Below are positions 1 through 64,000 of a stretch of 64,000 nt of DNA, piece by piece. Origin of the DNA: a bacterium (GTDB taxonomy: Bacteria; SAR324; JACQKK01). The notes beneath the pieces were generated by a model. The model worked only from the letters and a program-made list of their open reading frames with translations. It was not told the DNA's origin and did no database searches. Location of the stretch: contig OZ251219.1 in the NCBI GenBank assembly GCA_965240465.1, positions 1,088,001 to 1,152,000 on the forward strand, given 5' to 3'. The position numbers and the translations under genes were made by a program. The stretch's first letter is position 1; each line of letters begins with the position of its first letter.

Positions 1-71
1 AAGCTGGGAAGTTTTACAGTGCCTATCAAGAAAGGGTGGTGTTTTTAACTAGCGATGTATGAAGGTTACGA

Positions 72-1064
72 ATGGTTAGAATAATAGCGTTTTTGTTAGG
101 GGTGGTGGGATTAGTGCTGTGGTTGGTATATGTATTTGTGCCGCTTCTGGATGAGGTTCGGTATGCACAACGTGGCGAGCAATCTAGTTTGATTGGGAAT
201 AAGACTGAGGTTCAAGCTGGATTACAAACCGAGAATGGATCTATTTTAGTTAAAAGAGCAGTGAAATTGGTGGGAAAAGAGGATTTAGGGCGTCCTTTGA
301 CGGAGGTGCGGGGACGAGTGGGTGAATATTTAGAGGTAAAGTTACGTTTGGAAGAATCTTTGAGAGGGCGGATTGTACGCCAGCTAGAGCCTTTGACGGG
401 AGACGGACGAGTGCAAGTTTCCGTGTTTGCTGATCTACGAGCTGGGGGTAGCGAAGAGGATTTTTCTGAGAAAGCGTATTTGGAGTTAGCGGAGTCAAGG
501 TTTTCTGAGACCCAAATTGAACGCTTGAGTATTTCACTGTTGTTAGGTAGGCGTCCAGTAGCAGCCGTTGCGGGAGAAGGTCTAGGGGCAGGCTATGATG
601 AATGGAGTACTTGGGAACAAAGACAGATTGAACAGTTAGTCAAGGGGGCAGTGGGTTTCAATGAAGCACGGGGAGATACGCTAAAAATGGCTATCCTTAC
701 TCTGGAAGGCGATGCAAAAACCTCGTTCTTGCCTTTAGTAAGCAAGCAATCAGTAGCAGATACAGTTAAGGGCTCTACACTAGGAATTCAACCTGCTAGG
801 GGGGTCTTTTTCCTTGGGGGATCCCTAGGCTTGCTACTACTTTTAGTCCTGCTGGTGATCTTGCCGACAAGTAACAAAAAGCATCCGTTGCCACCAGAAT
901 CTCATTTTAACAGAGATGATAACCACCCAGAGAGCAATCCATTTGGTAGTGAGTTTGATGCCGCTACCTTCTCACCAGTAGCACCTGTCCGCAGGCAAGC
1001 CATCTCTGCGGCAAAAGAAGACCCCCAAACAACTGCCCGAATCCTAGAAGAGTGGCTTAGTTGA
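72..1064 (+). CDS. Short FliF-like (flagellar MS-ring C-terminal domain) membrane protein
   Basis: N-terminal TM; LEESLRGRIVRQLEPLTGDGRVQVSVFADL, IERLSISLLL and QIEQLVKGAVGFNEARGDTL resemble FliF RBM3; second TM; FliF-type tail AKEDPQTTARILEEWLS. 330 aa, much shorter than canonical FliF. Confidence 0.7.
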   Translation: MVRIIAFLLGVVGLVLWLVYVFVPLLDEVRYAQRGEQSSLIGNKTEVQAGLQTENGSILVKRAVKLVGKEDLGRPLTEVRGRVGEYLEVKLRLEESLRGRIVRQLEPLTGDGRVQVSVFADLRAGGSEEDFSEKAYLELAESRFSETQIERLSISLLLGRRPVAAVAGEGLGAGYDEWSTWEQRQIEQLVKGAVGFNEARGDTLKMAILTLEGDAKTSFLPLVSKQSVADTVKGSTLGIQPARGVFFLGGSLGLLLLLVLLVILPTSNKKHPLPPESHFNRDDNHPESNPFGSEFDAATFSPVAPVRRQAISAAKEDPQTTARILEEWLS

Positions 1065-1974
1065 TATTCTCGCACTTAGCTACGATATCGGAGGTTCTTG
1101 GTTTAATTTTACGGAATATGCGTCCATCGGCAACAACCAACCCTGATAAGATTATGGACATGCCAATCCATTCACGAACGCTAATCACCTCTTGAAAAAA
1201 TAGTACTCCCATGATGGTAGCAAATATGGGAATCAACATTACCGTCAGTACGGCATTTACTACTCCTGCTTCACGCACCAAGATGAAAAACAGTAAGAAG
1301 GCAATCGCAGATGAAAAAAATCCTAAACTCAACAAAGACAGCACCAGCGTCAAAGAAAATTCAGGCCAGTCGGTATTAGTCCAGAGTACCCACGGCGATA
1401 AGATAATAAAGCTGGTTAGCATCATGCCAGCACAGTTAGCAACATTGTCTATGTGTTTCATGCTATTTCTGATGTACACCCCATTAACCCCATAAAACAT
1501 CACGGCTAGTGTCACTAAAGATCCACCTAGGATGGGATTAGACCCTGCCTCGCCTGTTGCTCCGAACAGCACGATTATCCCTGTTATACCCATCAAGATA
1601 CTCAATAAACGTATGACGGTTATCTTATCATCTGTAGTGAAATAGTGGGCGGCCACCAAAGCAAAAAAAGGAGTAGTGGAATTAAAAACAGCGGTCATGC
1701 TAACACCGATAAAATTCTGCCCCCAAGCAATAAAAGTGACTGGGAGGGCAAAGCCAAATGCTCCTGCCACAAAATAATGACGAAAATTCTGTCGGAGGTT
1801 GAAGGGAATTTTCTTCCACCTCATCCAAGTTATCAAGGTTATAAATGCAATGACAGATCTAATCATCACAATGCTGGAAGGTGGTAATTGCTGAACCACA
1901 ATTTTATTAAACACAAAACTTAACGCCCATAAGAAACTCAGAGTTACCAGCATTATCCAACAACGGGTGTTCAT
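1057..1974 (-). CDS. DMT/EamA family transporter
   Basis: About 10 TM helices in two repeats; LWALSF near N-terminus, NSTTPFF, LIPIFATIMGVLFFQE. Confidence 0.9.
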   Translation of the reverse strand: MNTRCWIMLVTLSFLWALSFVFNKIVVQQLPPSSIVMIRSVIAFITLITWMRWKKIPFNLRQNFRHYFVAGAFGFALPVTFIAWGQNFIGVSMTAVFNSTTPFFALVAAHYFTTDDKITVIRLLSILMGITGIIVLFGATGEAGSNPILGGSLVTLAVMFYGVNGVYIRNSMKHIDNVANCAGMMLTSFIILSPWVLWTNTDWPEFSLTLVLSLLSLGFFSSAIAFLLFFILVREAGVVNAVLTVMLIPIFATIMGVLFFQEVISVREWIGMSIILSGLVVADGRIFRKIKPRTSDIVAKCENIN

Positions 1975-2129
1975 TAAAAATACCTAACAGTTGAGTTAAA
2001 AAAGAGATGTACCCTAAACGGGTTAGCCGTTTTACCAGCTACATGTGCCTCGTTTGGATATATTTCAGTAGAACTAAAGCATACAAGAACTGCATGATTA
2101 CAGCAGTTCCAGTATATGTCAACAGTTGC

Positions 2130-3821
2130 CTAAGGGTCAGGTTTCGCTTTGGTGATCAGAGGAGGATGATTAGTCAGCCATTCAGCAGCAGAAACGATGC
2201 CATCCAGTAGCATAGAGGCAGTAAAGCTACACGAGGGAATACGTTGTATATCTCGGGAAAGCCCATGCCAACTGACTCCCAGAGCAGCAGCCCTCATAGC
2301 AGGCAGTCCTTGAGCGAGTAATCCGCCTAGCATTCCGCTTAAAACATCACCACTGCCTGCGGTAGCAAGGCCTTCATCACCACTAGTATTGATGAGTGCC
2401 GTTCCATCGGGGGCAGCTACCACGGTTGCGGCACCCTTCAGTACCACCACCGCCTGAGTAAGTCGTGCTGCCCAACGTGCCCGATCAATACGCTCCTTTG
2501 CCAAACTGTCTTTGGATATCCCAAACAAGCGACAAAATTCGCCTGCATGAGGAGTAATGATGGTGACTGCCAGTCTATTTTTTAGCAATAGCAGATCAGC
2601 TTTGGTGGTGAAATCCAACGCGTTTAGAGCATCGGCATCCAGCACCAAAGGCAAGGGTGAATGTAGCATGCACCTTACAAACTCGGCTGTTTCCGATGCC
2701 AGACCCAAGCCACAGCCCATTACTAAGGCGTGCCTGTTTGAATCTTGTTTGCCGGCATTTTTTCTAGTGCTAGGGTCGTTAAGGGAGAGAAAATGCTCGG
2801 CATCTGGGGCTTCAAAGTGTTCTATGTTGGTGGTTCGGGGGACAGATGAGGTCATTAGTTCTGGAGCTTGCGATACAAATTTATCCAGCAGAGCCGGTGG
2901 AACGCCCAGAGTGACCAAGCCTGCTCCTACTCTCAAGGCTGCTTGTCCAGCTAGCCATGTAGCTCCTGCCATTCCTTGACTACCTGTTAGACATAGAACC
3001 TTTCCCCTTTCCCATTTGTGGGCTTGGGGTTTTGATTTAGGCATCCAAGTTGCTGCTACCTGTGGAGTAAGTAGCCACAAGGGGGCATCCTTGGGAGACC
3101 ACCAAGCAGGAACTGCGATGGAAACAATTTTAGTACGACCCGCTAGTTCAACTCCCGGGTGTTGATACAAACCGGGCTGGGGCACTTGAAAACAGCAGGT
3201 AAGATCACAACGACAGGCATCCCCCTGCACCATTCCGTTCCATCCGTCCACCCCAGAAGGTATGTCAACCGCCAGCTTAAAAGCAGTAGCCTGATTAAAA
3301 CAGCACACCAATTCTTTAGCATCGCCAGCCAAGGGTTTTTTCAACCCTGTACCAAATAGGGCATCCACCAGCACAGCAGCTTCTTGTATGGTGGACACCA
3401 CCCTGATATGTTCCTCTGGCCATCTCAGGGTCACACCCAAGGCTTGCCAAGCCTTAGCATTGGCTTTAGCCTCAGCAGTTTTTGGGGTTCCCAAAGCAAC
3501 TACCACCGCTCGACCACCGGCATTTACTACCAAACGTGCGGCAGCATAGCCATCACCGCCATTATTGCCAATTCCACAGCAAAAAACCGCAGTCTTAGTA
3601 ACCCGATCACCAACCTTACTGCACTCTGATCCTACCGAGGATAGTTGCTCCATCACCAAGTGCATCACTGCAGTGGCAGCATTTTCCATAAGTAGATATG
3701 CAGATAAACCGTGTCTAGCGACAGCACGCTCATCCATGGTAGCCATTTCCTCTGGCGATGCCAGCCTTATCATAGGTGCTTCCTCCAAAGCTCCAATATA
3801 ATCACTAACTTTTGCTACCAA
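2130..3821 (-). CDS. nnr: Bifunctional NAD(P)H-hydrate epimerase/dehydratase
   Basis: LMENAA, GNNGGDG, DALFGTG, DIPSG (YjeF_N) followed by VLDADAL, TPHAGEF, LKGA, LATAGSGDVLSG (YjeF_C). Confidence 0.95.
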   Translation of the reverse strand: MVAKVSDYIGALEEAPMIRLASPEEMATMDERAVARHGLSAYLLMENAATAVMHLVMEQLSSVGSECSKVGDRVTKTAVFCCGIGNNGGDGYAAARLVVNAGGRAVVVALGTPKTAEAKANAKAWQALGVTLRWPEEHIRVVSTIQEAAVLVDALFGTGLKKPLAGDAKELVCCFNQATAFKLAVDIPSGVDGWNGMVQGDACRCDLTCCFQVPQPGLYQHPGVELAGRTKIVSIAVPAWWSPKDAPLWLLTPQVAATWMPKSKPQAHKWERGKVLCLTGSQGMAGATWLAGQAALRVGAGLVTLGVPPALLDKFVSQAPELMTSSVPRTTNIEHFEAPDAEHFLSLNDPSTRKNAGKQDSNRHALVMGCGLGLASETAEFVRCMLHSPLPLVLDADALNALDFTTKADLLLLKNRLAVTIITPHAGEFCRLFGISKDSLAKERIDRARWAARLTQAVVVLKGAATVVAAPDGTALINTSGDEGLATAGSGDVLSGMLGGLLAQGLPAMRAAALGVSWHGLSRDIQRIPSCSFTASMLLDGIVSAAEWLTNHPPLITKAKPDP

Positions 3822-3935
3822 GTACTTCTCCTCCCAAAAAAGCTAGAATGCCAAGTCCTAATAGATAGGCTTGGTATGATGGGGCATCTTATTAAATCAG
3901 CCTCGTCTAGCAAACACGCAAACTCAACTAATCTG

Positions 3936-4235
3936 TCACCATTTGTGAGGCAACAACTCCAGTACCTCTACTCCCATACCATTTTTTGTGTTGACCAACC
4001 GTCCTCTAGCCAACAATCTGCCCTGTGCTAGAATGTCTACCTGTTCGTTGGTAGTGCTTTTAAACTCTAATTCCTTGCCTTCACGCAAGTTAAGCAACTG
4101 CCGAGCCGTCAGTTGAGTTGTTCCTATCACCGCACTCACATTCATAGGTACATTCTCAAAACGACTAAAATTACCAGCTGATTTCCCTCTTTCCCAGCGT
4201 CTTTTTGCCAATTTTTCGCCTAGATTTTCGGTCAT
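3936..4235 (-). CDS. FliM/FliN C-terminal (SpoA) domain protein, FliN-like
   Basis: NVPMNVSAVIG..LTARQLLNLREG..VDILAQGRLLARGRLV..GMGVEV matches the FliN pattern. Confidence 0.75.
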   Translation of the reverse strand: MTENLGEKLAKRRWERGKSAGNFSRFENVPMNVSAVIGTTQLTARQLLNLREGKELEFKSTTNEQVDILAQGRLLARGRLVNTKNGMGVEVLELLPHKW

Positions 4236-4466
4236 AACAAGTGGTCTTTCTAATGTTTTTGCAATATATTATTCTCTACGATTGCTAAATAACTCTACTT
4301 AGATTCTATCTACCAGTAATGCTAATATCTTACCATCTTAATCGCCGACTAATTTTTTAAGTAGCTAAAGTAAATAGAAACAAGTTGTTGGCACATTCTC
4401 AGCATGACATATCGTGAAAAATAAGCTCCCTGGACTATTAAATCTCATAAGCAATCAGTAGTACCC

Positions 4467-5153
4467 ATGTCCCCAACCCAACCCAATCTTTACCGACTGG
4501 ATATCAGCCGTCATAGCCTGCTGGTACTGGTGCTGTTGTTGTGTTTTACTGCAGCTCTGCTATTTTACCTCGGTATGGTGACCGGTCTTGCCAAACGGGA
4601 AGCTAATCCTAGCAATACTCCTCCTCGCAACATCACCAGCCGTGACGCCTCCACAGTGCCTAAGCCCAGTACGCTTGCTTTTAACAGTGCTCTACAGCCG
4701 GGCAAAGATACCATAGAACCGCTCTTCACCCAGCGAGCGGCCTCATTCCAACAAACCCAAAAATTGCTACAGCAAGCTAATCAATTACTTGGTATGCAAA
4801 CTACTGATAGTACCTATCGTATTCCAACCTCAACTGTGACGTCACAAACGCCCCCACCGATATCCGACCTGCCCAAAGCCGCCCTGCTAAGCCCAATCCG
4901 AACCACCTCTGCTGAAAATAAGACTACCCTCTACACCCTGCAGGTGTTCTCTTCCACTAAACTTCAATCTGCACAGCAACTAAAAAATAAACTGCGTGAA
5001 CAAGGCTTTAACGCCTATCTGGAAAAATCTATACTGGGAAAGAAAACTTGGCACCGAGTACGAGTAGGTAAACTACCAAAAAAACAAGCACAAGAACTCA
5101 TACCACAACTAAAGCAACGAGATCTCCAGCCTCAGTTGCTGAAAATACCCTAA
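4467..5153 (+). CDS. SPOR-domain membrane-anchored protein (FtsN/DedD-like)
   Basis: N-terminal TM, low-complexity linker, C-terminal YTLQVFS...LREQGFNAYL...WHRVRVG. Confidence 0.85.
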   Translation: MSPTQPNLYRLDISRHSLLVLVLLLCFTAALLFYLGMVTGLAKREANPSNTPPRNITSRDASTVPKPSTLAFNSALQPGKDTIEPLFTQRAASFQQTQKLLQQANQLLGMQTTDSTYRIPTSTVTSQTPPPISDLPKAALLSPIRTTSAENKTTLYTLQVFSSTKLQSAQQLKNKLREQGFNAYLEKSILGKKTWHRVRVGKLPKKQAQELIPQLKQRDLQPQLLKIP

Positions 5154-5203
5154 AAGATTGCATCATTCCTGAAGCCCATACACATTTGTAGAGTGTCATA
5201 AGA

Positions 5204-5234
5204 TGATCTGGAAAGGATATTCCTCTCCAGATCA
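5204..5234. terminator. Hairpin between the convergent SPOR and hsp20 genes, probable terminator
   Basis: TGATCTGGAAAGGA-TAT-TCCTCTCCAGATCA; the single mismatch becomes a G-U pair on the minus strand. Confidence 0.55.
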
Positions 5235-5256
5235 GCAAAAGGGCTTTTATGGTAGG

Positions 5257-5682
5257 TTATTCGGCCTTAATTCTGGCTTGATTAACCTTGATTTCTCGTG
5301 GAGTGGCTTCTGGCAGTTTAGGGAGTTCCAATTTTAGCACTCCGTATTCAAGGCGGGCAGATATGTTTGCTTCGTCCACCAATTCGCCAAGGCGGAAATT
5401 ACGTTGAAATTCTCCGTAGCAGCGTTCGGAGCGGTACATGCCATTTTCTTCTATTTGAGTCTCTTTTTTATTTCCAGAGATAATTAAAATTCCCTCTTTG
5501 ATTTCCACTTTGATGTCCTTGGCAGCTAAGCCTGGCATCTCTGCGGTAACCACCAGATGGGATTTTTCGTTGTAGATATCCACTTTAGGAATGAAAACAT
5601 TAAGTTGGTCTGCCTCAGGGGTTTTGAAAAAATCTCCCCACATGGTATCCAGCAAGTTGTTTTTGTGATAAGTAGCTTTCAT
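5257..5682 (-). CDS. Hsp20/alpha-crystallin small heat shock protein
   Basis: PKVDIY, AEMPGL, SERCYGEFQRNFRL, ARLEYGVLKLELPK. Confidence 0.95.
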   Translation of the reverse strand: MKATYHKNNLLDTMWGDFFKTPEADQLNVFIPKVDIYNEKSHLVVTAEMPGLAAKDIKVEIKEGILIISGNKKETQIEENGMYRSERCYGEFQRNFRLGELVDEANISARLEYGVLKLELPKLPEATPREIKVNQARIKAE

Positions 5683-5802
5683 AATAATGTACCTCTCTCA
5701 GAAAGAGCCGTTTTACTAACGACTAAGGACGCTATTTAGGCGTCTGGGAAACAAGGAGAAAAAGCATCTCCGTTTTTACAGGGGGAGAATTTCTCTCCTC
5801 TG

Positions 5803-5837
5803 TTAGCACTATAACCAATAAAGTGCCAACTTGTCAA
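5803..5837 (-). promoter_or_regulatory. CIRCE (HrcA operator)-like inverted repeat overlapping a sigma70-type promoter of hsp20
   Basis: 5803-5829 TTAGCACTA-N9-AAGTGCCAA versus consensus TTAGCACTC-N9-GAGTGCTAA; the minus strand reads TTGACA-N18-TATAGT across it. Confidence 0.75.
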
Positions 5838-6172
5838 CTACCCAGCAACGCAAATTCTGTAAATATCACAGAACTAGTTGTTATCATTAAGGATAATCAG
5901 GGTGTATATCGTTGTTCCCCCACCGCTAACCATACAAAAATGCACACTGCAAGATACTCCCCAGCTAGCCATCCTAGCTTGTACCTGCTTTCGCCAAAAA
6001 TGGGCTGGATCTTAGAAAAAAAGAGCGAGAGACACTAGCAGTGCCACGGTCAGGATAATGCCAGAGATAATAGTGCCAGATATGCTATCCAACGGATTTT
6101 TCATGTGGTTCTCCATAGGGTTATTGGTAGTAAAAAAAGAGAGGTGCTTAGTGGTGGTGTTTTGTGATGAAT

Positions 6173-6772
6173 TTAACCGCGTAGAAATCGTACAAATGTC
6201 AGCAACCCTACCACTACACCAATGACAAGAATGCTATAAACTCCAGTGAGCGAGCCTTGATAAAACACCCATGGCCCGTGCGGGGAAGCTCCCATAAAAA
6301 ATAGCATTGGGATGGAATACAACGTGTTGAGGCGTGAGGCTAGAAAAGCTGTTCGTCTGTTTTTGGAAACGTCTTGAGAGTTTTTGTTTGCTACGGAAGC
6401 GATGATTAGTTTTTGGTTAGGCCAGATTACAAACCATACATTGAACCACATCAAGCTACCAAGTATTGAACCTATGAGAATATAAATACCGCGAGAGCTG
6501 CTCCAATAAATGCCACCGAAAATAGTATGGTTGATGCACAGCATTATCAGGCCTGCTACAAAGGTAACCATAGCCGCCCAGCGAAACCACCAGAGAGCTG
6601 AAGGTAGCAAATTCAGGGTTACATCCTTCTTAGTTTCATTAGAAGCTTTGGCTAAAAAGGGAACTTGAACAAAATTGAAATAATAAAGGAGCCCAATCCA
6701 GGTAATTCCCGCCAGAAAATGCGTCCAGCGTAGCAGGCCAAACCAGCCATTGATATCAAGTAATTCGTTCAT
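6173..6772 (-). CDS. Membrane protein of the urate hydroxylase PuuD N-terminal (Urate_ox_N) family
   Basis: LLRWTHFLAGITWIGLLYYFNFVQ, LWWFRWAA, MWFNVWFVIWPNQK, ASRLNT..SIPMLFFM; no CxxCH cytochrome domain. Confidence 0.7.
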   Translation of the reverse strand: MNELLDINGWFGLLRWTHFLAGITWIGLLYYFNFVQVPFLAKASNETKKDVTLNLLPSALWWFRWAAMVTFVAGLIMLCINHTIFGGIYWSSSRGIYILIGSILGSLMWFNVWFVIWPNQKLIIASVANKNSQDVSKNRRTAFLASRLNTLYSIPMLFFMGASPHGPWVFYQGSLTGVYSILVIGVVVGLLTFVRFLRG

Positions 6773-7052
6773 GATTTGTTCCTTAGGTTAGGGGGGGTAT
6801 ATGTTGTCTGTTAATGTAGAGAAAAAGTTTGCAGCATAAAACAACTCAGCTAGATAATGTCCGATGCTAATGGTAGATAGATTGTTTTGTCAACAGGCAA
6901 TTGCGAGGTAATTTGTCCTTACTTTTTGGGTGGTACTTTTTCAAACAGTTGACATTGTCCGTTAAAAAAGTTGATTTTTAATGCAATTGAGGGTTAATGG
7001 TACTGGGGGTTTTGTTGTGGCACGCTTGATTAGCTTATTTTTAATGTGATTT

Positions 7053-7586
7053 ATGAAGAATGATATTCACCCTGAGTTAAAATCCACTGAATTTAATTGT
7101 GCATGTGGCAAGAGTTTTACTTCTTTGTCTGTGTTGGGTGGTGGTGTTCACCTGGATATTTGTGCAGCTTGCCATCCTTTTTTCACGGGCAATGAAAAAT
7201 TGCTGGATACCGCCGGACGGATTGAAAGATTCAAGAGTCGTTATGACCGTCCCCAGCCTGTAAAAGATAAAGCTAAACCTAGTAAATCATCGGGTCAGGA
7301 AGCCAGAGAGAAACTGGTGATTAAACCAAAATCTGTTAAAAAACCGCGGTTGCTTTCGCATGGTAGAAATTTGGCTAACAAGGTCGCTAAGAACGCAAAA
7401 ACTGAGAACGCAAAAACTGAGAACGCAAAAGACGAAAAATCCACCACCAATAAACTGCCTCTTGCCGGCAAGACCGTGACACAAACCGTAGTACAAACGG
7501 ATGCGAGTAAAACAGATGAAGACAAGTCCGCGGTATCACAAAAAGATGAAAGCAAACCTGCCACCCTAAATACCGATTCTGCTTAG
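7053..7586 (+). CDS. rpmE: 50S ribosomal protein L31 (Zn-binding type) with long C-terminal extension
   Basis: MKNDIHP..CACG..DICAACHPFFTG..DTAGRIERF, then about 110 aa of K/T/A/D-rich tail. Confidence 0.93.
   Translation: MKNDIHPELKSTEFNCACGKSFTSLSVLGGGVHLDICAACHPFFTGNEKLLDTAGRIERFKSRYDRPQPVKDKAKPSKSSGQEAREKLVIKPKSVKKPRLLSHGRNLANKVAKNAKTENAKTENAKDEKSTTNKLPLAGKTVTQTVVQTDASKTDEDKSAVSQKDESKPATLNTDSA
7391..7435. repeat. 15-bp tandem repeat x3 in the rpmE tail (NAKTE)
   Basis: GAACGCAAAAACTGA x2 plus GAACGCAAAAGACGA. Confidence 0.9.
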
Positions 7587-7624
7587 AGCGTTTCGATTAG
7601 AGTATTTCGATTAGAGTATTTTGA
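7583..7624. repeat. 14-bp tandem repeat x3 filling the rpmE-prfA intergenic region
   Basis: TTAGAGCGTTTCGA TTAGAGTATTTCGA TTAGAGTATTTTGA. Confidence 0.9.
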
Positions 7625-8697
7625 AAGAACATGTATTATCAGATAAAGCACGGGCAAGGATTCCCGCACTGGAGGAGCGTTATCAGGAGATTTCCCACCA
7701 ATTGGCAGACCCTAGTATCGTATCTGATGCCAAGCGTTTGCGAGATTTAGGTCGGGAGCATGCTACCCTCCAGCCCTTGATTAAAGCTTGGCAGGATTGT
7801 CAGAACCTGCAGGCTGAAGTGGATTCTCATCAGCGTTTGCTGGATGACCAGCATGAAGATGAAGAACTGAAACAGCTGGTAGCAGAAGAACTGCCTCAGC
7901 TAAAAATCCGTCTGGCTACCTGTGAGCAAGAATTGGGCATGCTGCTAGCACCCAAAGACCCTCTCCACGATGCCCATGTCATTTTGGAAGTGCGAGCAGG
8001 GACTGGTGGAGAAGAAGCCTCGTTGTTTGCTGCCGATCTGGTACGTACCTACACTCGCTATGCCGAAAGACAAGGCTGGATTTATGAAAACATCAACCTG
8101 CAAGCCAGTGAGAGCGGTGGCATTAAGGAAGCCTTGTTATCTATTCAAGGCAAAGGTGTTTATGGCAAATTAAAGTACGAAAGCGGTGTACATCGGGTGC
8201 AACGAGTTCCCAGAACCGAATCCCAAGGGCGTATTCATACCTCTGCAGCCACGGTGGTGGTACTACCAGAGGCGGAAGAAGTTCTAGCGGAAATACAGCC
8301 TCAAGATATCCGCATTGATGTGTTTCGCTCATCCGGACCAGGCGGACAAAGTGTCAACACTACCGATTCCGCGGTACGCATCACTCATCTGCCTACCGGC
8401 ATCTCTGCTCAAAGCCAAGATGAAAAATCTCAGCACAAAAATAAGTCCCGGGCTATGAAGGTTTTGCAAGCCCGCCTGTTTGACCGCCTCCAACAAGAAC
8501 AAATACGCCAGCAAAGTGAACAACGCCGCGATATGATCGGATCTGGGGATCGTAGTGAACGCATCCGTACCTATAACTTTCCTCAATCAAGAGTAACTGA
8601 CCATCGCATTGGACTTACCCTACATAAATTGGAAGCTATACTCTCAGGCGATCTGGATGAGCTTATTCAAGCCCTCGCTCAGTACCAGAGCTCCTAG
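7621..8697 (+). CDS. prfA: Peptide chain release factor 1
   Basis: RAGTGGEEA, ESGVHRVQRVPRTE (PxT motif), SGPGGQSVNTTDSAVR, RTYNFPQ; TTG start. Confidence 0.97.
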   Translation: MKEHVLSDKARARIPALEERYQEISHQLADPSIVSDAKRLRDLGREHATLQPLIKAWQDCQNLQAEVDSHQRLLDDQHEDEELKQLVAEELPQLKIRLATCEQELGMLLAPKDPLHDAHVILEVRAGTGGEEASLFAADLVRTYTRYAERQGWIYENINLQASESGGIKEALLSIQGKGVYGKLKYESGVHRVQRVPRTESQGRIHTSAATVVVLPEAEEVLAEIQPQDIRIDVFRSSGPGGQSVNTTDSAVRITHLPTGISAQSQDEKSQHKNKSRAMKVLQARLFDRLQQEQIRQQSEQRRDMIGSGDRSERIRTYNFPQSRVTDHRIGLTLHKLEAILSGDLDELIQALAQYQSS

Positions 8698-8884
8698 CCC
8701 TTGGCATCAATAGTTCAGGAGGAATTACATAAGAACTGGTGGCTTAAAAAGAAACAACTTAAATCTAAAAAGGGGATAACTCTAAATTTTTAGTTTTTCG
8801 TGCAAGCATAGTGATAAATCTTGTGGTACAAACTAGGTAGTGGGTAAATATGTTTTATGGGTATGATTAGACACGGAGGTCTAC

Positions 8885-11485
8885 ATGGGGCTATCGCTGT
8901 CTCGTTTTACACAGAAAGCCCAGGAATCTATCTTGGCAGCTCAACAGCTGGCTAAGGAGAAGCAACACGCTAAGATAGACCCTGAGCATCTGTTACTGAC
9001 GCTAATTAAACAGCCTGATGGACTGGCACACGGGATGCTGGTACAATCCGCTGGCGATCGGAATGGAGTAGATAAATTGGCGTCTCAATTGGAGCGTCAT
9101 TTAGAGCGATTGCCTAGGACGGCTTCATCGGGTACTCAGCCATATGTATCCAAGAAATTGCAGTCTGTGATTGTACGCTCTGAGCGTGAAGCAGCTTCTT
9201 TGCGCGATGAATTTACAGCTCCAGAGCATTTATTGATTGGCTTATCCTTAGATCATAGTGGGGTAGCTCAAGAGTTGTTGCGTAATCATGGGATTAATCG
9301 TCAGAGTGGTTTGGGGATTTTACGAGAATTACGGGGTAGTGGGAGTAATCTGGGGGAAGTGGAGAATCCGTTTGGGGCTTTGGACAAGTACTGCGTAGAT
9401 TTAATCCAGCAGGCTCGTTCAGCTAAGTTGGACCCTGTTATTGGTCGTGATGATGAGGTACGCCGCGTAATTCAGGTATTGAGTCGGCGACGCAAAAACA
9501 ATCCTGTCCTTATTGGCGAGCCGGGAGTGGGGAAAACAGCCATTGTAGAAGGTTTGGCTCAGCGTATTTTGGCGGGCGATGTGCCAGAGTCTTTGAGGAA
9601 TAAGAGGATTATGTCGCTAGATTTGGGAGCCTTGGTGGGAGGTGCTAAGTTTCGCGGTGATTTTGAGGATCGGGTGAAGTCCATCATCAGTGCAGTGGAG
9701 AGTGCTGCTGGTGCAGTGATTGTGTTCATTGATGAGCTGCATACCATTGTGGGGGCGGGGGCTTCTGAGGGTACGCTAGATGCTGGCAATATGCTTAAAC
9801 CAGCATTGGCACGTGGCAGTCTTCGCTGTGTTGGTGCTACCACTCTGCAGGAATACAAGAAATATATTGAAAAAGATCCTGCCTTAGAAAGACGCTTCCA
9901 GCAAATCATTGTGAACGAGCCTAGTGCAGAATCCACCATTGCCATTCTGCGGGGACTCAAAGAAAAATACGAAGTTCATCACGGCATTCGCATCAAGGAT
10001 TCTGCTATCATTGCGGCGGCTAGATTATCTGAACGCTACCTCTCAGAACGCTTCCTCCCCGATAAAGCCATTGATCTCATTGATGAATCATCTGCTAATC
10101 TCTGCATTGAAATAGATTCACTACCCACCGAACTAGATAAAATTGACCGCCGTGTCATGCAACTAGAAATAGAAGCCCAAGCCCTTAAAAACGAAGACGA
10201 CCCTCCTAGCAAAGAACGACTCAAAAAACTGGAAAAAGAATTGTTCTCCTTAAAGCAAAACAGCCAAGAAAAAAAAGAAAAATGGCAAAAAGAAAGAAAT
10301 GCTATTCGCTCTATCAGAGAACTCCAAGAAAAAATTGAACGCACCAGACAAGAAGAACAAGAAGCTCAAAGGGCTGGCAACTTGGAACTGGCTGCTCGCC
10401 TAAAATACGGCGTCCTTGATGAACTTAATAAAAACCTCACAAGTGCTAACCAAAAACTTCGCGACTTAGGCGGCAAACGCATGCTCAGAGAAGCCGTTGA
10501 AGAACAAGACATCGCAAGCGTATTACACCGCTGGACCGGCATCCCCGTAGAACGCATGCTCCAAAGCGAAAGACATAAACTACTCCAAATGGAAAAAACC
10601 CTCGCTTTGAGAGTTGTCGGACAAGCCCAAGCCCTGAAATCTGTCAGTAATGCCATCAGGCGTTCGCGGGCTGGTATCCAAGACCCTGACCGTCCGATTG
10701 CCTCTTTAATTTTTGCTGGGTCAACGGGAGTAGGCAAAACCGAACTGGCCCGCTCCTTGGCAGCCTTTCTCTTTGATGATGAACGCTCTATGCTCAGGCT
10801 TGATATGTCTGAGTACATGGAAAAACACTCCGTGGCACGCATGATCGGTGCTCCCCCAGGCTATATAGGCTTTGAAGAAGGTGGCTCACTCACCGAAGCC
10901 GTCCGCCGTAGGCCTTATTCGTTGCTGCTGCTTGACGAAATTGAAAAATCTCACCCCGATATATTTAATCTTTTTCTTCAAGTCATGGACTCAGGAAGAC
11001 TTACCAATAGCCAAGGTCGTACCGTTGATTTCCGCAATACCGTGATCATCATGACTACCAACATTGGACAGCAAGCCTTGCAAAATGGTCATCCGATTTC
11101 TCATCAGCAAATTGTCCAGCAAACCCGTGTCTCCCTGAGAAAATGCTTCCGACCCGAATTTCTTAACCGTCTTGATGAAATAATTGTATTCCAATCCATA
11201 GACAAGCAGGCTCTGGAAAAAATAGTGGACATTCAGCTGACAGACCTTCAGAAAAGACTCTCGGCACAGGGAATTCGTGTTTTTCTCTCTGCAGAGGCCC
11301 GTAGCTATCTTGCTAAGCAAGGATTTGATCCTCACTTCGGCGTCCGACCTCTGAAGAGGGTCATCCAGCAGGAAATTCTAGACGTTCTAGCTTCCAAAAT
11401 ACTGGAAGATGATCTCAAACAGGGTGATGTTATCAGGGTGATTAAGTCAGAAAAAGGAAGGCTAGAGTTCAATAAGGGGGAGTAG
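8885..11485 (+). CDS. clpB: ATP-dependent chaperone ClpB
   Basis: Two AAA+ modules (GEPGVGKT, GSTGVGKT), coiled-coil M domain, GAPPGYIGFEEGG. Confidence 0.97.
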   Translation: MGLSLSRFTQKAQESILAAQQLAKEKQHAKIDPEHLLLTLIKQPDGLAHGMLVQSAGDRNGVDKLASQLERHLERLPRTASSGTQPYVSKKLQSVIVRSEREAASLRDEFTAPEHLLIGLSLDHSGVAQELLRNHGINRQSGLGILRELRGSGSNLGEVENPFGALDKYCVDLIQQARSAKLDPVIGRDDEVRRVIQVLSRRRKNNPVLIGEPGVGKTAIVEGLAQRILAGDVPESLRNKRIMSLDLGALVGGAKFRGDFEDRVKSIISAVESAAGAVIVFIDELHTIVGAGASEGTLDAGNMLKPALARGSLRCVGATTLQEYKKYIEKDPALERRFQQIIVNEPSAESTIAILRGLKEKYEVHHGIRIKDSAIIAAARLSERYLSERFLPDKAIDLIDESSANLCIEIDSLPTELDKIDRRVMQLEIEAQALKNEDDPPSKERLKKLEKELFSLKQNSQEKKEKWQKERNAIRSIRELQEKIERTRQEEQEAQRAGNLELAARLKYGVLDELNKNLTSANQKLRDLGGKRMLREAVEEQDIASVLHRWTGIPVERMLQSERHKLLQMEKTLALRVVGQAQALKSVSNAIRRSRAGIQDPDRPIASLIFAGSTGVGKTELARSLAAFLFDDERSMLRLDMSEYMEKHSVARMIGAPPGYIGFEEGGSLTEAVRRRPYSLLLLDEIEKSHPDIFNLFLQVMDSGRLTNSQGRTVDFRNTVIIMTTNIGQQALQNGHPISHQQIVQQTRVSLRKCFRPEFLNRLDEIIVFQSIDKQALEKIVDIQLTDLQKRLSAQGIRVFLSAEARSYLAKQGFDPHFGVRPLKRVIQQEILDVLASKILEDDLKQGDVIRVIKSEKGRLEFNKGE

Positions 11486-11550
11486 GAGTACAGCATCCCT
11501 TAGATTAGCAATCTATTTTTGGGTATGCTAAGGCTCTTGCAAAACAAAGC

Positions 11551-11913
11551 TTACTGAGCTCCTCTCGGTGAGGGATTAAGGAGTTCAGCTTTTTCATTGT
11601 TAGCGATGATAGGCTCGTTACTGGGAGAGTAAGTATATTTGAAGCCATAGCATGAGATGGCGATCTTACGTTCATAGGGTTCCTCTTTGATGAATTTCCT
11701 GAGTTTTTTGAGTAGTTGTCGGTAGGGGAGTTCTTCTTCCATGAGGCCGTAGAGGTTTTTATCTAGCATTTTGTGGTTTAGGGCTTCAATTTCGGTTCTT
11801 ATTTTATTACGGGCATCAGTTCTCATTTGTGGTTCACCTTCTGAAACGGTGAATCCCACGATGTAGTTAACTTTAGTGTGTCTGAGGGTTTTTTCAGGCT
11901 GGTGCAATGCCAT
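11551..11913 (-). CDS. Hypothetical small protein, apparent paralogue of 17974-18285
   Basis: 120-aa ORF with a good RBS (AAGGAG) upstream; aligns by eye with the 103-aa ORF at 17974. Confidence 0.7.
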   Translation of the reverse strand: MALHQPEKTLRHTKVNYIVGFTVSEGEPQMRTDARNKIRTEIEALNHKMLDKNLYGLMEEELPYRQLLKKLRKFIKEEPYERKIAISCYGFKYTYSPSNEPIIANNEKAELLNPSPRGAQ

Positions 11914-12473
11914 TTGTACTCCTTTTTTGGAATGAAAACAATCTGTCAGGGTTAGTAATAGGAAAAAGGGTGTATGTTTTATAGTGGGGATGCGTAGTGG
12001 TGTCTTCTATTATAAACTGGTTTAAAGTTATGGGGGCTGAATCAATTACCTAGGGGTTTCATTTATGGGTTTATAGACTAGTAGTTTTTGGAAACGGTCA
12101 AGCTTTTGCGGCTAGCATCATTATATTCAAAAGTGATTTTTCAATGTCATACTCTAATTTTTTGTCTGTCATGTGCGTACTTCTATCCGATTATTATTGT
12201 GAGGATGTATATCTAAGCTTTTATCATTTATAAAGTGTTCAAAGTAATTAGCCGATGGTTTTTTCACATTGGACGCAAAAAACAATTATTTTAGTGGGAT
12301 TAATGTGCTTGTCTATAAAAACGTTTTAATTTTTGTATTAATATTTATCCATAATTTTTCTAATTTGTCAAAAATTGCAAATCCTTTGATATATTTTGTC
12401 AAAAGCAGATAATTTTTAGATACCCAGAAATTAAGAACGAATATATCTCATGATTTAAGGTTAGACTGTAGTA

Positions 12474-14264
12474 ATGGGTTATAAACAAATCTCTGAATAT
12501 GGCTTGATAGGCAACATGCATACCGCTGCTTTGGTGGGAACGGACGGTGCAATGGATTGGCTACCCATGCCGTTTTTTGATTCTCCCTCAGTGTTTGGGG
12601 CTATCTTGGATGAGGAGCGTGGCGGTCATTTTAAGATATGTATGCAGGATGAGTGCCGCAGGCAACAGTTTTACTATCCTGATACCAATGTGCTGGTAAC
12701 TAGATTTTTGCACGGAGATGGTGTCGGTGAGGTGCAGGATTTCATGCCGATATACTCAACGGCTGGCAGTGATAATCCGCATTGTATTTATCGGTTGGTG
12801 AAGTGCGTGCGGGGAGAAATTAAAATACGCATGGAGTGTTATCCGTCATTTGATTATGGTTTGGGTAAGCTGAATGTTCGTTGTAGTGAGCGAGGAGCCT
12901 TATTTGAGAGTGGCCAGCAACGGATGGCATTATTGGCAGATGTGGAGATAAACGAGGATAAGAAGGGGGTAACATCTCAGTTTAGGATGTGCCAGGGCGA
13001 GAGTCGGGCATTTGCGCTGAATTATGGAGTGGAAGGGAGTGAGACTGACCTGCTCAGTAACAAAGTGGATGTCAAGCAGGCCCTAAAGGATACGGTTGAT
13101 TATTGGCAGCGATGGGTTGCCAGTAGCCATTATCAGGGACGCTGGCGAGAGATGGTTAATCGTTCGGCTTTGACCCTAAAGTTACTCACATTTAAGCCGA
13201 CAGGAGCTTTGGTGGCGGCTCCCACTACCAGTCTGCCTGAGGCGATTGGTGGAGAGCGTAACTGGGATTATCGTTATATTTGGATGAGGGATGCTTCTTT
13301 TTCAGTGTATGCGTTAATAAGGCTTGGCTTTATAGAAGAAGCCTCAGGCTTTATGAATTTTTTGTTCAAGCACATTATCACACCACGTGATAATGGGGAG
13401 TTACAAATTATGTACACCATTCACGGACAAAAAGAGTTACCCGAAAAACAACTAAATCACCTGAGTGGTTATCGTAATTCAGCACCCGTGAGAATAGGCA
13501 ATCGGGCTGTTGATCAACTACAGCTAGATATTTACGGAGAGCTACTGGATGCCATTTATCTTTTTAACAAGTATGGTGGCCCGATCTCTTATGAACAATG
13601 GCAGGGAGTAGAAAGGCTAGCCGATTGGGTCAGCGATAACTGGCAACGAAAGGATCAGGGGTTGTGGGAGCAACGCAAAGAACCGCAACATTTTGTTTAT
13701 TCAAAGGTGATGTGCTGGGTAGCCTTAGACCGGGCAATTCGGATTGCTAGAAAGCGTGGCTTACCGGGTAATATATCAAAATGGTTCTCCCAGCGCGATA
13801 AAATATATCGCGAGGTGATGAAAAAAGGCTGGAATAAAAAGCTCAACAGCTTTGTTCAGTACTACGGTAGCAGTTCCTTGGATGCCTCCAACCTAGTGAT
13901 GCCCCTAGTGTTGTTTATTGCCCCTAATGATCCCCGCATGGAAGCCACTATTGACAGTACCATCAAGCATCTGGTTTCCGATTCTCTGGTGTTCCGCTAT
14001 CTCAATTTTGACGATGGCTTCAAAAGCGAAGAAGGTACTTTTTCGCTGTGTAGCTTCTGGCTAGTGGAGGCACTCACGCGGGCCAAAAGACTGAAAGAAG
14101 CTCGCTTGGTGTTTGAGAAAATGCTCAGCTACGCCAATCATTTGGGTTTATACAGCGAAGAAATATCTCCCACCGGGGAATTGTTGGGCAATTTCCCCCA
14201 AGCATTCAGTCATTTTTCACTTATCAGTGCCGCCTTAAACCTAGACCGTACTCTTGGTTCTTAA
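12474..14264 (+). CDS. Glycoside hydrolase family 15 (trehalase/glucoamylase-like)
   Basis: YGLIGNMHTAALV, AAPTTSLPE..GGERNWDYRYIWMRD, QLDIYGE, GLWE, LYSEE..GNFPQAFSH. Confidence 0.93.
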   Translation: MGYKQISEYGLIGNMHTAALVGTDGAMDWLPMPFFDSPSVFGAILDEERGGHFKICMQDECRRQQFYYPDTNVLVTRFLHGDGVGEVQDFMPIYSTAGSDNPHCIYRLVKCVRGEIKIRMECYPSFDYGLGKLNVRCSERGALFESGQQRMALLADVEINEDKKGVTSQFRMCQGESRAFALNYGVEGSETDLLSNKVDVKQALKDTVDYWQRWVASSHYQGRWREMVNRSALTLKLLTFKPTGALVAAPTTSLPEAIGGERNWDYRYIWMRDASFSVYALIRLGFIEEASGFMNFLFKHIITPRDNGELQIMYTIHGQKELPEKQLNHLSGYRNSAPVRIGNRAVDQLQLDIYGELLDAIYLFNKYGGPISYEQWQGVERLADWVSDNWQRKDQGLWEQRKEPQHFVYSKVMCWVALDRAIRIARKRGLPGNISKWFSQRDKIYREVMKKGWNKKLNSFVQYYGSSSLDASNLVMPLVLFIAPNDPRMEATIDSTIKHLVSDSLVFRYLNFDDGFKSEEGTFSLCSFWLVEALTRAKRLKEARLVFEKMLSYANHLGLYSEEISPTGELLGNFPQAFSHFSLISAALNLDRTLGS

Positions 14265-14398
14265 ACAAGATTGAATTCCTCACTTTGCCTTACATCAATA
14301 AAATGCTAGAGTACTCCAGCAGTAGAACCAATGCTTAACCTAAATGGCAAAAAATACTAAAAAAGAAGCTGGTAAAAATACTGATCAGGTACGCAAGG

Positions 14399-15907
14399 AT
14401 GCATGCTTTATTAATCGCATTATGGCTGGGATTGTTCTTGGGATTGGTGTGGGGAGTTCAGAAACCCTGGGCAGTGGGAGTAGGTATTCTGCCCGCCTTG
14501 ATATGGGTGCAGGTCCTCATTTGGAGTAGCCACATCCGCTTTCATGGGGAGCGTACTCGCCCTAAGAAAAGACAACCCCAAAACCGACAACGAGCTCTGA
14601 GTAAGGCCTCACAGGCAGTAACTGGAGATAAGCCATTGTTGTCAGCAGGGAGGTTTTCCCGTTTTCGTTCTCAGTTGATGAAAACTCAGCAAAAGGGATT
14701 ACTTACTGGGCAACAACCCCAAACCCGCAGATTTCGTTTCTCTTCGTTTTCACCCTTGCCTAAACAACCAGACCCCCCCACGCAGATTCAGTCCGTACCT
14801 CCTAAACCTGCACTTTCTAGGCCTGTACCAGTTAAGCCTGCACCTACTAATTCTGCACCTACTAATCCTGCGATTGCTAAGCCTGTACCAAAAACTTTGG
14901 AAGAAAAACCTAGCCAGGACCGAACCTACAAGCCCTCTTCAGTACCCAAAATACTTGAGAACAAGGCATCAAAAGCATTGGCAGATCAACCATCAGTATC
15001 CGAATCACCCCCAAAACAGCTTACCCGAGTGCCAAAAACCCCCGTCCGCCAGAATACAAGCCAGCCATCTCTCAAGAATATGCCTCCTGAACTAAGCAAA
15101 ACTCGCCGCCAGCTAGCATCCCAAGGCACAATTGATGAAAGCCAAAACATGCTCGGCATATTTGATGACCTACGCATTCCACCAAAAAAGAAAACTAGCC
15201 TGCTCATCTCTGCCCAAAAACAGGTTAATCCTCAGCACCAAAAAAGCACACCCCCTAAAAATAAACTTAGCAAAATCGCACCGAAGGTATCCAGCCAGCC
15301 TAACAGGAACACTGCCAATCAGCCCAAAACCCAGCCCCTCAATCTGGCCACGGTAGCATGTGCCAATGGCGAATGGGAAAAAGCACGCCTACAGATTAAT
15401 AGTCATATCAGCCAGTCGCAGTCACCCCAACCTCAAGCCCTTAAACTGCAAACCATGCTAAACCTCCACGACGCTAACCCCGAAAACGCCTCCCAATACC
15501 TAGCACAATGGTTAAAACTACAACCCAACCTTGAGCTTGCCGATTTACAAGATCTCTGGAATTGCCTCCCTGATAATGCCAGTACAGATCTCACCCAGCT
15601 CACTCAAAAACAGACCCTCCAAACCCTCATTCAACAGGCACAAATATCCAAAAACTACCAAACCCTCCAAGATTGCTACCCCTTACTTAGCTCGCTCCTA
15701 GAAAAATTGGGCGAACAACAAGAACTCATCCAGTGCTTGAGGCAGCAACTCCAACTCCATGAACAACTGGGCGATATCCCCAAACAGCTTGAACTTATTG
15801 ACCAACTTGGCCGCCACTACTACAACATGAAGCAAACCAATGAGGCTCAAGCCTGCTACAAAGCAGGACTAAAACTCAAAGAACAGCTCAGCAACTCTGC
15901 TTCATGA
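14399..15907 (+). CDS. Hypothetical membrane-anchored protein with Pro/Gln/Lys-rich linker and helical TPR-like C-terminus
   Basis: Two N-terminal hydrophobic segments, long low-complexity region, LGRHYYNMKQTNEAQACYKAGL TPR-like end. Confidence 0.6.
   Translation: MHALLIALWLGLFLGLVWGVQKPWAVGVGILPALIWVQVLIWSSHIRFHGERTRPKKRQPQNRQRALSKASQAVTGDKPLLSAGRFSRFRSQLMKTQQKGLLTGQQPQTRRFRFSSFSPLPKQPDPPTQIQSVPPKPALSRPVPVKPAPTNSAPTNPAIAKPVPKTLEEKPSQDRTYKPSSVPKILENKASKALADQPSVSESPPKQLTRVPKTPVRQNTSQPSLKNMPPELSKTRRQLASQGTIDESQNMLGIFDDLRIPPKKKTSLLISAQKQVNPQHQKSTPPKNKLSKIAPKVSSQPNRNTANQPKTQPLNLATVACANGEWEKARLQINSHISQSQSPQPQALKLQTMLNLHDANPENASQYLAQWLKLQPNLELADLQDLWNCLPDNASTDLTQLTQKQTLQTLIQQAQISKNYQTLQDCYPLLSSLLEKLGEQQELIQCLRQQLQLHEQLGDIPKQLELIDQLGRHYYNMKQTNEAQACYKAGLKLKEQLSNSAS
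14807..14890. repeat. Degenerate in-frame 15-bp tandem repeat (PALSR/PVPVK/PAPTN/SAPTN/PAIAK)
   Basis: CCTGCACTTTCTAGG CCTGTACCAGTTAAG CCTGCACCTACTAAT TCTGCACCTACTAAT CCTGCGATTGCTAAG CCTGTACCA. Confidence 0.75.
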
Positions 15908-15989
15908 TTTCTTAAAAATAAGCACCGACTGTGCAATACTGAATGCAAAACTAGTTAATGCTAACTGCTACTTCCATCTGAAAAAAACC

Positions 15990-17891
15990 ATGGCTGACCC
16001 TCAATCACCCCCCGATGACTTGCCAGCTACAGACTCAAAAAGTAATTACAAAGCAGAGCAAACAAACAACGCTCATCCCTCCCAATCTCATCAAACAGAC
16101 TACCAACCGCCCAGTTTGATGGCCAAAGATCGCACTCACCCTCTCTATCGCCTGCGACACTCGCTGGCACATGTGTTGGCTCAGGCGGTCTGCCAAATTA
16201 GAGATAAACCCCGGTTAGGATATGGTCCCCCCACCGAGAATGGCTTCTTCTACGATTTTGAAGTCTCCCCGCCCCTTAAAGAAGAAGAATTCCCACTGCT
16301 AGAAAAACATATGCACCGTATCATCAACGAAGACCAAGCATTCCATCAAACTTCGCTACCAAGCCAGCAGTTAATTTCGCAACTGGAAGACCAAAACCAG
16401 CCCTACAAGGTGGAAATGGCTAAGGAATTGCTCGCAGAAGGTAATCAAACCCTAAGCGTCTACAAAAATGGTCCCTTTGCTGACATGTGTGACGGGCCTC
16501 ATGTGTCCTCCACCATGAAACTACCTGCCGATGCCTTCAAGCTGGACTTCTTGGCAGGGGCTTATTGGAAAGGTCAACAAGGAAATCCCATGCTCCAGCG
16601 AGTACACGGGCTAGCATTTGCAACTAAAAAAGAATTAAGTACTTTTCTCCAGCAGAGAGAACTAGCCAAACAGCGCGACCATCGCAAACTCGGTCAGCAG
16701 CTACAACTATTCACCATCTCAGACGAAGTAGGCAAAGGACTACCCCTCTGGACGCCCCACGGAGCTACCATCTGTGCCGAACTAGAAAAACTAGCCTCCG
16801 AAATGGAGTTCCAAGCCGACTACCAACGCGTTTCTACCCCTCACATTACCAAAGAGCAACTCTACCATACCTCAGGACATCTTCCCTACTACAAAGACTC
16901 TATGTTCCCTCCCATGACAGCAGAAAATGAAACTTTCTACCTAAAGCCCATGAACTGCCCTCATCACCATATGATCTACAAATCTCAGCCCCGTAGCTAC
17001 CGAGATCTACCTCTGCGACTAGCCGAATACGGCATGTGCTACCGCTATGAGCAATCCGGCGAACTCAGCGGATTACTGAGAGTACGTGCCCTGAACATCA
17101 ATGATGCCCACATTTACTGCACTCTTGATCAAATCAAACAAGAACTAATTGATGTAATGCAAATGCACCTTGATTATTATCGCTTGTTTGGCATCACTCG
17201 CTATTGGATGAGACTCTCTCTTCCAGATTTGGACAAAACTAAATATGCAGGCTCCAAAGATACATGGCTAAAAGCTAATAAACTGATAGAAACCGCCTTG
17301 CAGGAACTCGGTCAGCCCTTCCACACCGAAATAGGCGAAGCAGCTTTCTACGGACCTAAAATTGATTTCCAAATCGCCAATGTGGTTGGCAGGGAAGAAA
17401 CTGCCTCCACTAACCAGCTAGACCTCATCATGGCAGAGAATTTTGGGCTTGAATATGTAGGTCATGACAATCAATTACACCGCCCTCATATCATTCACCG
17501 GGCTCCCCTTGGTTCACACGAACGATTTATTGCCTTTTTAATTGAACACTATGGCGGAGCTTTCCCCACCTGGCTGGCACCGATCCAAGCTATTATCCTG
17601 CCCGTCAGCCCCAAGCTCCACTTACAATACTCTGAAAAACTGCATCAAATGATGAAAAAACAATTCATCCGTACTCAAATACTCTACAACAACGAATCCC
17701 TAGGCAAACGCGTCCGTTACGCTCAAACCCAGAAAATACCCAATATCATTATTATCGGAGACCAAGAGCAACAAGATTCTAGCATCTCATGGCGTAGGCA
17801 CGCCCAAACCGACCAAATCACTCTCTCCTTAGACATCTTCTTGAAAAAAATACTTAATGAGATAAACTCTAGGCTTGATTGGAGAAATTAA
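15990..17891 (+). CDS. thrS: Threonine--tRNA ligase
   Basis: RHSLAHVLAQA, DMCDGPHV, RDHRKLG, KPMNCPHH, YRYEQSGELSGLLRVR, AFYGPKID; no obvious TGS domain; the true start may be the later Met (MAKDR). Confidence 0.97.
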   Translation: MADPQSPPDDLPATDSKSNYKAEQTNNAHPSQSHQTDYQPPSLMAKDRTHPLYRLRHSLAHVLAQAVCQIRDKPRLGYGPPTENGFFYDFEVSPPLKEEEFPLLEKHMHRIINEDQAFHQTSLPSQQLISQLEDQNQPYKVEMAKELLAEGNQTLSVYKNGPFADMCDGPHVSSTMKLPADAFKLDFLAGAYWKGQQGNPMLQRVHGLAFATKKELSTFLQQRELAKQRDHRKLGQQLQLFTISDEVGKGLPLWTPHGATICAELEKLASEMEFQADYQRVSTPHITKEQLYHTSGHLPYYKDSMFPPMTAENETFYLKPMNCPHHHMIYKSQPRSYRDLPLRLAEYGMCYRYEQSGELSGLLRVRALNINDAHIYCTLDQIKQELIDVMQMHLDYYRLFGITRYWMRLSLPDLDKTKYAGSKDTWLKANKLIETALQELGQPFHTEIGEAAFYGPKIDFQIANVVGREETASTNQLDLIMAENFGLEYVGHDNQLHRPHIIHRAPLGSHERFIAFLIEHYGGAFPTWLAPIQAIILPVSPKLHLQYSEKLHQMMKKQFIRTQILYNNESLGKRVRYAQTQKIPNIIIIGDQEQQDSSISWRRHAQTDQITLSLDIFLKKILNEINSRLDWRN

Positions 17892-17973
17892 GCTGATTTT
17901 TTACTTGAATATGAATTTGTCTCGTGTGAAAATTAAGAGTGAGGTTTATTCAATCATCAAAAAGAGTTAAAGC

Positions 17974-18285
17974 ATGAGAGTCCAAAAACCAGAGGATGTA
18001 TTAGAAAATCCCCACGTCACTCACTTATTCGGCTATAATGTCAGCGGCGAGGAGGAAAGATCCAAAGTCATTAAATCTCAAATAGAGCAGTACATAGAGC
18101 CACTAGAACAAAAATGGTGCATAGGCCAAATTGTCTACGGAATACAACTCCAGGGATGTGGTCGGCGTTTCATTGATAGACTGGGGCATAACATCGGTAA
18201 TACCGGTAACAGTGCTAATTTCACCCTGTTTATTCTTGAATACCCCGGTATTTATGCCAACATTTCCATCAAGCGTTCTCTTTAA
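17974..18285 (+). CDS. Hypothetical small protein, apparent paralogue of 11551-11913
   Basis: 103-aa ATG ORF; shares PE..L, G[YF].VS.GE, IE.L..K and YG[IL] with the 11551 ORF. Confidence 0.65.
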   Translation: MRVQKPEDVLENPHVTHLFGYNVSGEEERSKVIKSQIEQYIEPLEQKWCIGQIVYGIQLQGCGRRFIDRLGHNIGNTGNSANFTLFILEYPGIYANISIKRSL

Positions 18286-18611
18286 GCATAGCCGAGAGAT
18301 ATAGCCAGTCCTCCGACAGACCGATTATTTTCTCAATCTTATCAAGCACACAACCCCCATATCCCTCCTAGGGATTGGGGGGAGGGGGGCGGTGGTTTTG
18401 GATAATCACACATGTGGCCCGCGTTATAAACAGATATTACGGTAATTGCGACATAAAAAATGGGAGGTACGCACATCCACTTACTGGTTATTTTATCTTC
18501 ATCAGCTTGATAAAATACTTGATAACAGGTAGTTTGGGAGAAATAATCACTACAGGTTTTGATTTTTCAAAAAATGTGTTATAAGGAAGTCAGTCGTTAG
18601 GGAGATGTTTT

Positions 18612-20960
18612 GTGTTTAAATCCGTGCTTAAGATTATTTGTTTTGTGAAGTGTCGTGTATATCACCTTACGGCTTTGATATGTTTTTCTGTGTTGCTTAA
18701 CGCTTGTGGGGGCGGGGGCGGCGTTTCTGAAGTTAATTTTGACAGAGATGGTGATGGAGTGCCCAACATTTATGATCTCTGCCCTGACTCACCGGGTTGG
18801 AAGACTGATCCTAATGCTGATACCAACCCTGACCGCGACGGCGACGGTTGCAGGAATGAGGAAGATGCTTTGCCCGACAATGGGCGTGAAAGTAAGGACA
18901 CAGACGAAGATGGAGTTGGTGATAATGCTGATGATTTCCCCATGGATCCAACTGAACAAGTGGACACTGATGAGGACGGAGTTGGTGATATGGCTGATCA
19001 ATGTGAAACAGGTGCCAAGAAATGGAGGAGCAATGGCTACACCGATCGCGACGGCGACGGCTGTAGAGATTATGACAAGAATGTCTACCAAGAAGTGATT
19101 GAAGATGTTTTTCCTGATGATCCTTCTGAGAACAAAGATTCTGATGGGGACGGAAAGGGAGATAATTCAGATGAATGTCCGGGTACCAACACAGACCCTG
19201 ATGAAGATGGTACCACAGACCTTGCTGATAAAAATGGTTGTAATGATAAAGATTATGCCATTAGGGATAAAGACTCTGACGGTGATGGCATGCCAGACAA
19301 ATCAGACGGTGATGACGACGGTGATGGAGTGGATGATGGCCCTGATGTAGATTCAGATGGAGATGGCTTGATTGAGATTTACAATGCGGAAATGTTGAAC
19401 AACATTCGCTACGATCTAAGGGGTACTAGCTACAAAACTAGTGAAACAGGCACAGCTGGTACCACTGGCTGTGGAGGATTAAATAGCATTAGTACCTGCA
19501 ATGGCTACGAGCTAGTCGCTGATATTGAACTGGCCCCAGTTGAGCAGGTTGGCAAGAGTGGTTGGCAACCCGTTGGGGTGTTCGTAGGTGTTTTTGAGGG
19601 AAATAACTTTACCATTAGCAACTTGGTTATCTCTCATAATGAAGAGCGTGTTGGTTTCTTTGCTACAGTGGGTACAGCAGGCGAAGTGAGAAATTTGAGA
19701 TTTAAGAGAGGCTATGTTGATGGAGGCAGTTATGTGGGTGCTTTAGCAGGCAGGGTTAGCGGAACCATTGACAATGTATCTGTTGACGGCATTTCAGTAG
19801 GTGGAACGACAGAAGTTGATTATGTGGGGGGTCTGGTGGGGTATAGTGAAAGTAGTAGTGTTATCAGAAACAGCCGGGTTTCCTGTTACAATTGTAGCGT
19901 CTTCCAGGCATCAATCTCGAGTTCTTACGGCAGTGACCATGTGGGTGGATTGGTGGGATACAACCTGGGTATTATAGAGGACAGCAATAATAATTGCCTT
20001 GAATGTGCCGTACATAGTGGCGAAGGTGATGACAATTTGGGGGGGCTGGTAGGATATAACTCGGGTGTCATTCGAGACAGCGAGTCTTATTGCTATTCAT
20101 GCACTTCATATTCCAAGCTTGTCGATATCGGAGGTGATAGCAATATAGGCGGATTGGTGGGACACAACATAGGTACTATTCAGAGCAGCTCCGCTGGGGG
20201 AAGAGTCAACGGAGTTGATGGTAATGACAATATGGGAGGGTTGGTAGGCTTGAACGGCGACGGCGGTAAAATTGAGAATAGCTATAGTGGTTTAGCTTAT
20301 GTCTATGGCGGTGGAAGAGATGCTTCTGGTGATAGGATTGGAGGCCTAGTGGGGATAAACTCCGGCGAAATATTAAACAGCTATTCCGTTCATGGTATAA
20401 AAGCTTCTGGCGGCAATGACGTTGTTGGAGGCCTAGTGGGACAAAACTGGTTTAGAGGAACTTATGGTACCATTAAATACAGCTATTCTACCGGCGATGT
20501 TGATGGTGGTAAATTGAACAGCAAAATAGACCCTTTCAGTGGGGATGAAGTTTGCACAGGTTCTTTTGCTAGACCTCAGATTGTGGGCGGACTGGTGGGA
20601 AGCAATAGCAATTCCTTTGGCTTTGTTGGTTCGACGGAGGGTACCATTATTGCCAGCTATTACAGTAACCAAGCCGCCGTTAGTGGCCTTGGAAAATGTG
20701 GAAAAAAGGGTAGTAGTGCTGGCACCGGAATCACCATAGGCCAACTGAAGGCCATTAATGCCGACAGTACCAAGGTGCATTTTGGTAATAATAAAAAATG
20801 GAGTGAAGATAACTGGGATTTTGGCTCCAATGCACAGTACCCATCCTTAAGATCGTGGCTACCCGATGATGAAAAAATCGATGATAAAAAAGGTAAAGTG
20901 ATTTGCGGGCAACCAGGAACTTTCCAACTACGACCCACCCGTGTGTTGTGTCCCAGTTAG
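18612..20960 (+). CDS. Surface lipoprotein with thrombospondin type-3-like Ca-binding repeats and GLUG-type beta-helix repeats
   Basis: Lipobox LLNAC-GGGG; repeated DxDGDGxxDxxD motifs; about 9 (V/I/L/M)GGLVGxN repeats; GTG start. Confidence 0.8.
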   Translation: MFKSVLKIICFVKCRVYHLTALICFSVLLNACGGGGGVSEVNFDRDGDGVPNIYDLCPDSPGWKTDPNADTNPDRDGDGCRNEEDALPDNGRESKDTDEDGVGDNADDFPMDPTEQVDTDEDGVGDMADQCETGAKKWRSNGYTDRDGDGCRDYDKNVYQEVIEDVFPDDPSENKDSDGDGKGDNSDECPGTNTDPDEDGTTDLADKNGCNDKDYAIRDKDSDGDGMPDKSDGDDDGDGVDDGPDVDSDGDGLIEIYNAEMLNNIRYDLRGTSYKTSETGTAGTTGCGGLNSISTCNGYELVADIELAPVEQVGKSGWQPVGVFVGVFEGNNFTISNLVISHNEERVGFFATVGTAGEVRNLRFKRGYVDGGSYVGALAGRVSGTIDNVSVDGISVGGTTEVDYVGGLVGYSESSSVIRNSRVSCYNCSVFQASISSSYGSDHVGGLVGYNLGIIEDSNNNCLECAVHSGEGDDNLGGLVGYNSGVIRDSESYCYSCTSYSKLVDIGGDSNIGGLVGHNIGTIQSSSAGGRVNGVDGNDNMGGLVGLNGDGGKIENSYSGLAYVYGGGRDASGDRIGGLVGINSGEILNSYSVHGIKASGGNDVVGGLVGQNWFRGTYGTIKYSYSTGDVDGGKLNSKIDPFSGDEVCTGSFARPQIVGGLVGSNSNSFGFVGSTEGTIIASYYSNQAAVSGLGKCGKKGSSAGTGITIGQLKAINADSTKVHFGNNKKWSEDNWDFGSNAQYPSLRSWLPDDEKIDDKKGKVICGQPGTFQLRPTRVLCPS

Positions 20961-21055
20961 TTGTCGTGCTAGACTGGTGAAGTGTTAACCTAGTGTTTTT
21001 ATGTGGTTGCAGTACATAAATCACGGTATTTTTTGTTTCTTTTGCGGGTAGGCTT

Positions 21056-21775
21056 ATGAAATATTTACCAAGATTGGTAGGGGTGTTATTGGTTGGTGGG
21101 TTGGTAGGCTGTTCTTCCTCAGGTGATAATAAGAGTAGTGCAAGTGCATGTGCGGGTGTTAAGGTAGCAAACGTGACCGGTGAGGCTACTTATACGGTGG
21201 AGTTTGTTTCCACTTGGAGTGCGGCTACTCATCCGGTTAACTTTCCAAGTGACCCTCATTTTTCGCCCTTGATTGGAGCCACTCACAAGGAAGGATTGGA
21301 TCTATTTAAGCTGGGTGAAATTGCTTCAGATGGAATAGAATTCATGGCTGAGACTGGCGGTAGAAGCAAGCTGGAAAGTGAGATTGCCTGCTTTAAGGTG
21401 GCTGGCAAAGTTGAGAATGTGATACTAGCTACAGGGGGTCGTACTGATGTTCCTGTAAAAAAATCAGTCACGTTTGAGATAAACAAGAGTCATTCTTATG
21501 TGTCCTTAGTCGCCATGCTAGCACCCAGCCCTGATTGGTTTGTGGGCATACATGATGAGAACCTATTGGACGCAAGTGGCGATTGGTTGACAGAGAAGGT
21601 ATTCCCCTTGCGTTTGTATGATGCTGGCACTGATGACGGTTTGACTTACAACTCAGCTAATGCTGAGACCCAACCCCGTGGGGTTATTACTAGATTGACC
21701 AGTGGTACCAACGACGCCAGCTTTGATGATGGCAATCCACCAGTGGGTACATTTACATTCAGATTACAACAGTAG
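21056..21775 (+). CDS. Spondin_N (F-spondin/mindin-like) domain lipoprotein
   Basis: Lipobox LVGC; ATYTVEF..WS..THP..FP..PHFSPLIGATH, MAETG, MLAPSPDWFVG, YDAGTD. Confidence 0.88.
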   Translation: MKYLPRLVGVLLVGGLVGCSSSGDNKSSASACAGVKVANVTGEATYTVEFVSTWSAATHPVNFPSDPHFSPLIGATHKEGLDLFKLGEIASDGIEFMAETGGRSKLESEIACFKVAGKVENVILATGGRTDVPVKKSVTFEINKSHSYVSLVAMLAPSPDWFVGIHDENLLDASGDWLTEKVFPLRLYDAGTDDGLTYNSANAETQPRGVITRLTSGTNDASFDDGNPPVGTFTFRLQQ

Positions 21776-21792
21776 CTGGGGATAGGGAAGGG

Positions 21793-23853
21793 TTGGTAGA
21801 CGAGAGGGGGGTAGGGAATTTTGGTAGGGTTGTCCATATGGCTTTGGGGCGGTTGTTGTCTGTGGTAGATGCCCGCAAGCGATTGTGGGCGAGTATTTGT
21901 TTGGACCCTGTGGGTGAGGAGTGGGTTTCTCTGGAGGTGGCATGGGGACGGGTGTTATCGTGCAATGTTGTCAGTGGGATGAACATCCCGGGCTTTGACA
22001 GGAGCAATGTAGATGGATATGCAGTGCGGGCGGAAGACGCCAGCGGATCTCTTAGTCAGCCGATTGAATTGCAGTTAACGGGCGAAGTTTTAGATTGTGG
22101 GGTGCAGCCTAAGAAAGAGGTCAGCGGTGGGTTAGCGACTGAGATTGCCACTGGGGGAATCTTGCCCAAAGGGGCAGATGCCGTAGTGATGCTGGAGTAC
22201 ACACGTTGCGAGCGAGGTTTGTTATTGGTGGAGCGTTCGGTTACTGCGGGCGAGGGATTTACTCATACGGGGAGCGATTTGGCGTGCGGAGAGACGGCGT
22301 TGGATCGTCAAGTGGTGGTGACGGCAAGGGAGACTGCAGTGTTGTCAGCCTTGGGGATGGATAAGGTGTTGGTGTATAAAAGGCCAAAGGTGGCTATTTT
22401 GTCAACGGGTAATGAGTTAAGTGTGCCGGGGAAGCCTTTGACGGCGGGGAGGGTTTATGATTCCAATGGCTATATGCTGGCTGATGCAGTTCGTGAGCAG
22501 GGCGGTGAACCAGTGTTCATGGGTATTTTTCCAGATGATGAAGCTCAGCTGGAAGCAGGTTTGCGACAAGCTTTGGCAGAGTGTGATTTGGTTCTACTTT
22601 CGGGTGGAAGTAGCAAGGGGAAGGAGGATATTAATCATCAGGTAGTTGCTAAGTTAAAGCCCGGCATTTTTGTGCATGGAGTTACCTTAAAACCGGGCAG
22701 ACCCTTGTGTCTAGCAGCAGCAGAACAGAAACTGGTGGCTATTTTGCCGGGTTTTCCGTCTTCGGCAGCTTTTACCTTTTATTTAATGATAGCCCCAGTA
22801 CTAAGAAAACTAACGGGCAGACTTCTCAAGTATCCAGAATTTGAGCCTGATGTTGACATTCCCATTGCTACTAACAGCAAGAAGGAAGCCTCTTCTTTGG
22901 GTGATGAACATTCCTCAGTGGCATACTCTACTTTTAACTCTGCAGAACGGGTGAGAGCTACCTTGCCTATGGGTATGAAATCGGCATCGGGACGCACCGA
23001 ATTTACGCTGGTATATCTGACTGAAGGTCGTAGTGGTTTGAATGCTTGGCCTTTGGATAAGGGTTCAGGCTCGGTGTCAGCATTTAGTCGTGCAGATGGG
23101 TTTATAGTGACACCCCAGCAGCAACAATGGCTTGAGGTCGGTAGCAATGTAGAGGTTCATTTGCTTAACAAGGAGCATGCCAGTGCCGACTTAGTGGTGA
23201 TTGGTAGTCACTGTTTGGTCTTGGATAAATTACTGGCATTATTCAGCGAGCAAGGCTGGGGAACAAGATACATTCCAATCGGTAGCGAGAAAGGATTGCA
23301 AGCGGCTCAGCGAGGTGAATGCGATTTGGCTGCCTACAACACGTTGCATGAGACATCGGAATCTTACAAGGCTCCCTTTCTTACCCCAGACCTACACTTA
23401 GTGAAAGCCTATCAACGACAACAATCTTTCATCTTTAGAAAAGATGACCCCCACTTTGTTAATAAAACCTTGTCACAAGCCTTACACACTGCCACTTCTA
23501 AGCCTGAAATCATCATGGTTAACCGAAACCGTAGCAGTACCACCAGAACTCTCATCAACAGCTTGATCGGGAAACAAAAACCCCGCGGTTTCTTACACGA
23601 GGCACAATCGCAACAAGCCGTGGTAGCTGCCATCTTGCAAGGTCGTGCCGATTGGGGTATAGCCACTACTGTTGCGACGGTATCCTTGCCTTTGGAGTCC
23701 ATCCCGATCACCGCAGATGATTTTAATCTAATCATCCCCAAAGACCGACTGACAAAACTGGCCGTGCAAGCATTTTTGGCATTGCTTCCCAAGCATCATC
23801 AAGATCTCGTAGAATTGAATGTCAAACCCTACTCAACTCCCAAGCCATCCTGA
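21793..23853 (+). CDS. moeA: Molybdopterin molybdenum(tungsten)-transferase MoeA fused to a C-terminal PBP-like domain
   Basis: PGFDRSNVDGYAV, IATGG.LP.GADAVVMLE, STGNEL, SGGSSKG.ED, LPGFP; C-terminal IGSHC, GS..GL.A..RGECDLA, MVNRN. Probable start is the ATG at 21838. Confidence 0.9.
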   Translation: MVDERGVGNFGRVVHMALGRLLSVVDARKRLWASICLDPVGEEWVSLEVAWGRVLSCNVVSGMNIPGFDRSNVDGYAVRAEDASGSLSQPIELQLTGEVLDCGVQPKKEVSGGLATEIATGGILPKGADAVVMLEYTRCERGLLLVERSVTAGEGFTHTGSDLACGETALDRQVVVTARETAVLSALGMDKVLVYKRPKVAILSTGNELSVPGKPLTAGRVYDSNGYMLADAVREQGGEPVFMGIFPDDEAQLEAGLRQALAECDLVLLSGGSSKGKEDINHQVVAKLKPGIFVHGVTLKPGRPLCLAAAEQKLVAILPGFPSSAAFTFYLMIAPVLRKLTGRLLKYPEFEPDVDIPIATNSKKEASSLGDEHSSVAYSTFNSAERVRATLPMGMKSASGRTEFTLVYLTEGRSGLNAWPLDKGSGSVSAFSRADGFIVTPQQQQWLEVGSNVEVHLLNKEHASADLVVIGSHCLVLDKLLALFSEQGWGTRYIPIGSEKGLQAAQRGECDLAAYNTLHETSESYKAPFLTPDLHLVKAYQRQQSFIFRKDDPHFVNKTLSQALHTATSKPEIIMVNRNRSSTTRTLINSLIGKQKPRGFLHEAQSQQAVVAAILQGRADWGIATTVATVSLPLESIPITADDFNLIIPKDRLTKLAVQAFLALLPKHHQDLVELNVKPYSTPKPS

Positions 23854-24709
23854 AACAGATTTATGCAAAAAAATGACTATTTTAGAAGCAACAATTTCCC
23901 AGTCCGCGATCAATAATCCCGCAGTATCCAAGCCAGTTACAACTTGGGCTGTTATTCCTGCTCGCAGTCAGTCAGTTAGATTTCCGGGCAAGCCGTTGGC
24001 GTCCATACTGGGTAAGCCAATGATAGAACATGTCTGGCAGCGTACTCAGGCATCCCCTGAGGTTAACAGAACCTTTATTGCTACTGATGATGAAGACATC
24101 GCCAAGGCGGCACGGGGATTTAAGGCTGAGGTGGTTATGACAGGCACTTGTGAAACTGGCGGAGAAAGGGTTGCTGAGGCAATACACATTTTGACATCCT
24201 CTCTGAAGTCTGGGCGTTCTCCTGATTGGGTACTTAATGTTCAAGGCGATGAGCCTACCATCAATCCTCAAGACCTCTCTACCCTAGTCAAGGGCATGAA
24301 CCAAGCCCGCAATCAATCTGCCAGACTAGGAACGCTTATTTACCCTATTACCGAACAGCAAGTTCTAGATAATCCCCACGTGGTAAAAGTTGTTATCAAC
24401 CAACAGCAGCAGGCACTCTATTTTTCTCGTGCTCCTATCCCACATGTACCAGCACATGCCCAATCTGAAACTGGAACCCAACTACAGTCTTGCTGGCAGC
24501 ATATCGGGGTTTATTGTTTCAAAACCTCTTTTTTGGAAACATTTGCTACTCTGCCAAACACTCCGCTTTCACAACAAGAACAATTAGAACAACTACGGGT
24601 GCTTGAACATGGGATCCCGATATTTTGCTTCCCCGCCCAAACACTATCAATTGGTGTAGATGCTCCTGCAGACATTGCCAAAGCCGAGAAAGCACTTTTA
24701 AGTAGTTAG
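23819..24709 (+). CDS. kdsB: 3-deoxy-manno-octulosonate cytidylyltransferase
   Basis: IPARSQSVRFPGKPL, NVQGDEP, ALYFSRAPIP, HIGVY, LEQLRVLE. Confidence 0.93.
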   Translation: MSNPTQLPSHPETDLCKKMTILEATISQSAINNPAVSKPVTTWAVIPARSQSVRFPGKPLASILGKPMIEHVWQRTQASPEVNRTFIATDDEDIAKAARGFKAEVVMTGTCETGGERVAEAIHILTSSLKSGRSPDWVLNVQGDEPTINPQDLSTLVKGMNQARNQSARLGTLIYPITEQQVLDNPHVVKVVINQQQQALYFSRAPIPHVPAHAQSETGTQLQSCWQHIGVYCFKTSFLETFATLPNTPLSQQEQLEQLRVLEHGIPIFCFPAQTLSIGVDAPADIAKAEKALLSS

Positions 24710-24741
24710 CCGTGTGTCGGGTGGCAGTGTCATGCGGTAGC

Positions 24742-25770
24742 TTAACTGCCTGCTACAAGGGGAAACCGTTTGTATTGAGCGACATGCTGAGAAAGGGTTT
24801 GTATCAGTTGTGCGATGTTTTCTCCTGAGAGTGCTGAAATGGCTAGGGTTTCAACATTGGTTAGTTGACGGAGATATTGGAGGCTTTTTTTAATTTGCTG
24901 AGGTAATATAAGGTCTATTTTAGTTAAGGCTACCAGTCGTGTTTTTTTGGCTAGGGAGGGATTGAATTGTTGGAGTTCTTGATTGAGGGTCAGCCAATTT
25001 TTCTTGAGTTGCCCTAGGGGAGCTTGTTCCAGCATAAATAGTAGGATGCCAGAGCGTTCTATGTGCTTGAGGAATTGTGTTCCCAGACCACTTCCCTGAT
25101 GTGCCCCTTGGATAATACCAGGGATATCTGCTACGACGAAGCTGTCAATTTGATCTGCATAGCTGGCTGGGACAACCCCCAAGTTAGGAATGAGAGTGGT
25201 AAAGGGGTAGTCGGCAATCTTGGGGCTAGCTCTAGATATGCGACTTATGAGGGTTGATTTACCTGCATTGGGCAAGCCGACCAATCCTATATCGGCTAGT
25301 AGTTTTAGCTCCAGACTAATATCTAAGGACTGCCCAGCTTGCCCAAGGCTCGCATGCATGGGAGTACGATTAACCGAAGTTTTCATGCGAGCATTTCCCT
25401 TGCCTCCTTCTCCGCCTTCCAAACACAATTGCGGGTTTTCATCTAGGATTTCCAGCAACAAGGTGCCTTCATCTGCCCGACGAATAATTGTTCCCAGAGG
25501 AGCTTCTAGTCGCAAAGATTTTCCTTTGGCCCCGTGTTTTTTTTTGCCCAGGCCGCGTTTGCCGTCTCCAGCCCGATAACGCTGGTGATTGTGAAAATCC
25601 AACAGGCTGTGTTTGGTCAGTACTCCTTGTATCCAGACACTTCCTCCTTGTCCGCCATCGCCACCATCGGGACCGCCCCTAGGAACAAATTTTTCCCGCC
25701 GAAAGGAAACACACCCATCACCTCCCTTGCCTGAGGTTATTTCAATGACTGTTTCATCTACAAAACGCAT
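24742..25770 (-). CDS. obgE: GTPase ObgE/CgtA
   Basis: FVDE..GKGGDGCVSFRREKFVPRGGPDGGDGG, GLPNAGKS, YPFTTL, DIPG, TKID. Confidence 0.97.
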   Translation of the reverse strand: MRFVDETVIEITSGKGGDGCVSFRREKFVPRGGPDGGDGGQGGSVWIQGVLTKHSLLDFHNHQRYRAGDGKRGLGKKKHGAKGKSLRLEAPLGTIIRRADEGTLLLEILDENPQLCLEGGEGGKGNARMKTSVNRTPMHASLGQAGQSLDISLELKLLADIGLVGLPNAGKSTLISRISRASPKIADYPFTTLIPNLGVVPASYADQIDSFVVADIPGIIQGAHQGSGLGTQFLKHIERSGILLFMLEQAPLGQLKKNWLTLNQELQQFNPSLAKKTRLVALTKIDLILPQQIKKSLQYLRQLTNVETLAISALSGENIAQLIQTLSQHVAQYKRFPLVAGS

Positions 25771-25897
25771 TTTTTACCAGTGGTTCTGTTGGAGTTTTTC
25801 ATTTATCAGCTGGCAAGCAAATTTATTAGCAGCTAACCTTACCTGATTATTTGCTGTGCTGCTCTGAGACGAATAATTCCACGCTAGTTTTTACATG

Positions 25898-25926
25898 TTG
25901 ACATATTACTTGGATGAACATACAAC
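25898..25926 (+). promoter_or_regulatory. Candidate sigma70 promoter of fabI-queF-dapB
   Basis: TTGACA-N17-TACAAC, 55 bp before the fabI ATG; the -10 element lacks its final T. Confidence 0.35.
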
Positions 25927-25981
25927 CTAAGATGGGGTATGCGAGGAAAAGGGCTGGTAACCGTGATAAAAATGGTAATTC

Positions 25982-26770
25982 ATGATTGATTTCAAGGGCA
26001 AGCGAGGATTGGTGTTGGGGATAGCCAATCAGCGTAGCATTGCTTATGCGGTAGCTAGAGGTTTGAGTGATAGCGGAGCGGATTTGGCATTGACGTACGC
26101 TCCGGATACTAAGGGTCGTTTTGAGAAGTTTGTGCGAGGTTTGCAGGATAAATTGACGGTTTCAGCGGTGTTACCCTTAGATGTTAGAGAGGACAAGCAG
26201 TGGGAGGATTTGTTTGGAGATTTAGATAAGGTTTGGTCTGAGGGTTTTGATTTTGTTTTGCATTCGGTTGCTTATGCAGAGCGTGATGATTTAGAGAAGG
26301 GTTTTTCAAGTACCTCGCGTGAGGGATGGATGATAGCCCAAGATGTGAGTGCGTATTCATTGTTGCCATTATCGCGATTGGCAACCGAAAGGATGAAGGG
26401 TCGTCAGGGGGGTGGATCGTTGGTGAGCATGTCTTTTATTGGGGCTCTACTGGCGGTTCCCAATTATAATGTGATGGGTCCAGCCAAAGCCGCTTTGGAA
26501 GCGGCTACCCGATATTTAGCACGTCAATATGGCACGGAGAACATCCGTTTTAATTGTGTTTCTGCTGGGGCTTTGCGGACGTTGTCATCAATGGGGGTGA
26601 ATAATTTTAGCGAGATGCTCCAAATTGCTGGTGACCATTCTGCTTTGGAGCGTAATATATTGGTAGGGGAGATAGCTAATGCTGCACTCTTTCTACTCAG
26701 CGATATTTCTTCTGGTGTTACAGGCCAAACTCTTTATGTGGACGGCGGCTTTAACGTAATGGCTAACTAA
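25982..26770 (+). CDS. fabI: Enoyl-ACP reductase (NADH)
   Basis: GIANQRSIAY, HSVAYA, SAYSL, YNVMGPAKAALE, TGQTLYVDGG. Confidence 0.95.
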   Translation: MIDFKGKRGLVLGIANQRSIAYAVARGLSDSGADLALTYAPDTKGRFEKFVRGLQDKLTVSAVLPLDVREDKQWEDLFGDLDKVWSEGFDFVLHSVAYAERDDLEKGFSSTSREGWMIAQDVSAYSLLPLSRLATERMKGRQGGGSLVSMSFIGALLAVPNYNVMGPAKAALEAATRYLARQYGTENIRFNCVSAGALRTLSSMGVNNFSEMLQIAGDHSALERNILVGEIANAALFLLSDISSGVTGQTLYVDGGFNVMAN

Positions 26771-26786
26771 AACGGGAAGTTCCCCC

Positions 26787-27224
26787 ATGGGAACGAGCAA
26801 ATCAGACCACCAACTACCAGCATTTGACAGCCCTGCAGTAATTCGTACTGACTGGTTGGAGACGTTTGAATATCAGGGGCCACGCCAAAAAATTCAGTAC
26901 TGCAGTAAGGAGTTCTCTGCGGTTTGCCCTTATTCTGGGCTACCAGATGTTGCCGAGCTAAGTATTCATTACATTCCCTCTAAGCTTGTGTTGGAATTAA
27001 AATCTCTCAAGTACTACCTTGTTTCCTTTCGTAATGTGGGAATATTCCAAGAGCCAGCCACTGCCAGAATTTATGAAGACATGTTTGCTCTGTTAAAGCC
27101 TCAACGGCTTTTGGTTAAAACCCGCTACAATACCAGAGGAGGTATTGATGCACTCTGTGAAATATGCTCTGAACAGCAAGCCAATCCATCCCCTGCCAGT
27201 GAGACCATAAGCCATGGCCGATAA
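26787..27224 (+). CDS. queF: PreQ1 synthase (7-cyano-7-deazaguanine reductase), short type
   Basis: EFSAVCPYSGLPD, ELKSLKYYL, RGGI. Confidence 0.92.
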   Translation: MGTSKSDHQLPAFDSPAVIRTDWLETFEYQGPRQKIQYCSKEFSAVCPYSGLPDVAELSIHYIPSKLVLELKSLKYYLVSFRNVGIFQEPATARIYEDMFALLKPQRLLVKTRYNTRGGIDALCEICSEQQANPSPASETISHGR

Positions 27225-27954
27225 TAAAATTAGCGTGTGGGTCAATGGAGCTAAGGGCAAAATGGGACGTCAAGTTACCCAAGCTGTGCAGGCTACCCCA
27301 GATCTCGTACTATCAGGGCAAAGCGATAAGGATGACAATCTCACCGAGTGTTTATCCCAAGCACAACCGGATGTTTGTGTTGATTTTACTCACCCTGAGG
27401 TAGTCTACAAAAATGCTAGTACCATCATTGCCGCGGGTGTAAGTCCGATCATCGGCACTACGGGGCTTAAAGAATCCGAGGTTAAAGCCTTAGCTGCTGA
27501 AACCCAGGACCAGCAAGGAGGCCTAATCGCCCCTAATTTTGCTATCGGGGCAATACTAATGATGCGTTTTGCTGCAGAAGCAGCTAAATTTTTTTCTTAT
27601 GCCGAAATTGTAGAGATCCATCATGATGGCAAAGCAGATGCCCCCTCGGGCACAGCTATTAGTACCGCAGCGGGTATTCAGAAAAACCGACCTAATCCTC
27701 CGAGCTTGAAAACCATTTCACAAGAGCTTTATCAAGGTGCTCTGGGTGCTAAGGTACATGGTACTACCATCCATGCCTTGCGTTTGCCCGGTTTTATTGC
27801 CAACCAAGAGGTTATCTTAAGCCAAGCGGGCGAGAATTTAAGGATATCACATCAAGTAATCCACCGAGAATGCTTCATGCCGGGGGTGATTCTTGCCTGC
27901 CGTAAGGTGCCGTCATTAACGAAGCTGCATTATGGTCTGGAGAGCATTATTTAG
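27214..27954 (+). CDS. dapB: 4-hydroxy-tetrahydrodipicolinate reductase
   Basis: GAKGKMG, DFT.P, IGTTG, APNFAIG, EIHHDGKADAPSGTA. Confidence 0.95.
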   Translation: MADNKISVWVNGAKGKMGRQVTQAVQATPDLVLSGQSDKDDNLTECLSQAQPDVCVDFTHPEVVYKNASTIIAAGVSPIIGTTGLKESEVKALAAETQDQQGGLIAPNFAIGAILMMRFAAEAAKFFSYAEIVEIHHDGKADAPSGTAISTAAGIQKNRPNPPSLKTISQELYQGALGAKVHGTTIHALRLPGFIANQEVILSQAGENLRISHQVIHRECFMPGVILACRKVPSLTKLHYGLESII

Positions 27955-27992
27955 CTTTGATAAGGTGATTGTTGTTGGGGGATTTGCCGATC

Positions 27993-30900
27993 TCATTGGG
28001 GTAGCTGAATGTTGCTTTTGATATTCAATGGTTGAGATTCTGGTACTAGGTGTATTTGGAGGATGCGGGGGTTTGTTTGCAGAGTGTTTTTTAGGATATC
28101 TATAACTTGGTTTTGTGTAATAGATTGCAGATGTTTAGCAAGTAATTGTCTGCGTTGGGGGTTTTCGTGTAGGAAGATGTTCTTAAAGTTGTAGTAAGTG
28201 AGGGAAGCAAGACTGTTGAAGTGTTGAGTTTGCTCAGCGAGGGCATTGGACTTTAGTTGTTCAAATTTGTCTGCGGGGAGGTTTTCAATGTGTTTAACGA
28301 ATAAGGGGATGAAGGCTTGGATTCGGGATTGGAGGTATTCTGAGGAGTATTCAGCTGACTGCACTGCCATAATCAAGGAATTACTTTTGAGTATTGATCT
28401 AGGATAAGCGACGGTATAGTATCCTAGTTGTTGTTCGGTGCGAAGTTGATTAAAGAAAAGTTCATAAAAAGGCGATCGTAAGATGCTGATGACAGATTCT
28501 ATTGTGGGTAGAGATACTTCAGGTGAGAATTGGTAATAATTGAGGGCAAAGTTGTTGCTATGTTTGATTGGATGGTGGAATTGAAAGGTTTTTTTGGAGG
28601 GGATGATTTTTACTGTTGGTGGGATTTGAGTAGTTTCAGAGTTAGGGCTTGGGGCTATTTTGGCAAGCATCTTGGAGGCTTTTTTGGGTGATAGACTACC
28701 GACAATCAGGGCTTCCAGTTGGAATGAGCTGAACACCTTTTGGGCGTATGTTAGGACATCTTCGAGCGAAGTGTTTTTTGAGGCCTCAGCCAGATGGGTC
28801 GGGTGATGGTATGCAGGCAGCAATAGGGGGTATAGGAAGTCTGTAGACTGATTTGCGGGGGCATCGGTTTCTGTATCCAGCCAATCTTTCCTTATTGTTT
28901 GTTTAATACTATCAAAGCGTGCGGTGGAGATGGAAGGTTTCTGCATGTGCTGGATGAGTAGTTCCAACACTTTGGGTAATTGGTCAGAATATCCTTCTAT
29001 TCCCAGGAACATCCCTTTGCTGGAGTATTTTAGATTGTAGCTGATGGCAGCAATGAGTAAGGGATAGCCCAGTTCGTTAAGGCTTTCTAAGACTGTACTA
29101 ATATACAATTCAGTGAGTGCCTGCTGCTGGCGGTTTTTGCCGTGTTGAGGCAAGGTAAATTGCAACATTATTTTAGATTTAGGAGCACGGAAATGCCAGT
29201 CTTCCAGGTGAAATGCTTTTACAGATGGTGTTTGTAGCAACAGGGTAGGTTGAGGAGAAAGAACCTGATTGATAGATTTTTCCAAAGTACTTGTTATGCG
29301 TGGGAGCAGGGTTTTCAATTCAGATTGGAATTCGCCAAAGTTTTTGAATGAGTTTTCTTTCATTTGTGTAAGGGCATTAATTGCCTCGGGGGGCAAATTG
29401 TTTTCTTTGGCTCTTATTAGGGTATCTTCACCGATGTAGGGGGCTGCCGCGCGGTTTAACAAGCGGGTATCTTTAGCGATGAATTTGTTAGGTTGAGGCA
29501 GCTTCCAGCGAGGATCTGGTTCGGCATTGAGCAGCTGTTTATATAAATCGCCAGAGATTTCTTCATAGCTGTAAGAGGTTTTATAATAATAATCGGTTTT
29601 GTTACCTTTAATGTTTTTGTCTGCCAGTATCACCTGCATGCGTTCCGCAGAGAAGTTCTGCATGGCTTCATGTTGTATTTTAGAATTGGGGCGAGTGGGA
29701 CCGTATCTTGCTCGGGGGAGGGAATCAAGAGGGAACAAAACCATGGAACTAGCGTTTCTGGTAGCTACACGTGTGGCACTGGTTTCGTTGTCAAAGTCAA
29801 AATCAAGCTGTGATAGTTGAACATCTTGCTTGAGTAGCCATTCAGGAAGAGGTTGCTTTTTAAGAGCATTAAAAACTCCAATGGTTTTTAGTAGAACCTC
29901 TTGGTACTGCTCTACTCCTTTGGGAGTCAGTTCAATGGACACACTCAGATTAGATCCTCCCAGTGCGTTTATGTATTCGGACGAATGCAAAGCTACTGCC
30001 AGTTCATCTTCCTTTAGCAAAGAAAGCAGGCTACCAGGTCCTTCATGAGCAAGCACATGATTGATAGCCGACAGAGGCTGCTCACGATAGTATTCATTGA
30101 ACCTTTCCAATAAGAAATCAATTATCAGTTCTGGAGAGTCCTTTACAGAACGAACTTTAACAAGCCGTAGTGCTTGCTTTGGTTCAGTACCATAAGTGGA
30201 TAGCTCTAATTTTTTCAGATCACGAACTTCAATGGGAGAAAAATATTTCTTTGTAAGTTCTTCCAAATACTCCAACGGTTGAGGCCCAACTATAGACAAG
30301 TTCATGTTATCGGCTGAATAATGATCAAGAAAAAAGTCATTAAGTACTTTTGGGGTGACATTCTTTAGGCTTTCTGCATTGCCAGTATAAAATCCCCGCC
30401 GAGGATCATCTTCATCATAGATAGAGCGTCTCAAATTATATATGCGCCAGCCATCTGAGCTTATATTTTTCGCATGTTCAGATGCTACCGCTTTAACTTC
30501 TTTATCCGTGTATTCTTCTGATAACAGGGGAGAAATAAAAAATTGTGAGAAACGGTCTAAAGCTCCTTCCAATGCGTTTGGCAAAACCGTAAAGTGGTAA
30601 TTAGTGTGGTCATTAGATGTATAAGCGTTGGCATAGCCACCATTATCAGCCAGGTACCTTGAATAATCGTTATTTTTTGGATATTTCTCAGTCCCCAAAA
30701 ATAGCATATGCTCCAGAAAATGTGCCAACCCTTGATGCTCTTTAGGATTGTGTATAGAGCCAGTCTCCACCGCTAGTGACGCGGCAGAATCAGAGAACCG
30801 GGAATCAGATACCAATATAACCTCCAGACCGTTCTCCAGTTTAAGGATGGAAATTCTTTTTCCTGAGTCCCCCATTTCCCCACGATATAACATCAATAGT

Positions 30901-31010
30901 CCTCCAATTATTCCTGCCAATATTAGTACCCCTAGCAAGACCTGATTGTTTTTCAAGTAATTTTTTGCCTTGCTAGCAACGTTTTTAATAAGTCCCATTT
31001 TGTAGTCCAT
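27993..31010 (-). CDS. M16A zinc peptidase (pitrilysin/insulysin-like) with N-terminal membrane anchor
   Basis: GLAHFLEHMLFLGTEKYP, NAYT, LDRFSQFFISPL, FNQLRTEQQLGY. Confidence 0.92.
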   Translation of the reverse strand: MDYKMGLIKNVASKAKNYLKNNQVLLGVLILAGIIGGLLMLYRGEMGDSGKRISILKLENGLEVILVSDSRFSDSAASLAVETGSIHNPKEHQGLAHFLEHMLFLGTEKYPKNNDYSRYLADNGGYANAYTSNDHTNYHFTVLPNALEGALDRFSQFFISPLLSEEYTDKEVKAVASEHAKNISSDGWRIYNLRRSIYDEDDPRRGFYTGNAESLKNVTPKVLNDFFLDHYSADNMNLSIVGPQPLEYLEELTKKYFSPIEVRDLKKLELSTYGTEPKQALRLVKVRSVKDSPELIIDFLLERFNEYYREQPLSAINHVLAHEGPGSLLSLLKEDELAVALHSSEYINALGGSNLSVSIELTPKGVEQYQEVLLKTIGVFNALKKQPLPEWLLKQDVQLSQLDFDFDNETSATRVATRNASSMVLFPLDSLPRARYGPTRPNSKIQHEAMQNFSAERMQVILADKNIKGNKTDYYYKTSYSYEEISGDLYKQLLNAEPDPRWKLPQPNKFIAKDTRLLNRAAAPYIGEDTLIRAKENNLPPEAINALTQMKENSFKNFGEFQSELKTLLPRITSTLEKSINQVLSPQPTLLLQTPSVKAFHLEDWHFRAPKSKIMLQFTLPQHGKNRQQQALTELYISTVLESLNELGYPLLIAAISYNLKYSSKGMFLGIEGYSDQLPKVLELLIQHMQKPSISTARFDSIKQTIRKDWLDTETDAPANQSTDFLYPLLLPAYHHPTHLAEASKNTSLEDVLTYAQKVFSSFQLEALIVGSLSPKKASKMLAKIAPSPNSETTQIPPTVKIIPSKKTFQFHHPIKHSNNFALNYYQFSPEVSLPTIESVISILRSPFYELFFNQLRTEQQLGYYTVAYPRSILKSNSLIMAVQSAEYSSEYLQSRIQAFIPLFVKHIENLPADKFEQLKSNALAEQTQHFNSLASLTYYNFKNIFLHENPQRRQLLAKHLQSITQNQVIDILKNTLQTNPRILQIHLVPESQPLNIKSNIQLPQ

Positions 31011-31146
31011 GTTTTTAATTCCAAAAGATAAGCTGGACTACCTCCTTCCCAGCATCATCGGTAAATTTATACTACCTACGATTACATTAAATTGATACAT
31101 TTTAGGATACTTAGTCAACTAAATGTTTAACTCATCTCCTTAGGTA

Positions 31147-31644
31147 ATGTCAAAACATATATACATTTCCCTGGGCTCAAACTTAGAACCCAGAAAACAT
31201 CTGCCTGAGGCCATGGCAGGGCTGAAAAAATTGGTCACCGTTCATAACATCAGCCCCACTTATCGAAGTATGCCTTACGGCATTACTGCTCAGCCCCATT
31301 TTCTTAACGTCGTCACCGAGTGCTTTGCAGACTGCACTCCTCTGCAACTGTTGAAACAATTGCTCTCCCTTGAAAAAACCCTGGGGCGAGTTAGAGCTAA
31401 CATTCCTAAAAATGGACCACGCTTAATTGACCTTGATATCCTAGACTTCCAATCTCTCACCATGTCTCACCCCCAACTTACTCTACCACACCCTCAGCTA
31501 CACAAAAGAAATTTCATCCTTAAGCCACTCAGCGATGTCAGCCCCAGCTGGCGACATCCCATCCTAAAGTGTTCAGCCGCAAAATTATTGCAAGATAATC
31601 AAACCAACCCGCCAGTCCGTGAATTCCTCAAACTGAATGCCTAA
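31147..31644 (+). CDS. folK: 2-amino-4-hydroxy-6-hydroxymethyldihydropteridine diphosphokinase
   Basis: YISLGSNL, Q..FLN, E..LGR, GPRLIDLDIL, LPHP..R.F.L.PL. Confidence 0.95.
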   Translation: MSKHIYISLGSNLEPRKHLPEAMAGLKKLVTVHNISPTYRSMPYGITAQPHFLNVVTECFADCTPLQLLKQLLSLEKTLGRVRANIPKNGPRLIDLDILDFQSLTMSHPQLTLPHPQLHKRNFILKPLSDVSPSWRHPILKCSAAKLLQDNQTNPPVREFLKLNA

Positions 31645-31672
31645 GCCAAATGCCTAAGCCAAATGCCTAAGC
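31636..31672. repeat. 13-bp tandem repeat x3 at the folK/DUF805 convergent junction
   Basis: AATGCCTAAGCCA AATGCCTAAGCCA AATGCCTAAGC; contains both stop codons. Confidence 0.9.
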
Positions 31673-32176
31673 AGAGCCAGCATCGGTTTTATCAGCGGAT
31701 GGAATTTGATCAGGTAGCACAGGTTGCTCTGTGGGTTTCTGTTCTTGATTATCAAGCTCATCCTGCGTGTTATCCTTTTCCTGTTGCGAGGGTACATCCC
31801 CATAGCGATTTGCATTTGGCTCGCTGGGTTTGAATAGCAATATCAGGCCGAATATGAAGCTCACCAAGGGAATGAGAAACAATAGGCACCACCAGCCACT
31901 CCAACCAATATCGTGTAGGCGTTGCACTGGAAGGCAAATGATATTAGCCCAGCTGTACAGGAGGTAAAGAGGTAGATATACCAGCAGGAAAAGGTCAGCT
32001 TGGGTTGGAACAAATCCCAAGGCGACCCAGATGAAAAAGAATATAAAGGAGAGCAAAATCTCCCAGCCTAAGAAAGAGAGCCTGTTTCTGCGTCCTGTGG
32101 TGATAAATAAGGAAGCCAATTTTTGTTTCATTGTGTCTTTTACCAGTAATTTAGGTACGAAAATTGGAGTTGGCAA
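31667..32176 (-). CDS. DUF805 family membrane protein
   Basis: TGRRNR..F, VQRLHDIGWSGWW.LL.LIP, NRYG; acidic tail; the start may be the internal Met (MKQKL). Confidence 0.88.
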   Translation of the reverse strand: MPTPIFVPKLLVKDTMKQKLASLFITTGRRNRLSFLGWEILLSFIFFFIWVALGFVPTQADLFLLVYLPLYLLYSWANIICLPVQRLHDIGWSGWWCLLFLIPLVSFIFGLILLFKPSEPNANRYGDVPSQQEKDNTQDELDNQEQKPTEQPVLPDQIPSADKTDAGSA

Positions 32177-32178
32177 AT

Positions 32179-34422
32179 CTAGGTATGGTCAGGGAAATCA
32201 GCTACAATGGAATCAATGTCCTTGTGTAGTTCGGGATGATTTGCTGGAGGTTGTGGTTCGGGTTGTTCTGTTTTGGGTAGTTCAATTGGCTCGGAGAGTT
32301 CGGCAGGATCGGGAGCAGAAGCTACCTCAGGTGATGTTTCAGGGGGAGTATCAATTTTAGACTTAGATGTGCTTTCAGCAGTAGGATTAGCCTTAGGCTC
32401 AGCGGTGGGAGCAGTAGTGGGAGCTTCTGGTTCATCAGTAGCCTTAGCCTCTGGTTTAGCGATAGGAACAGCAGGTTCAGGAAAGGGAATTGGAGCAGGG
32501 AGGGGGTTATGAGAAGGCCCGGGTTCAAATTCTGGAGGTGGCTGGAAGGTATCGTTGGAAGAGAGTAAAGATGGGAGGCGGCGTTTAGTATTTCTGGTGG
32601 ATCTGGGGGTGGCATTTGTGCCTGTGGTGCTGATTTGTTTGGGATCTTTTTTCTCAGTATTTTTGGTGATTTGTTGGCCGCTTGTTTCTTCATTGTCAGA
32701 GGAGTCAGAGATTGAGGAGGAGGGATGGGTGATGCGGTGTAGGACTTGTTGTTTTTCGGCTTGTTCTTGAGCTTCTTTTTGCAAGCAGTCTTGGCGAAAT
32801 TGACGGCATTGTTGAGCTTTTTCTGGTTGTTTTGCTTGCTGATAGAGTTCTGCGAGGGTATCCCAGTGTTGATGGTGGATTTGTTCCAGATCCAGCCAGC
32901 GATAAAAACGTTCTAGCCATTTTTTTTCTTGTGTGGAGCCAGCCAGCCTAGCGACCTTGATGATTTGATTCCAAAGATCAGTGCGATAACAGGTAAGCTC
33001 ATAGAGGCATTCGTAGCAGGCTTCGGCTTTTTCGGGCTGGCTGGCCGAGAAATGTTCCGCCAGCGGCAGCCAACTGGAAGCTTGATTACGGCTTAAATCA
33101 CCAGATTTGCAAAGGCGTACAAAGGTTTCTTGATGGTCTTTACGCTGCTGGGCTAACTCTGCCAGCATATACCAAAGCTGAGGAGAATCGGGTCTGGTTT
33201 GTGAGGCACTCAGCAAGCATTCTTCGGCTTTTTGATATTGATGACGGAATTTTAATCTTTGTCCCAGATGTACCAGAATATCGTGTACTGCGGGATCAGC
33301 AGGGTCTAGTCCTTTGATGCGTGTGTAGACCTCGTCTATGTGACCTTGCTTGAGGAAGACCCGTACTGATTGCTGCTTAATTTTGGTATCATCGGGTTTG
33401 AGGCGTTCCAATTTTTCTAGTACTTGGCGAGCTTCGTTAAATTCGTTCATTTGTTCGTAGATGGCGGCTAGGTCTATCAGGACATCTTCTCTATCGGGGT
33501 GATAGGCAGCCAGCATGCGGAGTACCAACCTTCTGCGAGCAGGATAGCCGCGATCCTTATACCATTTGTTCAGTAATTCCCAAGCTTCCCAGTCTTTCTT
33601 GTTGAGGCGTACTGTTTGCATCAGGGCATGCTCGGCTTGATAATTGCTACGCTGAAAATAAAATTCTCCTAGGTTAAACCAGTAGTCGGGATTTTCAGGC
33701 TGATATTCCACCGCTTGTCGATAAGCTTTTTCAGCCTCTGATTCTTCATCCAGATGGACGAGTACATTGCCCAAGTGAGTCCAGATTTCTGCTTGTTTAG
33801 GATTAAATTCCAAAGCTTTTTGGTAGCAAGTGCGTGCTTGGGCGGGTTCATTAGTGCGGGCGTGCATCAGTCCCAGCAGGTTCCAAACTTCAGCATGGTA
33901 GTTATGCTGCTCTGAAAGCGGTTCTAATAATTGACGAGCTTTGTCAAGTTCTTCACGCTGGAGGTATAATCGTCCCAGTTGTAGCTGGGCGTCCAAGTGA
34001 TTGGGGTCTAAGCTAAGGGCGTTTTGGACGCACTGCAACGATTCGTCAAATCGCTTCATGCTTTCCAAAAAGCCTCCTAGGATCAGGTGTGCCCGCATGT
34101 TTCTGGGATCTACATCCACGGCTGCCCGCAGGGAATTCTCTGCCTCATTGGTTTTACCCAGCGACTGCAAAGCTGTTCCTAAATCCAGCAGGGCTGCCGC
34201 GTAATTGCCATCCAGACGCAGTGCCTGACGATAAAATCCCACCGCATTTTGCAAATCGCCCAATTGAGCATAAACCCGACCACACTGATGTGCATGTACG
34301 GGATTATCGGGTTCTCGGTGTTGCAAACGCAATTGAGCATCCAGCTCATCTAGTAGCTGAGACTCACGGGAAATGCTGGTATTTTCCTCGTCGTTTATTC
34401 CTAATGATTTTTCTAGTACCAA
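32179..34422 (-). CDS. Tetratricopeptide repeat protein with Pro/Glu-rich disordered tail
   Basis: Many TPR motifs (A...LG..Y...G...A...Y..AL.LDP). Confidence 0.88.
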   Translation of the reverse strand: MVLEKSLGINDEENTSISRESQLLDELDAQLRLQHREPDNPVHAHQCGRVYAQLGDLQNAVGFYRQALRLDGNYAAALLDLGTALQSLGKTNEAENSLRAAVDVDPRNMRAHLILGGFLESMKRFDESLQCVQNALSLDPNHLDAQLQLGRLYLQREELDKARQLLEPLSEQHNYHAEVWNLLGLMHARTNEPAQARTCYQKALEFNPKQAEIWTHLGNVLVHLDEESEAEKAYRQAVEYQPENPDYWFNLGEFYFQRSNYQAEHALMQTVRLNKKDWEAWELLNKWYKDRGYPARRRLVLRMLAAYHPDREDVLIDLAAIYEQMNEFNEARQVLEKLERLKPDDTKIKQQSVRVFLKQGHIDEVYTRIKGLDPADPAVHDILVHLGQRLKFRHQYQKAEECLLSASQTRPDSPQLWYMLAELAQQRKDHQETFVRLCKSGDLSRNQASSWLPLAEHFSASQPEKAEACYECLYELTCYRTDLWNQIIKVARLAGSTQEKKWLERFYRWLDLEQIHHQHWDTLAELYQQAKQPEKAQQCRQFRQDCLQKEAQEQAEKQQVLHRITHPSSSISDSSDNEETSGQQITKNTEKKDPKQISTTGTNATPRSTRNTKRRLPSLLSSNDTFQPPPEFEPGPSHNPLPAPIPFPEPAVPIAKPEAKATDEPEAPTTAPTAEPKANPTAESTSKSKIDTPPETSPEVASAPDPAELSEPIELPKTEQPEPQPPANHPELHKDIDSIVADFPDHT

Positions 34423-34470
34423 GGTCTGCTTCTCATAAACAAGTATTTGTCATTGGGACATATTTCAGCA

Positions 34471-34487
34471 TTGGCACATCGCTTGCT
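34471..34487 (+). promoter_or_regulatory. Sigma54 (-24/-12) promoter upstream of csrA
   Basis: TTGGCAC-ATCGC-TTGCT matches TGGCAC-N5-TTGC(A/T) exactly; 150 bp before csrA. Confidence 0.6.
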
Positions 34488-34637
34488 TGGTAACTAGAAC
34501 TGAAACGCTGAGTAATGATTAGGCTTGGCAATAAAAGAGAAATTAACTGCTCCGTTCATCATGCAAAACTTTAACACCAGCATAGCATAAATTCTAAGAA
34601 CCTAACCATTCCTTCATAATCCCAAGAGGTAGCATAC

Positions 34638-34868
34638 ATGTTGATTTTGACCAGAAGGTCTGGTGAGAGCATCACCATTGGAGACGATATTAAAATCCAA
34701 GTGGTGGAAGTAAAAGGTCGTCAGGTGCGTTTGGGCATAGAGGCACCTAAAGATTGCCCTATCCACCGAGAAGAAATATATCTCCGTATCAAGGGAGAAT
34801 CCAGTACGGAGTCCCCGCGGCATGGCTCTTTAGAAAGATTAAAAGAAGTATTGAAGCCAGATGTCTAA
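34638..34868 (+). CDS. csrA: Carbon storage regulator CsrA
   Basis: [45 protein letters not shown]. Confidence 0.97.
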
Positions 34869-34898
34869 ACTTCGGTAGCTGTCTAATTCACCAATAAA

Positions 34899-34982
34899 TG
34901 CCCGGGGTGGGACTTGAACCCACACACCCTTTCAGGCGAGGGATTTTAAGTCCCTTGCGTCTACCAATTCCGCCACCCGGGC
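34899..34982 (-). tRNA. tRNA-Leu(TAA)
   Basis: Minus strand GCCCGGG-TGGCGGAATTGGTAGACGC-AGGGA CTTAAAA TCCCT, long variable arm, GTTCAAGTC, CCCGGGC-A; CCA not encoded. Confidence 0.95.
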
Positions 34983-35042
34983 TTTTAACAAGGTACGCAT
35001 CAATTCTAAGTGAGTTCTTGCCTAGCCTTGCTAGCTAAAAGC

Positions 35043-35114
<72 letters not shown>

Positions 35115-35190
35115 CACACTGAGGGGCAGATTATCATAAGGTCATCCTTTACACAATGGGAATGGAGGGATAGGGACATGCTAGGCATAG

Positions 35191-36285
35191 ATGGCAACTG
35201 GTGGGTATTTGCTATATCGGGCGGATTGTGCGATATGTCAGCGTCCGATGTTTAATAATTCTAATATAAAGGTATTGTCCATGGTCTACTTTTGGAAGCA
35301 TATTTTTTTAACACTCTTGTTATTTAATGGAAGTATGGCTTGGGGTCAGGATGAGGTGAATGTGTATAGTTATCGCCAGCGGTTATTGATGCAACCCTTG
35401 TTTGATGTTTTCACCAAGGAAACGGGGGTTAAGGTTAAGGTGGTGTTTGCTCCTAAGGGATTGGTAGAACGCTTGCGTCAGGAGGGGAGTCTTAGTCCTG
35501 CCGATGTGTTATTAACGTCCGATTTTAGTCGTTTGCTGGAAGCTGAGCAGGCAAGGTTACTACAATCGGTGAAGTCAGCAGTTCTCAGGCGGAATGTGCC
35601 GCGTCATTTGCGTGATAAGGATGGGCGGTGGTTTGGGTTGACTGTGCGAGCCCGAGTGTTGGTAGTATCGCGGTCTGCTAAGGGAGAGATCAGGCGTTAT
35701 GAGGATTTGGCAAAAAAGGAGTGGCATGGGCGGATTTGTTCACGTTCGGGGCAGCATTCTTATAATGTGTCGTTGTTGGCATCAATGATTGCTCATCATG
35801 GTGTTAAGGAAGCACGTAGCTGGGCGAGGTCTGTCAGAAGTGGCTTAGCGAGGAAGCCGCAGGGGAATGACCGTTCCCAGTTGAAGGCTATTTGGCAGGG
35901 TCAGTGTGATGTTTCCTTTGTTAATACTTATTATCTGGGGTTGGTGAGTAAGAATCCGAAGCAATCTAGTTGGGGCAAGGGAGTACGGGTGGTGTTTCCT
36001 AATCAGCGAGACCGCGGGACGCATGTGAATATCAGTGGTGGGGGGGTGGTGCGTTATGCTCCTCATCGGAGGCAAGCGGTGCAGCTTTTGGAGTTTTTAT
36101 CGGGCGAGAAAGCTCAAAAGTTGTATGTGGAGGGCAATTTTGAATATCCCGTCAATAAGAAAGTGCCGCTTTCTCCTTTTCTAGAACGGCTGGGGATTTT
36201 TAAGCAGGATCGCATTCCGATAGAAAAAGTAGCTACCCTGCGTGGTCGTGCTGTGCGTATTATGGATGAAGTTGGCTGGGAATAA
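35191..36285 (+). CDS. Fe(3+) ABC transporter substrate-binding protein (FbpA/FutA-like)
   Basis: VNVYSYRQ, EG..SPADVL, WFGLTVRARV, RSG.H.YN, PQGNDR, NTYY, GTHVNISG; the likely start is the ATG at 35281 (signal peptide). Confidence 0.93.
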   Translation: MATGGYLLYRADCAICQRPMFNNSNIKVLSMVYFWKHIFLTLLLFNGSMAWGQDEVNVYSYRQRLLMQPLFDVFTKETGVKVKVVFAPKGLVERLRQEGSLSPADVLLTSDFSRLLEAEQARLLQSVKSAVLRRNVPRHLRDKDGRWFGLTVRARVLVVSRSAKGEIRRYEDLAKKEWHGRICSRSGQHSYNVSLLASMIAHHGVKEARSWARSVRSGLARKPQGNDRSQLKAIWQGQCDVSFVNTYYLGLVSKNPKQSSWGKGVRVVFPNQRDRGTHVNISGGGVVRYAPHRRQAVQLLEFLSGEKAQKLYVEGNFEYPVNKKVPLSPFLERLGIFKQDRIPIEKVATLRGRAVRIMDEVGWE

Positions 36286-36320
36286 ATTTAGGCCAAGAAA
36301 AGGGAAGATATTACTAATAG

Positions 36321-36962
36321 ATGAAATGTACGGTTGTCAATCTTAGTCTTCTTTTTGAAGGACAATACAGGGAGAAAATACAGAGGGGATTACCCGAACT
36401 GTTCCGAATTGCTAATCTGGAGTGTACCAGGGGAGGTAAGGTGGGTATGGAGGTAGGTAATCTGCGCGAACGGATTGTCACTGCTCTTTTGGTACTTGCT
36501 TATGGAAAAAAGAGGGTTTCATTTCCTGCTACCACTTCACCTGAGTCGGATGTTTTTTTGGATGGCAAACCTATATCCATCAAGACGAAAACAGGCCAGA
36601 GCTTATCAGGAGTCAAGTTAATGTGGGCTACAGATTGGGATACATCCGATCAGTTTTGTAGTCAATACTGCCCCACAGTTGGTATTATATATGTCAATAT
36701 AAGATGGAATGACACCGGATGTTTTTCTTTTATTCCTCTTGAGGTGCAACAAGATGTGTTTCTTGATTTGAAGAACGGCTATATTAAGGAACCATCCAAA
36801 GGTACTAACTCACGCGGTGCCGAGTTATCTGCAGAAGCATTGAGGAACCTTCTTAAAGACAAACGGACATTACAGATTCCTATATTCTGGAATAACGAAG
36901 ACCCAAACACGAATGAATATAAGGTATATGAAAAGTGGATTGACAAATGGAAGGAGTTTTGA
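36321..36962 (+). CDS. ThaI-family type II restriction endonuclease
   Basis: LPELF..A.LE..RGGKVGMEVG.LRER, PESDV..ISIKT (PD-(D/E)xK-like) and GTNSRG.ELS, recalled as ThaI-family motifs; coupled to a methyltransferase. Confidence 0.75.
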   Translation: MKCTVVNLSLLFEGQYREKIQRGLPELFRIANLECTRGGKVGMEVGNLRERIVTALLVLAYGKKRVSFPATTSPESDVFLDGKPISIKTKTGQSLSGVKLMWATDWDTSDQFCSQYCPTVGIIYVNIRWNDTGCFSFIPLEVQQDVFLDLKNGYIKEPSKGTNSRGAELSAEALRNLLKDKRTLQIPIFWNNEDPNTNEYKVYEKWIDKWKEF

Positions 36963-37849
36963 TGGTTGAGTCTTTTGGTGTTAAAAAGCGGGTAGGGCAT
37001 AATTCCAAGGATTTTTATCAAGGGAAGATGTATGGACATGTTCGCCCTTTGAAAAATTCTGCCTCTGAGTATGTAGAAAATAACAATGTAAGATGCAATG
37101 TCATTTATAATGGCGATAGCAGGAACATGGAGCATGTTAAATCTTCGTCGGTGCATTTGATGGTGACCTCCCCACCTTATAACGTGGGAAAAGCATACGA
37201 TGAGAATTTAACAATCGCCGAATACAAGGATTTACTAAAAGATGTCTTTCAAGATACCTACCGGGTGCTTGTGGATGGTGGAAGGGCTTGCATCAATATA
37301 GCTAATGTGGGACGGAAACCTTATATTCCTCTTCATGCCATTGTCGTAAATATTATGGATGATATCGGCTATTTAATGCGCGGAGAAATTATTTGGCAAA
37401 AAGGTGCCAGTGCTGGTGTCTCCTGTGCTTGGGGAAGCTGGTGTTCAGCCAGTAACCCAGTCTTGCGAGACACTCATGAGTACATCCTTATTTTTTGCAA
37501 GAATTCATTTGATAGAAAATCACAATCTGAATCTAGCATTCAGCGTGATGAGTTCATGGCTGCTACCAAAAGTGTTTGGGAATTTCCTGCCGAGAGTGCC
37601 AAGCGAGTAAATCATCCGGCTCCATTTCCAGTTGAATTGCCTCGCCGTCTCATTGAGCTTTATTCTTTCGCGGGCGACGTTGTTCTTGATCCGTTCATGG
37701 GTAGTGGCACTACAGCAGAAGCAGCTGTGATAAGCAATCGCGACTATATTGGGTACGATAATAATGAAGAATATGTGAAAATTGCTAGAGACAGACTTTC
37801 AAGGCTTTCTCTTCCCATTTTTAGTAATAATTTGGGGGTGGTGCGTTGA
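36962..37849 (+). CDS. Site-specific amino (N4-C/N6-A) DNA methyltransferase, beta class
   Basis: VTSPPY precedes HPAPFP..LP.RLI..YS..GD.VLDPFMGSGTT; ATG overlaps the REase stop (TGATG). Confidence 0.92.
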   Translation: MVESFGVKKRVGHNSKDFYQGKMYGHVRPLKNSASEYVENNNVRCNVIYNGDSRNMEHVKSSSVHLMVTSPPYNVGKAYDENLTIAEYKDLLKDVFQDTYRVLVDGGRACINIANVGRKPYIPLHAIVVNIMDDIGYLMRGEIIWQKGASAGVSCAWGSWCSASNPVLRDTHEYILIFCKNSFDRKSQSESSIQRDEFMAATKSVWEFPAESAKRVNHPAPFPVELPRRLIELYSFAGDVVLDPFMGSGTTAEAAVISNRDYIGYDNNEEYVKIARDRLSRLSLPIFSNNLGVVR

Positions 37850-37982
37850 CATACTTTGCTTATGTTTAATGAATAGCTTTCCTATCCACTAGTTTCAGCG
37901 ACCATTGATTCAAGAAAATATAAGACCGTCATTCCTTTTGAGGTGTAGCAGTTGGAGAAGCTAGATTAGAATTTTTGTTAAA

Positions 37983-39632
37983 TTGCCATTTTTCAATAGT
38001 GGTTGGGGCTGGCGGTTGGGACTGTTGTTGTTGGCAGGGTTAGCCTTGTTGCCTCTATTGGGAGTGATTGGGGTAGCTTTGCGTCCTGCGGATGGATTGT
38101 GGGGTCATTTGTGGCAGACGCTATTACCTGGTTATGTGTGGACTAGTGTTTTGCTAGCGTTGGGAGTAATGGGGGGCTGTTTGCTATTGGGGATAGGTAG
38201 TGCATGGCTGGTAAGCATGTGCGATTTTTTTGGTCGTCGGTGGTTGGAAGTGGGTTTGTTGCTACCCTTGGCGATGCCTGGGTACTTGGCAGCGTTTATA
38301 TACACGGAGCTGTTAGATTATGCAGGTCCTCTGCAGCGGGGCTTACGGGCTGTATTTGGGTGGGAGAATGGTAGCCAATATTGGTTTCCAGAGGTTCGTA
38401 GTATTTGGGGAGCTGTCTTGTTTTTGAGTTTGACACTATATCCGTACGTGTTTTTGCTATCTCGGGCTGCATTTGTAAAGCAATATGCCGAGGTGTTTGA
38501 AGCAGGTCGTAGTTTAGGAGGTTCTCCTTGGCGTTGTTTTTGGTCTTTATCGTTGCCTTTGGCACGCCCTGCCATTTTGGCAGGGGCGACCTTGTCGGTC
38601 ATGGAAGCCTTGAGTGATTTCGGAGTAGTTGAGTTATTTGCAGTGCCTACCTTTACGGTGGGGGTGTATCGGGTATGGTTTGCGATGGGTAATCCGTCTG
38701 CGGCTGCTCAGTTGGCACTATTGCCACTGGGGTTACTGTTGTTATTGGGCTGGTGGTTGGCTCAGTTGAGGCTTGAGGATCCTTTGTCATTGCATGGCAT
38801 GGCTAAGAAGGCACATCCCCCTTTTAGATTGACACCACTACAACAACGGCTGGCTTTCTTGGCTTGTGCTGTACCGGTGATATTGGGATTTTTATTGCCC
38901 GTATTGGTGCTAGGGCAAGAGGTGCTATCGCAGTTGCACCAGTTATGGAGTACGGCCTCCTTAAGTCAGCTGGGGGATGTTGCTGAGACTGTACGATTAA
39001 CATCCAGTAGCCTTTTGCTTTCCTTGGCAGCCATGCTTGTTTGTACTGGTATGGGTGTGCTGATTGCTTATGGTATTTATCTGCGTCCCCATGGCTGGCG
39101 GAAATTTATTCAGGCACTAGTAAGGCTGAGCTATGCCACTCCGGGAGTAGTACTGGCGATCGGAATTTTGCTACCCCTCACCCTGTTTGATAAATACCTC
39201 GCTGCTCTTACTCAGTATCTCCATCTTCCCCAGATCTACCTGCTGAGCGGCTCTTTACTGGCGATTTTGCTGGCTTATTATGCTCGTTTCCTGTCGCTTA
39301 GCCTGTCAACAGTCCGTAGCGGACTTAGCCGCGTGGATATTAAGCTCCTTTACGCGGCACGCTCGTTGGGGGCGGGATCGCTACGTACTCTTTGGCAAGT
39401 CCATAGACCAATCCTGCGTAATAGCATTCTGGTCTCGGCTCTGCTGGTCTTTATTGATGCCATGAAGGAATTGCCAATGACTCTCATCCTCAGACCTTTT
39501 AATTTTGATACTCTAGCTACCCGCATCTTTGAACATGCTTCCAGCGAAACCTTTGCTCCAGCAGCTCTCAGTGCCTTGATCTTAATTCTAGCAACAACCA
39601 TTCCCGTCCTTTTGCTCCATAAAAACTACTGA
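37983..39632 (+). CDS. Fe(3+) ABC transporter permease (FbpB-like, two fused domains)
   Basis: LPLAMPGYL.AFIY, EAGRSLG, LPLARPAI, EALSDFG, AARSLG, KELP.TL.LRPFNFDTLA. Confidence 0.93.
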   Translation: MPFFNSGWGWRLGLLLLAGLALLPLLGVIGVALRPADGLWGHLWQTLLPGYVWTSVLLALGVMGGCLLLGIGSAWLVSMCDFFGRRWLEVGLLLPLAMPGYLAAFIYTELLDYAGPLQRGLRAVFGWENGSQYWFPEVRSIWGAVLFLSLTLYPYVFLLSRAAFVKQYAEVFEAGRSLGGSPWRCFWSLSLPLARPAILAGATLSVMEALSDFGVVELFAVPTFTVGVYRVWFAMGNPSAAAQLALLPLGLLLLLGWWLAQLRLEDPLSLHGMAKKAHPPFRLTPLQQRLAFLACAVPVILGFLLPVLVLGQEVLSQLHQLWSTASLSQLGDVAETVRLTSSSLLLSLAAMLVCTGMGVLIAYGIYLRPHGWRKFIQALVRLSYATPGVVLAIGILLPLTLFDKYLAALTQYLHLPQIYLLSGSLLAILLAYYARFLSLSLSTVRSGLSRVDIKLLYAARSLGAGSLRTLWQVHRPILRNSILVSALLVFIDAMKELPMTLILRPFNFDTLATRIFEHASSETFAPAALSALILILATTIPVLLLHKNY

Positions 39633-39697
39633 CTGATGGGACTAATCTTAATCAGTAAGAAAGATTGGTACGTCCTGCTTGTGAAATAAGCTACCAC

Positions 39698-39792
39698 GGC
39701 ACTAAGTATCAATGGCACTAAGTATCAGTGGCACTAAGTATCAATGGCACTAAGTATCAATGGCACTAAGTATCAATGGCACTAAGTATCAT
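39698..39792. repeat. 16-bp tandem repeat x6 between the permease and ATPase genes
   Basis: GGCACTAAGTATCAAT units with one A>G variant and a last unit 1 bp short; no spacers. Confidence 0.95.
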
Positions 39793-39880
39793 GGCAATAA
39801 GGTACTTGAATTATACCGCCATTATTCATATTATTTGCCTACATACTGATTAGAACGTCCCACGCCTTTATAAGTTACCC

Positions 39881-41050
39881 ATGCCTTCCACACTTCATTC
39901 ATCTGCTTCAGACCCCACAGCTCATCTGCTGGAGTTGAGTAATCTTGGCAAGCAGTTTCTAGCTACCAATTGGGCGGTACAGGGGTTTGACCTCAGTTTG
40001 GAAAAAGGCGAACTACTATGCGTGGTAGGCCCTAGCGGCTGCGGAAAAACCACCCTGTTGCGTATGATCGGTGGATTTGAAACTCCAGATGATGGCTTTA
40101 TAAACCTAAAAGGCGAATGCATAAGCCGACCAGGCTGGATGCTCCCCCCAGAGCATCGGGGGGTGGGAATGGTTTTTCAAGAATTTGCTTTATTTCCTCA
40201 TCTTTCTGTTCAAGAAAACATCTGTTTTGGCCTCAAACATACCTCTCGCAAGCATCTCAGCACTCTCTCACCTAGCCACCACCCTAAGCACTATCAGCAA
40301 AAGCAAGCCTGCAACAGAATGCTTTCCCTAGCTAATCTAAGTGAATTAGCCGAACGCTTGCCCCATGAAATATCGGGTGGACAACAACAACGCACCGCCC
40401 TAGCACGGGCTCTTGCTCCGCAACCCGAAGTCCTCTTATTAGATGAACCTTTCTCTAACTTAGACGCCAATCTGCGTCGTCGGCTACGCTCAGAAGTTAA
40501 GCAGATCCTCAAAAAAGCAAATACCACCACCATTCTGGTCACCCACGATCAAGAAGAAGCCATCAACCTTGCCGATCGCATGGTTGTTATGAATAAAGGA
40601 AAATTGGAGCAAATTGCCACTCCCGCAGAAACACTTCGTTGTCCCGCTAACCCCTTTGTAGCTAGATTCTTCGGCATGGAGTGCTTATTGTCCGCCCAAC
40701 GCGATGGAGAATTCTTACGCACCGAACTGGGGCGGTTCCCCGTACCGCCAAACTTGCCTGCCACAGGACCTTATCAGCTGCTGGTACCACCATCCGCGGT
40801 ACACCTCAGAACCGAACCATGGGCCGTAAGGGCAACCGTCCACGAGGCAGGCTTCTTAGGAGGGCTACCCAGCTATACCTTCCGCTTGGCATCTGGACAA
40901 CGCATTAGGGCTATATTGCCCCATTGTCCCACCCTCTACCCAGAAGATCAAGTAGGGCTATGCTTCACGCCTAATCCTCTGGTGGTCTACGCTAAACAGC
41001 AAACCTTCTCCATGAACCTCTCCTCGCCTGCAACAGCAACCTACTCCTAG
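39881..41050 (+). CDS. Fe(3+) ABC transporter ATP-binding protein (FbpC-like)
   Basis: GPSGCGKT, VFQEFALFPHL, ISGGQQQR, LLDEPFSNLD, VTHD; TOBE-like tail. Confidence 0.93.
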   Translation: MPSTLHSSASDPTAHLLELSNLGKQFLATNWAVQGFDLSLEKGELLCVVGPSGCGKTTLLRMIGGFETPDDGFINLKGECISRPGWMLPPEHRGVGMVFQEFALFPHLSVQENICFGLKHTSRKHLSTLSPSHHPKHYQQKQACNRMLSLANLSELAERLPHEISGGQQQRTALARALAPQPEVLLLDEPFSNLDANLRRRLRSEVKQILKKANTTTILVTHDQEEAINLADRMVVMNKGKLEQIATPAETLRCPANPFVARFFGMECLLSAQRDGEFLRTELGRFPVPPNLPATGPYQLLVPPSAVHLRTEPWAVRATVHEAGFLGGLPSYTFRLASGQRIRAILPHCPTLYPEDQVGLCFTPNPLVVYAKQQTFSMNLSSPATATYS

Positions 41051-41058
41051 TAGATCTC

Positions 41059-41144
41059 TGTAGCTAAACCGCAGAACTTCGTCCTTGCTCAGGACACCAA
41101 GCTACGTCCACTAGCTTATGACGGCTTTGTTAGGATTAGCTACA
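41059..41144. ncRNA. Candidate structured non-coding element (closing stem plus two hairpins)
   Basis: TGTAGCTAA...TTAGCTACA encloses GTCCT-TGCTC-AGGAC and AAGCTA-CGTCCAC-TAGCTT. Confidence 0.3.
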
Positions 41145-41333
41145 AAGTTACTGTTCCTCAAAATCAACCCTAGGACACTTCCTTAGTAGCATAGGGGAGA
41201 AAAGGAATATCGCTAATGTTTAATTTATCAAGTAATAAACTGGTTGATTATCCTTAATAAAGGTGTTTATTATGGTGTAGCACTATTTTCAGCATATTTT
41301 TTTGCTAGCAAACACATTATTTGGAAAACCATT

Positions 41334-44300
41334 ATGCGTGTAGTAATCAGGAAGTTATCTTATTTTGCCATTCTATCAGGAATAATTTCATTAAACACCA
41401 GTTGTACTGGTCAAAATACTCAGGAAGGATTACCAGAAGAGTTAGCAGGATTGTATGTAAATCATATATCAGGTGTAGAAGGAGATGCAGACACGGTAGA
41501 TTTTGAATTCATTGCTACACTGGATAAACCCGTACAAAAAGAGATTACCTTTGATTACGAGACTGTGGATGGTACTGCCATTTCAGGGGAAGATTATGTA
41601 GCAAAATCAGGGAAAGAGATTGTAATTCCAGGGCAAACCGAAGTGATAATTGCCATTAAGGTTAATGGTGATACAAATGTGGAGCAGGATGAGAAATTTT
41701 ATCTTGAGGTAAGCAATTTAACTGGAGTTGATTTAGATGAAGAAACTGAGGATTCGATCAGGCTAGAAGCAACCATCATCAACGATGACGTTTTCCCCTC
41801 AATATCATTTGGGGACGTATCCTACGAAGAAGGAGATGCAGGTACCGTAGATTTTGAGTTTGTTCTTAGATTAAATAAACCTGCCCAAGAAGAGGTCACC
41901 TTTGATTACCAAACTATAAATCATACTGCCATTTCAGGGGAAGATTATGTAGCAAAATCAGGGAAAGGAATTGTAATTTCAGGGCAAAGCGAAGTGACAA
42001 TTGTGGTTAAGGTTAATGGTGATACAGATGTGGAGCCAGATGAGAGATTTTATCTTGAGGTAAGCAATTTAACTGGAGTTGATTTAAGTGGAGCAACTGG
42101 GGATTCGTTCAGGTTAAGAGCAAACATCACCAACGATGACTTTATTCCCTCAATATCTATTGAGGATGTATCTTACGAAGAAGGAGATTCAGGGACAATT
42201 GATGCTCAATTTATTGTTAGTTTAGATAGGGTTGTAAAAGAAGGTCAATCTGTTAACTTTACCTATAGAACTAATCACATCAGCACCGATAATGAAGATT
42301 ACAGCATGGTTGCCAATGCAACCCTAGTCACCATTTCTCCTACGAAGGATAATGCTGAAATCAATATTTCAATAAATGGCGATACAGAAATAGAAAATGA
42401 TGAGACTTTTGAATTAATTTTAGAAAACATCACAGGAACCACTTTATCTGTAGATAACAACACACTATCAGCTACGGGTACCATCCGAGATAACGACTCT
42501 GCAGCCGGTAACGTTTCCTTAGATATAAGGATCGCCGATGTTTCTAAAATAGAACAGGATTCTGGTACCACCGAGTTCAGATTTACAGCCAGTTTGAATA
42601 AGCTATCCTCCACAAGTGTAACATTTAATTATAAGACCATTCACGTTAGTACCGATGACAGTGACTATCAAACTGTAAAAACAGCCGTCGCAGCAGTTAT
42701 ACTAGCTGGTGAATATTTGCTGGATATATCCATAATGGTTAATGGCGATGAAGAACCAGAAAGTACAGAAACTTTTAAGTTGCAACTGGAAAACATTGTA
42801 GGAATAACCAATGTCACTTCGGTTTTTGCTACTGGTAGCATCATAGATGATGACCCAGATGCTGACGGAGATGGCTTGGGTGACGATCTAGATGAATGTG
42901 ACAACAGCCCTTCAGGATGGACTAGAGATGATACCTCTGATGTAGATGTTGATGGTTGTCGTGACTCAGACGAAGATGATTTTCCCAGCGATAGCAACCG
43001 TAATGCTACAGATTTGGACGGCAACGGCCTGATTAATATAACCAGCGAAGATATGTTGAGAAACATTAAGTACAATTTAGCTGGCAGTAGCTATAAAACC
43101 AGTGTCAGTGACAGAGCAAGGACTAGGGGCTGTCCTTCAGACACTTGCAATGGTTACGAGATGGATAATAGCATTGACATCACCTCTAACTTTGATCCGC
43201 TAGGCAGTGGTACCGAAGCTTTCACCGGCATCTTTGATGGCAATGGCAAGTCCATCAATTATTTGGATATCAGTGTTAGCAATTTAGAATATGTGGGTTT
43301 GTTTGCTAATATCGGCAACAGCGATGCCACCGATCCAAAAGGTTTGGTACGCAATCTCAACCTAAACAATGTTACCGTCACCCGCAGCAATGTTACTATT
43401 ATTACTACTGATTATAAATTCTTAGGTGTGTTGGCAGGTAATGTTGAAAGTGAAGGACAAATTGAAGCAATTACAGTTACCAATGCTACTCTGACTACCG
43501 GTGCGGGTTTTGATTCGGTAGGGGGATTGGTAGGTTACAATAAGGGTTCTATGGAAGGCATTTATGTCAGTGTAATCATCAATAATGGTTTGAATAGAAC
43601 GTATACGGGCGGAGTAGCAGGTCATAATACGGGTACCATCAACGAGGCGTATGCCAGTGGTAAAATAAATGGCAATAATGGGCAGGATTTAACAGGAGGA
43701 ATAGCAGGATACAACAGCGGTACTATCCGATATGGTTCTGCCCAGGTGAACCAAACAGGGGCGCAGCATTTTGACAAAATAGGCGGCCTGGTGGGCGAGA
43801 ACGAAGGTGGGAACATCTATAATAGTTATGCCACTGGAACCATAGATTCAGGAGTCCATTCTGATTTTACTGGTGGATTGGTAGGGGAATGTACCAATGG
43901 AGGAAGTATCAGGAATAGTTTTGTTCCCGCAGGCACTGTCAGTGGTGGTAGAGATGTTGATTTTGTAGGTGGATTAGTTGGCAAGTTTTTAGAATGCAAT
44001 GTTTATAACAGTTATGCTGCCGTAGCGGTCAGTGGTAATGGTGGCAATGATTCTGTAGGAGGACTAATAGGACAATCCTCCAATTCTGGTATTTATAACA
44101 GCTACTCTATGGGCGATGTTAGCGGCAATGACGGTGATGACGAAATGGGTGGTTTGGTGGGTAGTAAAAATTCTACCACCATCATTAGCAATAGTTACTA
44201 CAGCACAGATATCACCCTAGATAATGGTAGTGGTGACGCCCTGAGGGGAATTAGTGAAGGAAAAACAGATGCCGTCTTACGTAGCCCCACGGCTGCCAGT

Positions 44301-44465
44301 GGTATTTACTCAAGCTGGGACATCAAGAACTGGGAATTTGGTAGTTCCAGCCAGTATCCTACCTTACGTGACTACAGGAAAGAGAATGATTCACAAGTAC
44401 AGGGCGATATCTTATGCAACCAGCCCAACCAAGGCACAGACAGGGTACAGTGCTTAAATCCCTAG
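41334..44465 (+). CDS. Large surface lipoprotein with about 4 Calx-beta repeats, a TSP3-like repeat and GLUG-type repeats
   Basis: MRVVIRKLSYFAILSGIISLNTSC signal/lipobox; EGD..F...L....TFDY.T..TA.SG.DY..NGD..E.DE.F repeats; GGLVG repeats. The ORF track starts at the TTG at 41244. Confidence 0.82.
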   Translation: MRVVIRKLSYFAILSGIISLNTSCTGQNTQEGLPEELAGLYVNHISGVEGDADTVDFEFIATLDKPVQKEITFDYETVDGTAISGEDYVAKSGKEIVIPGQTEVIIAIKVNGDTNVEQDEKFYLEVSNLTGVDLDEETEDSIRLEATIINDDVFPSISFGDVSYEEGDAGTVDFEFVLRLNKPAQEEVTFDYQTINHTAISGEDYVAKSGKGIVISGQSEVTIVVKVNGDTDVEPDERFYLEVSNLTGVDLSGATGDSFRLRANITNDDFIPSISIEDVSYEEGDSGTIDAQFIVSLDRVVKEGQSVNFTYRTNHISTDNEDYSMVANATLVTISPTKDNAEINISINGDTEIENDETFELILENITGTTLSVDNNTLSATGTIRDNDSAAGNVSLDIRIADVSKIEQDSGTTEFRFTASLNKLSSTSVTFNYKTIHVSTDDSDYQTVKTAVAAVILAGEYLLDISIMVNGDEEPESTETFKLQLENIVGITNVTSVFATGSIIDDDPDADGDGLGDDLDECDNSPSGWTRDDTSDVDVDGCRDSDEDDFPSDSNRNATDLDGNGLINITSEDMLRNIKYNLAGSSYKTSVSDRARTRGCPSDTCNGYEMDNSIDITSNFDPLGSGTEAFTGIFDGNGKSINYLDISVSNLEYVGLFANIGNSDATDPKGLVRNLNLNNVTVTRSNVTIITTDYKFLGVLAGNVESEGQIEAITVTNATLTTGAGFDSVGGLVGYNKGSMEGIYVSVIINNGLNRTYTGGVAGHNTGTINEAYASGKINGNNGQDLTGGIAGYNSGTIRYGSAQVNQTGAQHFDKIGGLVGENEGGNIYNSYATGTIDSGVHSDFTGGLVGECTNGGSIRNSFVPAGTVSGGRDVDFVGGLVGKFLECNVYNSYAAVAVSGNGGNDSVGGLIGQSSNSGIYNSYSMGDVSGNDGDDEMGGLVGSKNSTTIISNSYYSTDITLDNGSGDALRGISEGKTDAVLRSPTAASGIYSSWDIKNWEFGSSSQYPTLRDYRKENDSQVQGDILCNQPNQGTDRVQCLNP

Positions 44466-44533
44466 ATGATGAATTAATAAGCAGGCGGGATTTTTAATTG
44501 CTACTTGTTAATAAGAAGATTCTTTTACCGTGC

Positions 44534-45004
44534 TTACAAAGCAATGGTTTGAAAGGATTGTGAGAACTCGCTAAACCAGGCGAGAATAGCACCATCGGGT
44601 TGTTTATTCTTAACGGCACAGACCAAATAAAGGGCACAGGGGTTGATGGGCTGGTTATTAAAAGAGGCACGTTGACGGTCTTCTTGGGAAAAATAAGCAC
44701 CTACACCTACATGGGAGTGTACGTAGACTTTTATCGCTTGATTTGCCCTACACAGTTGATTCTCCAGCTTCAGCAGTGCTTGAGGGTCAATCAGGTAGCC
44801 GTTTTTGGAATGGCGTGGCCAGCGTTTTGGGTCTTGTTGGTGTAACTGGTTAATAATATTTTCCAGTGGATGAAATTGCTCAACCGCGTTGACATCAATA
44901 GGACCACTCAAGACACCGCAAGCTTCGTGAGGGCTGTTCTCAATGGCGTTTTGGTAACACTTTTTAAGTATGTGAGAAGGGATTGGAAGAGATGGCTTAT
45001 CCAT
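44534..45004 (-). CDS. JAB/MPN+ (Mov34) metallopeptidase, Mec-like
   Basis: PHEACG...YVHSH...YFSQED JAMM motif. Confidence 0.88.
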   Translation of the reverse strand: MDKPSLPIPSHILKKCYQNAIENSPHEACGVLSGPIDVNAVEQFHPLENIINQLHQQDPKRWPRHSKNGYLIDPQALLKLENQLCRANQAIKVYVHSHVGVGAYFSQEDRQRASFNNQPINPCALYLVCAVKNKQPDGAILAWFSEFSQSFQTIAL

Positions 45005-45086
45005 GATAAAGCATAAATTCCATAAGCGTTGAAATTAAGGCTAAGGCGAGTACTTGAGAATGGTTTATTTGAGGTATCCTTAAATC

Positions 45087-45560
45087 ATGGTAGCACACTC
45101 AACAAGTAAAAATACGGCGACTAATAAAAGTGGTTCCCTAAAAATCTGGTTTTTGCAGCAATTGCATCAAAAAGGTGTTCGGATGACAGCCCAGCGTTTG
45201 ACGGTAACCACCGAGATAGCTGCCTGTAGCGGTCATTTTGATATGGAACAACTTTTAAGCAGGATGCATGCAAAAGGGCTGAAAATATCACGGGCGACTG
45301 CTTATCGTACGCTGGAGACGCTACAAGCATGTAACTTAGTGGAAAAGCGCGATTTTGGTAAATCGGGTAGAGTGTACGAGAATGTTATTCCAGGGGGACA
45401 TCATGACCACCTGATCTGCACCAAGTGTGGTCGAGTGACCGAGTTTGACAGCCCTGAATTAGAAAAGATACAGCAGTACATCTGCGATAAGTTAGGCTTT
45501 GCCCAAGTATCCCATACTCATCACGTATTTGGCATTTGCCAGCAATGCCAGCATTTATAA
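45087..45560 (+). CDS. Fur-family transcriptional regulator
   Basis: RMTAQR, ISRATAYRTL, HHDHLICTKCG, GICQQC; metal specificity (Fur/Zur/PerR) not resolved. Confidence 0.92.
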   Translation: MVAHSTSKNTATNKSGSLKIWFLQQLHQKGVRMTAQRLTVTTEIAACSGHFDMEQLLSRMHAKGLKISRATAYRTLETLQACNLVEKRDFGKSGRVYENVIPGGHHDHLICTKCGRVTEFDSPELEKIQQYICDKLGFAQVSHTHHVFGICQQCQHL

Positions 45561-45696
45561 AAAGATAGGACAAGGCTATTTTAAGGGGATTATACCGACA
45601 TGTGTGTGCTAAAAAATAAAACTTGCGATACATCGGAATTTTAGGCAGGCTGGTTTAGATAAATCAGGGGGTTGGAAATATTAGAGGATTTGGCCT

Positions 45697-46359
45697 GTGG
45701 GAGAAATTTCTGCTATAGCGGCTGCTAGGATGCTTAGGGTCCCCAAACGCACTTTGGTACGCTGGGTAGAACAGGGAGTGTTACCGTTGCTTCCGGGGGG
45801 TGGGTTTGATGAGAATATATTATTGGATTGGGCACGTTCTCAGGGGTTGGATTGTCGTATTGGCCTACCAGAGAGAAGTAAGAATGGGGAGTGTAGCAAT
45901 TTGGAACAAGCGGTTCGTCGTGGGGGGGTGCATTATAAGTTGAAGGGTAAAACTGTGGGAAGCGTCTTAGGTGCTGGAGTAAGGCAGCTGGAGCTGGACT
46001 GGAGTAAAGACAACCAGAGGGAATACTTGCAGGCTTTGAAAACTCGGGAGCGATACGGTGCCACTGTGGTTGTAGATGGGGTAGCTTTTCCTCATGCATC
46101 TCATTGTAATAATTGGGGAATTTCGGACCCATTGGTGGGGGTATTTTTTTTGCAGCAGGCAGTTGATTTTGGTGAAGGACGTAAGGTGCGGGCTATGTTT
46201 ATGCTAGTATGCAATCAGGTGGAAGATTTGTTGATGTCACTAAAGGAATTATCTGATTTTGTGTCAGACAAGAAAGTGCATAAGGGGTTAGTGGATAAGA
46301 ATCCGCCTAAGCTGGAGAAATTACTTAGACAAATTCGCAATGCTGCCAAGAAAAAATAG
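45697..46359 (+). CDS. PTS EIIA(Ntr/Fru)-like protein with N-terminal MerR/excisionase-type HTH
   Basis: AARMLRVPKRTLVRWV..G.LP; L..RE..G.T...GVAFPH (phospho-His); GTG start. Confidence 0.78.
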   Translation: MGEISAIAAARMLRVPKRTLVRWVEQGVLPLLPGGGFDENILLDWARSQGLDCRIGLPERSKNGECSNLEQAVRRGGVHYKLKGKTVGSVLGAGVRQLELDWSKDNQREYLQALKTRERYGATVVVDGVAFPHASHCNNWGISDPLVGVFFLQQAVDFGEGRKVRAMFMLVCNQVEDLLMSLKELSDFVSDKKVHKGLVDKNPPKLEKLLRQIRNAAKKK

Positions 46360-48085
46360 ATTTAGAGAGCTATTTCAAGCAATTGGGGTGACTAAGGTAC
46401 ATCGTTCAGCTGCGGTGGATGCAGCTCTGTTGATGGTATTGGCGGTGGGAGTGGGTTTATTAAGCGGCATTGCGGCAGTGGCATTGGTTTCAGCAGTGCA
46501 TGGCAGTGTTAATTTTGTTAAGCAATTTCATTATTCTTTGTGGCTGATATTTATTCCTGCCATAGGAGCGGGTGCTTCAGCGTATTTTTCACGTAAAATA
46601 ATGAATGATAATCTGGGGCATGGAGTGCCTCAGTTGATTAGTTCAGCATCTGGGGGTTATCAGTTGCATAGGAATTTGACTTGGTCAAGATTGGTATCCA
46701 GCTTTTTGACGGTTGGCAGCGGAGGCTCTGCAGGCTTGGAGGGGCCAATTGCCACCACGGGCGGGGCGATTGGACATCTTGTAGGAGCAGTGTTTCGCTT
46801 GGATGAGCGTCGGAGGACCTTGTTGTTAGGATATGGAGTAGCTGGTGCGATTGCGGGGATTTTCAATGCACCGTTAACGGGTTCTATTTTTGTGTTGGAG
46901 ATTATCCTGCGGGAGTGGAATGTTCGTACTATTTTACCGACCTTGATTTCTGCGGTAAGTGCAGCTCAGTTATCGCGTTTGATCCTAGGAACTGAGTCTA
47001 CGTTTTCAATTGGGCTGGCAGAGTTTTCCACTCAAGACTTATTTGCCTGTGTTTTTCTGGGATTGGCTACGGGTTTGGTATCTGTTTTGTTTCAGCGGGG
47101 CTTGGTTGTTAGTGAAAGTGCCTTTAAGCGTTTTGTGAGTTCACCAACTCGGCGAGCAGCCATCGGAGGTTTTATGGTGGGCATTCTGGGACTTTTTATG
47201 CCTGCGGTTCTCCATGATGGCTATCTGGTGATTCAGACTTTTTTAGACAATGCTGCTTCTTACACTTGGCAATGGGTAGCATTGTTCGTTTTGGTTAAGT
47301 TTATTGCTTGCTGTAGCACGATAGGTAGCGGGGGATCTGGTGGTGTGTTTGCACCTTCTTTGGTGCTGGGTGGTGCTACTGGGTTTGGATTTGGACAGAT
47401 CTTGCAATCTGTTTTTCCTACTACAGGCTTTGCCCTACCCAGTACCTATGCTCTTATAGGTATGGCAGGCGTAGTAACAGGATTGATGCATGCTCCGTTA
47501 ACAGGCATGTTCTTGGTGTTGGAGATTACCGCGGGCTATAACATGATAATACCTCTGATGATTGTTTGTGCATTTGCCATGCTGGTGGGATTCTTTTCTA
47601 CTGAGGGTTCTGTCTATACCTCGGAACTGCAAAATCGGGGAGAATTGACCCATAAAGGCTCCGATACCCAATTGCTAAATTCTATGCGACCAGCAGAGTT
47701 AGTAGATTCAGAAGATGTGGTCTTGCATGAAAGTACCTCCCTAGGCGAGTTTGTAGAACTGTTCAAACAAGCCAAGCGTAATGTATTTCCTGTTATCAGT
47801 AAAAGCAACCAGTGGCGCGGAGTAGTTTATCTGGATGATATAAGACCTTATTTGTTTGAAAGTAACTTATATTCGCTGATCACCATGGGAGCGGTGATGC
47901 ATACCTACCTGCCAGTAATCAAGCAGTACGAAAACGTTAACTCCGCAATTCAAAAATTTGAGGAAAGCGGGGCTTGGTCGCTACCGGTAGTGAATGAAAA
48001 ACATCGCTATTTAGGAATGATGTCAAAATCTACCCTTTTTGACCGTTATCGCAGAGAATTGATAGTCCATACTCACGGTTACTAA
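46340..48085 (+). CDS. ClC chloride channel/antiporter with tandem CBS domains
   Basis: GHGVP, GGSAGLEGP, FNAPLTG..F.LE, GSGGVFAP, C-terminal CBS pair. Confidence 0.93.
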   Translation: MLPRKNRFRELFQAIGVTKVHRSAAVDAALLMVLAVGVGLLSGIAAVALVSAVHGSVNFVKQFHYSLWLIFIPAIGAGASAYFSRKIMNDNLGHGVPQLISSASGGYQLHRNLTWSRLVSSFLTVGSGGSAGLEGPIATTGGAIGHLVGAVFRLDERRRTLLLGYGVAGAIAGIFNAPLTGSIFVLEIILREWNVRTILPTLISAVSAAQLSRLILGTESTFSIGLAEFSTQDLFACVFLGLATGLVSVLFQRGLVVSESAFKRFVSSPTRRAAIGGFMVGILGLFMPAVLHDGYLVIQTFLDNAASYTWQWVALFVLVKFIACCSTIGSGGSGGVFAPSLVLGGATGFGFGQILQSVFPTTGFALPSTYALIGMAGVVTGLMHAPLTGMFLVLEITAGYNMIIPLMIVCAFAMLVGFFSTEGSVYTSELQNRGELTHKGSDTQLLNSMRPAELVDSEDVVLHESTSLGEFVELFKQAKRNVFPVISKSNQWRGVVYLDDIRPYLFESNLYSLITMGAVMHTYLPVIKQYENVNSAIQKFEESGAWSLPVVNEKHRYLGMMSKSTLFDRYRRELIVHTHGY

Positions 48086-48093
48086 TGGCTATG

Positions 48094-49734
48094 TTATTGT
48101 AGCAGAGATGCCTGCCTATGTGTGCTAATGTCCTTATTGGCGGAGACTCTGCCTCTGGTGGTTATGGTGTTGTTGAGGTGTGTGAAAAGAGGGCTGAAAA
48201 CGGGTTGGAATGATTGTACTAATTGGGCCATGGTTTGGGCAGCAGCTCGGTAGGCGGGGTGTCCTTGTTCTGTGGAGCGAAGTTCGGTAAGCCAGATGAG
48301 GGAACGCAAGTTGATGTGCATGTACCATCGCACATGGAATGCCATGGGGATGACATATTGGGCTTCTTGAGGAAAATCTTTGGCGATCTGCTGATGAGCA
48401 CGGGCTGCTTGTTGCATCAGTTGGGCGAATTGGTTATTTTGGCTGGCGGCTTGGATTTCTGGTGGTATTGTCCAGCCTAGTTTGGGAGTGAGGAGCTGTC
48501 TTTGCTGGGTGAGCATACGGTGACGGTGGAGGTCACGGAACATGCCATAATCAGCGGTGCATTCAAAGGTATAGAATGCGAGTTCGGTGGCTCGGGGAGG
48601 TTTGTGGCGGCGATTTCCTCTGGTTTTGCCCAAGTTTTCAAAAATGGTTCTTAGTTCTTGCTCGCTTTTGGATTGCGTCCAATGGTGCAGGGTTTCTAAA
48701 GGCAGGAGGCTTTGTTCGTAGCCCAAGGCGGCTGCTACTCGGGCGGGAGCGTCGGTGTCGTATTTCAATAGCCTGATTTGCTGTTCAGTTGCTTGGGGTT
48801 CAGTGTCAGGCTGCCGAGTTGTTTGAGAATCTTCTGTAAGTTGGATTGCTTGTTTATCAGCCCATTGCTGTAGGTTTTTATTGAGTTCCTGCCAGTAATT
48901 TTGCTGAGCTTGGAAGTGTTTGTTTTCGAGTTCTGCTCTACGGACAAAACTGGGAATGACTTTTTTCAGCTCCTGCAGGGCGGATTCCGATATATGACGG
49001 CACTCTGATAAGGGAGAATTAGCTAATCGCTGCAAGAGGGTTTCAAAGAAGCGTCCATTGCCAAAGATTCCCATGTTAGTCAGGGCAGAGGTAGGTAAAA
49101 TTCCTCGGAGGGAGTCAAAGGTTTTCGTTTTTACTATTATGTTCCATGATTTCTCGGGGATATTCTTTTTGGGTTGGGCGTCAAAAAAATCAAACATGGG
49201 CTTCCAGAGATCTTGGTAGCCCTGAAACAAGTCGTGGCAGGTTTTCAAATAAAGTTCGCGATGAGCAGATGCAAGCAGGCGAGGATCTCGGTAAAATTTA
49301 TATTCGCCTTGGTGCTGGTCGGCAAAGGATAGATAACGGGTTGATTTTTCCAGTGAAGAGCCGCCAATGCGGGAATCTTGCAGGGATTTGGCAGCCAACA
49401 TGGAAATTTGCTCTAGAGCCAGATGTGCTCCCCCGAGTTCTCCCACGCTGTCGTCTCCGTAGTTATCCAGTACCCGACGGTAGAATTCTTCGGCACGTTG
49501 GATATCCAAGATCTCTGTTAAGGGTTCTTGTTTTTCGGTGGTATTTTCAGGGATAAATTCTTTCAGTAACAATTCACGCAAGCCGTGTTTTGAGCGTGAG
49601 TAGCGAGAAAACAAAGCTCCTTTGAGTACTTCTGGCAGATTACACAAGGCAAAAATGGGTTTTTCTAAATTTGTTACATAAGGCCTTAATAAACGGCACT
49701 GCTGGGCATTCCAGCTATTTGAGGTGGTATTCAT
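48094..49734 (-). CDS. thyX: FAD-dependent thymidylate synthase, long two-domain form
   Basis: GALFSRYSRS, YGDDSVGELG, EKSTRY, RGILP, RDLHRHR, QYVIP.A..VRW...NLR...ELR...GHPAYR. Confidence 0.88.
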   Translation of the reverse strand: MNTTSNSWNAQQCRLLRPYVTNLEKPIFALCNLPEVLKGALFSRYSRSKHGLRELLLKEFIPENTTEKQEPLTEILDIQRAEEFYRRVLDNYGDDSVGELGGAHLALEQISMLAAKSLQDSRIGGSSLEKSTRYLSFADQHQGEYKFYRDPRLLASAHRELYLKTCHDLFQGYQDLWKPMFDFFDAQPKKNIPEKSWNIIVKTKTFDSLRGILPTSALTNMGIFGNGRFFETLLQRLANSPLSECRHISESALQELKKVIPSFVRRAELENKHFQAQQNYWQELNKNLQQWADKQAIQLTEDSQTTRQPDTEPQATEQQIRLLKYDTDAPARVAAALGYEQSLLPLETLHHWTQSKSEQELRTIFENLGKTRGNRRHKPPRATELAFYTFECTADYGMFRDLHRHRMLTQQRQLLTPKLGWTIPPEIQAASQNNQFAQLMQQAARAHQQIAKDFPQEAQYVIPMAFHVRWYMHINLRSLIWLTELRSTEQGHPAYRAAAQTMAQLVQSFQPVFSPLFTHLNNTITTRGRVSANKDISTHRQASLLQ

Positions 49735-49743
49735 AGATTTTTA

Positions 49744-50382
49744 TTATTGAGCCCTAAAAGCGGCGGTACCGCCAAAGCCGTTGCAGAATTCCCAAGGTTG
49801 TTTGGGGCGGTGGGGCATCCAGCCGACTTCTATTCCTTGGGACTGCAAGTTAGTGCGGATTTGGCGAAAATTAGCAAAGCTATCGGTAGTGACCCAGAAG
49901 AAATAAATGTACTCTTCTGGGGGATGACGAAGTCTGGCAGTTTTCCAATGGGATGATTCTGATTGTGCTTCGGTCCAGCTTTCGCCGTTTAGATTTAGAG
50001 GGTTTATTTCCAAGCAGTAGATTTGGTTAGAGATAGGAAAGAAGCGAATGTTGAGTTGGTTTTCAGGGGTAGCGATGTTGATGGGTACGGCAGATGAGGG
50101 AGTGTTTGCCAGTGCTAGATAGAAAGGCTTGAGATCTAGATAGTGAATTTTATTTTCCGAGATAGAAAAGAGTGCGAATTTTTTATCGGAGGGGTGTGAC
50201 CAAGGTAGCTGGAGGAGACGGCTTTCAGTAGGGGAGGCTTCAGGTTGTACTGCTGAGAATTGAGTTAGCATAGCCATGAAGGCAGCCATGATTATCAGGA
50301 TCCCCACGCTGTTGGATACAATGTCCACCAGAGAGTCTAGACCGATCTCAACGCTATTTTTTCGTCTTCTTCTGGAGGGCAT
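49744..50382 (-). CDS. Divergent ExbD/TolR-like single-TM protein
   Basis: Basic N-terminus RRRRK, GLDSLVDIVSNSVGILII TM with Asp, C-terminal FFWV..DSF..F..IR..L...G.EVGW.P; downstream of an ExbB-like gene. Confidence 0.55.
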   Translation of the reverse strand: MPSRRRRKNSVEIGLDSLVDIVSNSVGILIIMAAFMAMLTQFSAVQPEASPTESRLLQLPWSHPSDKKFALFSISENKIHYLDLKPFYLALANTPSSAVPINIATPENQLNIRFFPISNQIYCLEINPLNLNGESWTEAQSESSHWKTARLRHPPEEYIYFFWVTTDSFANFRQIRTNLQSQGIEVGWMPHRPKQPWEFCNGFGGTAAFRAQ

Positions 50383-50385
50383 TGG

Positions 50386-50430
50386 TAGTTTGGGGCGTGA
50401 TAATTTGGGGCGTGATAGTTTGGGGCGTGG
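50386..50430. repeat. 15-bp tandem repeat x3 immediately upstream of the 50382 start codon
   Basis: TAGTTTGGGGCGTGA TAATTTGGGGCGTGA TAGTTTGGGGCGTGG. Confidence 0.9.
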
Positions 50431-50451
50431 TGAAGAATTGGCAAGCTGAAG

Positions 50452-51060
50452 CTATAATGACGGAGAATAATTAGCAGAGGGTAGTTCCCATCCTGGTAGA
50501 AAGGGTTCTAAGCCGATTGCCAAGCGGGATGATTGTTCTATCAGCTGGGAGGCTATTTCGTAGCTTTCCAGTCCGTCTGTATGTATCAGCAGGATGGGGT
50601 ATCGTTGGATGCGTAGGGAATGGGCTTCGCCGCTAAGGTTGCTGGTTTCCACTTCGTGTAGCCAGGAGATGAAGCTATTTTTGAGATTTGGCTGCTGGGG
50701 GATAAGATGTTTGAGGGCAAACCATACTTGCTCTCGGGAGGCATTAGTAGGCAAGGTTTGCAGGACTTGTTCGGTAAGGATTTCGAGCTGTTGTGCTTCT
50801 TTTTGTAAATTTGGCAGTGAGAATTTTCTGGTGGGGTTGCCATTTTTTTCGTGAAGCCAAATGCCGTTGTTACGGCATTCCAGTAGCAAGGGGCGGACGT
50901 AATTTGGTGCACCTACCAGTTTCAGTTCGGTTTCAATTTTTGCGGGGGTGACTCCTGGGGTTTGTAGCAGTGCCAGCAATGTTGCTAGAAAGGAAAGCAC
51001 TCCCATGGTTCCTAATTGAACGCTTAGGAAGGGAAACAGAGAAAAACCTAGCTGACGCAT
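50452..51060 (-). CDS. Second divergent ExbD/TolR-like single-TM protein
   Basis: FSLFPFLSVQLGTMGVLSFL TM with no acidic residue; C-terminal YPILLI..DG..SY..A..L.....IG.EP resembles its neighbour. Confidence 0.45.
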   Translation of the reverse strand: MRQLGFSLFPFLSVQLGTMGVLSFLATLLALLQTPGVTPAKIETELKLVGAPNYVRPLLLECRNNGIWLHEKNGNPTRKFSLPNLQKEAQQLEILTEQVLQTLPTNASREQVWFALKHLIPQQPNLKNSFISWLHEVETSNLSGEAHSLRIQRYPILLIHTDGLESYEIASQLIEQSSRLAIGLEPFLPGWELPSANYSPSL

Positions 51061-51122
51061 AATAAGGGATTGTAGCTACGCGGGAAAAAATAGCTGTTGC
51101 AAAGTTTAGGGCAGGAGCAGAC

Positions 51123-52244
51123 TCAGCTCTCTGTTGGTTCTTGTGCCGAGACGGGGGGGATAAGAGCGGTTTTCTTACTTTTGGTCGTTAATTCAGACGG
51201 TGGTTTTTGTTTAAGCAGACGTTCAGTGAATTGCCTAACTACGGGTTGTAGACCCGCTAGCTGATGGTTCATGGTCTGGCTTTGAGTGGATAAATTATTG
51301 ACTAGCGGTTTGAGTTCATTGACCCAAGCTTGAGAAAGCTGAGTAAGCTGGTTGAGGTGGGCTTTATAATTTTCATCGGGAGCAATGCTGTCAGCCACTT
51401 GCAAATGAGGGAGGATATGCTCTAGGCAGTATTCTTCCAGAGCGATCAGCAGTTCTTCTTCGTTTTTTTGTAGAAAGGAGGAGAGCATCATAACAGGAAC
51501 TACCAATATCAAGGCTAGGAAGGTGGTATTAAAGGCGACTGCCAATCCGCTGGTGACGCCTGCCAGGGCCCCACGGATTTCATCACCGATGGCGGCATTA
51601 CTGCTGGTGTTCTCAATGAAGGAGGCAAATTCACCTACCGCATCTCCAATGCCCAGTACCGTGCCAATGAATCCCAAGATGGGAATAGCCCAAATGAATA
51701 CTCGCAAGGGGGTGTAGCTGGCTTCTAGTTTTTTCAGGTCTAGTTCAGATTGGGAATCCAGAAAGGAGGTAAGGCTCTCTTTGTTGTGAACAGATGGTTG
51801 ATGCCTCAGCAGTCTTTGTATTCTAAGCCAAGCAGTGGATATCAATAGTCCTGAGGTCTTTTTGAGGGGCAGATTTTGTAATTGCAGCAGGGTATCTTTT
51901 ACTTGCCAAGGCTGAACGCCATTACTAAAAACGTTTTTGGCTTCCGTAGAACTCAGATGTTTTTGCAGGCGGAGTTCCCTACGGAATCTTTTGTACCTGA
52001 GTCCCAGCAAAAAGAAGGAACAGAAGGTGAACCCTATAATTATCTCCGATATGCTGTTATCAAACAGTGCTAGCAGGCTATCTTTTTCCAGCAGTGGTAG
52101 GGGAAAAACCTCGTAGAAGATGGCAGTAGAAAGAATGGCTAAAAAGGCAGAAATAAGCAAATCGGCAGCCCCTTTAGGGGACGTAGAGCTGCGAAGTTCG
52201 CGGTCGTTTTTGTTAGCGGAAGTTATTGTTTGAGGCATTATCAA
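51123..52244 (-). CDS. MotA/TolQ/ExbB proton-channel family protein
   Basis: WAIPILGFIGTVLGI...GLAVAFNTTFLAL; two additional N-terminal TMs; helical C-terminal tail. Confidence 0.88.
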   Translation of the reverse strand: MIMPQTITSANKNDRELRSSTSPKGAADLLISAFLAILSTAIFYEVFPLPLLEKDSLLALFDNSISEIIIGFTFCSFFLLGLRYKRFRRELRLQKHLSSTEAKNVFSNGVQPWQVKDTLLQLQNLPLKKTSGLLISTAWLRIQRLLRHQPSVHNKESLTSFLDSQSELDLKKLEASYTPLRVFIWAIPILGFIGTVLGIGDAVGEFASFIENTSSNAAIGDEIRGALAGVTSGLAVAFNTTFLALILVVPVMMLSSFLQKNEEELLIALEEYCLEHILPHLQVADSIAPDENYKAHLNQLTQLSQAWVNELKPLVNNLSTQSQTMNHQLAGLQPVVRQFTERLLKQKPPSELTTKSKKTALIPPVSAQEPTES

Positions 52245-52442
52245 AAATGTTAGGTTAATTGATTGATCATCACGCCAAGAGCATCAGCAATACAAAGGAC
52301 ACCTTCAGCTTAGCATGATAGTTTGTCTCAGGTGAATAGGCTAAGCAAAGATCTACTTCCATTTACAATTATGATTTGGAAAACTTTTTAGAGGTGTGCT
52401 GAGGAGCTAAACCATTTGCCGAATAAAAAAGGGCTAACTATT

Positions 52443-52724
52443 TTATTCAACGGCTGTTTGGGGTTGAATTAACTCCGTGATCTCCACGGCGATCCGTCCT
52501 CCACGATTTATGGCTCGTCCTTTGCCGATGTGTTGCTCATTGGCATAGATGTCCAAAGGGGTGCCGATTTTTTTATCCAGCAGCACCATTGTGCCTGCTT
52601 GCCAGCTAGTGATTTCAGTAAGGGTGTAGCGTTTTGAGCCGAGTTCTACACGCAGTTCTACTTCAACGCCGCGGTTTTGGTCTGCGGTAGAGAATCGGAG
52701 AGGAGCATCAGTTGCGGATGACAT
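52443..52724 (-). CDS. FliM/FliN C-terminal (SpoA) domain protein, FliN-like
   Basis: VELRVELG....L.EI.....G..V.LDK..G.PLDIYAN...IGKG.......AVEITE. Confidence 0.82.
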   Translation of the reverse strand: MSSATDAPLRFSTADQNRGVEVELRVELGSKRYTLTEITSWQAGTMVLLDKKIGTPLDIYANEQHIGKGRAINRGGRIAVEITELIQPQTAVE

Positions 52725-52823
52725 TGTGGTGATTGGGTGGGGTGTTGATAATTATAATTCATTCATGCCCGTATTTATAGCATAATGTAACGGTTTGTTG
52801 TTTATCGGAGAAATAGAATAGCG

Positions 52824-53951
52824 ATGCATATTAAAAGTACCAGAATAAAGAACTATACCTTGCATCTTAATTGTTCAGTTTCTGTCTTGCCTGGAGGTGG
52901 TAGGATACGCTTACGCGAGGGACTGGAATTGATACTTCAGGATGGTCAACAAATACACGGCTATGGCGAGGCAGCTCCATTGGAAGGCCATGGAGTTGAG
53001 ACATTGAATCAGGCCTTAAATACCTTAAAGACAGAAACTAAATTTACATTAGGGCGGAGTTTTAGTGACATCCAGCCATCACGAGGATATTTGCTAAAAG
53101 AGGATAAGAATTGGAGTTCTTGGCTGAGTGGGTTTCATAATTGTCCTTGTGCTCGTTTTGCGATGGAGACGGCTTTATTGGATTTATTTTCTAGTCGGTC
53201 GGGATTGCCTTTATCAAAGATGCTGTATTCGCGTTCTGTTTCTGTGGTATCGGTGGGGGTATTATTGGGGAGTGAAGATATTTCATCTTTAGCGAATGAA
53301 GCCAAGCAGAGGGTTGAAGAAGGTTTTTGTTGCTTGAAGGTTAAGTTGTCACCTAGTTTAAGCAGGGCTGAGCAGCAATTGAGTTGTATTCGCAAGGCGA
53401 TTGGCAGTTCTGCCAGTTTGAGGGTAGATGTACAAGGAAGATGGAATGAGGACGAGGTACTAGGAAATATAGAGAAATTAGCTCAATTTGGTTTAGAGAT
53501 GGTGGAGCAACCAGTTGGTATTCAGGGATTTTTAAGGCATCCTGAATGGCGTTCTCAGAGTGCGGTACCGCTGGGGTGGGATTATAGTAGTACTTCAGCA
53601 ATTGATCTGGACAGACTGTTGGGAGAGAGAATGATAGATATATTGGTACTGAAGCCGCATTTTGTTGGTGGGGTGCTGCGTTCATTGTCTTTGGTGGAGA
53701 AGGCTATTAAGGCGGGCATTTCTGTGGTGGTGACTACGGCGATGGAGGGTGTAGTAGGACGAATGGCGGCCTTACACATGGCATGTGTAGTAGATTCTTT
53801 ATGTCAACAGGCTAAGCTTCCTATTTATGCACATGGCTTGGGGACGGGGGCACTGATGCGGGAAGACCTTATGCCAGACCCTTGCCCGCCTAAAGATGGA
53901 CAAATAGAAATTTCCCAGCGGATGGGGCTGGGCTTGAAAAATAAGGCTTAG
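52824..53951 (+). CDS. menC: Enolase-superfamily enzyme, o-succinylbenzoate synthase-like
   Basis: REGL, GYGEAAPL, KVK, LRVDVQGRW, EQP, VLKP..VGG, HGLGT; no other men genes in the window. Confidence 0.7.
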   Translation: MHIKSTRIKNYTLHLNCSVSVLPGGGRIRLREGLELILQDGQQIHGYGEAAPLEGHGVETLNQALNTLKTETKFTLGRSFSDIQPSRGYLLKEDKNWSSWLSGFHNCPCARFAMETALLDLFSSRSGLPLSKMLYSRSVSVVSVGVLLGSEDISSLANEAKQRVEEGFCCLKVKLSPSLSRAEQQLSCIRKAIGSSASLRVDVQGRWNEDEVLGNIEKLAQFGLEMVEQPVGIQGFLRHPEWRSQSAVPLGWDYSSTSAIDLDRLLGERMIDILVLKPHFVGGVLRSLSLVEKAIKAGISVVVTTAMEGVVGRMAALHMACVVDSLCQQAKLPIYAHGLGTGALMREDLMPDPCPPKDGQIEISQRMGLGLKNKA

Positions 53952-53976
53952 TACGGGCTTTTAAGGTTGGCATTTA

Positions 53977-55431
53977 TTGAAAATGTTTCACGAACCTAAA
54001 TCACTGAGCTGGTTATGCGAGCAAGGGGTGGAAATTCCACTTCCACAGCAAGTGTGGATTGAAAAAAGCGTTCCTTTGGAGGCAATCTCACCTGGGGCTT
54101 GCTTGATGCCCGGTACTAGCATTAGTGGTGAGAAATCACGCTTGGAACGCGGCTGTGTGGTGAGTGAAGCTGCGGGGGTGTCGGTTATTAATACTCACGT
54201 GGGTGAGGGTAGTCGCTTGGGAGTGTTGGGCCCTTTGGTTTTGCGAGATAGCTGTGTGGGACCAAATTGTGTGCTGGGTTCAGGGAGCGCGGAGCAGTCG
54301 GTTTTTTTGGGTGGAGATGCTGGTGAACATAGCGTGACGGGTCTGGGGTTCTCAGCCCGCCAAGGTACGCTGTTGGAAGAAAATGCACGGGTAGGTCAGC
54401 ACAGCGATACCAAAATGAGCATTCTGTTCCCTTGGGTTACTTTAGGGAGTCAAGTCAATTGGTGCGATGTTTTACTCAGTGGCGGCACGGGAAGTCAGAA
54501 TGGGGCTTTTACCGAGGTGGGTAGTGGCACAATACATTTTAATTATACCCCCCGCGGCGATAAAGCTACCGCCTCCTGCTTGGGAAATGTAACAAAAGGA
54601 GTCTTCCTGAGAAGTGAGCGTATTTTTATCGGGGGCAATAACAGCTTGATTGGCCCACTTACAGCCGATTTTGGTGCCATCACCCCGGCAGGAGGAATTC
54701 ACAAAATGCACTTGGCAGGAGAACTCAATTTCCCATGCCAACCCCCTCAAACCCCCCATGCTCTTCAAACCCCCCATGCTCTTCAAACCCCCCATGCCCC
54801 TCAAACCCCCCATGCTCTTCAAACCCCCCATGCTCTTCAAACCCCCCATGCTCTTCAAACCCCCCATGCTCTTCAAACCCCCCATGCCCCCCAATCCATC
54901 GTGCAGACAAAACCATTTGATGTTAATAATTATCGCTATATTCAAAGAATTTATCAGTCTCAAATGCACTTTGTGGCTGAACTATGTGCGTTGGAAGTTT
55001 GGTATCGGCAGGTGCGTCAGTATTTGGCAGCTTCTCACGCGGGGAAATTATTTTTGTATCGGCAAGGAGCAGAAGTTTTGAAACTCAATCTGGAATTCAG
55101 ATTGAAAGAACTCACCAATTTGGCAGTGAATATGCAGAATTCACTGGCAGCTTCATCCTCACAGGATGACAGGGTTCGCTTGCAACAGCAGTCGCTGCTG
55201 AAACACTGGCATGCAATTATGAAGCATGTCCACACGATACGACAACAGCCATGGAACGCTCCCTTATCGCTTATAAAAGCCTTAGACAAAGCCGCAGCCC
55301 AATACGACTGCTATACAGGTGTGATAAAATCCTTGCCCGAAGTAGCAGTTCAAGCAGGGATAGCTTGGCTGATTGAAATTACCCAAGCGATTTTTCCTCC
55401 AGAATTTCAGCAGCTAGATAAGATTGTTTGA
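53977..55431 (+). CDS. GlmU-related left-handed beta-helix (hexapeptide repeat) protein
   Basis: GTLLEE.A....DTKMSILFPWVTLGS.VNWCD.L..GGT....TEVGS..IHFNYTP.GDKATAS; no nucleotidyltransferase motif recognised. Confidence 0.65.
   Translation: MKMFHEPKSLSWLCEQGVEIPLPQQVWIEKSVPLEAISPGACLMPGTSISGEKSRLERGCVVSEAAGVSVINTHVGEGSRLGVLGPLVLRDSCVGPNCVLGSGSAEQSVFLGGDAGEHSVTGLGFSARQGTLLEENARVGQHSDTKMSILFPWVTLGSQVNWCDVLLSGGTGSQNGAFTEVGSGTIHFNYTPRGDKATASCLGNVTKGVFLRSERIFIGGNNSLIGPLTADFGAITPAGGIHKMHLAGELNFPCQPPQTPHALQTPHALQTPHAPQTPHALQTPHALQTPHALQTPHALQTPHAPQSIVQTKPFDVNNYRYIQRIYQSQMHFVAELCALEVWYRQVRQYLAASHAGKLFLYRQGAEVLKLNLEFRLKELTNLAVNMQNSLAASSSQDDRVRLQQQSLLKHWHAIMKHVHTIRQQPWNAPLSLIKALDKAAAQYDCYTGVIKSLPEVAVQAGIAWLIEITQAIFPPEFQQLDKIV
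54748..54891. repeat. 18-bp in-frame tandem repeat x8 encoding QTPHA(L/P)
   Basis: CAAACCCCCCATGCTCTT units; units 3 and 8 encode Pro at the last position. Confidence 0.97.
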
Positions 55432-55533
55432 TGGAGATAAGAAAGATTATTCCCCAGCAAGAAGGATTTAATCATTGATTAGATAGGGTACATTATTAAT
55501 ACTGAAGATAGAACCAAGAGCGAGCGTCATAGG

Positions 55534-58284
55534 ATGAGTCCAAGAATTAAAGCTACCAAAAGTGGTGCGGGTGATCCGTTTGGATCCTTAAGCAGGCTAA
55601 AGGTCGCCACGGACGATGCTTATTATTATGATTTGGGGGCTTTGGAGCGGGAGGGATTATGTAGCTTAGGGCGGCTACCTTATAGCATTCGGATTTTGTT
55701 GGAGTCAGTATTGCGTCATGCGGGGCGAGGCTTGGTAAGCGAGCAGGATGTGGTTTCATTGGCTGGTTGGTTGCCAGACAAATTACCTCAGGGTGAAATT
55801 CCTTTTATGCCCGTTAGGGTGTTAATGCAGGATTTCACTGGAGTTCCAGCCATGGTGGATTTGGCTAGCATGCGTTCGGCAATGAAGCGTTTTGGTGGTG
55901 ATGCTACTCGCATCAACCCCTTAATTCAGGCTCAGTTGGTGATAGACCATTCCGTGCAAGTGGATGTAGCTGGGAGTTCAGCTGCATTGTTATTTAATGA
56001 GAATCGTGAGTTTGAACGCAATAGGGAGCGGTATTCATTTTTGAAATGGGGTCAGCAGGCATTTGATAATTTTATGGTGGTGCCTCCTTCTACGGGTATT
56101 GTGCATCAGGTTAATTTGGAGTATTTGGCTCAGGTAGTTTGTTTGAGTGATAATTCGGCACATGGAGCTAATGGGAGTGCGTTGGTATTTCCGGACACGG
56201 TATTAGGGATGGATTCTCACACTACCATGGTGAATGGTTTGGGGGTGTTGGGTTGGGGAGTGGGCGGGATTGAGGCAGAAGCAGCTATTTTAGGTCAGCC
56301 TTATTATATGCAACCTTCTGAGGTGGTGGGGGTAAAGTTAGAGGGCGAATTGCAAGCAGGTGTGCTGGCTACAGATTTAGTTTTACGAGTAACTGAGCTG
56401 CTACGGGAGTTGGGTGTAGTGGGTAAATTAGTGGAATTTATGGGTTCGGGCTTAGCCCATTTGAGCTTGCCCGACCGTGCTACGCTAGCCAATATGGCTC
56501 CTGAGTACGGAGCGACAACGGGTTTTTTCCCTGTTGATGAACGGACATTGACATACCTACGCATGACGGGACGCTCTGAGAGTCAGGTAAATCTGGTGGA
56601 ACGTTATTGCAAGCAGCAGCAGTTATTTGCCTCTGTTGAGCAAGAACCGCGGTATAGCGTGTTACTATCTTTGGATATGAGTACGGTAGAGCCATGCTTG
56701 GCAGGTCCCAAGCGACCACAAGATCGCGTTTTATTACGGAACATGAAAGATAAATTCCGTCATGATTTAACAGCTCCCATTGGTAAGCGAGGCTTCGGGC
56801 TAAAAGAAGCAGAACTGAAGAAACAATCCGAAGCCCAGCTGAAGGGGAAATCTTGTACCTTAAAGCATGGTTCGGTGATGATAGCAGCGATTACTAGCTG
56901 TACTAATACTTCTAATCCCACAGTACTTTTTACAGCCGCCTTGCTGGCTAAAAAAGCCTGTGCTTATGGATTGCGTGTACCGACTTATGTTAAAACCAGC
57001 TTGGCACCAGGTTCCCGAGTGGTTACCGACTACTTAGCCAAGGCTGGTTTGACTGCCGATTTAGAAGCACTAGGATTCTACACGGTAGGATATGGATGTA
57101 CTACTTGCATCGGGAATAGCGGTCCCTTGGAGGATTCACTGGTAGCTGCCATTGATGCTCAGCAGTTGGTGACCGCGGCGGTGCTTAGTGGCAATCGCAA
57201 TTTTGAGGGGCGAGTTAATCCTCATACTCAGGCGAATTATTTGGCATCGCCGCCGTTGGTGGTGGCTTATGCTCTGGCGGGTACGGTGGACATCAACTTG
57301 ACTTTTGAAGCCATTGGTTATGGTGAAAATGGAAAACCCGTTTTCCTCCGTGATATTTGGCCGACCACCCAAGAAGTACAAGCAATGGAGCAAAAATATG
57401 TCACTCCAGCTAATTTCATTCAGCGCTATGCGACGGTAGAAGATGGCAATGCTCGCTGGAACAAGGAGCAGGTCTCTGGCAGCCAGCTTTATGACTGGGA
57501 TCCGCAATCAACTTACATCCAAGAGTCCCCCTTCTTTGAGGATTTTTCGCATAAATTACCTCCCTTGCCAGACCTAAACGGCTTGCGGGTGTTGGCATTG
57601 CTAGGGGATTCCATCACTACCGACCACATTTCCCCCGCAGGAACGATCCACCCCGATAGTCAGGCAGGCAGTTATTTGAGATCACTGAATGTTTCTCCTA
57701 CGGATTTTAATTCATTTGGTTCTAGGCGTGGCAATGACCGCGTCATGGTGCGGGGGACTTTAGGCAATATACGATTAAAGAATTTGTTGGTCTCTCCCAT
57801 AGAAGGTAGCGTAACCTGCCACTTTCCCAGTAATGAGCAAATGAGCATCTATGAAGCTACTGAGCTTTATCGTCAAGAAGGTAGGGGCTTGCTGGTGATA
57901 GGCGGTAAGGAGTACGGTTCGGGTAGTTCCCGTGACTGGGCTGCTAAGGGCGTAAGATTGCTGGGCGTAAGAGTGGTGCTGGTAGAATCGATTGAGCGTA
58001 TACATCGTAGCAATTTAGTAGGTATGTGTGTGCTGCCATTGGAGTTTATGGCTGGGGAGAATGCAGAAATCCTCAAATTAACTGGGGAGGAAGTTTATCA
58101 TTTTGAGGGGAACCTAGGGTTGCCTTCCCAAGTAATTAAAGTACGCGCCCAGAGAGCTAATGGAGAGGAAATTATTTTTAAGGCGAAGTCCAGACTAGAT
58201 AATCAAGTAGAGGTTGGTTACTACCAAAATGGTGGGGTGTTACAGACTGTGATGCGTAAGATGTTGGCCGACAAGGTTGTATAA
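55534..58284 (+). CDS. acnA: Aconitate hydratase A
   Basis: QDFTGVP, IDHSVQVD, DSHT, AITSCTNTSNP, GYGCTTCIGNSG, SGNRNFEGR, GSSRDWAAKG. Confidence 0.97.
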   Translation: MSPRIKATKSGAGDPFGSLSRLKVATDDAYYYDLGALEREGLCSLGRLPYSIRILLESVLRHAGRGLVSEQDVVSLAGWLPDKLPQGEIPFMPVRVLMQDFTGVPAMVDLASMRSAMKRFGGDATRINPLIQAQLVIDHSVQVDVAGSSAALLFNENREFERNRERYSFLKWGQQAFDNFMVVPPSTGIVHQVNLEYLAQVVCLSDNSAHGANGSALVFPDTVLGMDSHTTMVNGLGVLGWGVGGIEAEAAILGQPYYMQPSEVVGVKLEGELQAGVLATDLVLRVTELLRELGVVGKLVEFMGSGLAHLSLPDRATLANMAPEYGATTGFFPVDERTLTYLRMTGRSESQVNLVERYCKQQQLFASVEQEPRYSVLLSLDMSTVEPCLAGPKRPQDRVLLRNMKDKFRHDLTAPIGKRGFGLKEAELKKQSEAQLKGKSCTLKHGSVMIAAITSCTNTSNPTVLFTAALLAKKACAYGLRVPTYVKTSLAPGSRVVTDYLAKAGLTADLEALGFYTVGYGCTTCIGNSGPLEDSLVAAIDAQQLVTAAVLSGNRNFEGRVNPHTQANYLASPPLVVAYALAGTVDINLTFEAIGYGENGKPVFLRDIWPTTQEVQAMEQKYVTPANFIQRYATVEDGNARWNKEQVSGSQLYDWDPQSTYIQESPFFEDFSHKLPPLPDLNGLRVLALLGDSITTDHISPAGTIHPDSQAGSYLRSLNVSPTDFNSFGSRRGNDRVMVRGTLGNIRLKNLLVSPIEGSVTCHFPSNEQMSIYEATELYRQEGRGLLVIGGKEYGSGSSRDWAAKGVRLLGVRVVLVESIERIHRSNLVGMCVLPLEFMAGENAEILKLTGEEVYHFEGNLGLPSQVIKVRAQRANGEEIIFKAKSRLDNQVEVGYYQNGGVLQTVMRKMLADKVV

Positions 58285-59887
58285 ATTCCTTGTTGTTACC
58301 GCGGAGATACTGGTTAATAAAATACCGCTGGAACGAAAGCCGATCATGGTCAAACAAGAACTTCAGCGTGCTCTGTTACTGAAAGATAAGCGGGTGTCCT
58401 TACCTGCTATCCAGCTTCCTGCTGATGAAATAACAGCTGAAGCAAGCTGGGAGGCTTATCTTGATTCAGGAGCAGATCTTCTAAAAGATGCCTCGGTGGC
58501 ATTTTTATTACAAGAGAGATGGTTGCCTGCTCCTTGGAGTGATAGCGATCAGCAAGCTATGCAGGAATTGTTGGAGATTCGTCGTTTGGATAATGTCTGG
58601 CAATTGCGGGGAGCTTGTGCCCCTGCTGGTTCATGGCTGATGGATCAATTGCAATTCTTACTCAGGGAGCAGCCTTCTCGGGCATTGGAGGGCGCGGCTA
58701 AGGCGGTGAAGACGGAGGTGGTATCGCCCTTAGAACCGCTGCAGTTGGCACCTTGTTCCATCTCCAAGTTATGGGGTAGGGAGCAATGGTTCACAGGGAT
58801 AGAAGCTCGTGGGGTTTCCCGAGTGGGTTTTGCAAAGAATGCGGTTGCCCTTCCGCATGCCTTGGGTTTGTTGCCTCGGTCTTTGCTAGGTAAGGATGTA
58901 AAAAGCCTTGCCCCTATATTGCTCAAGGTGTTAGAACCTCACCCCGTTGAAGGCTGGGGAGATCTGTACTTGGAGGTACATCAACAAAAATGGGAGGTTT
59001 ATTTGGTGCTGGATGTCAATCAAGAGCGGTGGCAACAAGGTAGGGGCGAGCTACTTTGTGGCATCTCTGAGGAAGCACTCCAAGCTGGCAACGAAGATGC
59101 GATCCGTCAGCAGTTTATAGAGCGTATTCAGGATTATGAGGCAATTCGCCGTACCATAGACGAGGCTTTGGAAGAAGATTTGGCTGGATCAGGAGGCATT
59201 TCTGCGGTTTCCCTTCGGGGGCGTCAGCAGGCTCAGGCTAAGCAGCCCGCAGAGTGGTTAAGGCAAGAGAAACGCATTCGTGCTACAGTTGAACAATTGT
59301 TGCAGGTACACTCTCTGCGTCGCGGCGATGTAGTCACCCTGCCTCCCAAAACCCTCCACTCGCTGAGGGGAGGTATGCGGGTATTGGAGTTTCAGACACC
59401 GACCTATGAGCGACTGATTGCTATGTCTTCCCAAAAAGTGCTTACTCAAAACCACTGGGATACCCAAGCCGCCTTGCAACTAGCCAACATGACACTTCCC
59501 GATAAGACCGTCACCAGTACGCGTTTGGGAACGGACAAACTCACCGCAGGCGACCGACTGATAAGCGATGGTAGTAAGAACACTCAGCTGGCAGATTTCC
59601 CTGAATTCAGGGTTCAGCACTTTATTTTGCCCGCGGGACAGCCAGCCAGCTTTCTTCAGCCTTCCACTTATCAGCTTTTGTTTGTTGCTCACGGACAAGG
59701 CAACATGCATGCTAAATTGCCCGCCACACATTCCACTGATAAAAATCCCTACCCCTTGGAAGCAGGACAAGCTTGGTTGCTACCCGCCCAACAACCCTCC
59801 TTCACATTTGAAGCAATATCCCCCACTCTAGAGCTGGTACTTGCTCAGCCAAAACTCGCTCCCTTAGCTTCAGTGCCGCAAATATAA
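58277..59887 (+). CDS. Cupin protein distantly resembling type I mannose-6-phosphate isomerase
   Basis: K.WG.E.WF, PILLKVL, EVH..K.E, P.TLHSL..G..VLEFQ, second cupin barrel at the C-terminus; start uncertain. Confidence 0.55.
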   Translation: MYKFLVVTAEILVNKIPLERKPIMVKQELQRALLLKDKRVSLPAIQLPADEITAEASWEAYLDSGADLLKDASVAFLLQERWLPAPWSDSDQQAMQELLEIRRLDNVWQLRGACAPAGSWLMDQLQFLLREQPSRALEGAAKAVKTEVVSPLEPLQLAPCSISKLWGREQWFTGIEARGVSRVGFAKNAVALPHALGLLPRSLLGKDVKSLAPILLKVLEPHPVEGWGDLYLEVHQQKWEVYLVLDVNQERWQQGRGELLCGISEEALQAGNEDAIRQQFIERIQDYEAIRRTIDEALEEDLAGSGGISAVSLRGRQQAQAKQPAEWLRQEKRIRATVEQLLQVHSLRRGDVVTLPPKTLHSLRGGMRVLEFQTPTYERLIAMSSQKVLTQNHWDTQAALQLANMTLPDKTVTSTRLGTDKLTAGDRLISDGSKNTQLADFPEFRVQHFILPAGQPASFLQPSTYQLLFVAHGQGNMHAKLPATHSTDKNPYPLEAGQAWLLPAQQPSFTFEAISPTLELVLAQPKLAPLASVPQI

Positions 59888-59959
59888 CAGCCGAGAGTAT
59901 AACAGCCGCAAATATAACAGCCGAGAGTATAACAGCCGCAAATATAACAGCCGAGAATA
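59875..59959. repeat. 15-bp tandem repeat with alternating variants (30-bp higher-order unit)
   Basis: GCCGCAAATATAACA / GCCGAGAGTATAACA alternating, 5 full units plus a partial one; unit 1 holds the upstream stop codon. Confidence 0.93.
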
Positions 59960-59998
59960 CGAGAATATAATACTTCCCAAACTGCATACCAATATTCT

Positions 59999-60958
59999 AT
60001 GTCGCTTCCAAGTCCGCTTTCTGTTCGTTATCCTCCGCCTTTGCAGGCTGGTGACCGAGTAGCCTTGTTTGCACCTGCTTCTCACCAAGGAAAAGAGCCT
60101 CCTGAACGCATCCAGCAAGCCCTAAGCCAGCTGCGTATCTTTGGATTAGTGGTAGGGACGCCGCCAGAGTCTACTCGGTATCTTTATCTTGCGGGAACAG
60201 ACCAAGAACGGGCCGCGGATTTTCAGCGACTTTATCTACAGCCCGATATTAAAGCTCTATTTGCCACCAGAGGTGGTTGGGGTTCCGCCCGCATGCTTGA
60301 TTATCTAGACGCCACTGCCTTGCTGAAAGCACCACCTAAGCATGTCATTGGCATGAGCGACATTACTGCTCTGCTTTGCTGGCTAAGGCGATACGCAGCT
60401 CTGGCTACCCTGCATGCTCCCTGCGTTGCTACCACCCAGCTTATGGAAAGCCCTGATCGCGATGATAATCTCGCCCAGCTTAGGCAGGCACTCTTTCAGT
60501 CGCAGCCAGCCCGAACTTTGGATGCTCGGGTGCTTTATTGTCCGCCAAGTACTCCCCCGTTAATCAAGGGTGAATTGACAGGGGGCTGCCTTTCTGTGTT
60601 GGCAGCAGGGATGGGAACTCCTTGGCAGCCTCACACCAAGAAGACACTTTTATTCCTAGAAGACACAGACGAAGCTCCCTATCGTCTTGACCGCTACCTG
60701 ACTCAGCTACGCCAAGCAGGGGTTTTTGAGGACGTCAGTGCGGTCCTGCTAGGACATTTTCAAAACTGCGATACCCCCCCCCCTACTGGCTTGCTTAAGA
60801 AACTCTGGCAAGATGCCTTCCAAAATGCCCCCTTCCCGATAATCTACCAGCTTCCCGCAGGGCATGGATCAAAAAATTACGCCTTGCCTCTGGGACGTAC
60901 TGTAACAATTAAAGTGCAGACACCAAAACCCGAAGAGCATTGTACGGTTTTGTGTTAA
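59999..60958 (+). CDS. LD-carboxypeptidase (peptidase S66)
   Basis: YLAGTDQERA, RGGWGS, GMSDITAL (catalytic Ser), GGCL, LFLED..E..YRLDR.L.QL, GHG. Confidence 0.92.
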   Translation: MSLPSPLSVRYPPPLQAGDRVALFAPASHQGKEPPERIQQALSQLRIFGLVVGTPPESTRYLYLAGTDQERAADFQRLYLQPDIKALFATRGGWGSARMLDYLDATALLKAPPKHVIGMSDITALLCWLRRYAALATLHAPCVATTQLMESPDRDDNLAQLRQALFQSQPARTLDARVLYCPPSTPPLIKGELTGGCLSVLAAGMGTPWQPHTKKTLLFLEDTDEAPYRLDRYLTQLRQAGVFEDVSAVLLGHFQNCDTPPPTGLLKKLWQDAFQNAPFPIIYQLPAGHGSKNYALPLGRTVTIKVQTPKPEEHCTVLC

Positions 60959-60964
60959 GTCGTT

Positions 60965-61006
60965 CTAAGTTATTCTGGCTAAGTTATTCTGGCTAAGTTA
61001 TTCTGG
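60965..61006. repeat. 14-bp perfect tandem repeat x3 at a convergent junction
   Basis: CTAAGTTATTCTGG x3. Confidence 0.93.
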
Positions 61007-61032
61007 GTTGATAAGGTGGGCGATATTCATCA

Positions 61033-62412
61033 TCAGCTTTTGTTTAGGGCGGTGAGCATTTCTGGCACTGATACAAATTTCTCGCGTGATTTTTGGGGTT
61101 GTCCGCGTTGACATTCTAGGGTATTTAGTTTTTGCCATTCTGGGAAGGTTATGAAACGGATGTTCTTTTTTTTCAGTAGTTGCAGGGGGGAGTTTTGGTC
61201 TGGTGCTGAGGAGGGAAGATTGCAGTTTGATTGCTGAGCGTCTTCTAGCATGGAAGTCACTGTTTCGGCAGCGTCCAGTTTGTTGGTGCCGATAACTCCT
61301 GAGGGGCCACGCTTTATCCAGCCCGCGGTGTAGACTGCCTTTAGGGGTCGGTTGCCTTGTTCGACCCGACCTTTAAGATTAGGGAGGGTACCACTACGGG
61401 CATCAAATGGCAGATCTGCCAAAGGCTGTCCGTGGTAGCCGACTGCCATCAGGGCTAGTTGCAGGGGGATTATTTCTTGGCTATCTAGGGCTTCAACTGT
61501 TCCACTGCCATCAGTTGCCAGCCGATTATGCCCCAGCCGAATGCCTTCCAGCTGATTTTTTCCCAAGAATGCTTGTGGAGAGCATAAAAATCGCAACACC
61601 ACCTTGCGTTGATGACCTACCAAAGCCTTCTTTGCGTGCTGTTGTAACCATTCCAGATTACGCCTAGGGTTCTGCTCTTTTTTCAAACCAGCCAAATTAG
61701 CAGCATCCAATTGAGTATATGACCCATCTACCTCTAAATCAGCGTTACTGAGCTCTGCCAAGCTGCGTAGCTCTGGATTGGAAAAAGAAGCCTGAGCTGG
61801 CCCTCGCCTGCCGATGACGTATATCACCCGTACCCGACTGCGTTTCAACACGGACAAAGCATGAGTGGCAATATCGGTAGTAGCCAACTCTGAAGTGCTT
61901 TTGGCTAAGATACGGGCAACATCCAAAGCGACATTGCCATTGCCGATAACAGCCACCGCTTCTACCTGCTCCAGAGGAAAATCATGCCAGCGATGGTCGG
62001 GATGCCCGTTGTACCAGCCTACAAAATCGGATGCACCGTGGCAGCCTAGTAGGTTTTCTCCTTCAATTCCCAGCGTCCGTGATTGCTCGCACCCGCAGCA
62101 AATGAGTATCTGGTGGTAGCAGAGAAATAAATCGGCAAGGCTTAAATCTTTTCCGAAGCACACATTGCCAAAAAAGCGAAATTCATCTCGTTCCGCAGTG
62201 CGATCAAATAAACGGCTAACGCTTTTTATTTTAGGGTGATCAGGAGCAACCCCTCCTCGCACTAATCCATATGGGGTGGGGAGGCGGTCATATAAATCTA
62301 CCTGCACGGATAGCTCTGCTCGCAACAAGGCTTCAGAAGCATAAAAACCTGATGGACCAGCTCCGATCACGGCTACTCGCAAAGGATTTTCTTTGGTTGC
62401 CAGTTTATTCAT
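61033..62412 (-). CDS. Ferredoxin--NADP+ reductase, adrenodoxin reductase/FprA-like
   Basis: GAGPSGFY, PYGLVRGGVAPDH, FVGWYNGHP, GNGNVALD.AR, GRRGP, GWIKRGPSGVIGTN. Confidence 0.92.
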   Translation of the reverse strand: MNKLATKENPLRVAVIGAGPSGFYASEALLRAELSVQVDLYDRLPTPYGLVRGGVAPDHPKIKSVSRLFDRTAERDEFRFFGNVCFGKDLSLADLFLCYHQILICCGCEQSRTLGIEGENLLGCHGASDFVGWYNGHPDHRWHDFPLEQVEAVAVIGNGNVALDVARILAKSTSELATTDIATHALSVLKRSRVRVIYVIGRRGPAQASFSNPELRSLAELSNADLEVDGSYTQLDAANLAGLKKEQNPRRNLEWLQQHAKKALVGHQRKVVLRFLCSPQAFLGKNQLEGIRLGHNRLATDGSGTVEALDSQEIIPLQLALMAVGYHGQPLADLPFDARSGTLPNLKGRVEQGNRPLKAVYTAGWIKRGPSGVIGTNKLDAAETVTSMLEDAQQSNCNLPSSAPDQNSPLQLLKKKNIRFITFPEWQKLNTLECQRGQPQKSREKFVSVPEMLTALNKS

Positions 62413-62564
62413 GGGTGTAATTTATTGCTGGGACGGGTTATTATTTTCTGGGTACGTGGTAGTTTTGTTTTTCATCGGTATTAGAAATGTGTAAAGGATT
62501 AAGAGCTATCTCGGGAGTGTACTGGCAGCCATTAGGTTTTATCAAATTCAGCGAGGTATAAGAT

Positions 62565-64000
62565 ATGCTCTCTCAGTTGGTTATAACCAATCTAGCCACC
62601 ATAGAACATTTGCAAATAGACTTGCCTACGGGTTTTTTAGTATTCACTGGCGAGACTGGATCAGGAAAATCCATGCTGGTGGATGCCTTACGCTTTGTGA
62701 TGGGTGTACCTGCTGGGGCTGAAAAGCGTCGTAGTGCCAGTGCTGAAACCCAAGTAAAGGCAGTATTCAAGCTAACTCCGACCTCTGAGGCATCCAATTG
62801 GTTGCATACCATGGGAATAGCGGTAAATGGCGAGGTGGTTATTTGCCGCTCTTTGTCGGCTCAGGGGCGTAGTCGTTCGGTGGTGAATGACCAAGTAATT
62901 TCGCAATCGCAGTTGGGCACTTTGGGGGGATACTTGGTGAACATTCACGGTCAGCATGATAATCAATTGCTCCTTCATCCGCGCAATCATGTCAATTTTC
63001 TGGATTCATTTGCCTCCCTGACCGAACTACGAGACCAAGTAACTAAAACCCATCAAGAATATAGCCAACTGATGGAGGAACAAAAAGCCTTGAACGCATT
63101 GCTGAAAGAAAAAGATTGGCGAGAAAAAATGCTGGAAGAAACCGTGGCCGATATTGAATCCGCTTCCCCTCACACAGAAGATGAAGCTAATTTGCGCTCT
63201 GAGCATGCTCGCCTGATGCACTCAGAGCAGTTGCATGCCTATCTGGCATCGGCAGACGATTTTATTTATGAGGGTGAAATCAATGCCTTGCAATTGCTGA
63301 AGCAAGCCCAAAAATGCTTGCAGGATGCTGATCGCCTGGATCAATCGCTACGGGTGGTATCCAAGCATTTGGAACCACTTTGCTGCCAAATCCAAGATCT
63401 GCACCATGAATTAGCCACCTACTTGGGCAAGCTGGAAAATAATCCTTCTCAACTGGAACTTCTCAACGAGCAGCTAGCAAGCGTAGAAAAAATATCTCGC
63501 CGCTATGGTTCACTGGCAGAAGCCCAGCAGAAATTGCAGCAATCCCGCCTTGAGCTAAAGAAGATACAAAACTCAACTCAAGAGCAAGCTCAGCTGGAAG
63601 AACGGATCATCAAGCAAGCTACTAGGCTACATGAATTATCTAGCCAGTTGTCCCAAGTCAGAAAAGAACACGCTTCCAAACTGACCGAAATGGTTAACCA
63701 AGAACTACAAGAACTCGGCATGGAACATGCTTGCTTTGAGATTGATGTTCAACCATTGCGTCCCTCCCAAGCAGAAGACGATAACGGTAAGCCCCGCTAC
63801 AGCCCACGAGGTATGGATGCAGTGGAATTTATTCTTAGTCCCAACCCGGGCTTAGAACCGCGGCCGCTATCTCGGATTGCCTCTGGTGGCGAACTGAGCC
63901 GCGTCATGCTGGCACTGAAAACGGTTCTCGCCCAGGCAGACTTTACCAACACCCTAATCTTTGATGAAGTGGATTCAGGCATCAGTGGTCGGACTGCAGA
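62565..64000 (+). CDS. recN: DNA repair protein RecN (runs off the window end; absent from the ORF track)
   Basis: Own translation: MLSQLVITNLATIE..FTGETGSGKSMLVDAL, IHGQHD, NPG..RPLSRIASGGELSRVMLALK, LIFDEVDSGISG. Confidence 0.95.
   Translation, partial: MLSQLVITNLATIEHLQIDLPTGFLVFTGETGSGKSMLVDALRFVMGVPAGAEKRRSASAETQVKAVFKLTPTSEASNWLHTMGIAVNGEVVICRSLSAQGRSRSVVNDQVISQSQLGTLGGYLVNIHGQHDNQLLLHPRNHVNFLDSFASLTELRDQVTKTHQEYSQLMEEQKALNALLKEKDWREKMLEETVADIESASPHTEDEANLRSEHARLMHSEQLHAYLASADDFIYEGEINALQLLKQAQKCLQDADRLDQSLRVVSKHLEPLCCQIQDLHHELATYLGKLENNPSQLELLNEQLASVEKISRRYGSLAEAQQKLQQSRLELKKIQNSTQEQAQLEERIIKQATRLHELSSQLSQVRKEHASKLTEMVNQELQELGMEHACFEIDVQPLRPSQAEDDNGKPRYSPRGMDAVEFILSPNPGLEPRPLSRIASGGELSRVMLALKTVLAQADFTNTLIFDEVDSGISGRTA

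Follow-up and report, generated by a model that had tools for sequence, protein, structure and literature searches.

The window analysed here, a 64,000-nt stretch from the reduced 1.6-Mb genome of an uncultured bacterium (G000), carries a kilobase-scale sawtooth of G-C skew from position 1 to position 64000, with A-T skew running opposite to it. Within the sawtooth, the coding strand is G-rich near the starts of transcription units and C-rich downstream. We assigned gene families in the window from Pfam, and junction types from our own gene calls. As originally predicted, the switch takes place inside single conserved genes: in clpB (8885 to 11485, + strand), fourfold-site skew by quartiles was +0.38, -0.21, -0.65, and -0.36. 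For an ABC permease gene (37983 to 39632, + strand), fourfold skew by thirds was +0.59, +0.32, and -0.07. On the opposite strand, an M16 peptidase gene (27993 to 31010, - strand) had coding-strand fourfold thirds of +0.26, -0.45, and -0.61, so that on the + strand its left side is G-rich and its right side C-rich, and the gene of a TPR protein with a long C-terminal tail rich in P, E, T, A, and K (32179 to 34422, - strand) had thirds of -0.02, -0.47, and -0.88.

The sawtooth also runs across groups of genes. Over three same-strand genes encoding a GH15 glycosidase, a P/Q/K-rich protein with no Pfam match, and ThrS (12474 to 17891, + strand), skew dropped from +0.32 to about -0.38 with no reset at the internal gene starts. 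Over four same-strand genes encoding a GLUG protein, a Spondin_N protein, a MoeA fusion, and a cytidylyltransferase (18612 to 24709, + strand), it stayed near +0.3 for about 4 kb and then fell below zero. The R-M and GLUG genes appeared less affected, an observation based on four genes. A negative skew patch near 54.5 to 55.0 kb was rejected as an instance of the gradient; its source is a confounder, a C-rich, in-frame tandem repeat of 18 nt x 7.8 (54747 to 54887, + strand) within the ORF at 53977-55431.

Measuring a flip as the change in skew across adjoining 500-nt windows, we found an upward step at all 11 positions listed in the original prediction, the smallest being +0.08 (at 62450) and the largest +0.48 (at 25930), and its 60-nt G:C hand counts in clpB, the iron permease, the minus-strand peptidase, and folK were reproduced exactly (8/8). 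The listed flips do span every junction type, with six convergent, two divergent, and three tandem. At the convergent junction of dapB and the peptidase (27955 to 27992), where a downward step is expected in an ordinary bacterial genome, the step was upward by +0.44; at the divergent junction of obg and a fabI-like gene (25771 to 25981), it was +0.48. We then scored upward flips as minima of cumulative G-C with a prominence of at least 35, and defined a boundary zone, covering 20% of the genome, as all DNA between genes together with the outer 5% of genes. In line with the claim that flips tend to sit at gene boundaries, this zone held 10 of the 14 upward flips in the window. The further claim that G travels with T stood in part: GC and AT skew were correlated at r = -0.59 across the window and r = -0.39 genome-wide, but AT skew at fourfold sites was flat.

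To quantify the gradient, we used D4, the fourfold-site G-C skew of the first third of a gene minus that of the last third, pooled over genes, with 500 within-gene shuffles as control, a comparison named beforehand as able to refute the pattern. D4 was 0.404 in the window (37 genes, z = 10.4) and 0.226 genome-wide (936 genes, z = 27), and none of the 500 shuffles reached either value. It was positive in all 16 of the 100-kb bins of the genome. These results indicate that the sawtooth is genuine, genome-wide, and far above chance. The boundary zone took in 192 of 352 upward flips genome-wide (binomial p = 3e-46 against its 20% share) and just 57 of 348 downward turns; the median flip spacing was about 3.7 kb. 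Convergent junctions had a mean step of +0.17 and stepped upward in 74% of 113 cases.

The shape of the gradient was consistent across the two strands. Coding-strand fourfold skew fell over gene deciles from -0.04 to -0.33, alike for genes on the plus strand (562) and the minus strand (648), and silent positions went from G-rich near the unit start to C-rich about 2 kb downstream. The pattern had been described as ignoring gene orientation, which proved incorrect; it appears to do so because a G-rich-to-C-rich run reads the same after reverse complementation. The skew forms a smooth gradient across 2-3 kb and not a C-rich block next to the stop, reaching its floor at about 1.5-2 kb. The profile partly scales with gene length, and genes longer than 3 kb were flat.

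What anchors the gradient was examined by comparing distance from the start with distance from the stop as predictors, which gave deviance drops of 788 and 124, respectively. For genes of 600-3000 nt, the coefficients were -0.37±0.04 for the start and +0.14±0.05 for the stop. The original prediction of a process symmetric around intergenic sites thus does not hold in G000, where start distance dominates. In tightly coupled operons (150 non-first genes, gap of at most 10 nt), skew was better predicted by distance from the start of the unit than by distance from the start of the gene (141.8 > 91.1). It reset by 0.07 between adjoining genes no more than 10 nt apart and by 0.22-0.26 where 41-200 nt separated them. 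No consistent skew shift was seen in orthologues that sit in different operon contexts in G000 and its congener. The anchor in G000 appears to be mainly the transcription-unit start, and the process is, as had been proposed, local, resetting at unit boundaries, and not a chromosome-scale replication skew.

The DNA contigs are clonal. For comparison with G000, we used its congener G001, which is its one sequenced sister species, five relatives with genomes of 2.3-5.2 Mb, and 79 diverse loci. The slope of the gradient in log-odds per kb was -0.31±0.02 in G000 and -0.45±0.05 in G001. In the five relatives it was 0.02 (G004), 0.09 (G008), 0.005 (G009), -0.004 (G027), and 0.04 (G028), and in the 79 diverse loci 0.005. 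The fourfold quartiles of clpB in the congener were +0.57, -0.24, -0.65, and -0.55, whereas in 55 other clpB genes the first quartile minus the fourth was -0.08 (sd 0.20). With the gradient absent from these genes and slopes near zero in the relatives and diverse loci, a protein constraint, named beforehand as the outcome that would undo the claim, does not explain it. Among the genomes sampled, the sawtooth of flips was seen in G000 and G001 only, and the pattern is restricted to one genus. Fourfold sites of orthologues in the two species are close to saturated (identity 0.363), but per-gene D4 was still correlated (r = 0.42); the gradient is maintained over time. Of the genes compared, rho, mfd, rnhA, mutS, UDG, topA, and priA are present in both species; recG was not found in either or in three relatives, and mutY was found in G001 and not in G000. 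None of the gene-content differences examined accounts for the lineage specificity.

Next, we asked which bases move. All eight fourfold codon families shifted alike, as did all four next-base contexts, so the cause acts at the nucleotide level and not at the codon level. At fourfold sites the first-minus-last-third vector was A +.005, C -.058, G +.052, and T +.001, and the leading-minus-lagging vector was A -.005, C -.058, G +.047, and T +.015 (cosine 0.97). Since fourfold A and T are static, the net effect resembles G being swapped for C, a change that fits no simple lesion. Along G000 genes, G/(A+G) at NNR codons fell from 0.475 to 0.349, passing an intergenic value of about 0.42 (averaged over strands), while C/(C+T) at NNY codons stayed near 0.36-0.38 (0.370 in decile 1, 0.376 in decile 9) and reached 0.415 in the last decile. 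This near-flat course argues against the suggested role of C deamination as the driver. In G001, NNY C/(C+T) did climb, from 0.378 to 0.468. The replication contrast moves NNY C/(C+T) by about 0.06, and the NNY shift of the gradient is about one third of that. Protein tails are rich in P, Q, T, and K, and amino-acid usage shifts in the direction of the gradient in this genus only. Of the C-terminal enrichments noted at the outset, those of Gln and Pro are genus-specific and that of His weakly so; that of Thr is not.

We favor, at a probability of roughly 55%, a genus-specific, strand-asymmetric substitution bias that is linked to transcription and graded by position along the unit. The link to transcription and a mutational, not selective, origin are what we infer from gene layout and composition. 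Close to the unit start, the non-template (coding) strand would gain G at silent sites, and over roughly 1.5-2 kb this gain would yield to the opposite state, G-poor and C-rich. Two opposing transcription-linked components may be at work. One would be promoter-proximal, for example if R-loops, paused complexes, or the underwound DNA that trails RNA polymerase keep the non-template strand single-stranded longer; the other would cover the whole unit with opposite sign, as strand-specific repair could. R-loops or a repair asymmetry, both raised in the original prediction, are possible contributors. Because such a bias would act on DNA, weakly constrained protein regions would also be pushed toward Gln, Pro, and similar residues at C-termini. 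A bolder version, which we put forward tentatively, is a mutagenic (or repair) regime, strand-specific and anchored at promoters, that would reach about 2 kb into every unit, with a geometry like that of vertebrate start-proximal hypermutation zones, would equal the leading/lagging contrast, and would reshape protein termini.

Selection on the transcript could produce a similar picture, although we consider it unlikely. G-rich, C-poor RNA would be favored early in the unit and C-rich, G-poor RNA late, possibly to keep Rho off early yet let it terminate at unit ends, to control R-loops, or to pace RNA polymerase by CTP. Definition on the coding strand and resetting at unit starts would suit this reading, as would the presence of rho, the finding that terminator-like hairpins in 20 kb were no commoner than in shuffles (25 vs 20.5±4.3), and the two-fold sites, which move in G with C/(C+T) flat and which no simple mutational model fits; the available part of a fungal study (PMC3315797) contains an adaptive CTP argument. 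However, weak selection would have to shape silent sites in their thousands in a genome reduced to 1.6 Mb, when larger relatives lack the pattern. A smooth gradient in place of a C-rich stop-proximal block, the altered protein composition, and a fourfold signature that mirrors the replication-strand one all speak against it, and by codon-score tertiles the gradient is weaker in genes of highest density, the score itself being confounded by skew. A two-ended boundary process appears less likely still. Here, the two unit ends would be sources of opposite sign, for example through sense transcription on the 5' side and antisense or read-through transcription on the 3' side, and their local mix would set the skew, a transcription version of the earlier bidirectional idea centered on intergenic sites. 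Such a process is possible given the G001 sample, in which start and stop terms had about equal weight (-0.27 and +0.31). Start-to-end profiles are near linear and partly length-scaled, NNR G/(A+G) crosses from excess to deficit relative to intergenic DNA, and the G000 stop term was +0.29±0.06 where the downstream neighbor is convergent. Against this, the start term dominates in G000, and the stop term was 0.01±0.09 at tandem gaps of at least 60 nt, where a promoter is expected downstream and a bidirectional-promoter model predicts the opposite; in genes shorter than 2 kb, the two terms are inseparable from gene length.

The remaining two readings are both highly improbable. A local replication-type asymmetry, in which fixed Okazaki priming or many intergenic initiation sites give single-stranded exposure of the lagging-strand template a sawtooth profile, draws on the 1-4 kb period, which resembles the length of bacterial Okazaki fragments, on the fourfold signature, which equals the leading/lagging contrast, and on a derived sawtooth orientation that would match the observed one in both replichores. 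It predicts a 5' excursion in co-directional genes and a 3' excursion in head-on genes. Instead, the start coefficient was -0.41 for leading-strand and -0.39 for lagging-strand genes (stop terms +0.06 and +0.01), so the gradient is independent of fork direction; this equal anchoring rules out the fixed priming or initiation sites of the original prediction, which would have put a 3' anchor on lagging-strand genes. Cumulative skew along the chromosome itself follows an ordinary two-arm course, lowest at 0.61 Mb and highest at 1.56 Mb. Codon selection linked to translation, with adaptation rising along the gene as late errors become costlier or lowered early by a ramp, has a precedent in E. coli, where codon bias has been reported to depend on position within genes, and seems no more plausible here. 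In tight operons the gradient tracks the transcription unit and not each start codon; all codon families shift together with amino-acid composition; the relatives lack the gradient; and the fourfold skews of tuf and fusA (+0.08 and -0.17) show no special C-over-G preference.

Accounts of strand asymmetry in bacteria usually work with two terms, the direction of replication and a uniform effect of the coding strand. Here a third, of the same size as the replication term, comes from position within the transcription unit. It alters silent sites and protein composition in one genus with a reduced genome; the relatives sampled lack it. If the favored mutational reading is right, bacterial mutation spectra can vary systematically inside genes. 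In such lineages this would bear on models of codon usage, dN/dS estimates, gene finding, and the prediction of origins from skew, and sequence alone would then show how the operons of uncultured organisms are structured. Were the promoter-anchored regime true, composition could directly reveal where promoters lie and how operons are organized, and the genus would lend itself naturally to studying how R-loops, repair, and the start of transcription shape mutation spectra in bacteria. If the cause is selective, it would be an unrecognized constraint on transcript composition.

Among known bacterial systems, replication GC skew shares the direction and size of the fourfold change and only partly its NNY component; unlike it, the sawtooth changes sign every few kb and not twice per chromosome, and fork direction is irrelevant. 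Classical transcription-associated asymmetry in bacteria consists of non-template C->T changes. The gradient is likewise defined by the coding strand, but NNY C/(C+T) in G000 is not lowered at the start (0.370 vs 0.376). According to the accessible part of a preprint on E. coli, the inequality of purine and pyrimidine transitions varies with expression but not with replication strand, with an expression-dependent A->G/T->C inequality and more T->C in highly expressed genes (bioRxiv 10.64898/2026.05.22.727198). As far as that part goes, the site class unequal there is the one that moves here, and the direction of its T->C excess is not obviously the same as that of the G-rich start. In the literature consulted, we found no report of position dependence along the transcription unit in bacteria.

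Closer parallels come from eukaryotes. GC skew at human gene ends was reportedly described by Ginno and colleagues in 2013 (PMC3787257). For mammalian transcripts, the portion available to us of Polak, Querfurth & Arndt 2010 (PMC2927911) describes a localized asymmetry in the first 1-2 kb atop a global gene-body asymmetry; the local component is an excess of C->T over G->A, for which single-strandedness or R-loops near the start were proposed. To the extent that this portion allows comparison, the two systems may share a start-anchored component with a reach of 1-2 kb, G favored on the non-template strand, and an additional whole-unit component. They differ in that pyrimidine two-fold sites are static in G000, and the mammalian data are polarized substitution rates whereas those of G000 and G001 are equilibrium composition.

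Fungal genes, as presented in the available part of their study, have opposite GC skews at the two ends, the coding strand being C-biased 5' and G-biased 3'; fourfold sites and amino-acid usage are affected, AT skew is comparatively uniform, cytosine deamination was judged insufficient, and mutational and adaptive causes were both left open (PMC3315797). On that basis, the likeness extends to the graded skew within genes, the opposite signs at their ends, the involvement of fourfold sites and amino acids, the comparatively uniform AT skew, and the insufficiency of cytosine deamination, with mutational and adaptive readings both open in our case as well. The polarity is reversed, G-rich 5' and C-rich 3' here, and where fungi use eukaryotic Pol II, the unit here is a bacterial operon, in one genus among the sampled genomes. 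A gradient of this kind, described for fungal and mammalian genes, is apparently new for bacteria, and the likeness to both suggests that strand bias is connected in a general way with the phases of transcription.

The genome under study (G000) is a single contig of 1,599,138 bases with 45% G+C. Its cumulative G-C reaches a minimum at 0.61 Mb and a maximum at 1.56 Mb, an ordinary two-arm replication skew, and the window is placed in the arm where the plus strand is the leading strand. Gene calling with a self-trained ORF picker based on codon log-odds, which always uses the first start codon of each ORF and drops small genes, gave 1,210 genes covering 88% of the genome; 50 ORFs of the window were given Pfam names.

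The original prediction described a kilobase-scale sawtooth of strand composition that resets at gene boundaries. All eight of its 60-nt G:C hand counts were exact on recount, and all 11 of its flips corresponded to upward steps in a 500-nt skew profile, falling, as claimed, at convergent, divergent and tandem junctions alike. G also goes with T, and C with A (GC and AT skew are anticorrelated, with r = -0.59 for the window and -0.39 genome-wide). Genome-wide, the boundary zone (intergenic DNA plus the outer 5% of genes, 20% of G000) holds 192 of 352 upward flips, that is, minima of cumulative G-C, versus 57 of 348 downward turns. The mean upward step is +0.17 at convergent and +0.22 at divergent junctions; at tandem junctions it is +0.13 to +0.18 where the gap is at least 100 nt and +0.05 to +0.06 where it is below 30 nt.

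We then permuted the fourfold third bases within genes for 500 rounds and compared D4, the G-C skew at fourfold sites in the first third minus the last third of a gene. D4 was 0.226 genome-wide (z = 27) and 0.404 within the window (z = 10.4); as none of the 500 shuffles attained either value, the position dependence goes beyond shuffled controls. D4 is positive in 16 of 16 100-kb bins. The sawtooth is thus confirmed, and is stronger than could be shown from the first reading of the sequence.

The pattern had been said to ignore gene orientation, which proved incorrect: the coding strand is G-rich at the 5' end and C-rich at the 3' end for genes of both strands. Across gene deciles of the G000 metagene, fourfold skew on the coding strand declines from -0.04 to -0.33, and the 562 plus-strand genes follow almost the same curve as the 648 minus-strand genes. 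Because a run that begins G/T-rich and ends C/A-rich reads alike on either strand, the apparent orientation independence only means that coding strands are G-rich 5' and C-rich 3'. Convergent junctions show their unusual upward step because two C-rich 3' ends meet there.

Between the first and last deciles, fourfold G drops from 0.215 to 0.150 and fourfold C rises from 0.229 to 0.311, while A and T are flat; the net fourfold change in G000 is therefore an exchange of G for C. At two-fold purine sites (NNR), G/(A+G) drops from 0.475 to 0.349 along G000 genes, moving from G excess to G deficit relative to intergenic composition. At two-fold pyrimidine sites (NNY), C/(C+T) stays at about 0.36 to 0.38 until the last decile; in the sister species of the same genus (G001) it increases from 0.378 to 0.468. 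All eight fourfold codon families and all four next-base contexts behave in the same way, indicating that the pattern is not due to particular codons or tRNAs. When 3-mers and 5-mers from the first 600 nt of genes were set against those from beyond 1.2 kb, the latter set being contaminated by repetitive giant genes, the G excess could not be traced to any single word. At fourfold sites, the vector of first third minus last third is almost equal to the leading-minus-lagging vector in both direction and size (cosine 0.97), but the NNY shift is about 0.06 in the replication contrast versus about 0.02 in the gradient.

As to the anchor of the gradient, start distance (capped at 2 kb) gave a deviance drop of 788 in G000, versus 124 for stop distance, and adding the stop term contributed only about 10. 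The start-distance slope is -0.40 per kb, versus a leading-strand effect of +0.55. In genes of 1-3 kb, skew is about 0 at the start, and the end values deepen with length to a floor near -0.4. Genes longer than 3 kb (n = 42 called) are flat and strongly negative in fourfold skew, at about -0.26 to -0.45, without the G-rich start of the 1-3 kb genes. When these flat genes were left out, both terms persisted (start -0.37±0.04, stop +0.14±0.05), and a G001 sample (164 genes, 600-860 kb) gave -0.27 for start and +0.31 for stop, the difference in fit being not significant. Since both terms are kept in G000 and are near equal in G001, we state that anchoring is mainly at the start, and for G000; a two-ended or length-scaled component may exist alongside it. 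In contrast to the flat long genes of G000, the four sampled G001 genes between 3 and 4.5 kb long have a strong gradient. Sampling of the G001 chromosome covered 400 kb.

Within tight operons (gap of 10 nt or less, 150 non-first genes), skew was predicted better by how far a site lies from the start of the run than from that of its own gene (141.8 versus 91.1). Between adjacent genes the reset is 0.07 where the gap is up to 10 nt, compared with 0.22-0.26 where it is 41-200 nt. Together, these results suggest that each tooth of the sawtooth spans a transcription unit instead of restarting at every start codon, and a unit-level fall is visible in the window at 12474-17891 and 18612-24709. Orthologues whose upstream context is not the same in G000 and G001 (9 and 14 pairs) differed little and in no consistent way. 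The ribosomal-protein and EF-Tu region, where genes are short and gaps large, has no clear unit-level trend, and promoter and terminator consensus counts over 20 kb equalled those of shuffles, which does not place the resets on promoters.

That the gradient is not a protein constraint is borne out by clpB, where it is present in G000 and G001 and absent from 55 other clpB genes. By quartile, clpB fourfold skew is +0.38, -0.21, -0.65 and -0.36 in G000 and +0.57, -0.24, -0.65 and -0.55 in G001 (OZ252237.1, ClpB identity 79%); Q1 minus Q4 in the 55 others averages -0.08 (sd 0.20). Among the 64 diverse clpB loci scored for the first-versus-last-third difference, one besides that of G001 is clearly positive, an 11.5-kb Chthoniobacterales MAG contig (first third -0.17, last -0.44; z = 3.9, 6 genes).

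The slope, taken as the within-gene change in log-odds of fourfold G over C, is -0.31±0.02 per kb in G000 and -0.45±0.05 in G001. It is 0.02, 0.09 and 0.005 in three genomes of the same family (G004, G008 and G009), -0.004 and 0.04 in two of the same order (G027 and G028), and 0.005±0.010 in 79 diverse loci. Likewise, the boundary zone of G001 holds 55 of 86 upward flips versus 9 of 90 downward turns, an asymmetry absent from these five relatives. In small samples from another ten genomes of the family, the pooled D4 was 0.044±0.015 (individual range -0.14 to +0.16), which hints that the trait is graded; the family as a whole may share a faint tendency to the same gradient. Orthologues of G000 and G001 have a median protein identity of 64% (172 pairs). 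Their fourfold-site identity is 0.363, near saturation, yet per-gene gradients correlate (r = 0.42, 127 pairs of at least 900 nt), which argues that the pattern is maintained and not passively inherited.

The shift extends into proteins. Late/early amino-acid ratios in G000 and G001 are 1.20 and 1.27 for Gln, 1.15 and 1.11 for Pro, 0.69 and 0.90 for Asp, and 0.90 and 0.81 for Val, and all four are about 1.0 in relatives and diverse loci. The predicted C-terminal enrichment therefore stands as genus-specific for Gln and Pro; that of Thr is not specific. Several proteins, such as L31 and a TPR protein, carry long P/Q/T/K-rich C-terminal tails. The L31 gene (7053-7586) encodes 177 residues with the family match limited to residues 1-64; the rest is a K/T/N/A/S-rich tail, inside which lies a 15-nt repeat of 2.7 copies (7390-7430).

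Other local features accompany the sawtooth. A negative skew patch in ORF 53977-55431, which has no Pfam match, is a C-rich in-frame tandem repeat (54747-54887; 18-nt unit of six codons, 7.8 copies, 96% matching), across which an antisense ORF (54472-54969) is open. Six of the 12 tandem repeats in the window are intergenic (7583-7621, 31636-31672, 39698-39801, 50389-50429, 59875-59959 and 60965-61006; period 13-30 nt, 81-100% matching), and some lie at or near upward flips, e.g., 31636-31672 adjoins the flip at 31684. A ThaI-type restriction endonuclease gene and an N6/N4 DNA methylase gene (36321-37849) overlap by 16 nt at the methylase start, forming a compact R-M pair. Public reads over 20001-40000 (two contig runs, one sample) were essentially identical in sequence and gave no usable SNPs, the sole variant patch lying in a repeated part of the GLUG gene. 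At about 34937-34983, contig depth rises 8- to 10-fold in both runs, and many contigs end there with unrelated flanks; this stretch behaves as sequence common to other organisms in the sample, and we suspect a tRNA gene. Elsewhere in G000 (261288-271494), downstream of an intact rnhA (255696-256100), four partial RNase H (PF00075) matches, all to the last 40 residues and all containing an in-frame stop, recur every 3.0-3.5 kb or so, a layout that resembles a large tandem duplication with part of a gene inside it.

As to the cause, the original prediction favored a local process linked to unit boundaries that is neither a replication-arm nor a protein effect, and this part holds; its orientation independence, priming sites and cytosine deamination do not. 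A priming-site sawtooth of single-stranded exposure would give the observed orientation in both replichores. However, fixed Okazaki priming sites predict a 5' excursion in co-directional genes and a 3' excursion in head-on genes, and lagging-strand genes proved start-anchored like leading-strand ones (start/stop coefficients -0.39/+0.01 and -0.41/+0.06, respectively), so the process is independent of fork direction. Cytosine deamination fails because the textbook non-template C-to-T signal is missing in G000. Selection is disfavored relative to mutation by the codon-family uniformity, the replication-like signature, the spill-over into proteins and the reduced genomes of the genus (1.6-1.7 Mb versus 2.3-5.2 Mb in the family). 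The best-supported reading would be a transcription-linked strand asymmetry of substitution, graded along the unit. The NNR shift from G excess to G deficit suggests that this asymmetry may have two opposing components, one start-proximal and the other spanning the unit.

We also searched for 12 candidate gene families in G000, G001, G004, G008 and G009, and none separates the genus from its relatives, so gain or loss of these families does not explain why the genus differs. Both G000 and G001 have rho, mfd, RNase HI, mutS, a UDG-family gene, topA and priA. recG was found in none of the five genomes, the sole match being mfd, and a Y-family polymerase was not found in G000, G001 or G009. mutY (TIGR01084) scored above the family cut-off in G001 (G001:C1:1615527-1616330) and the three family relatives and was not found in G000, where the only match is a weak Nth-like one (59.7 bits). 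G000 has one CDA-fold deaminase; none was found in G001.

Full-text literature searches, in which subscription journals are thinly covered, found no description of bacterial skew that changes with position inside genes, so that its absence is not proven. The nearest published analogue we found is in unicellular fungi, which have opposite GC skews at the 5' and 3' ends of genes (PMC3315797). The two share fourfold and amino-acid effects and a uniform AT skew, whereas the polarity of the fungal skew, as described there, is opposite to that of G000 and G001. Mammalian transcripts combine a localized asymmetry of 1-2 kb with a component spanning the unit (PMC2927911), and the geometry of the localized asymmetry is similar to that of the G000 gradient.
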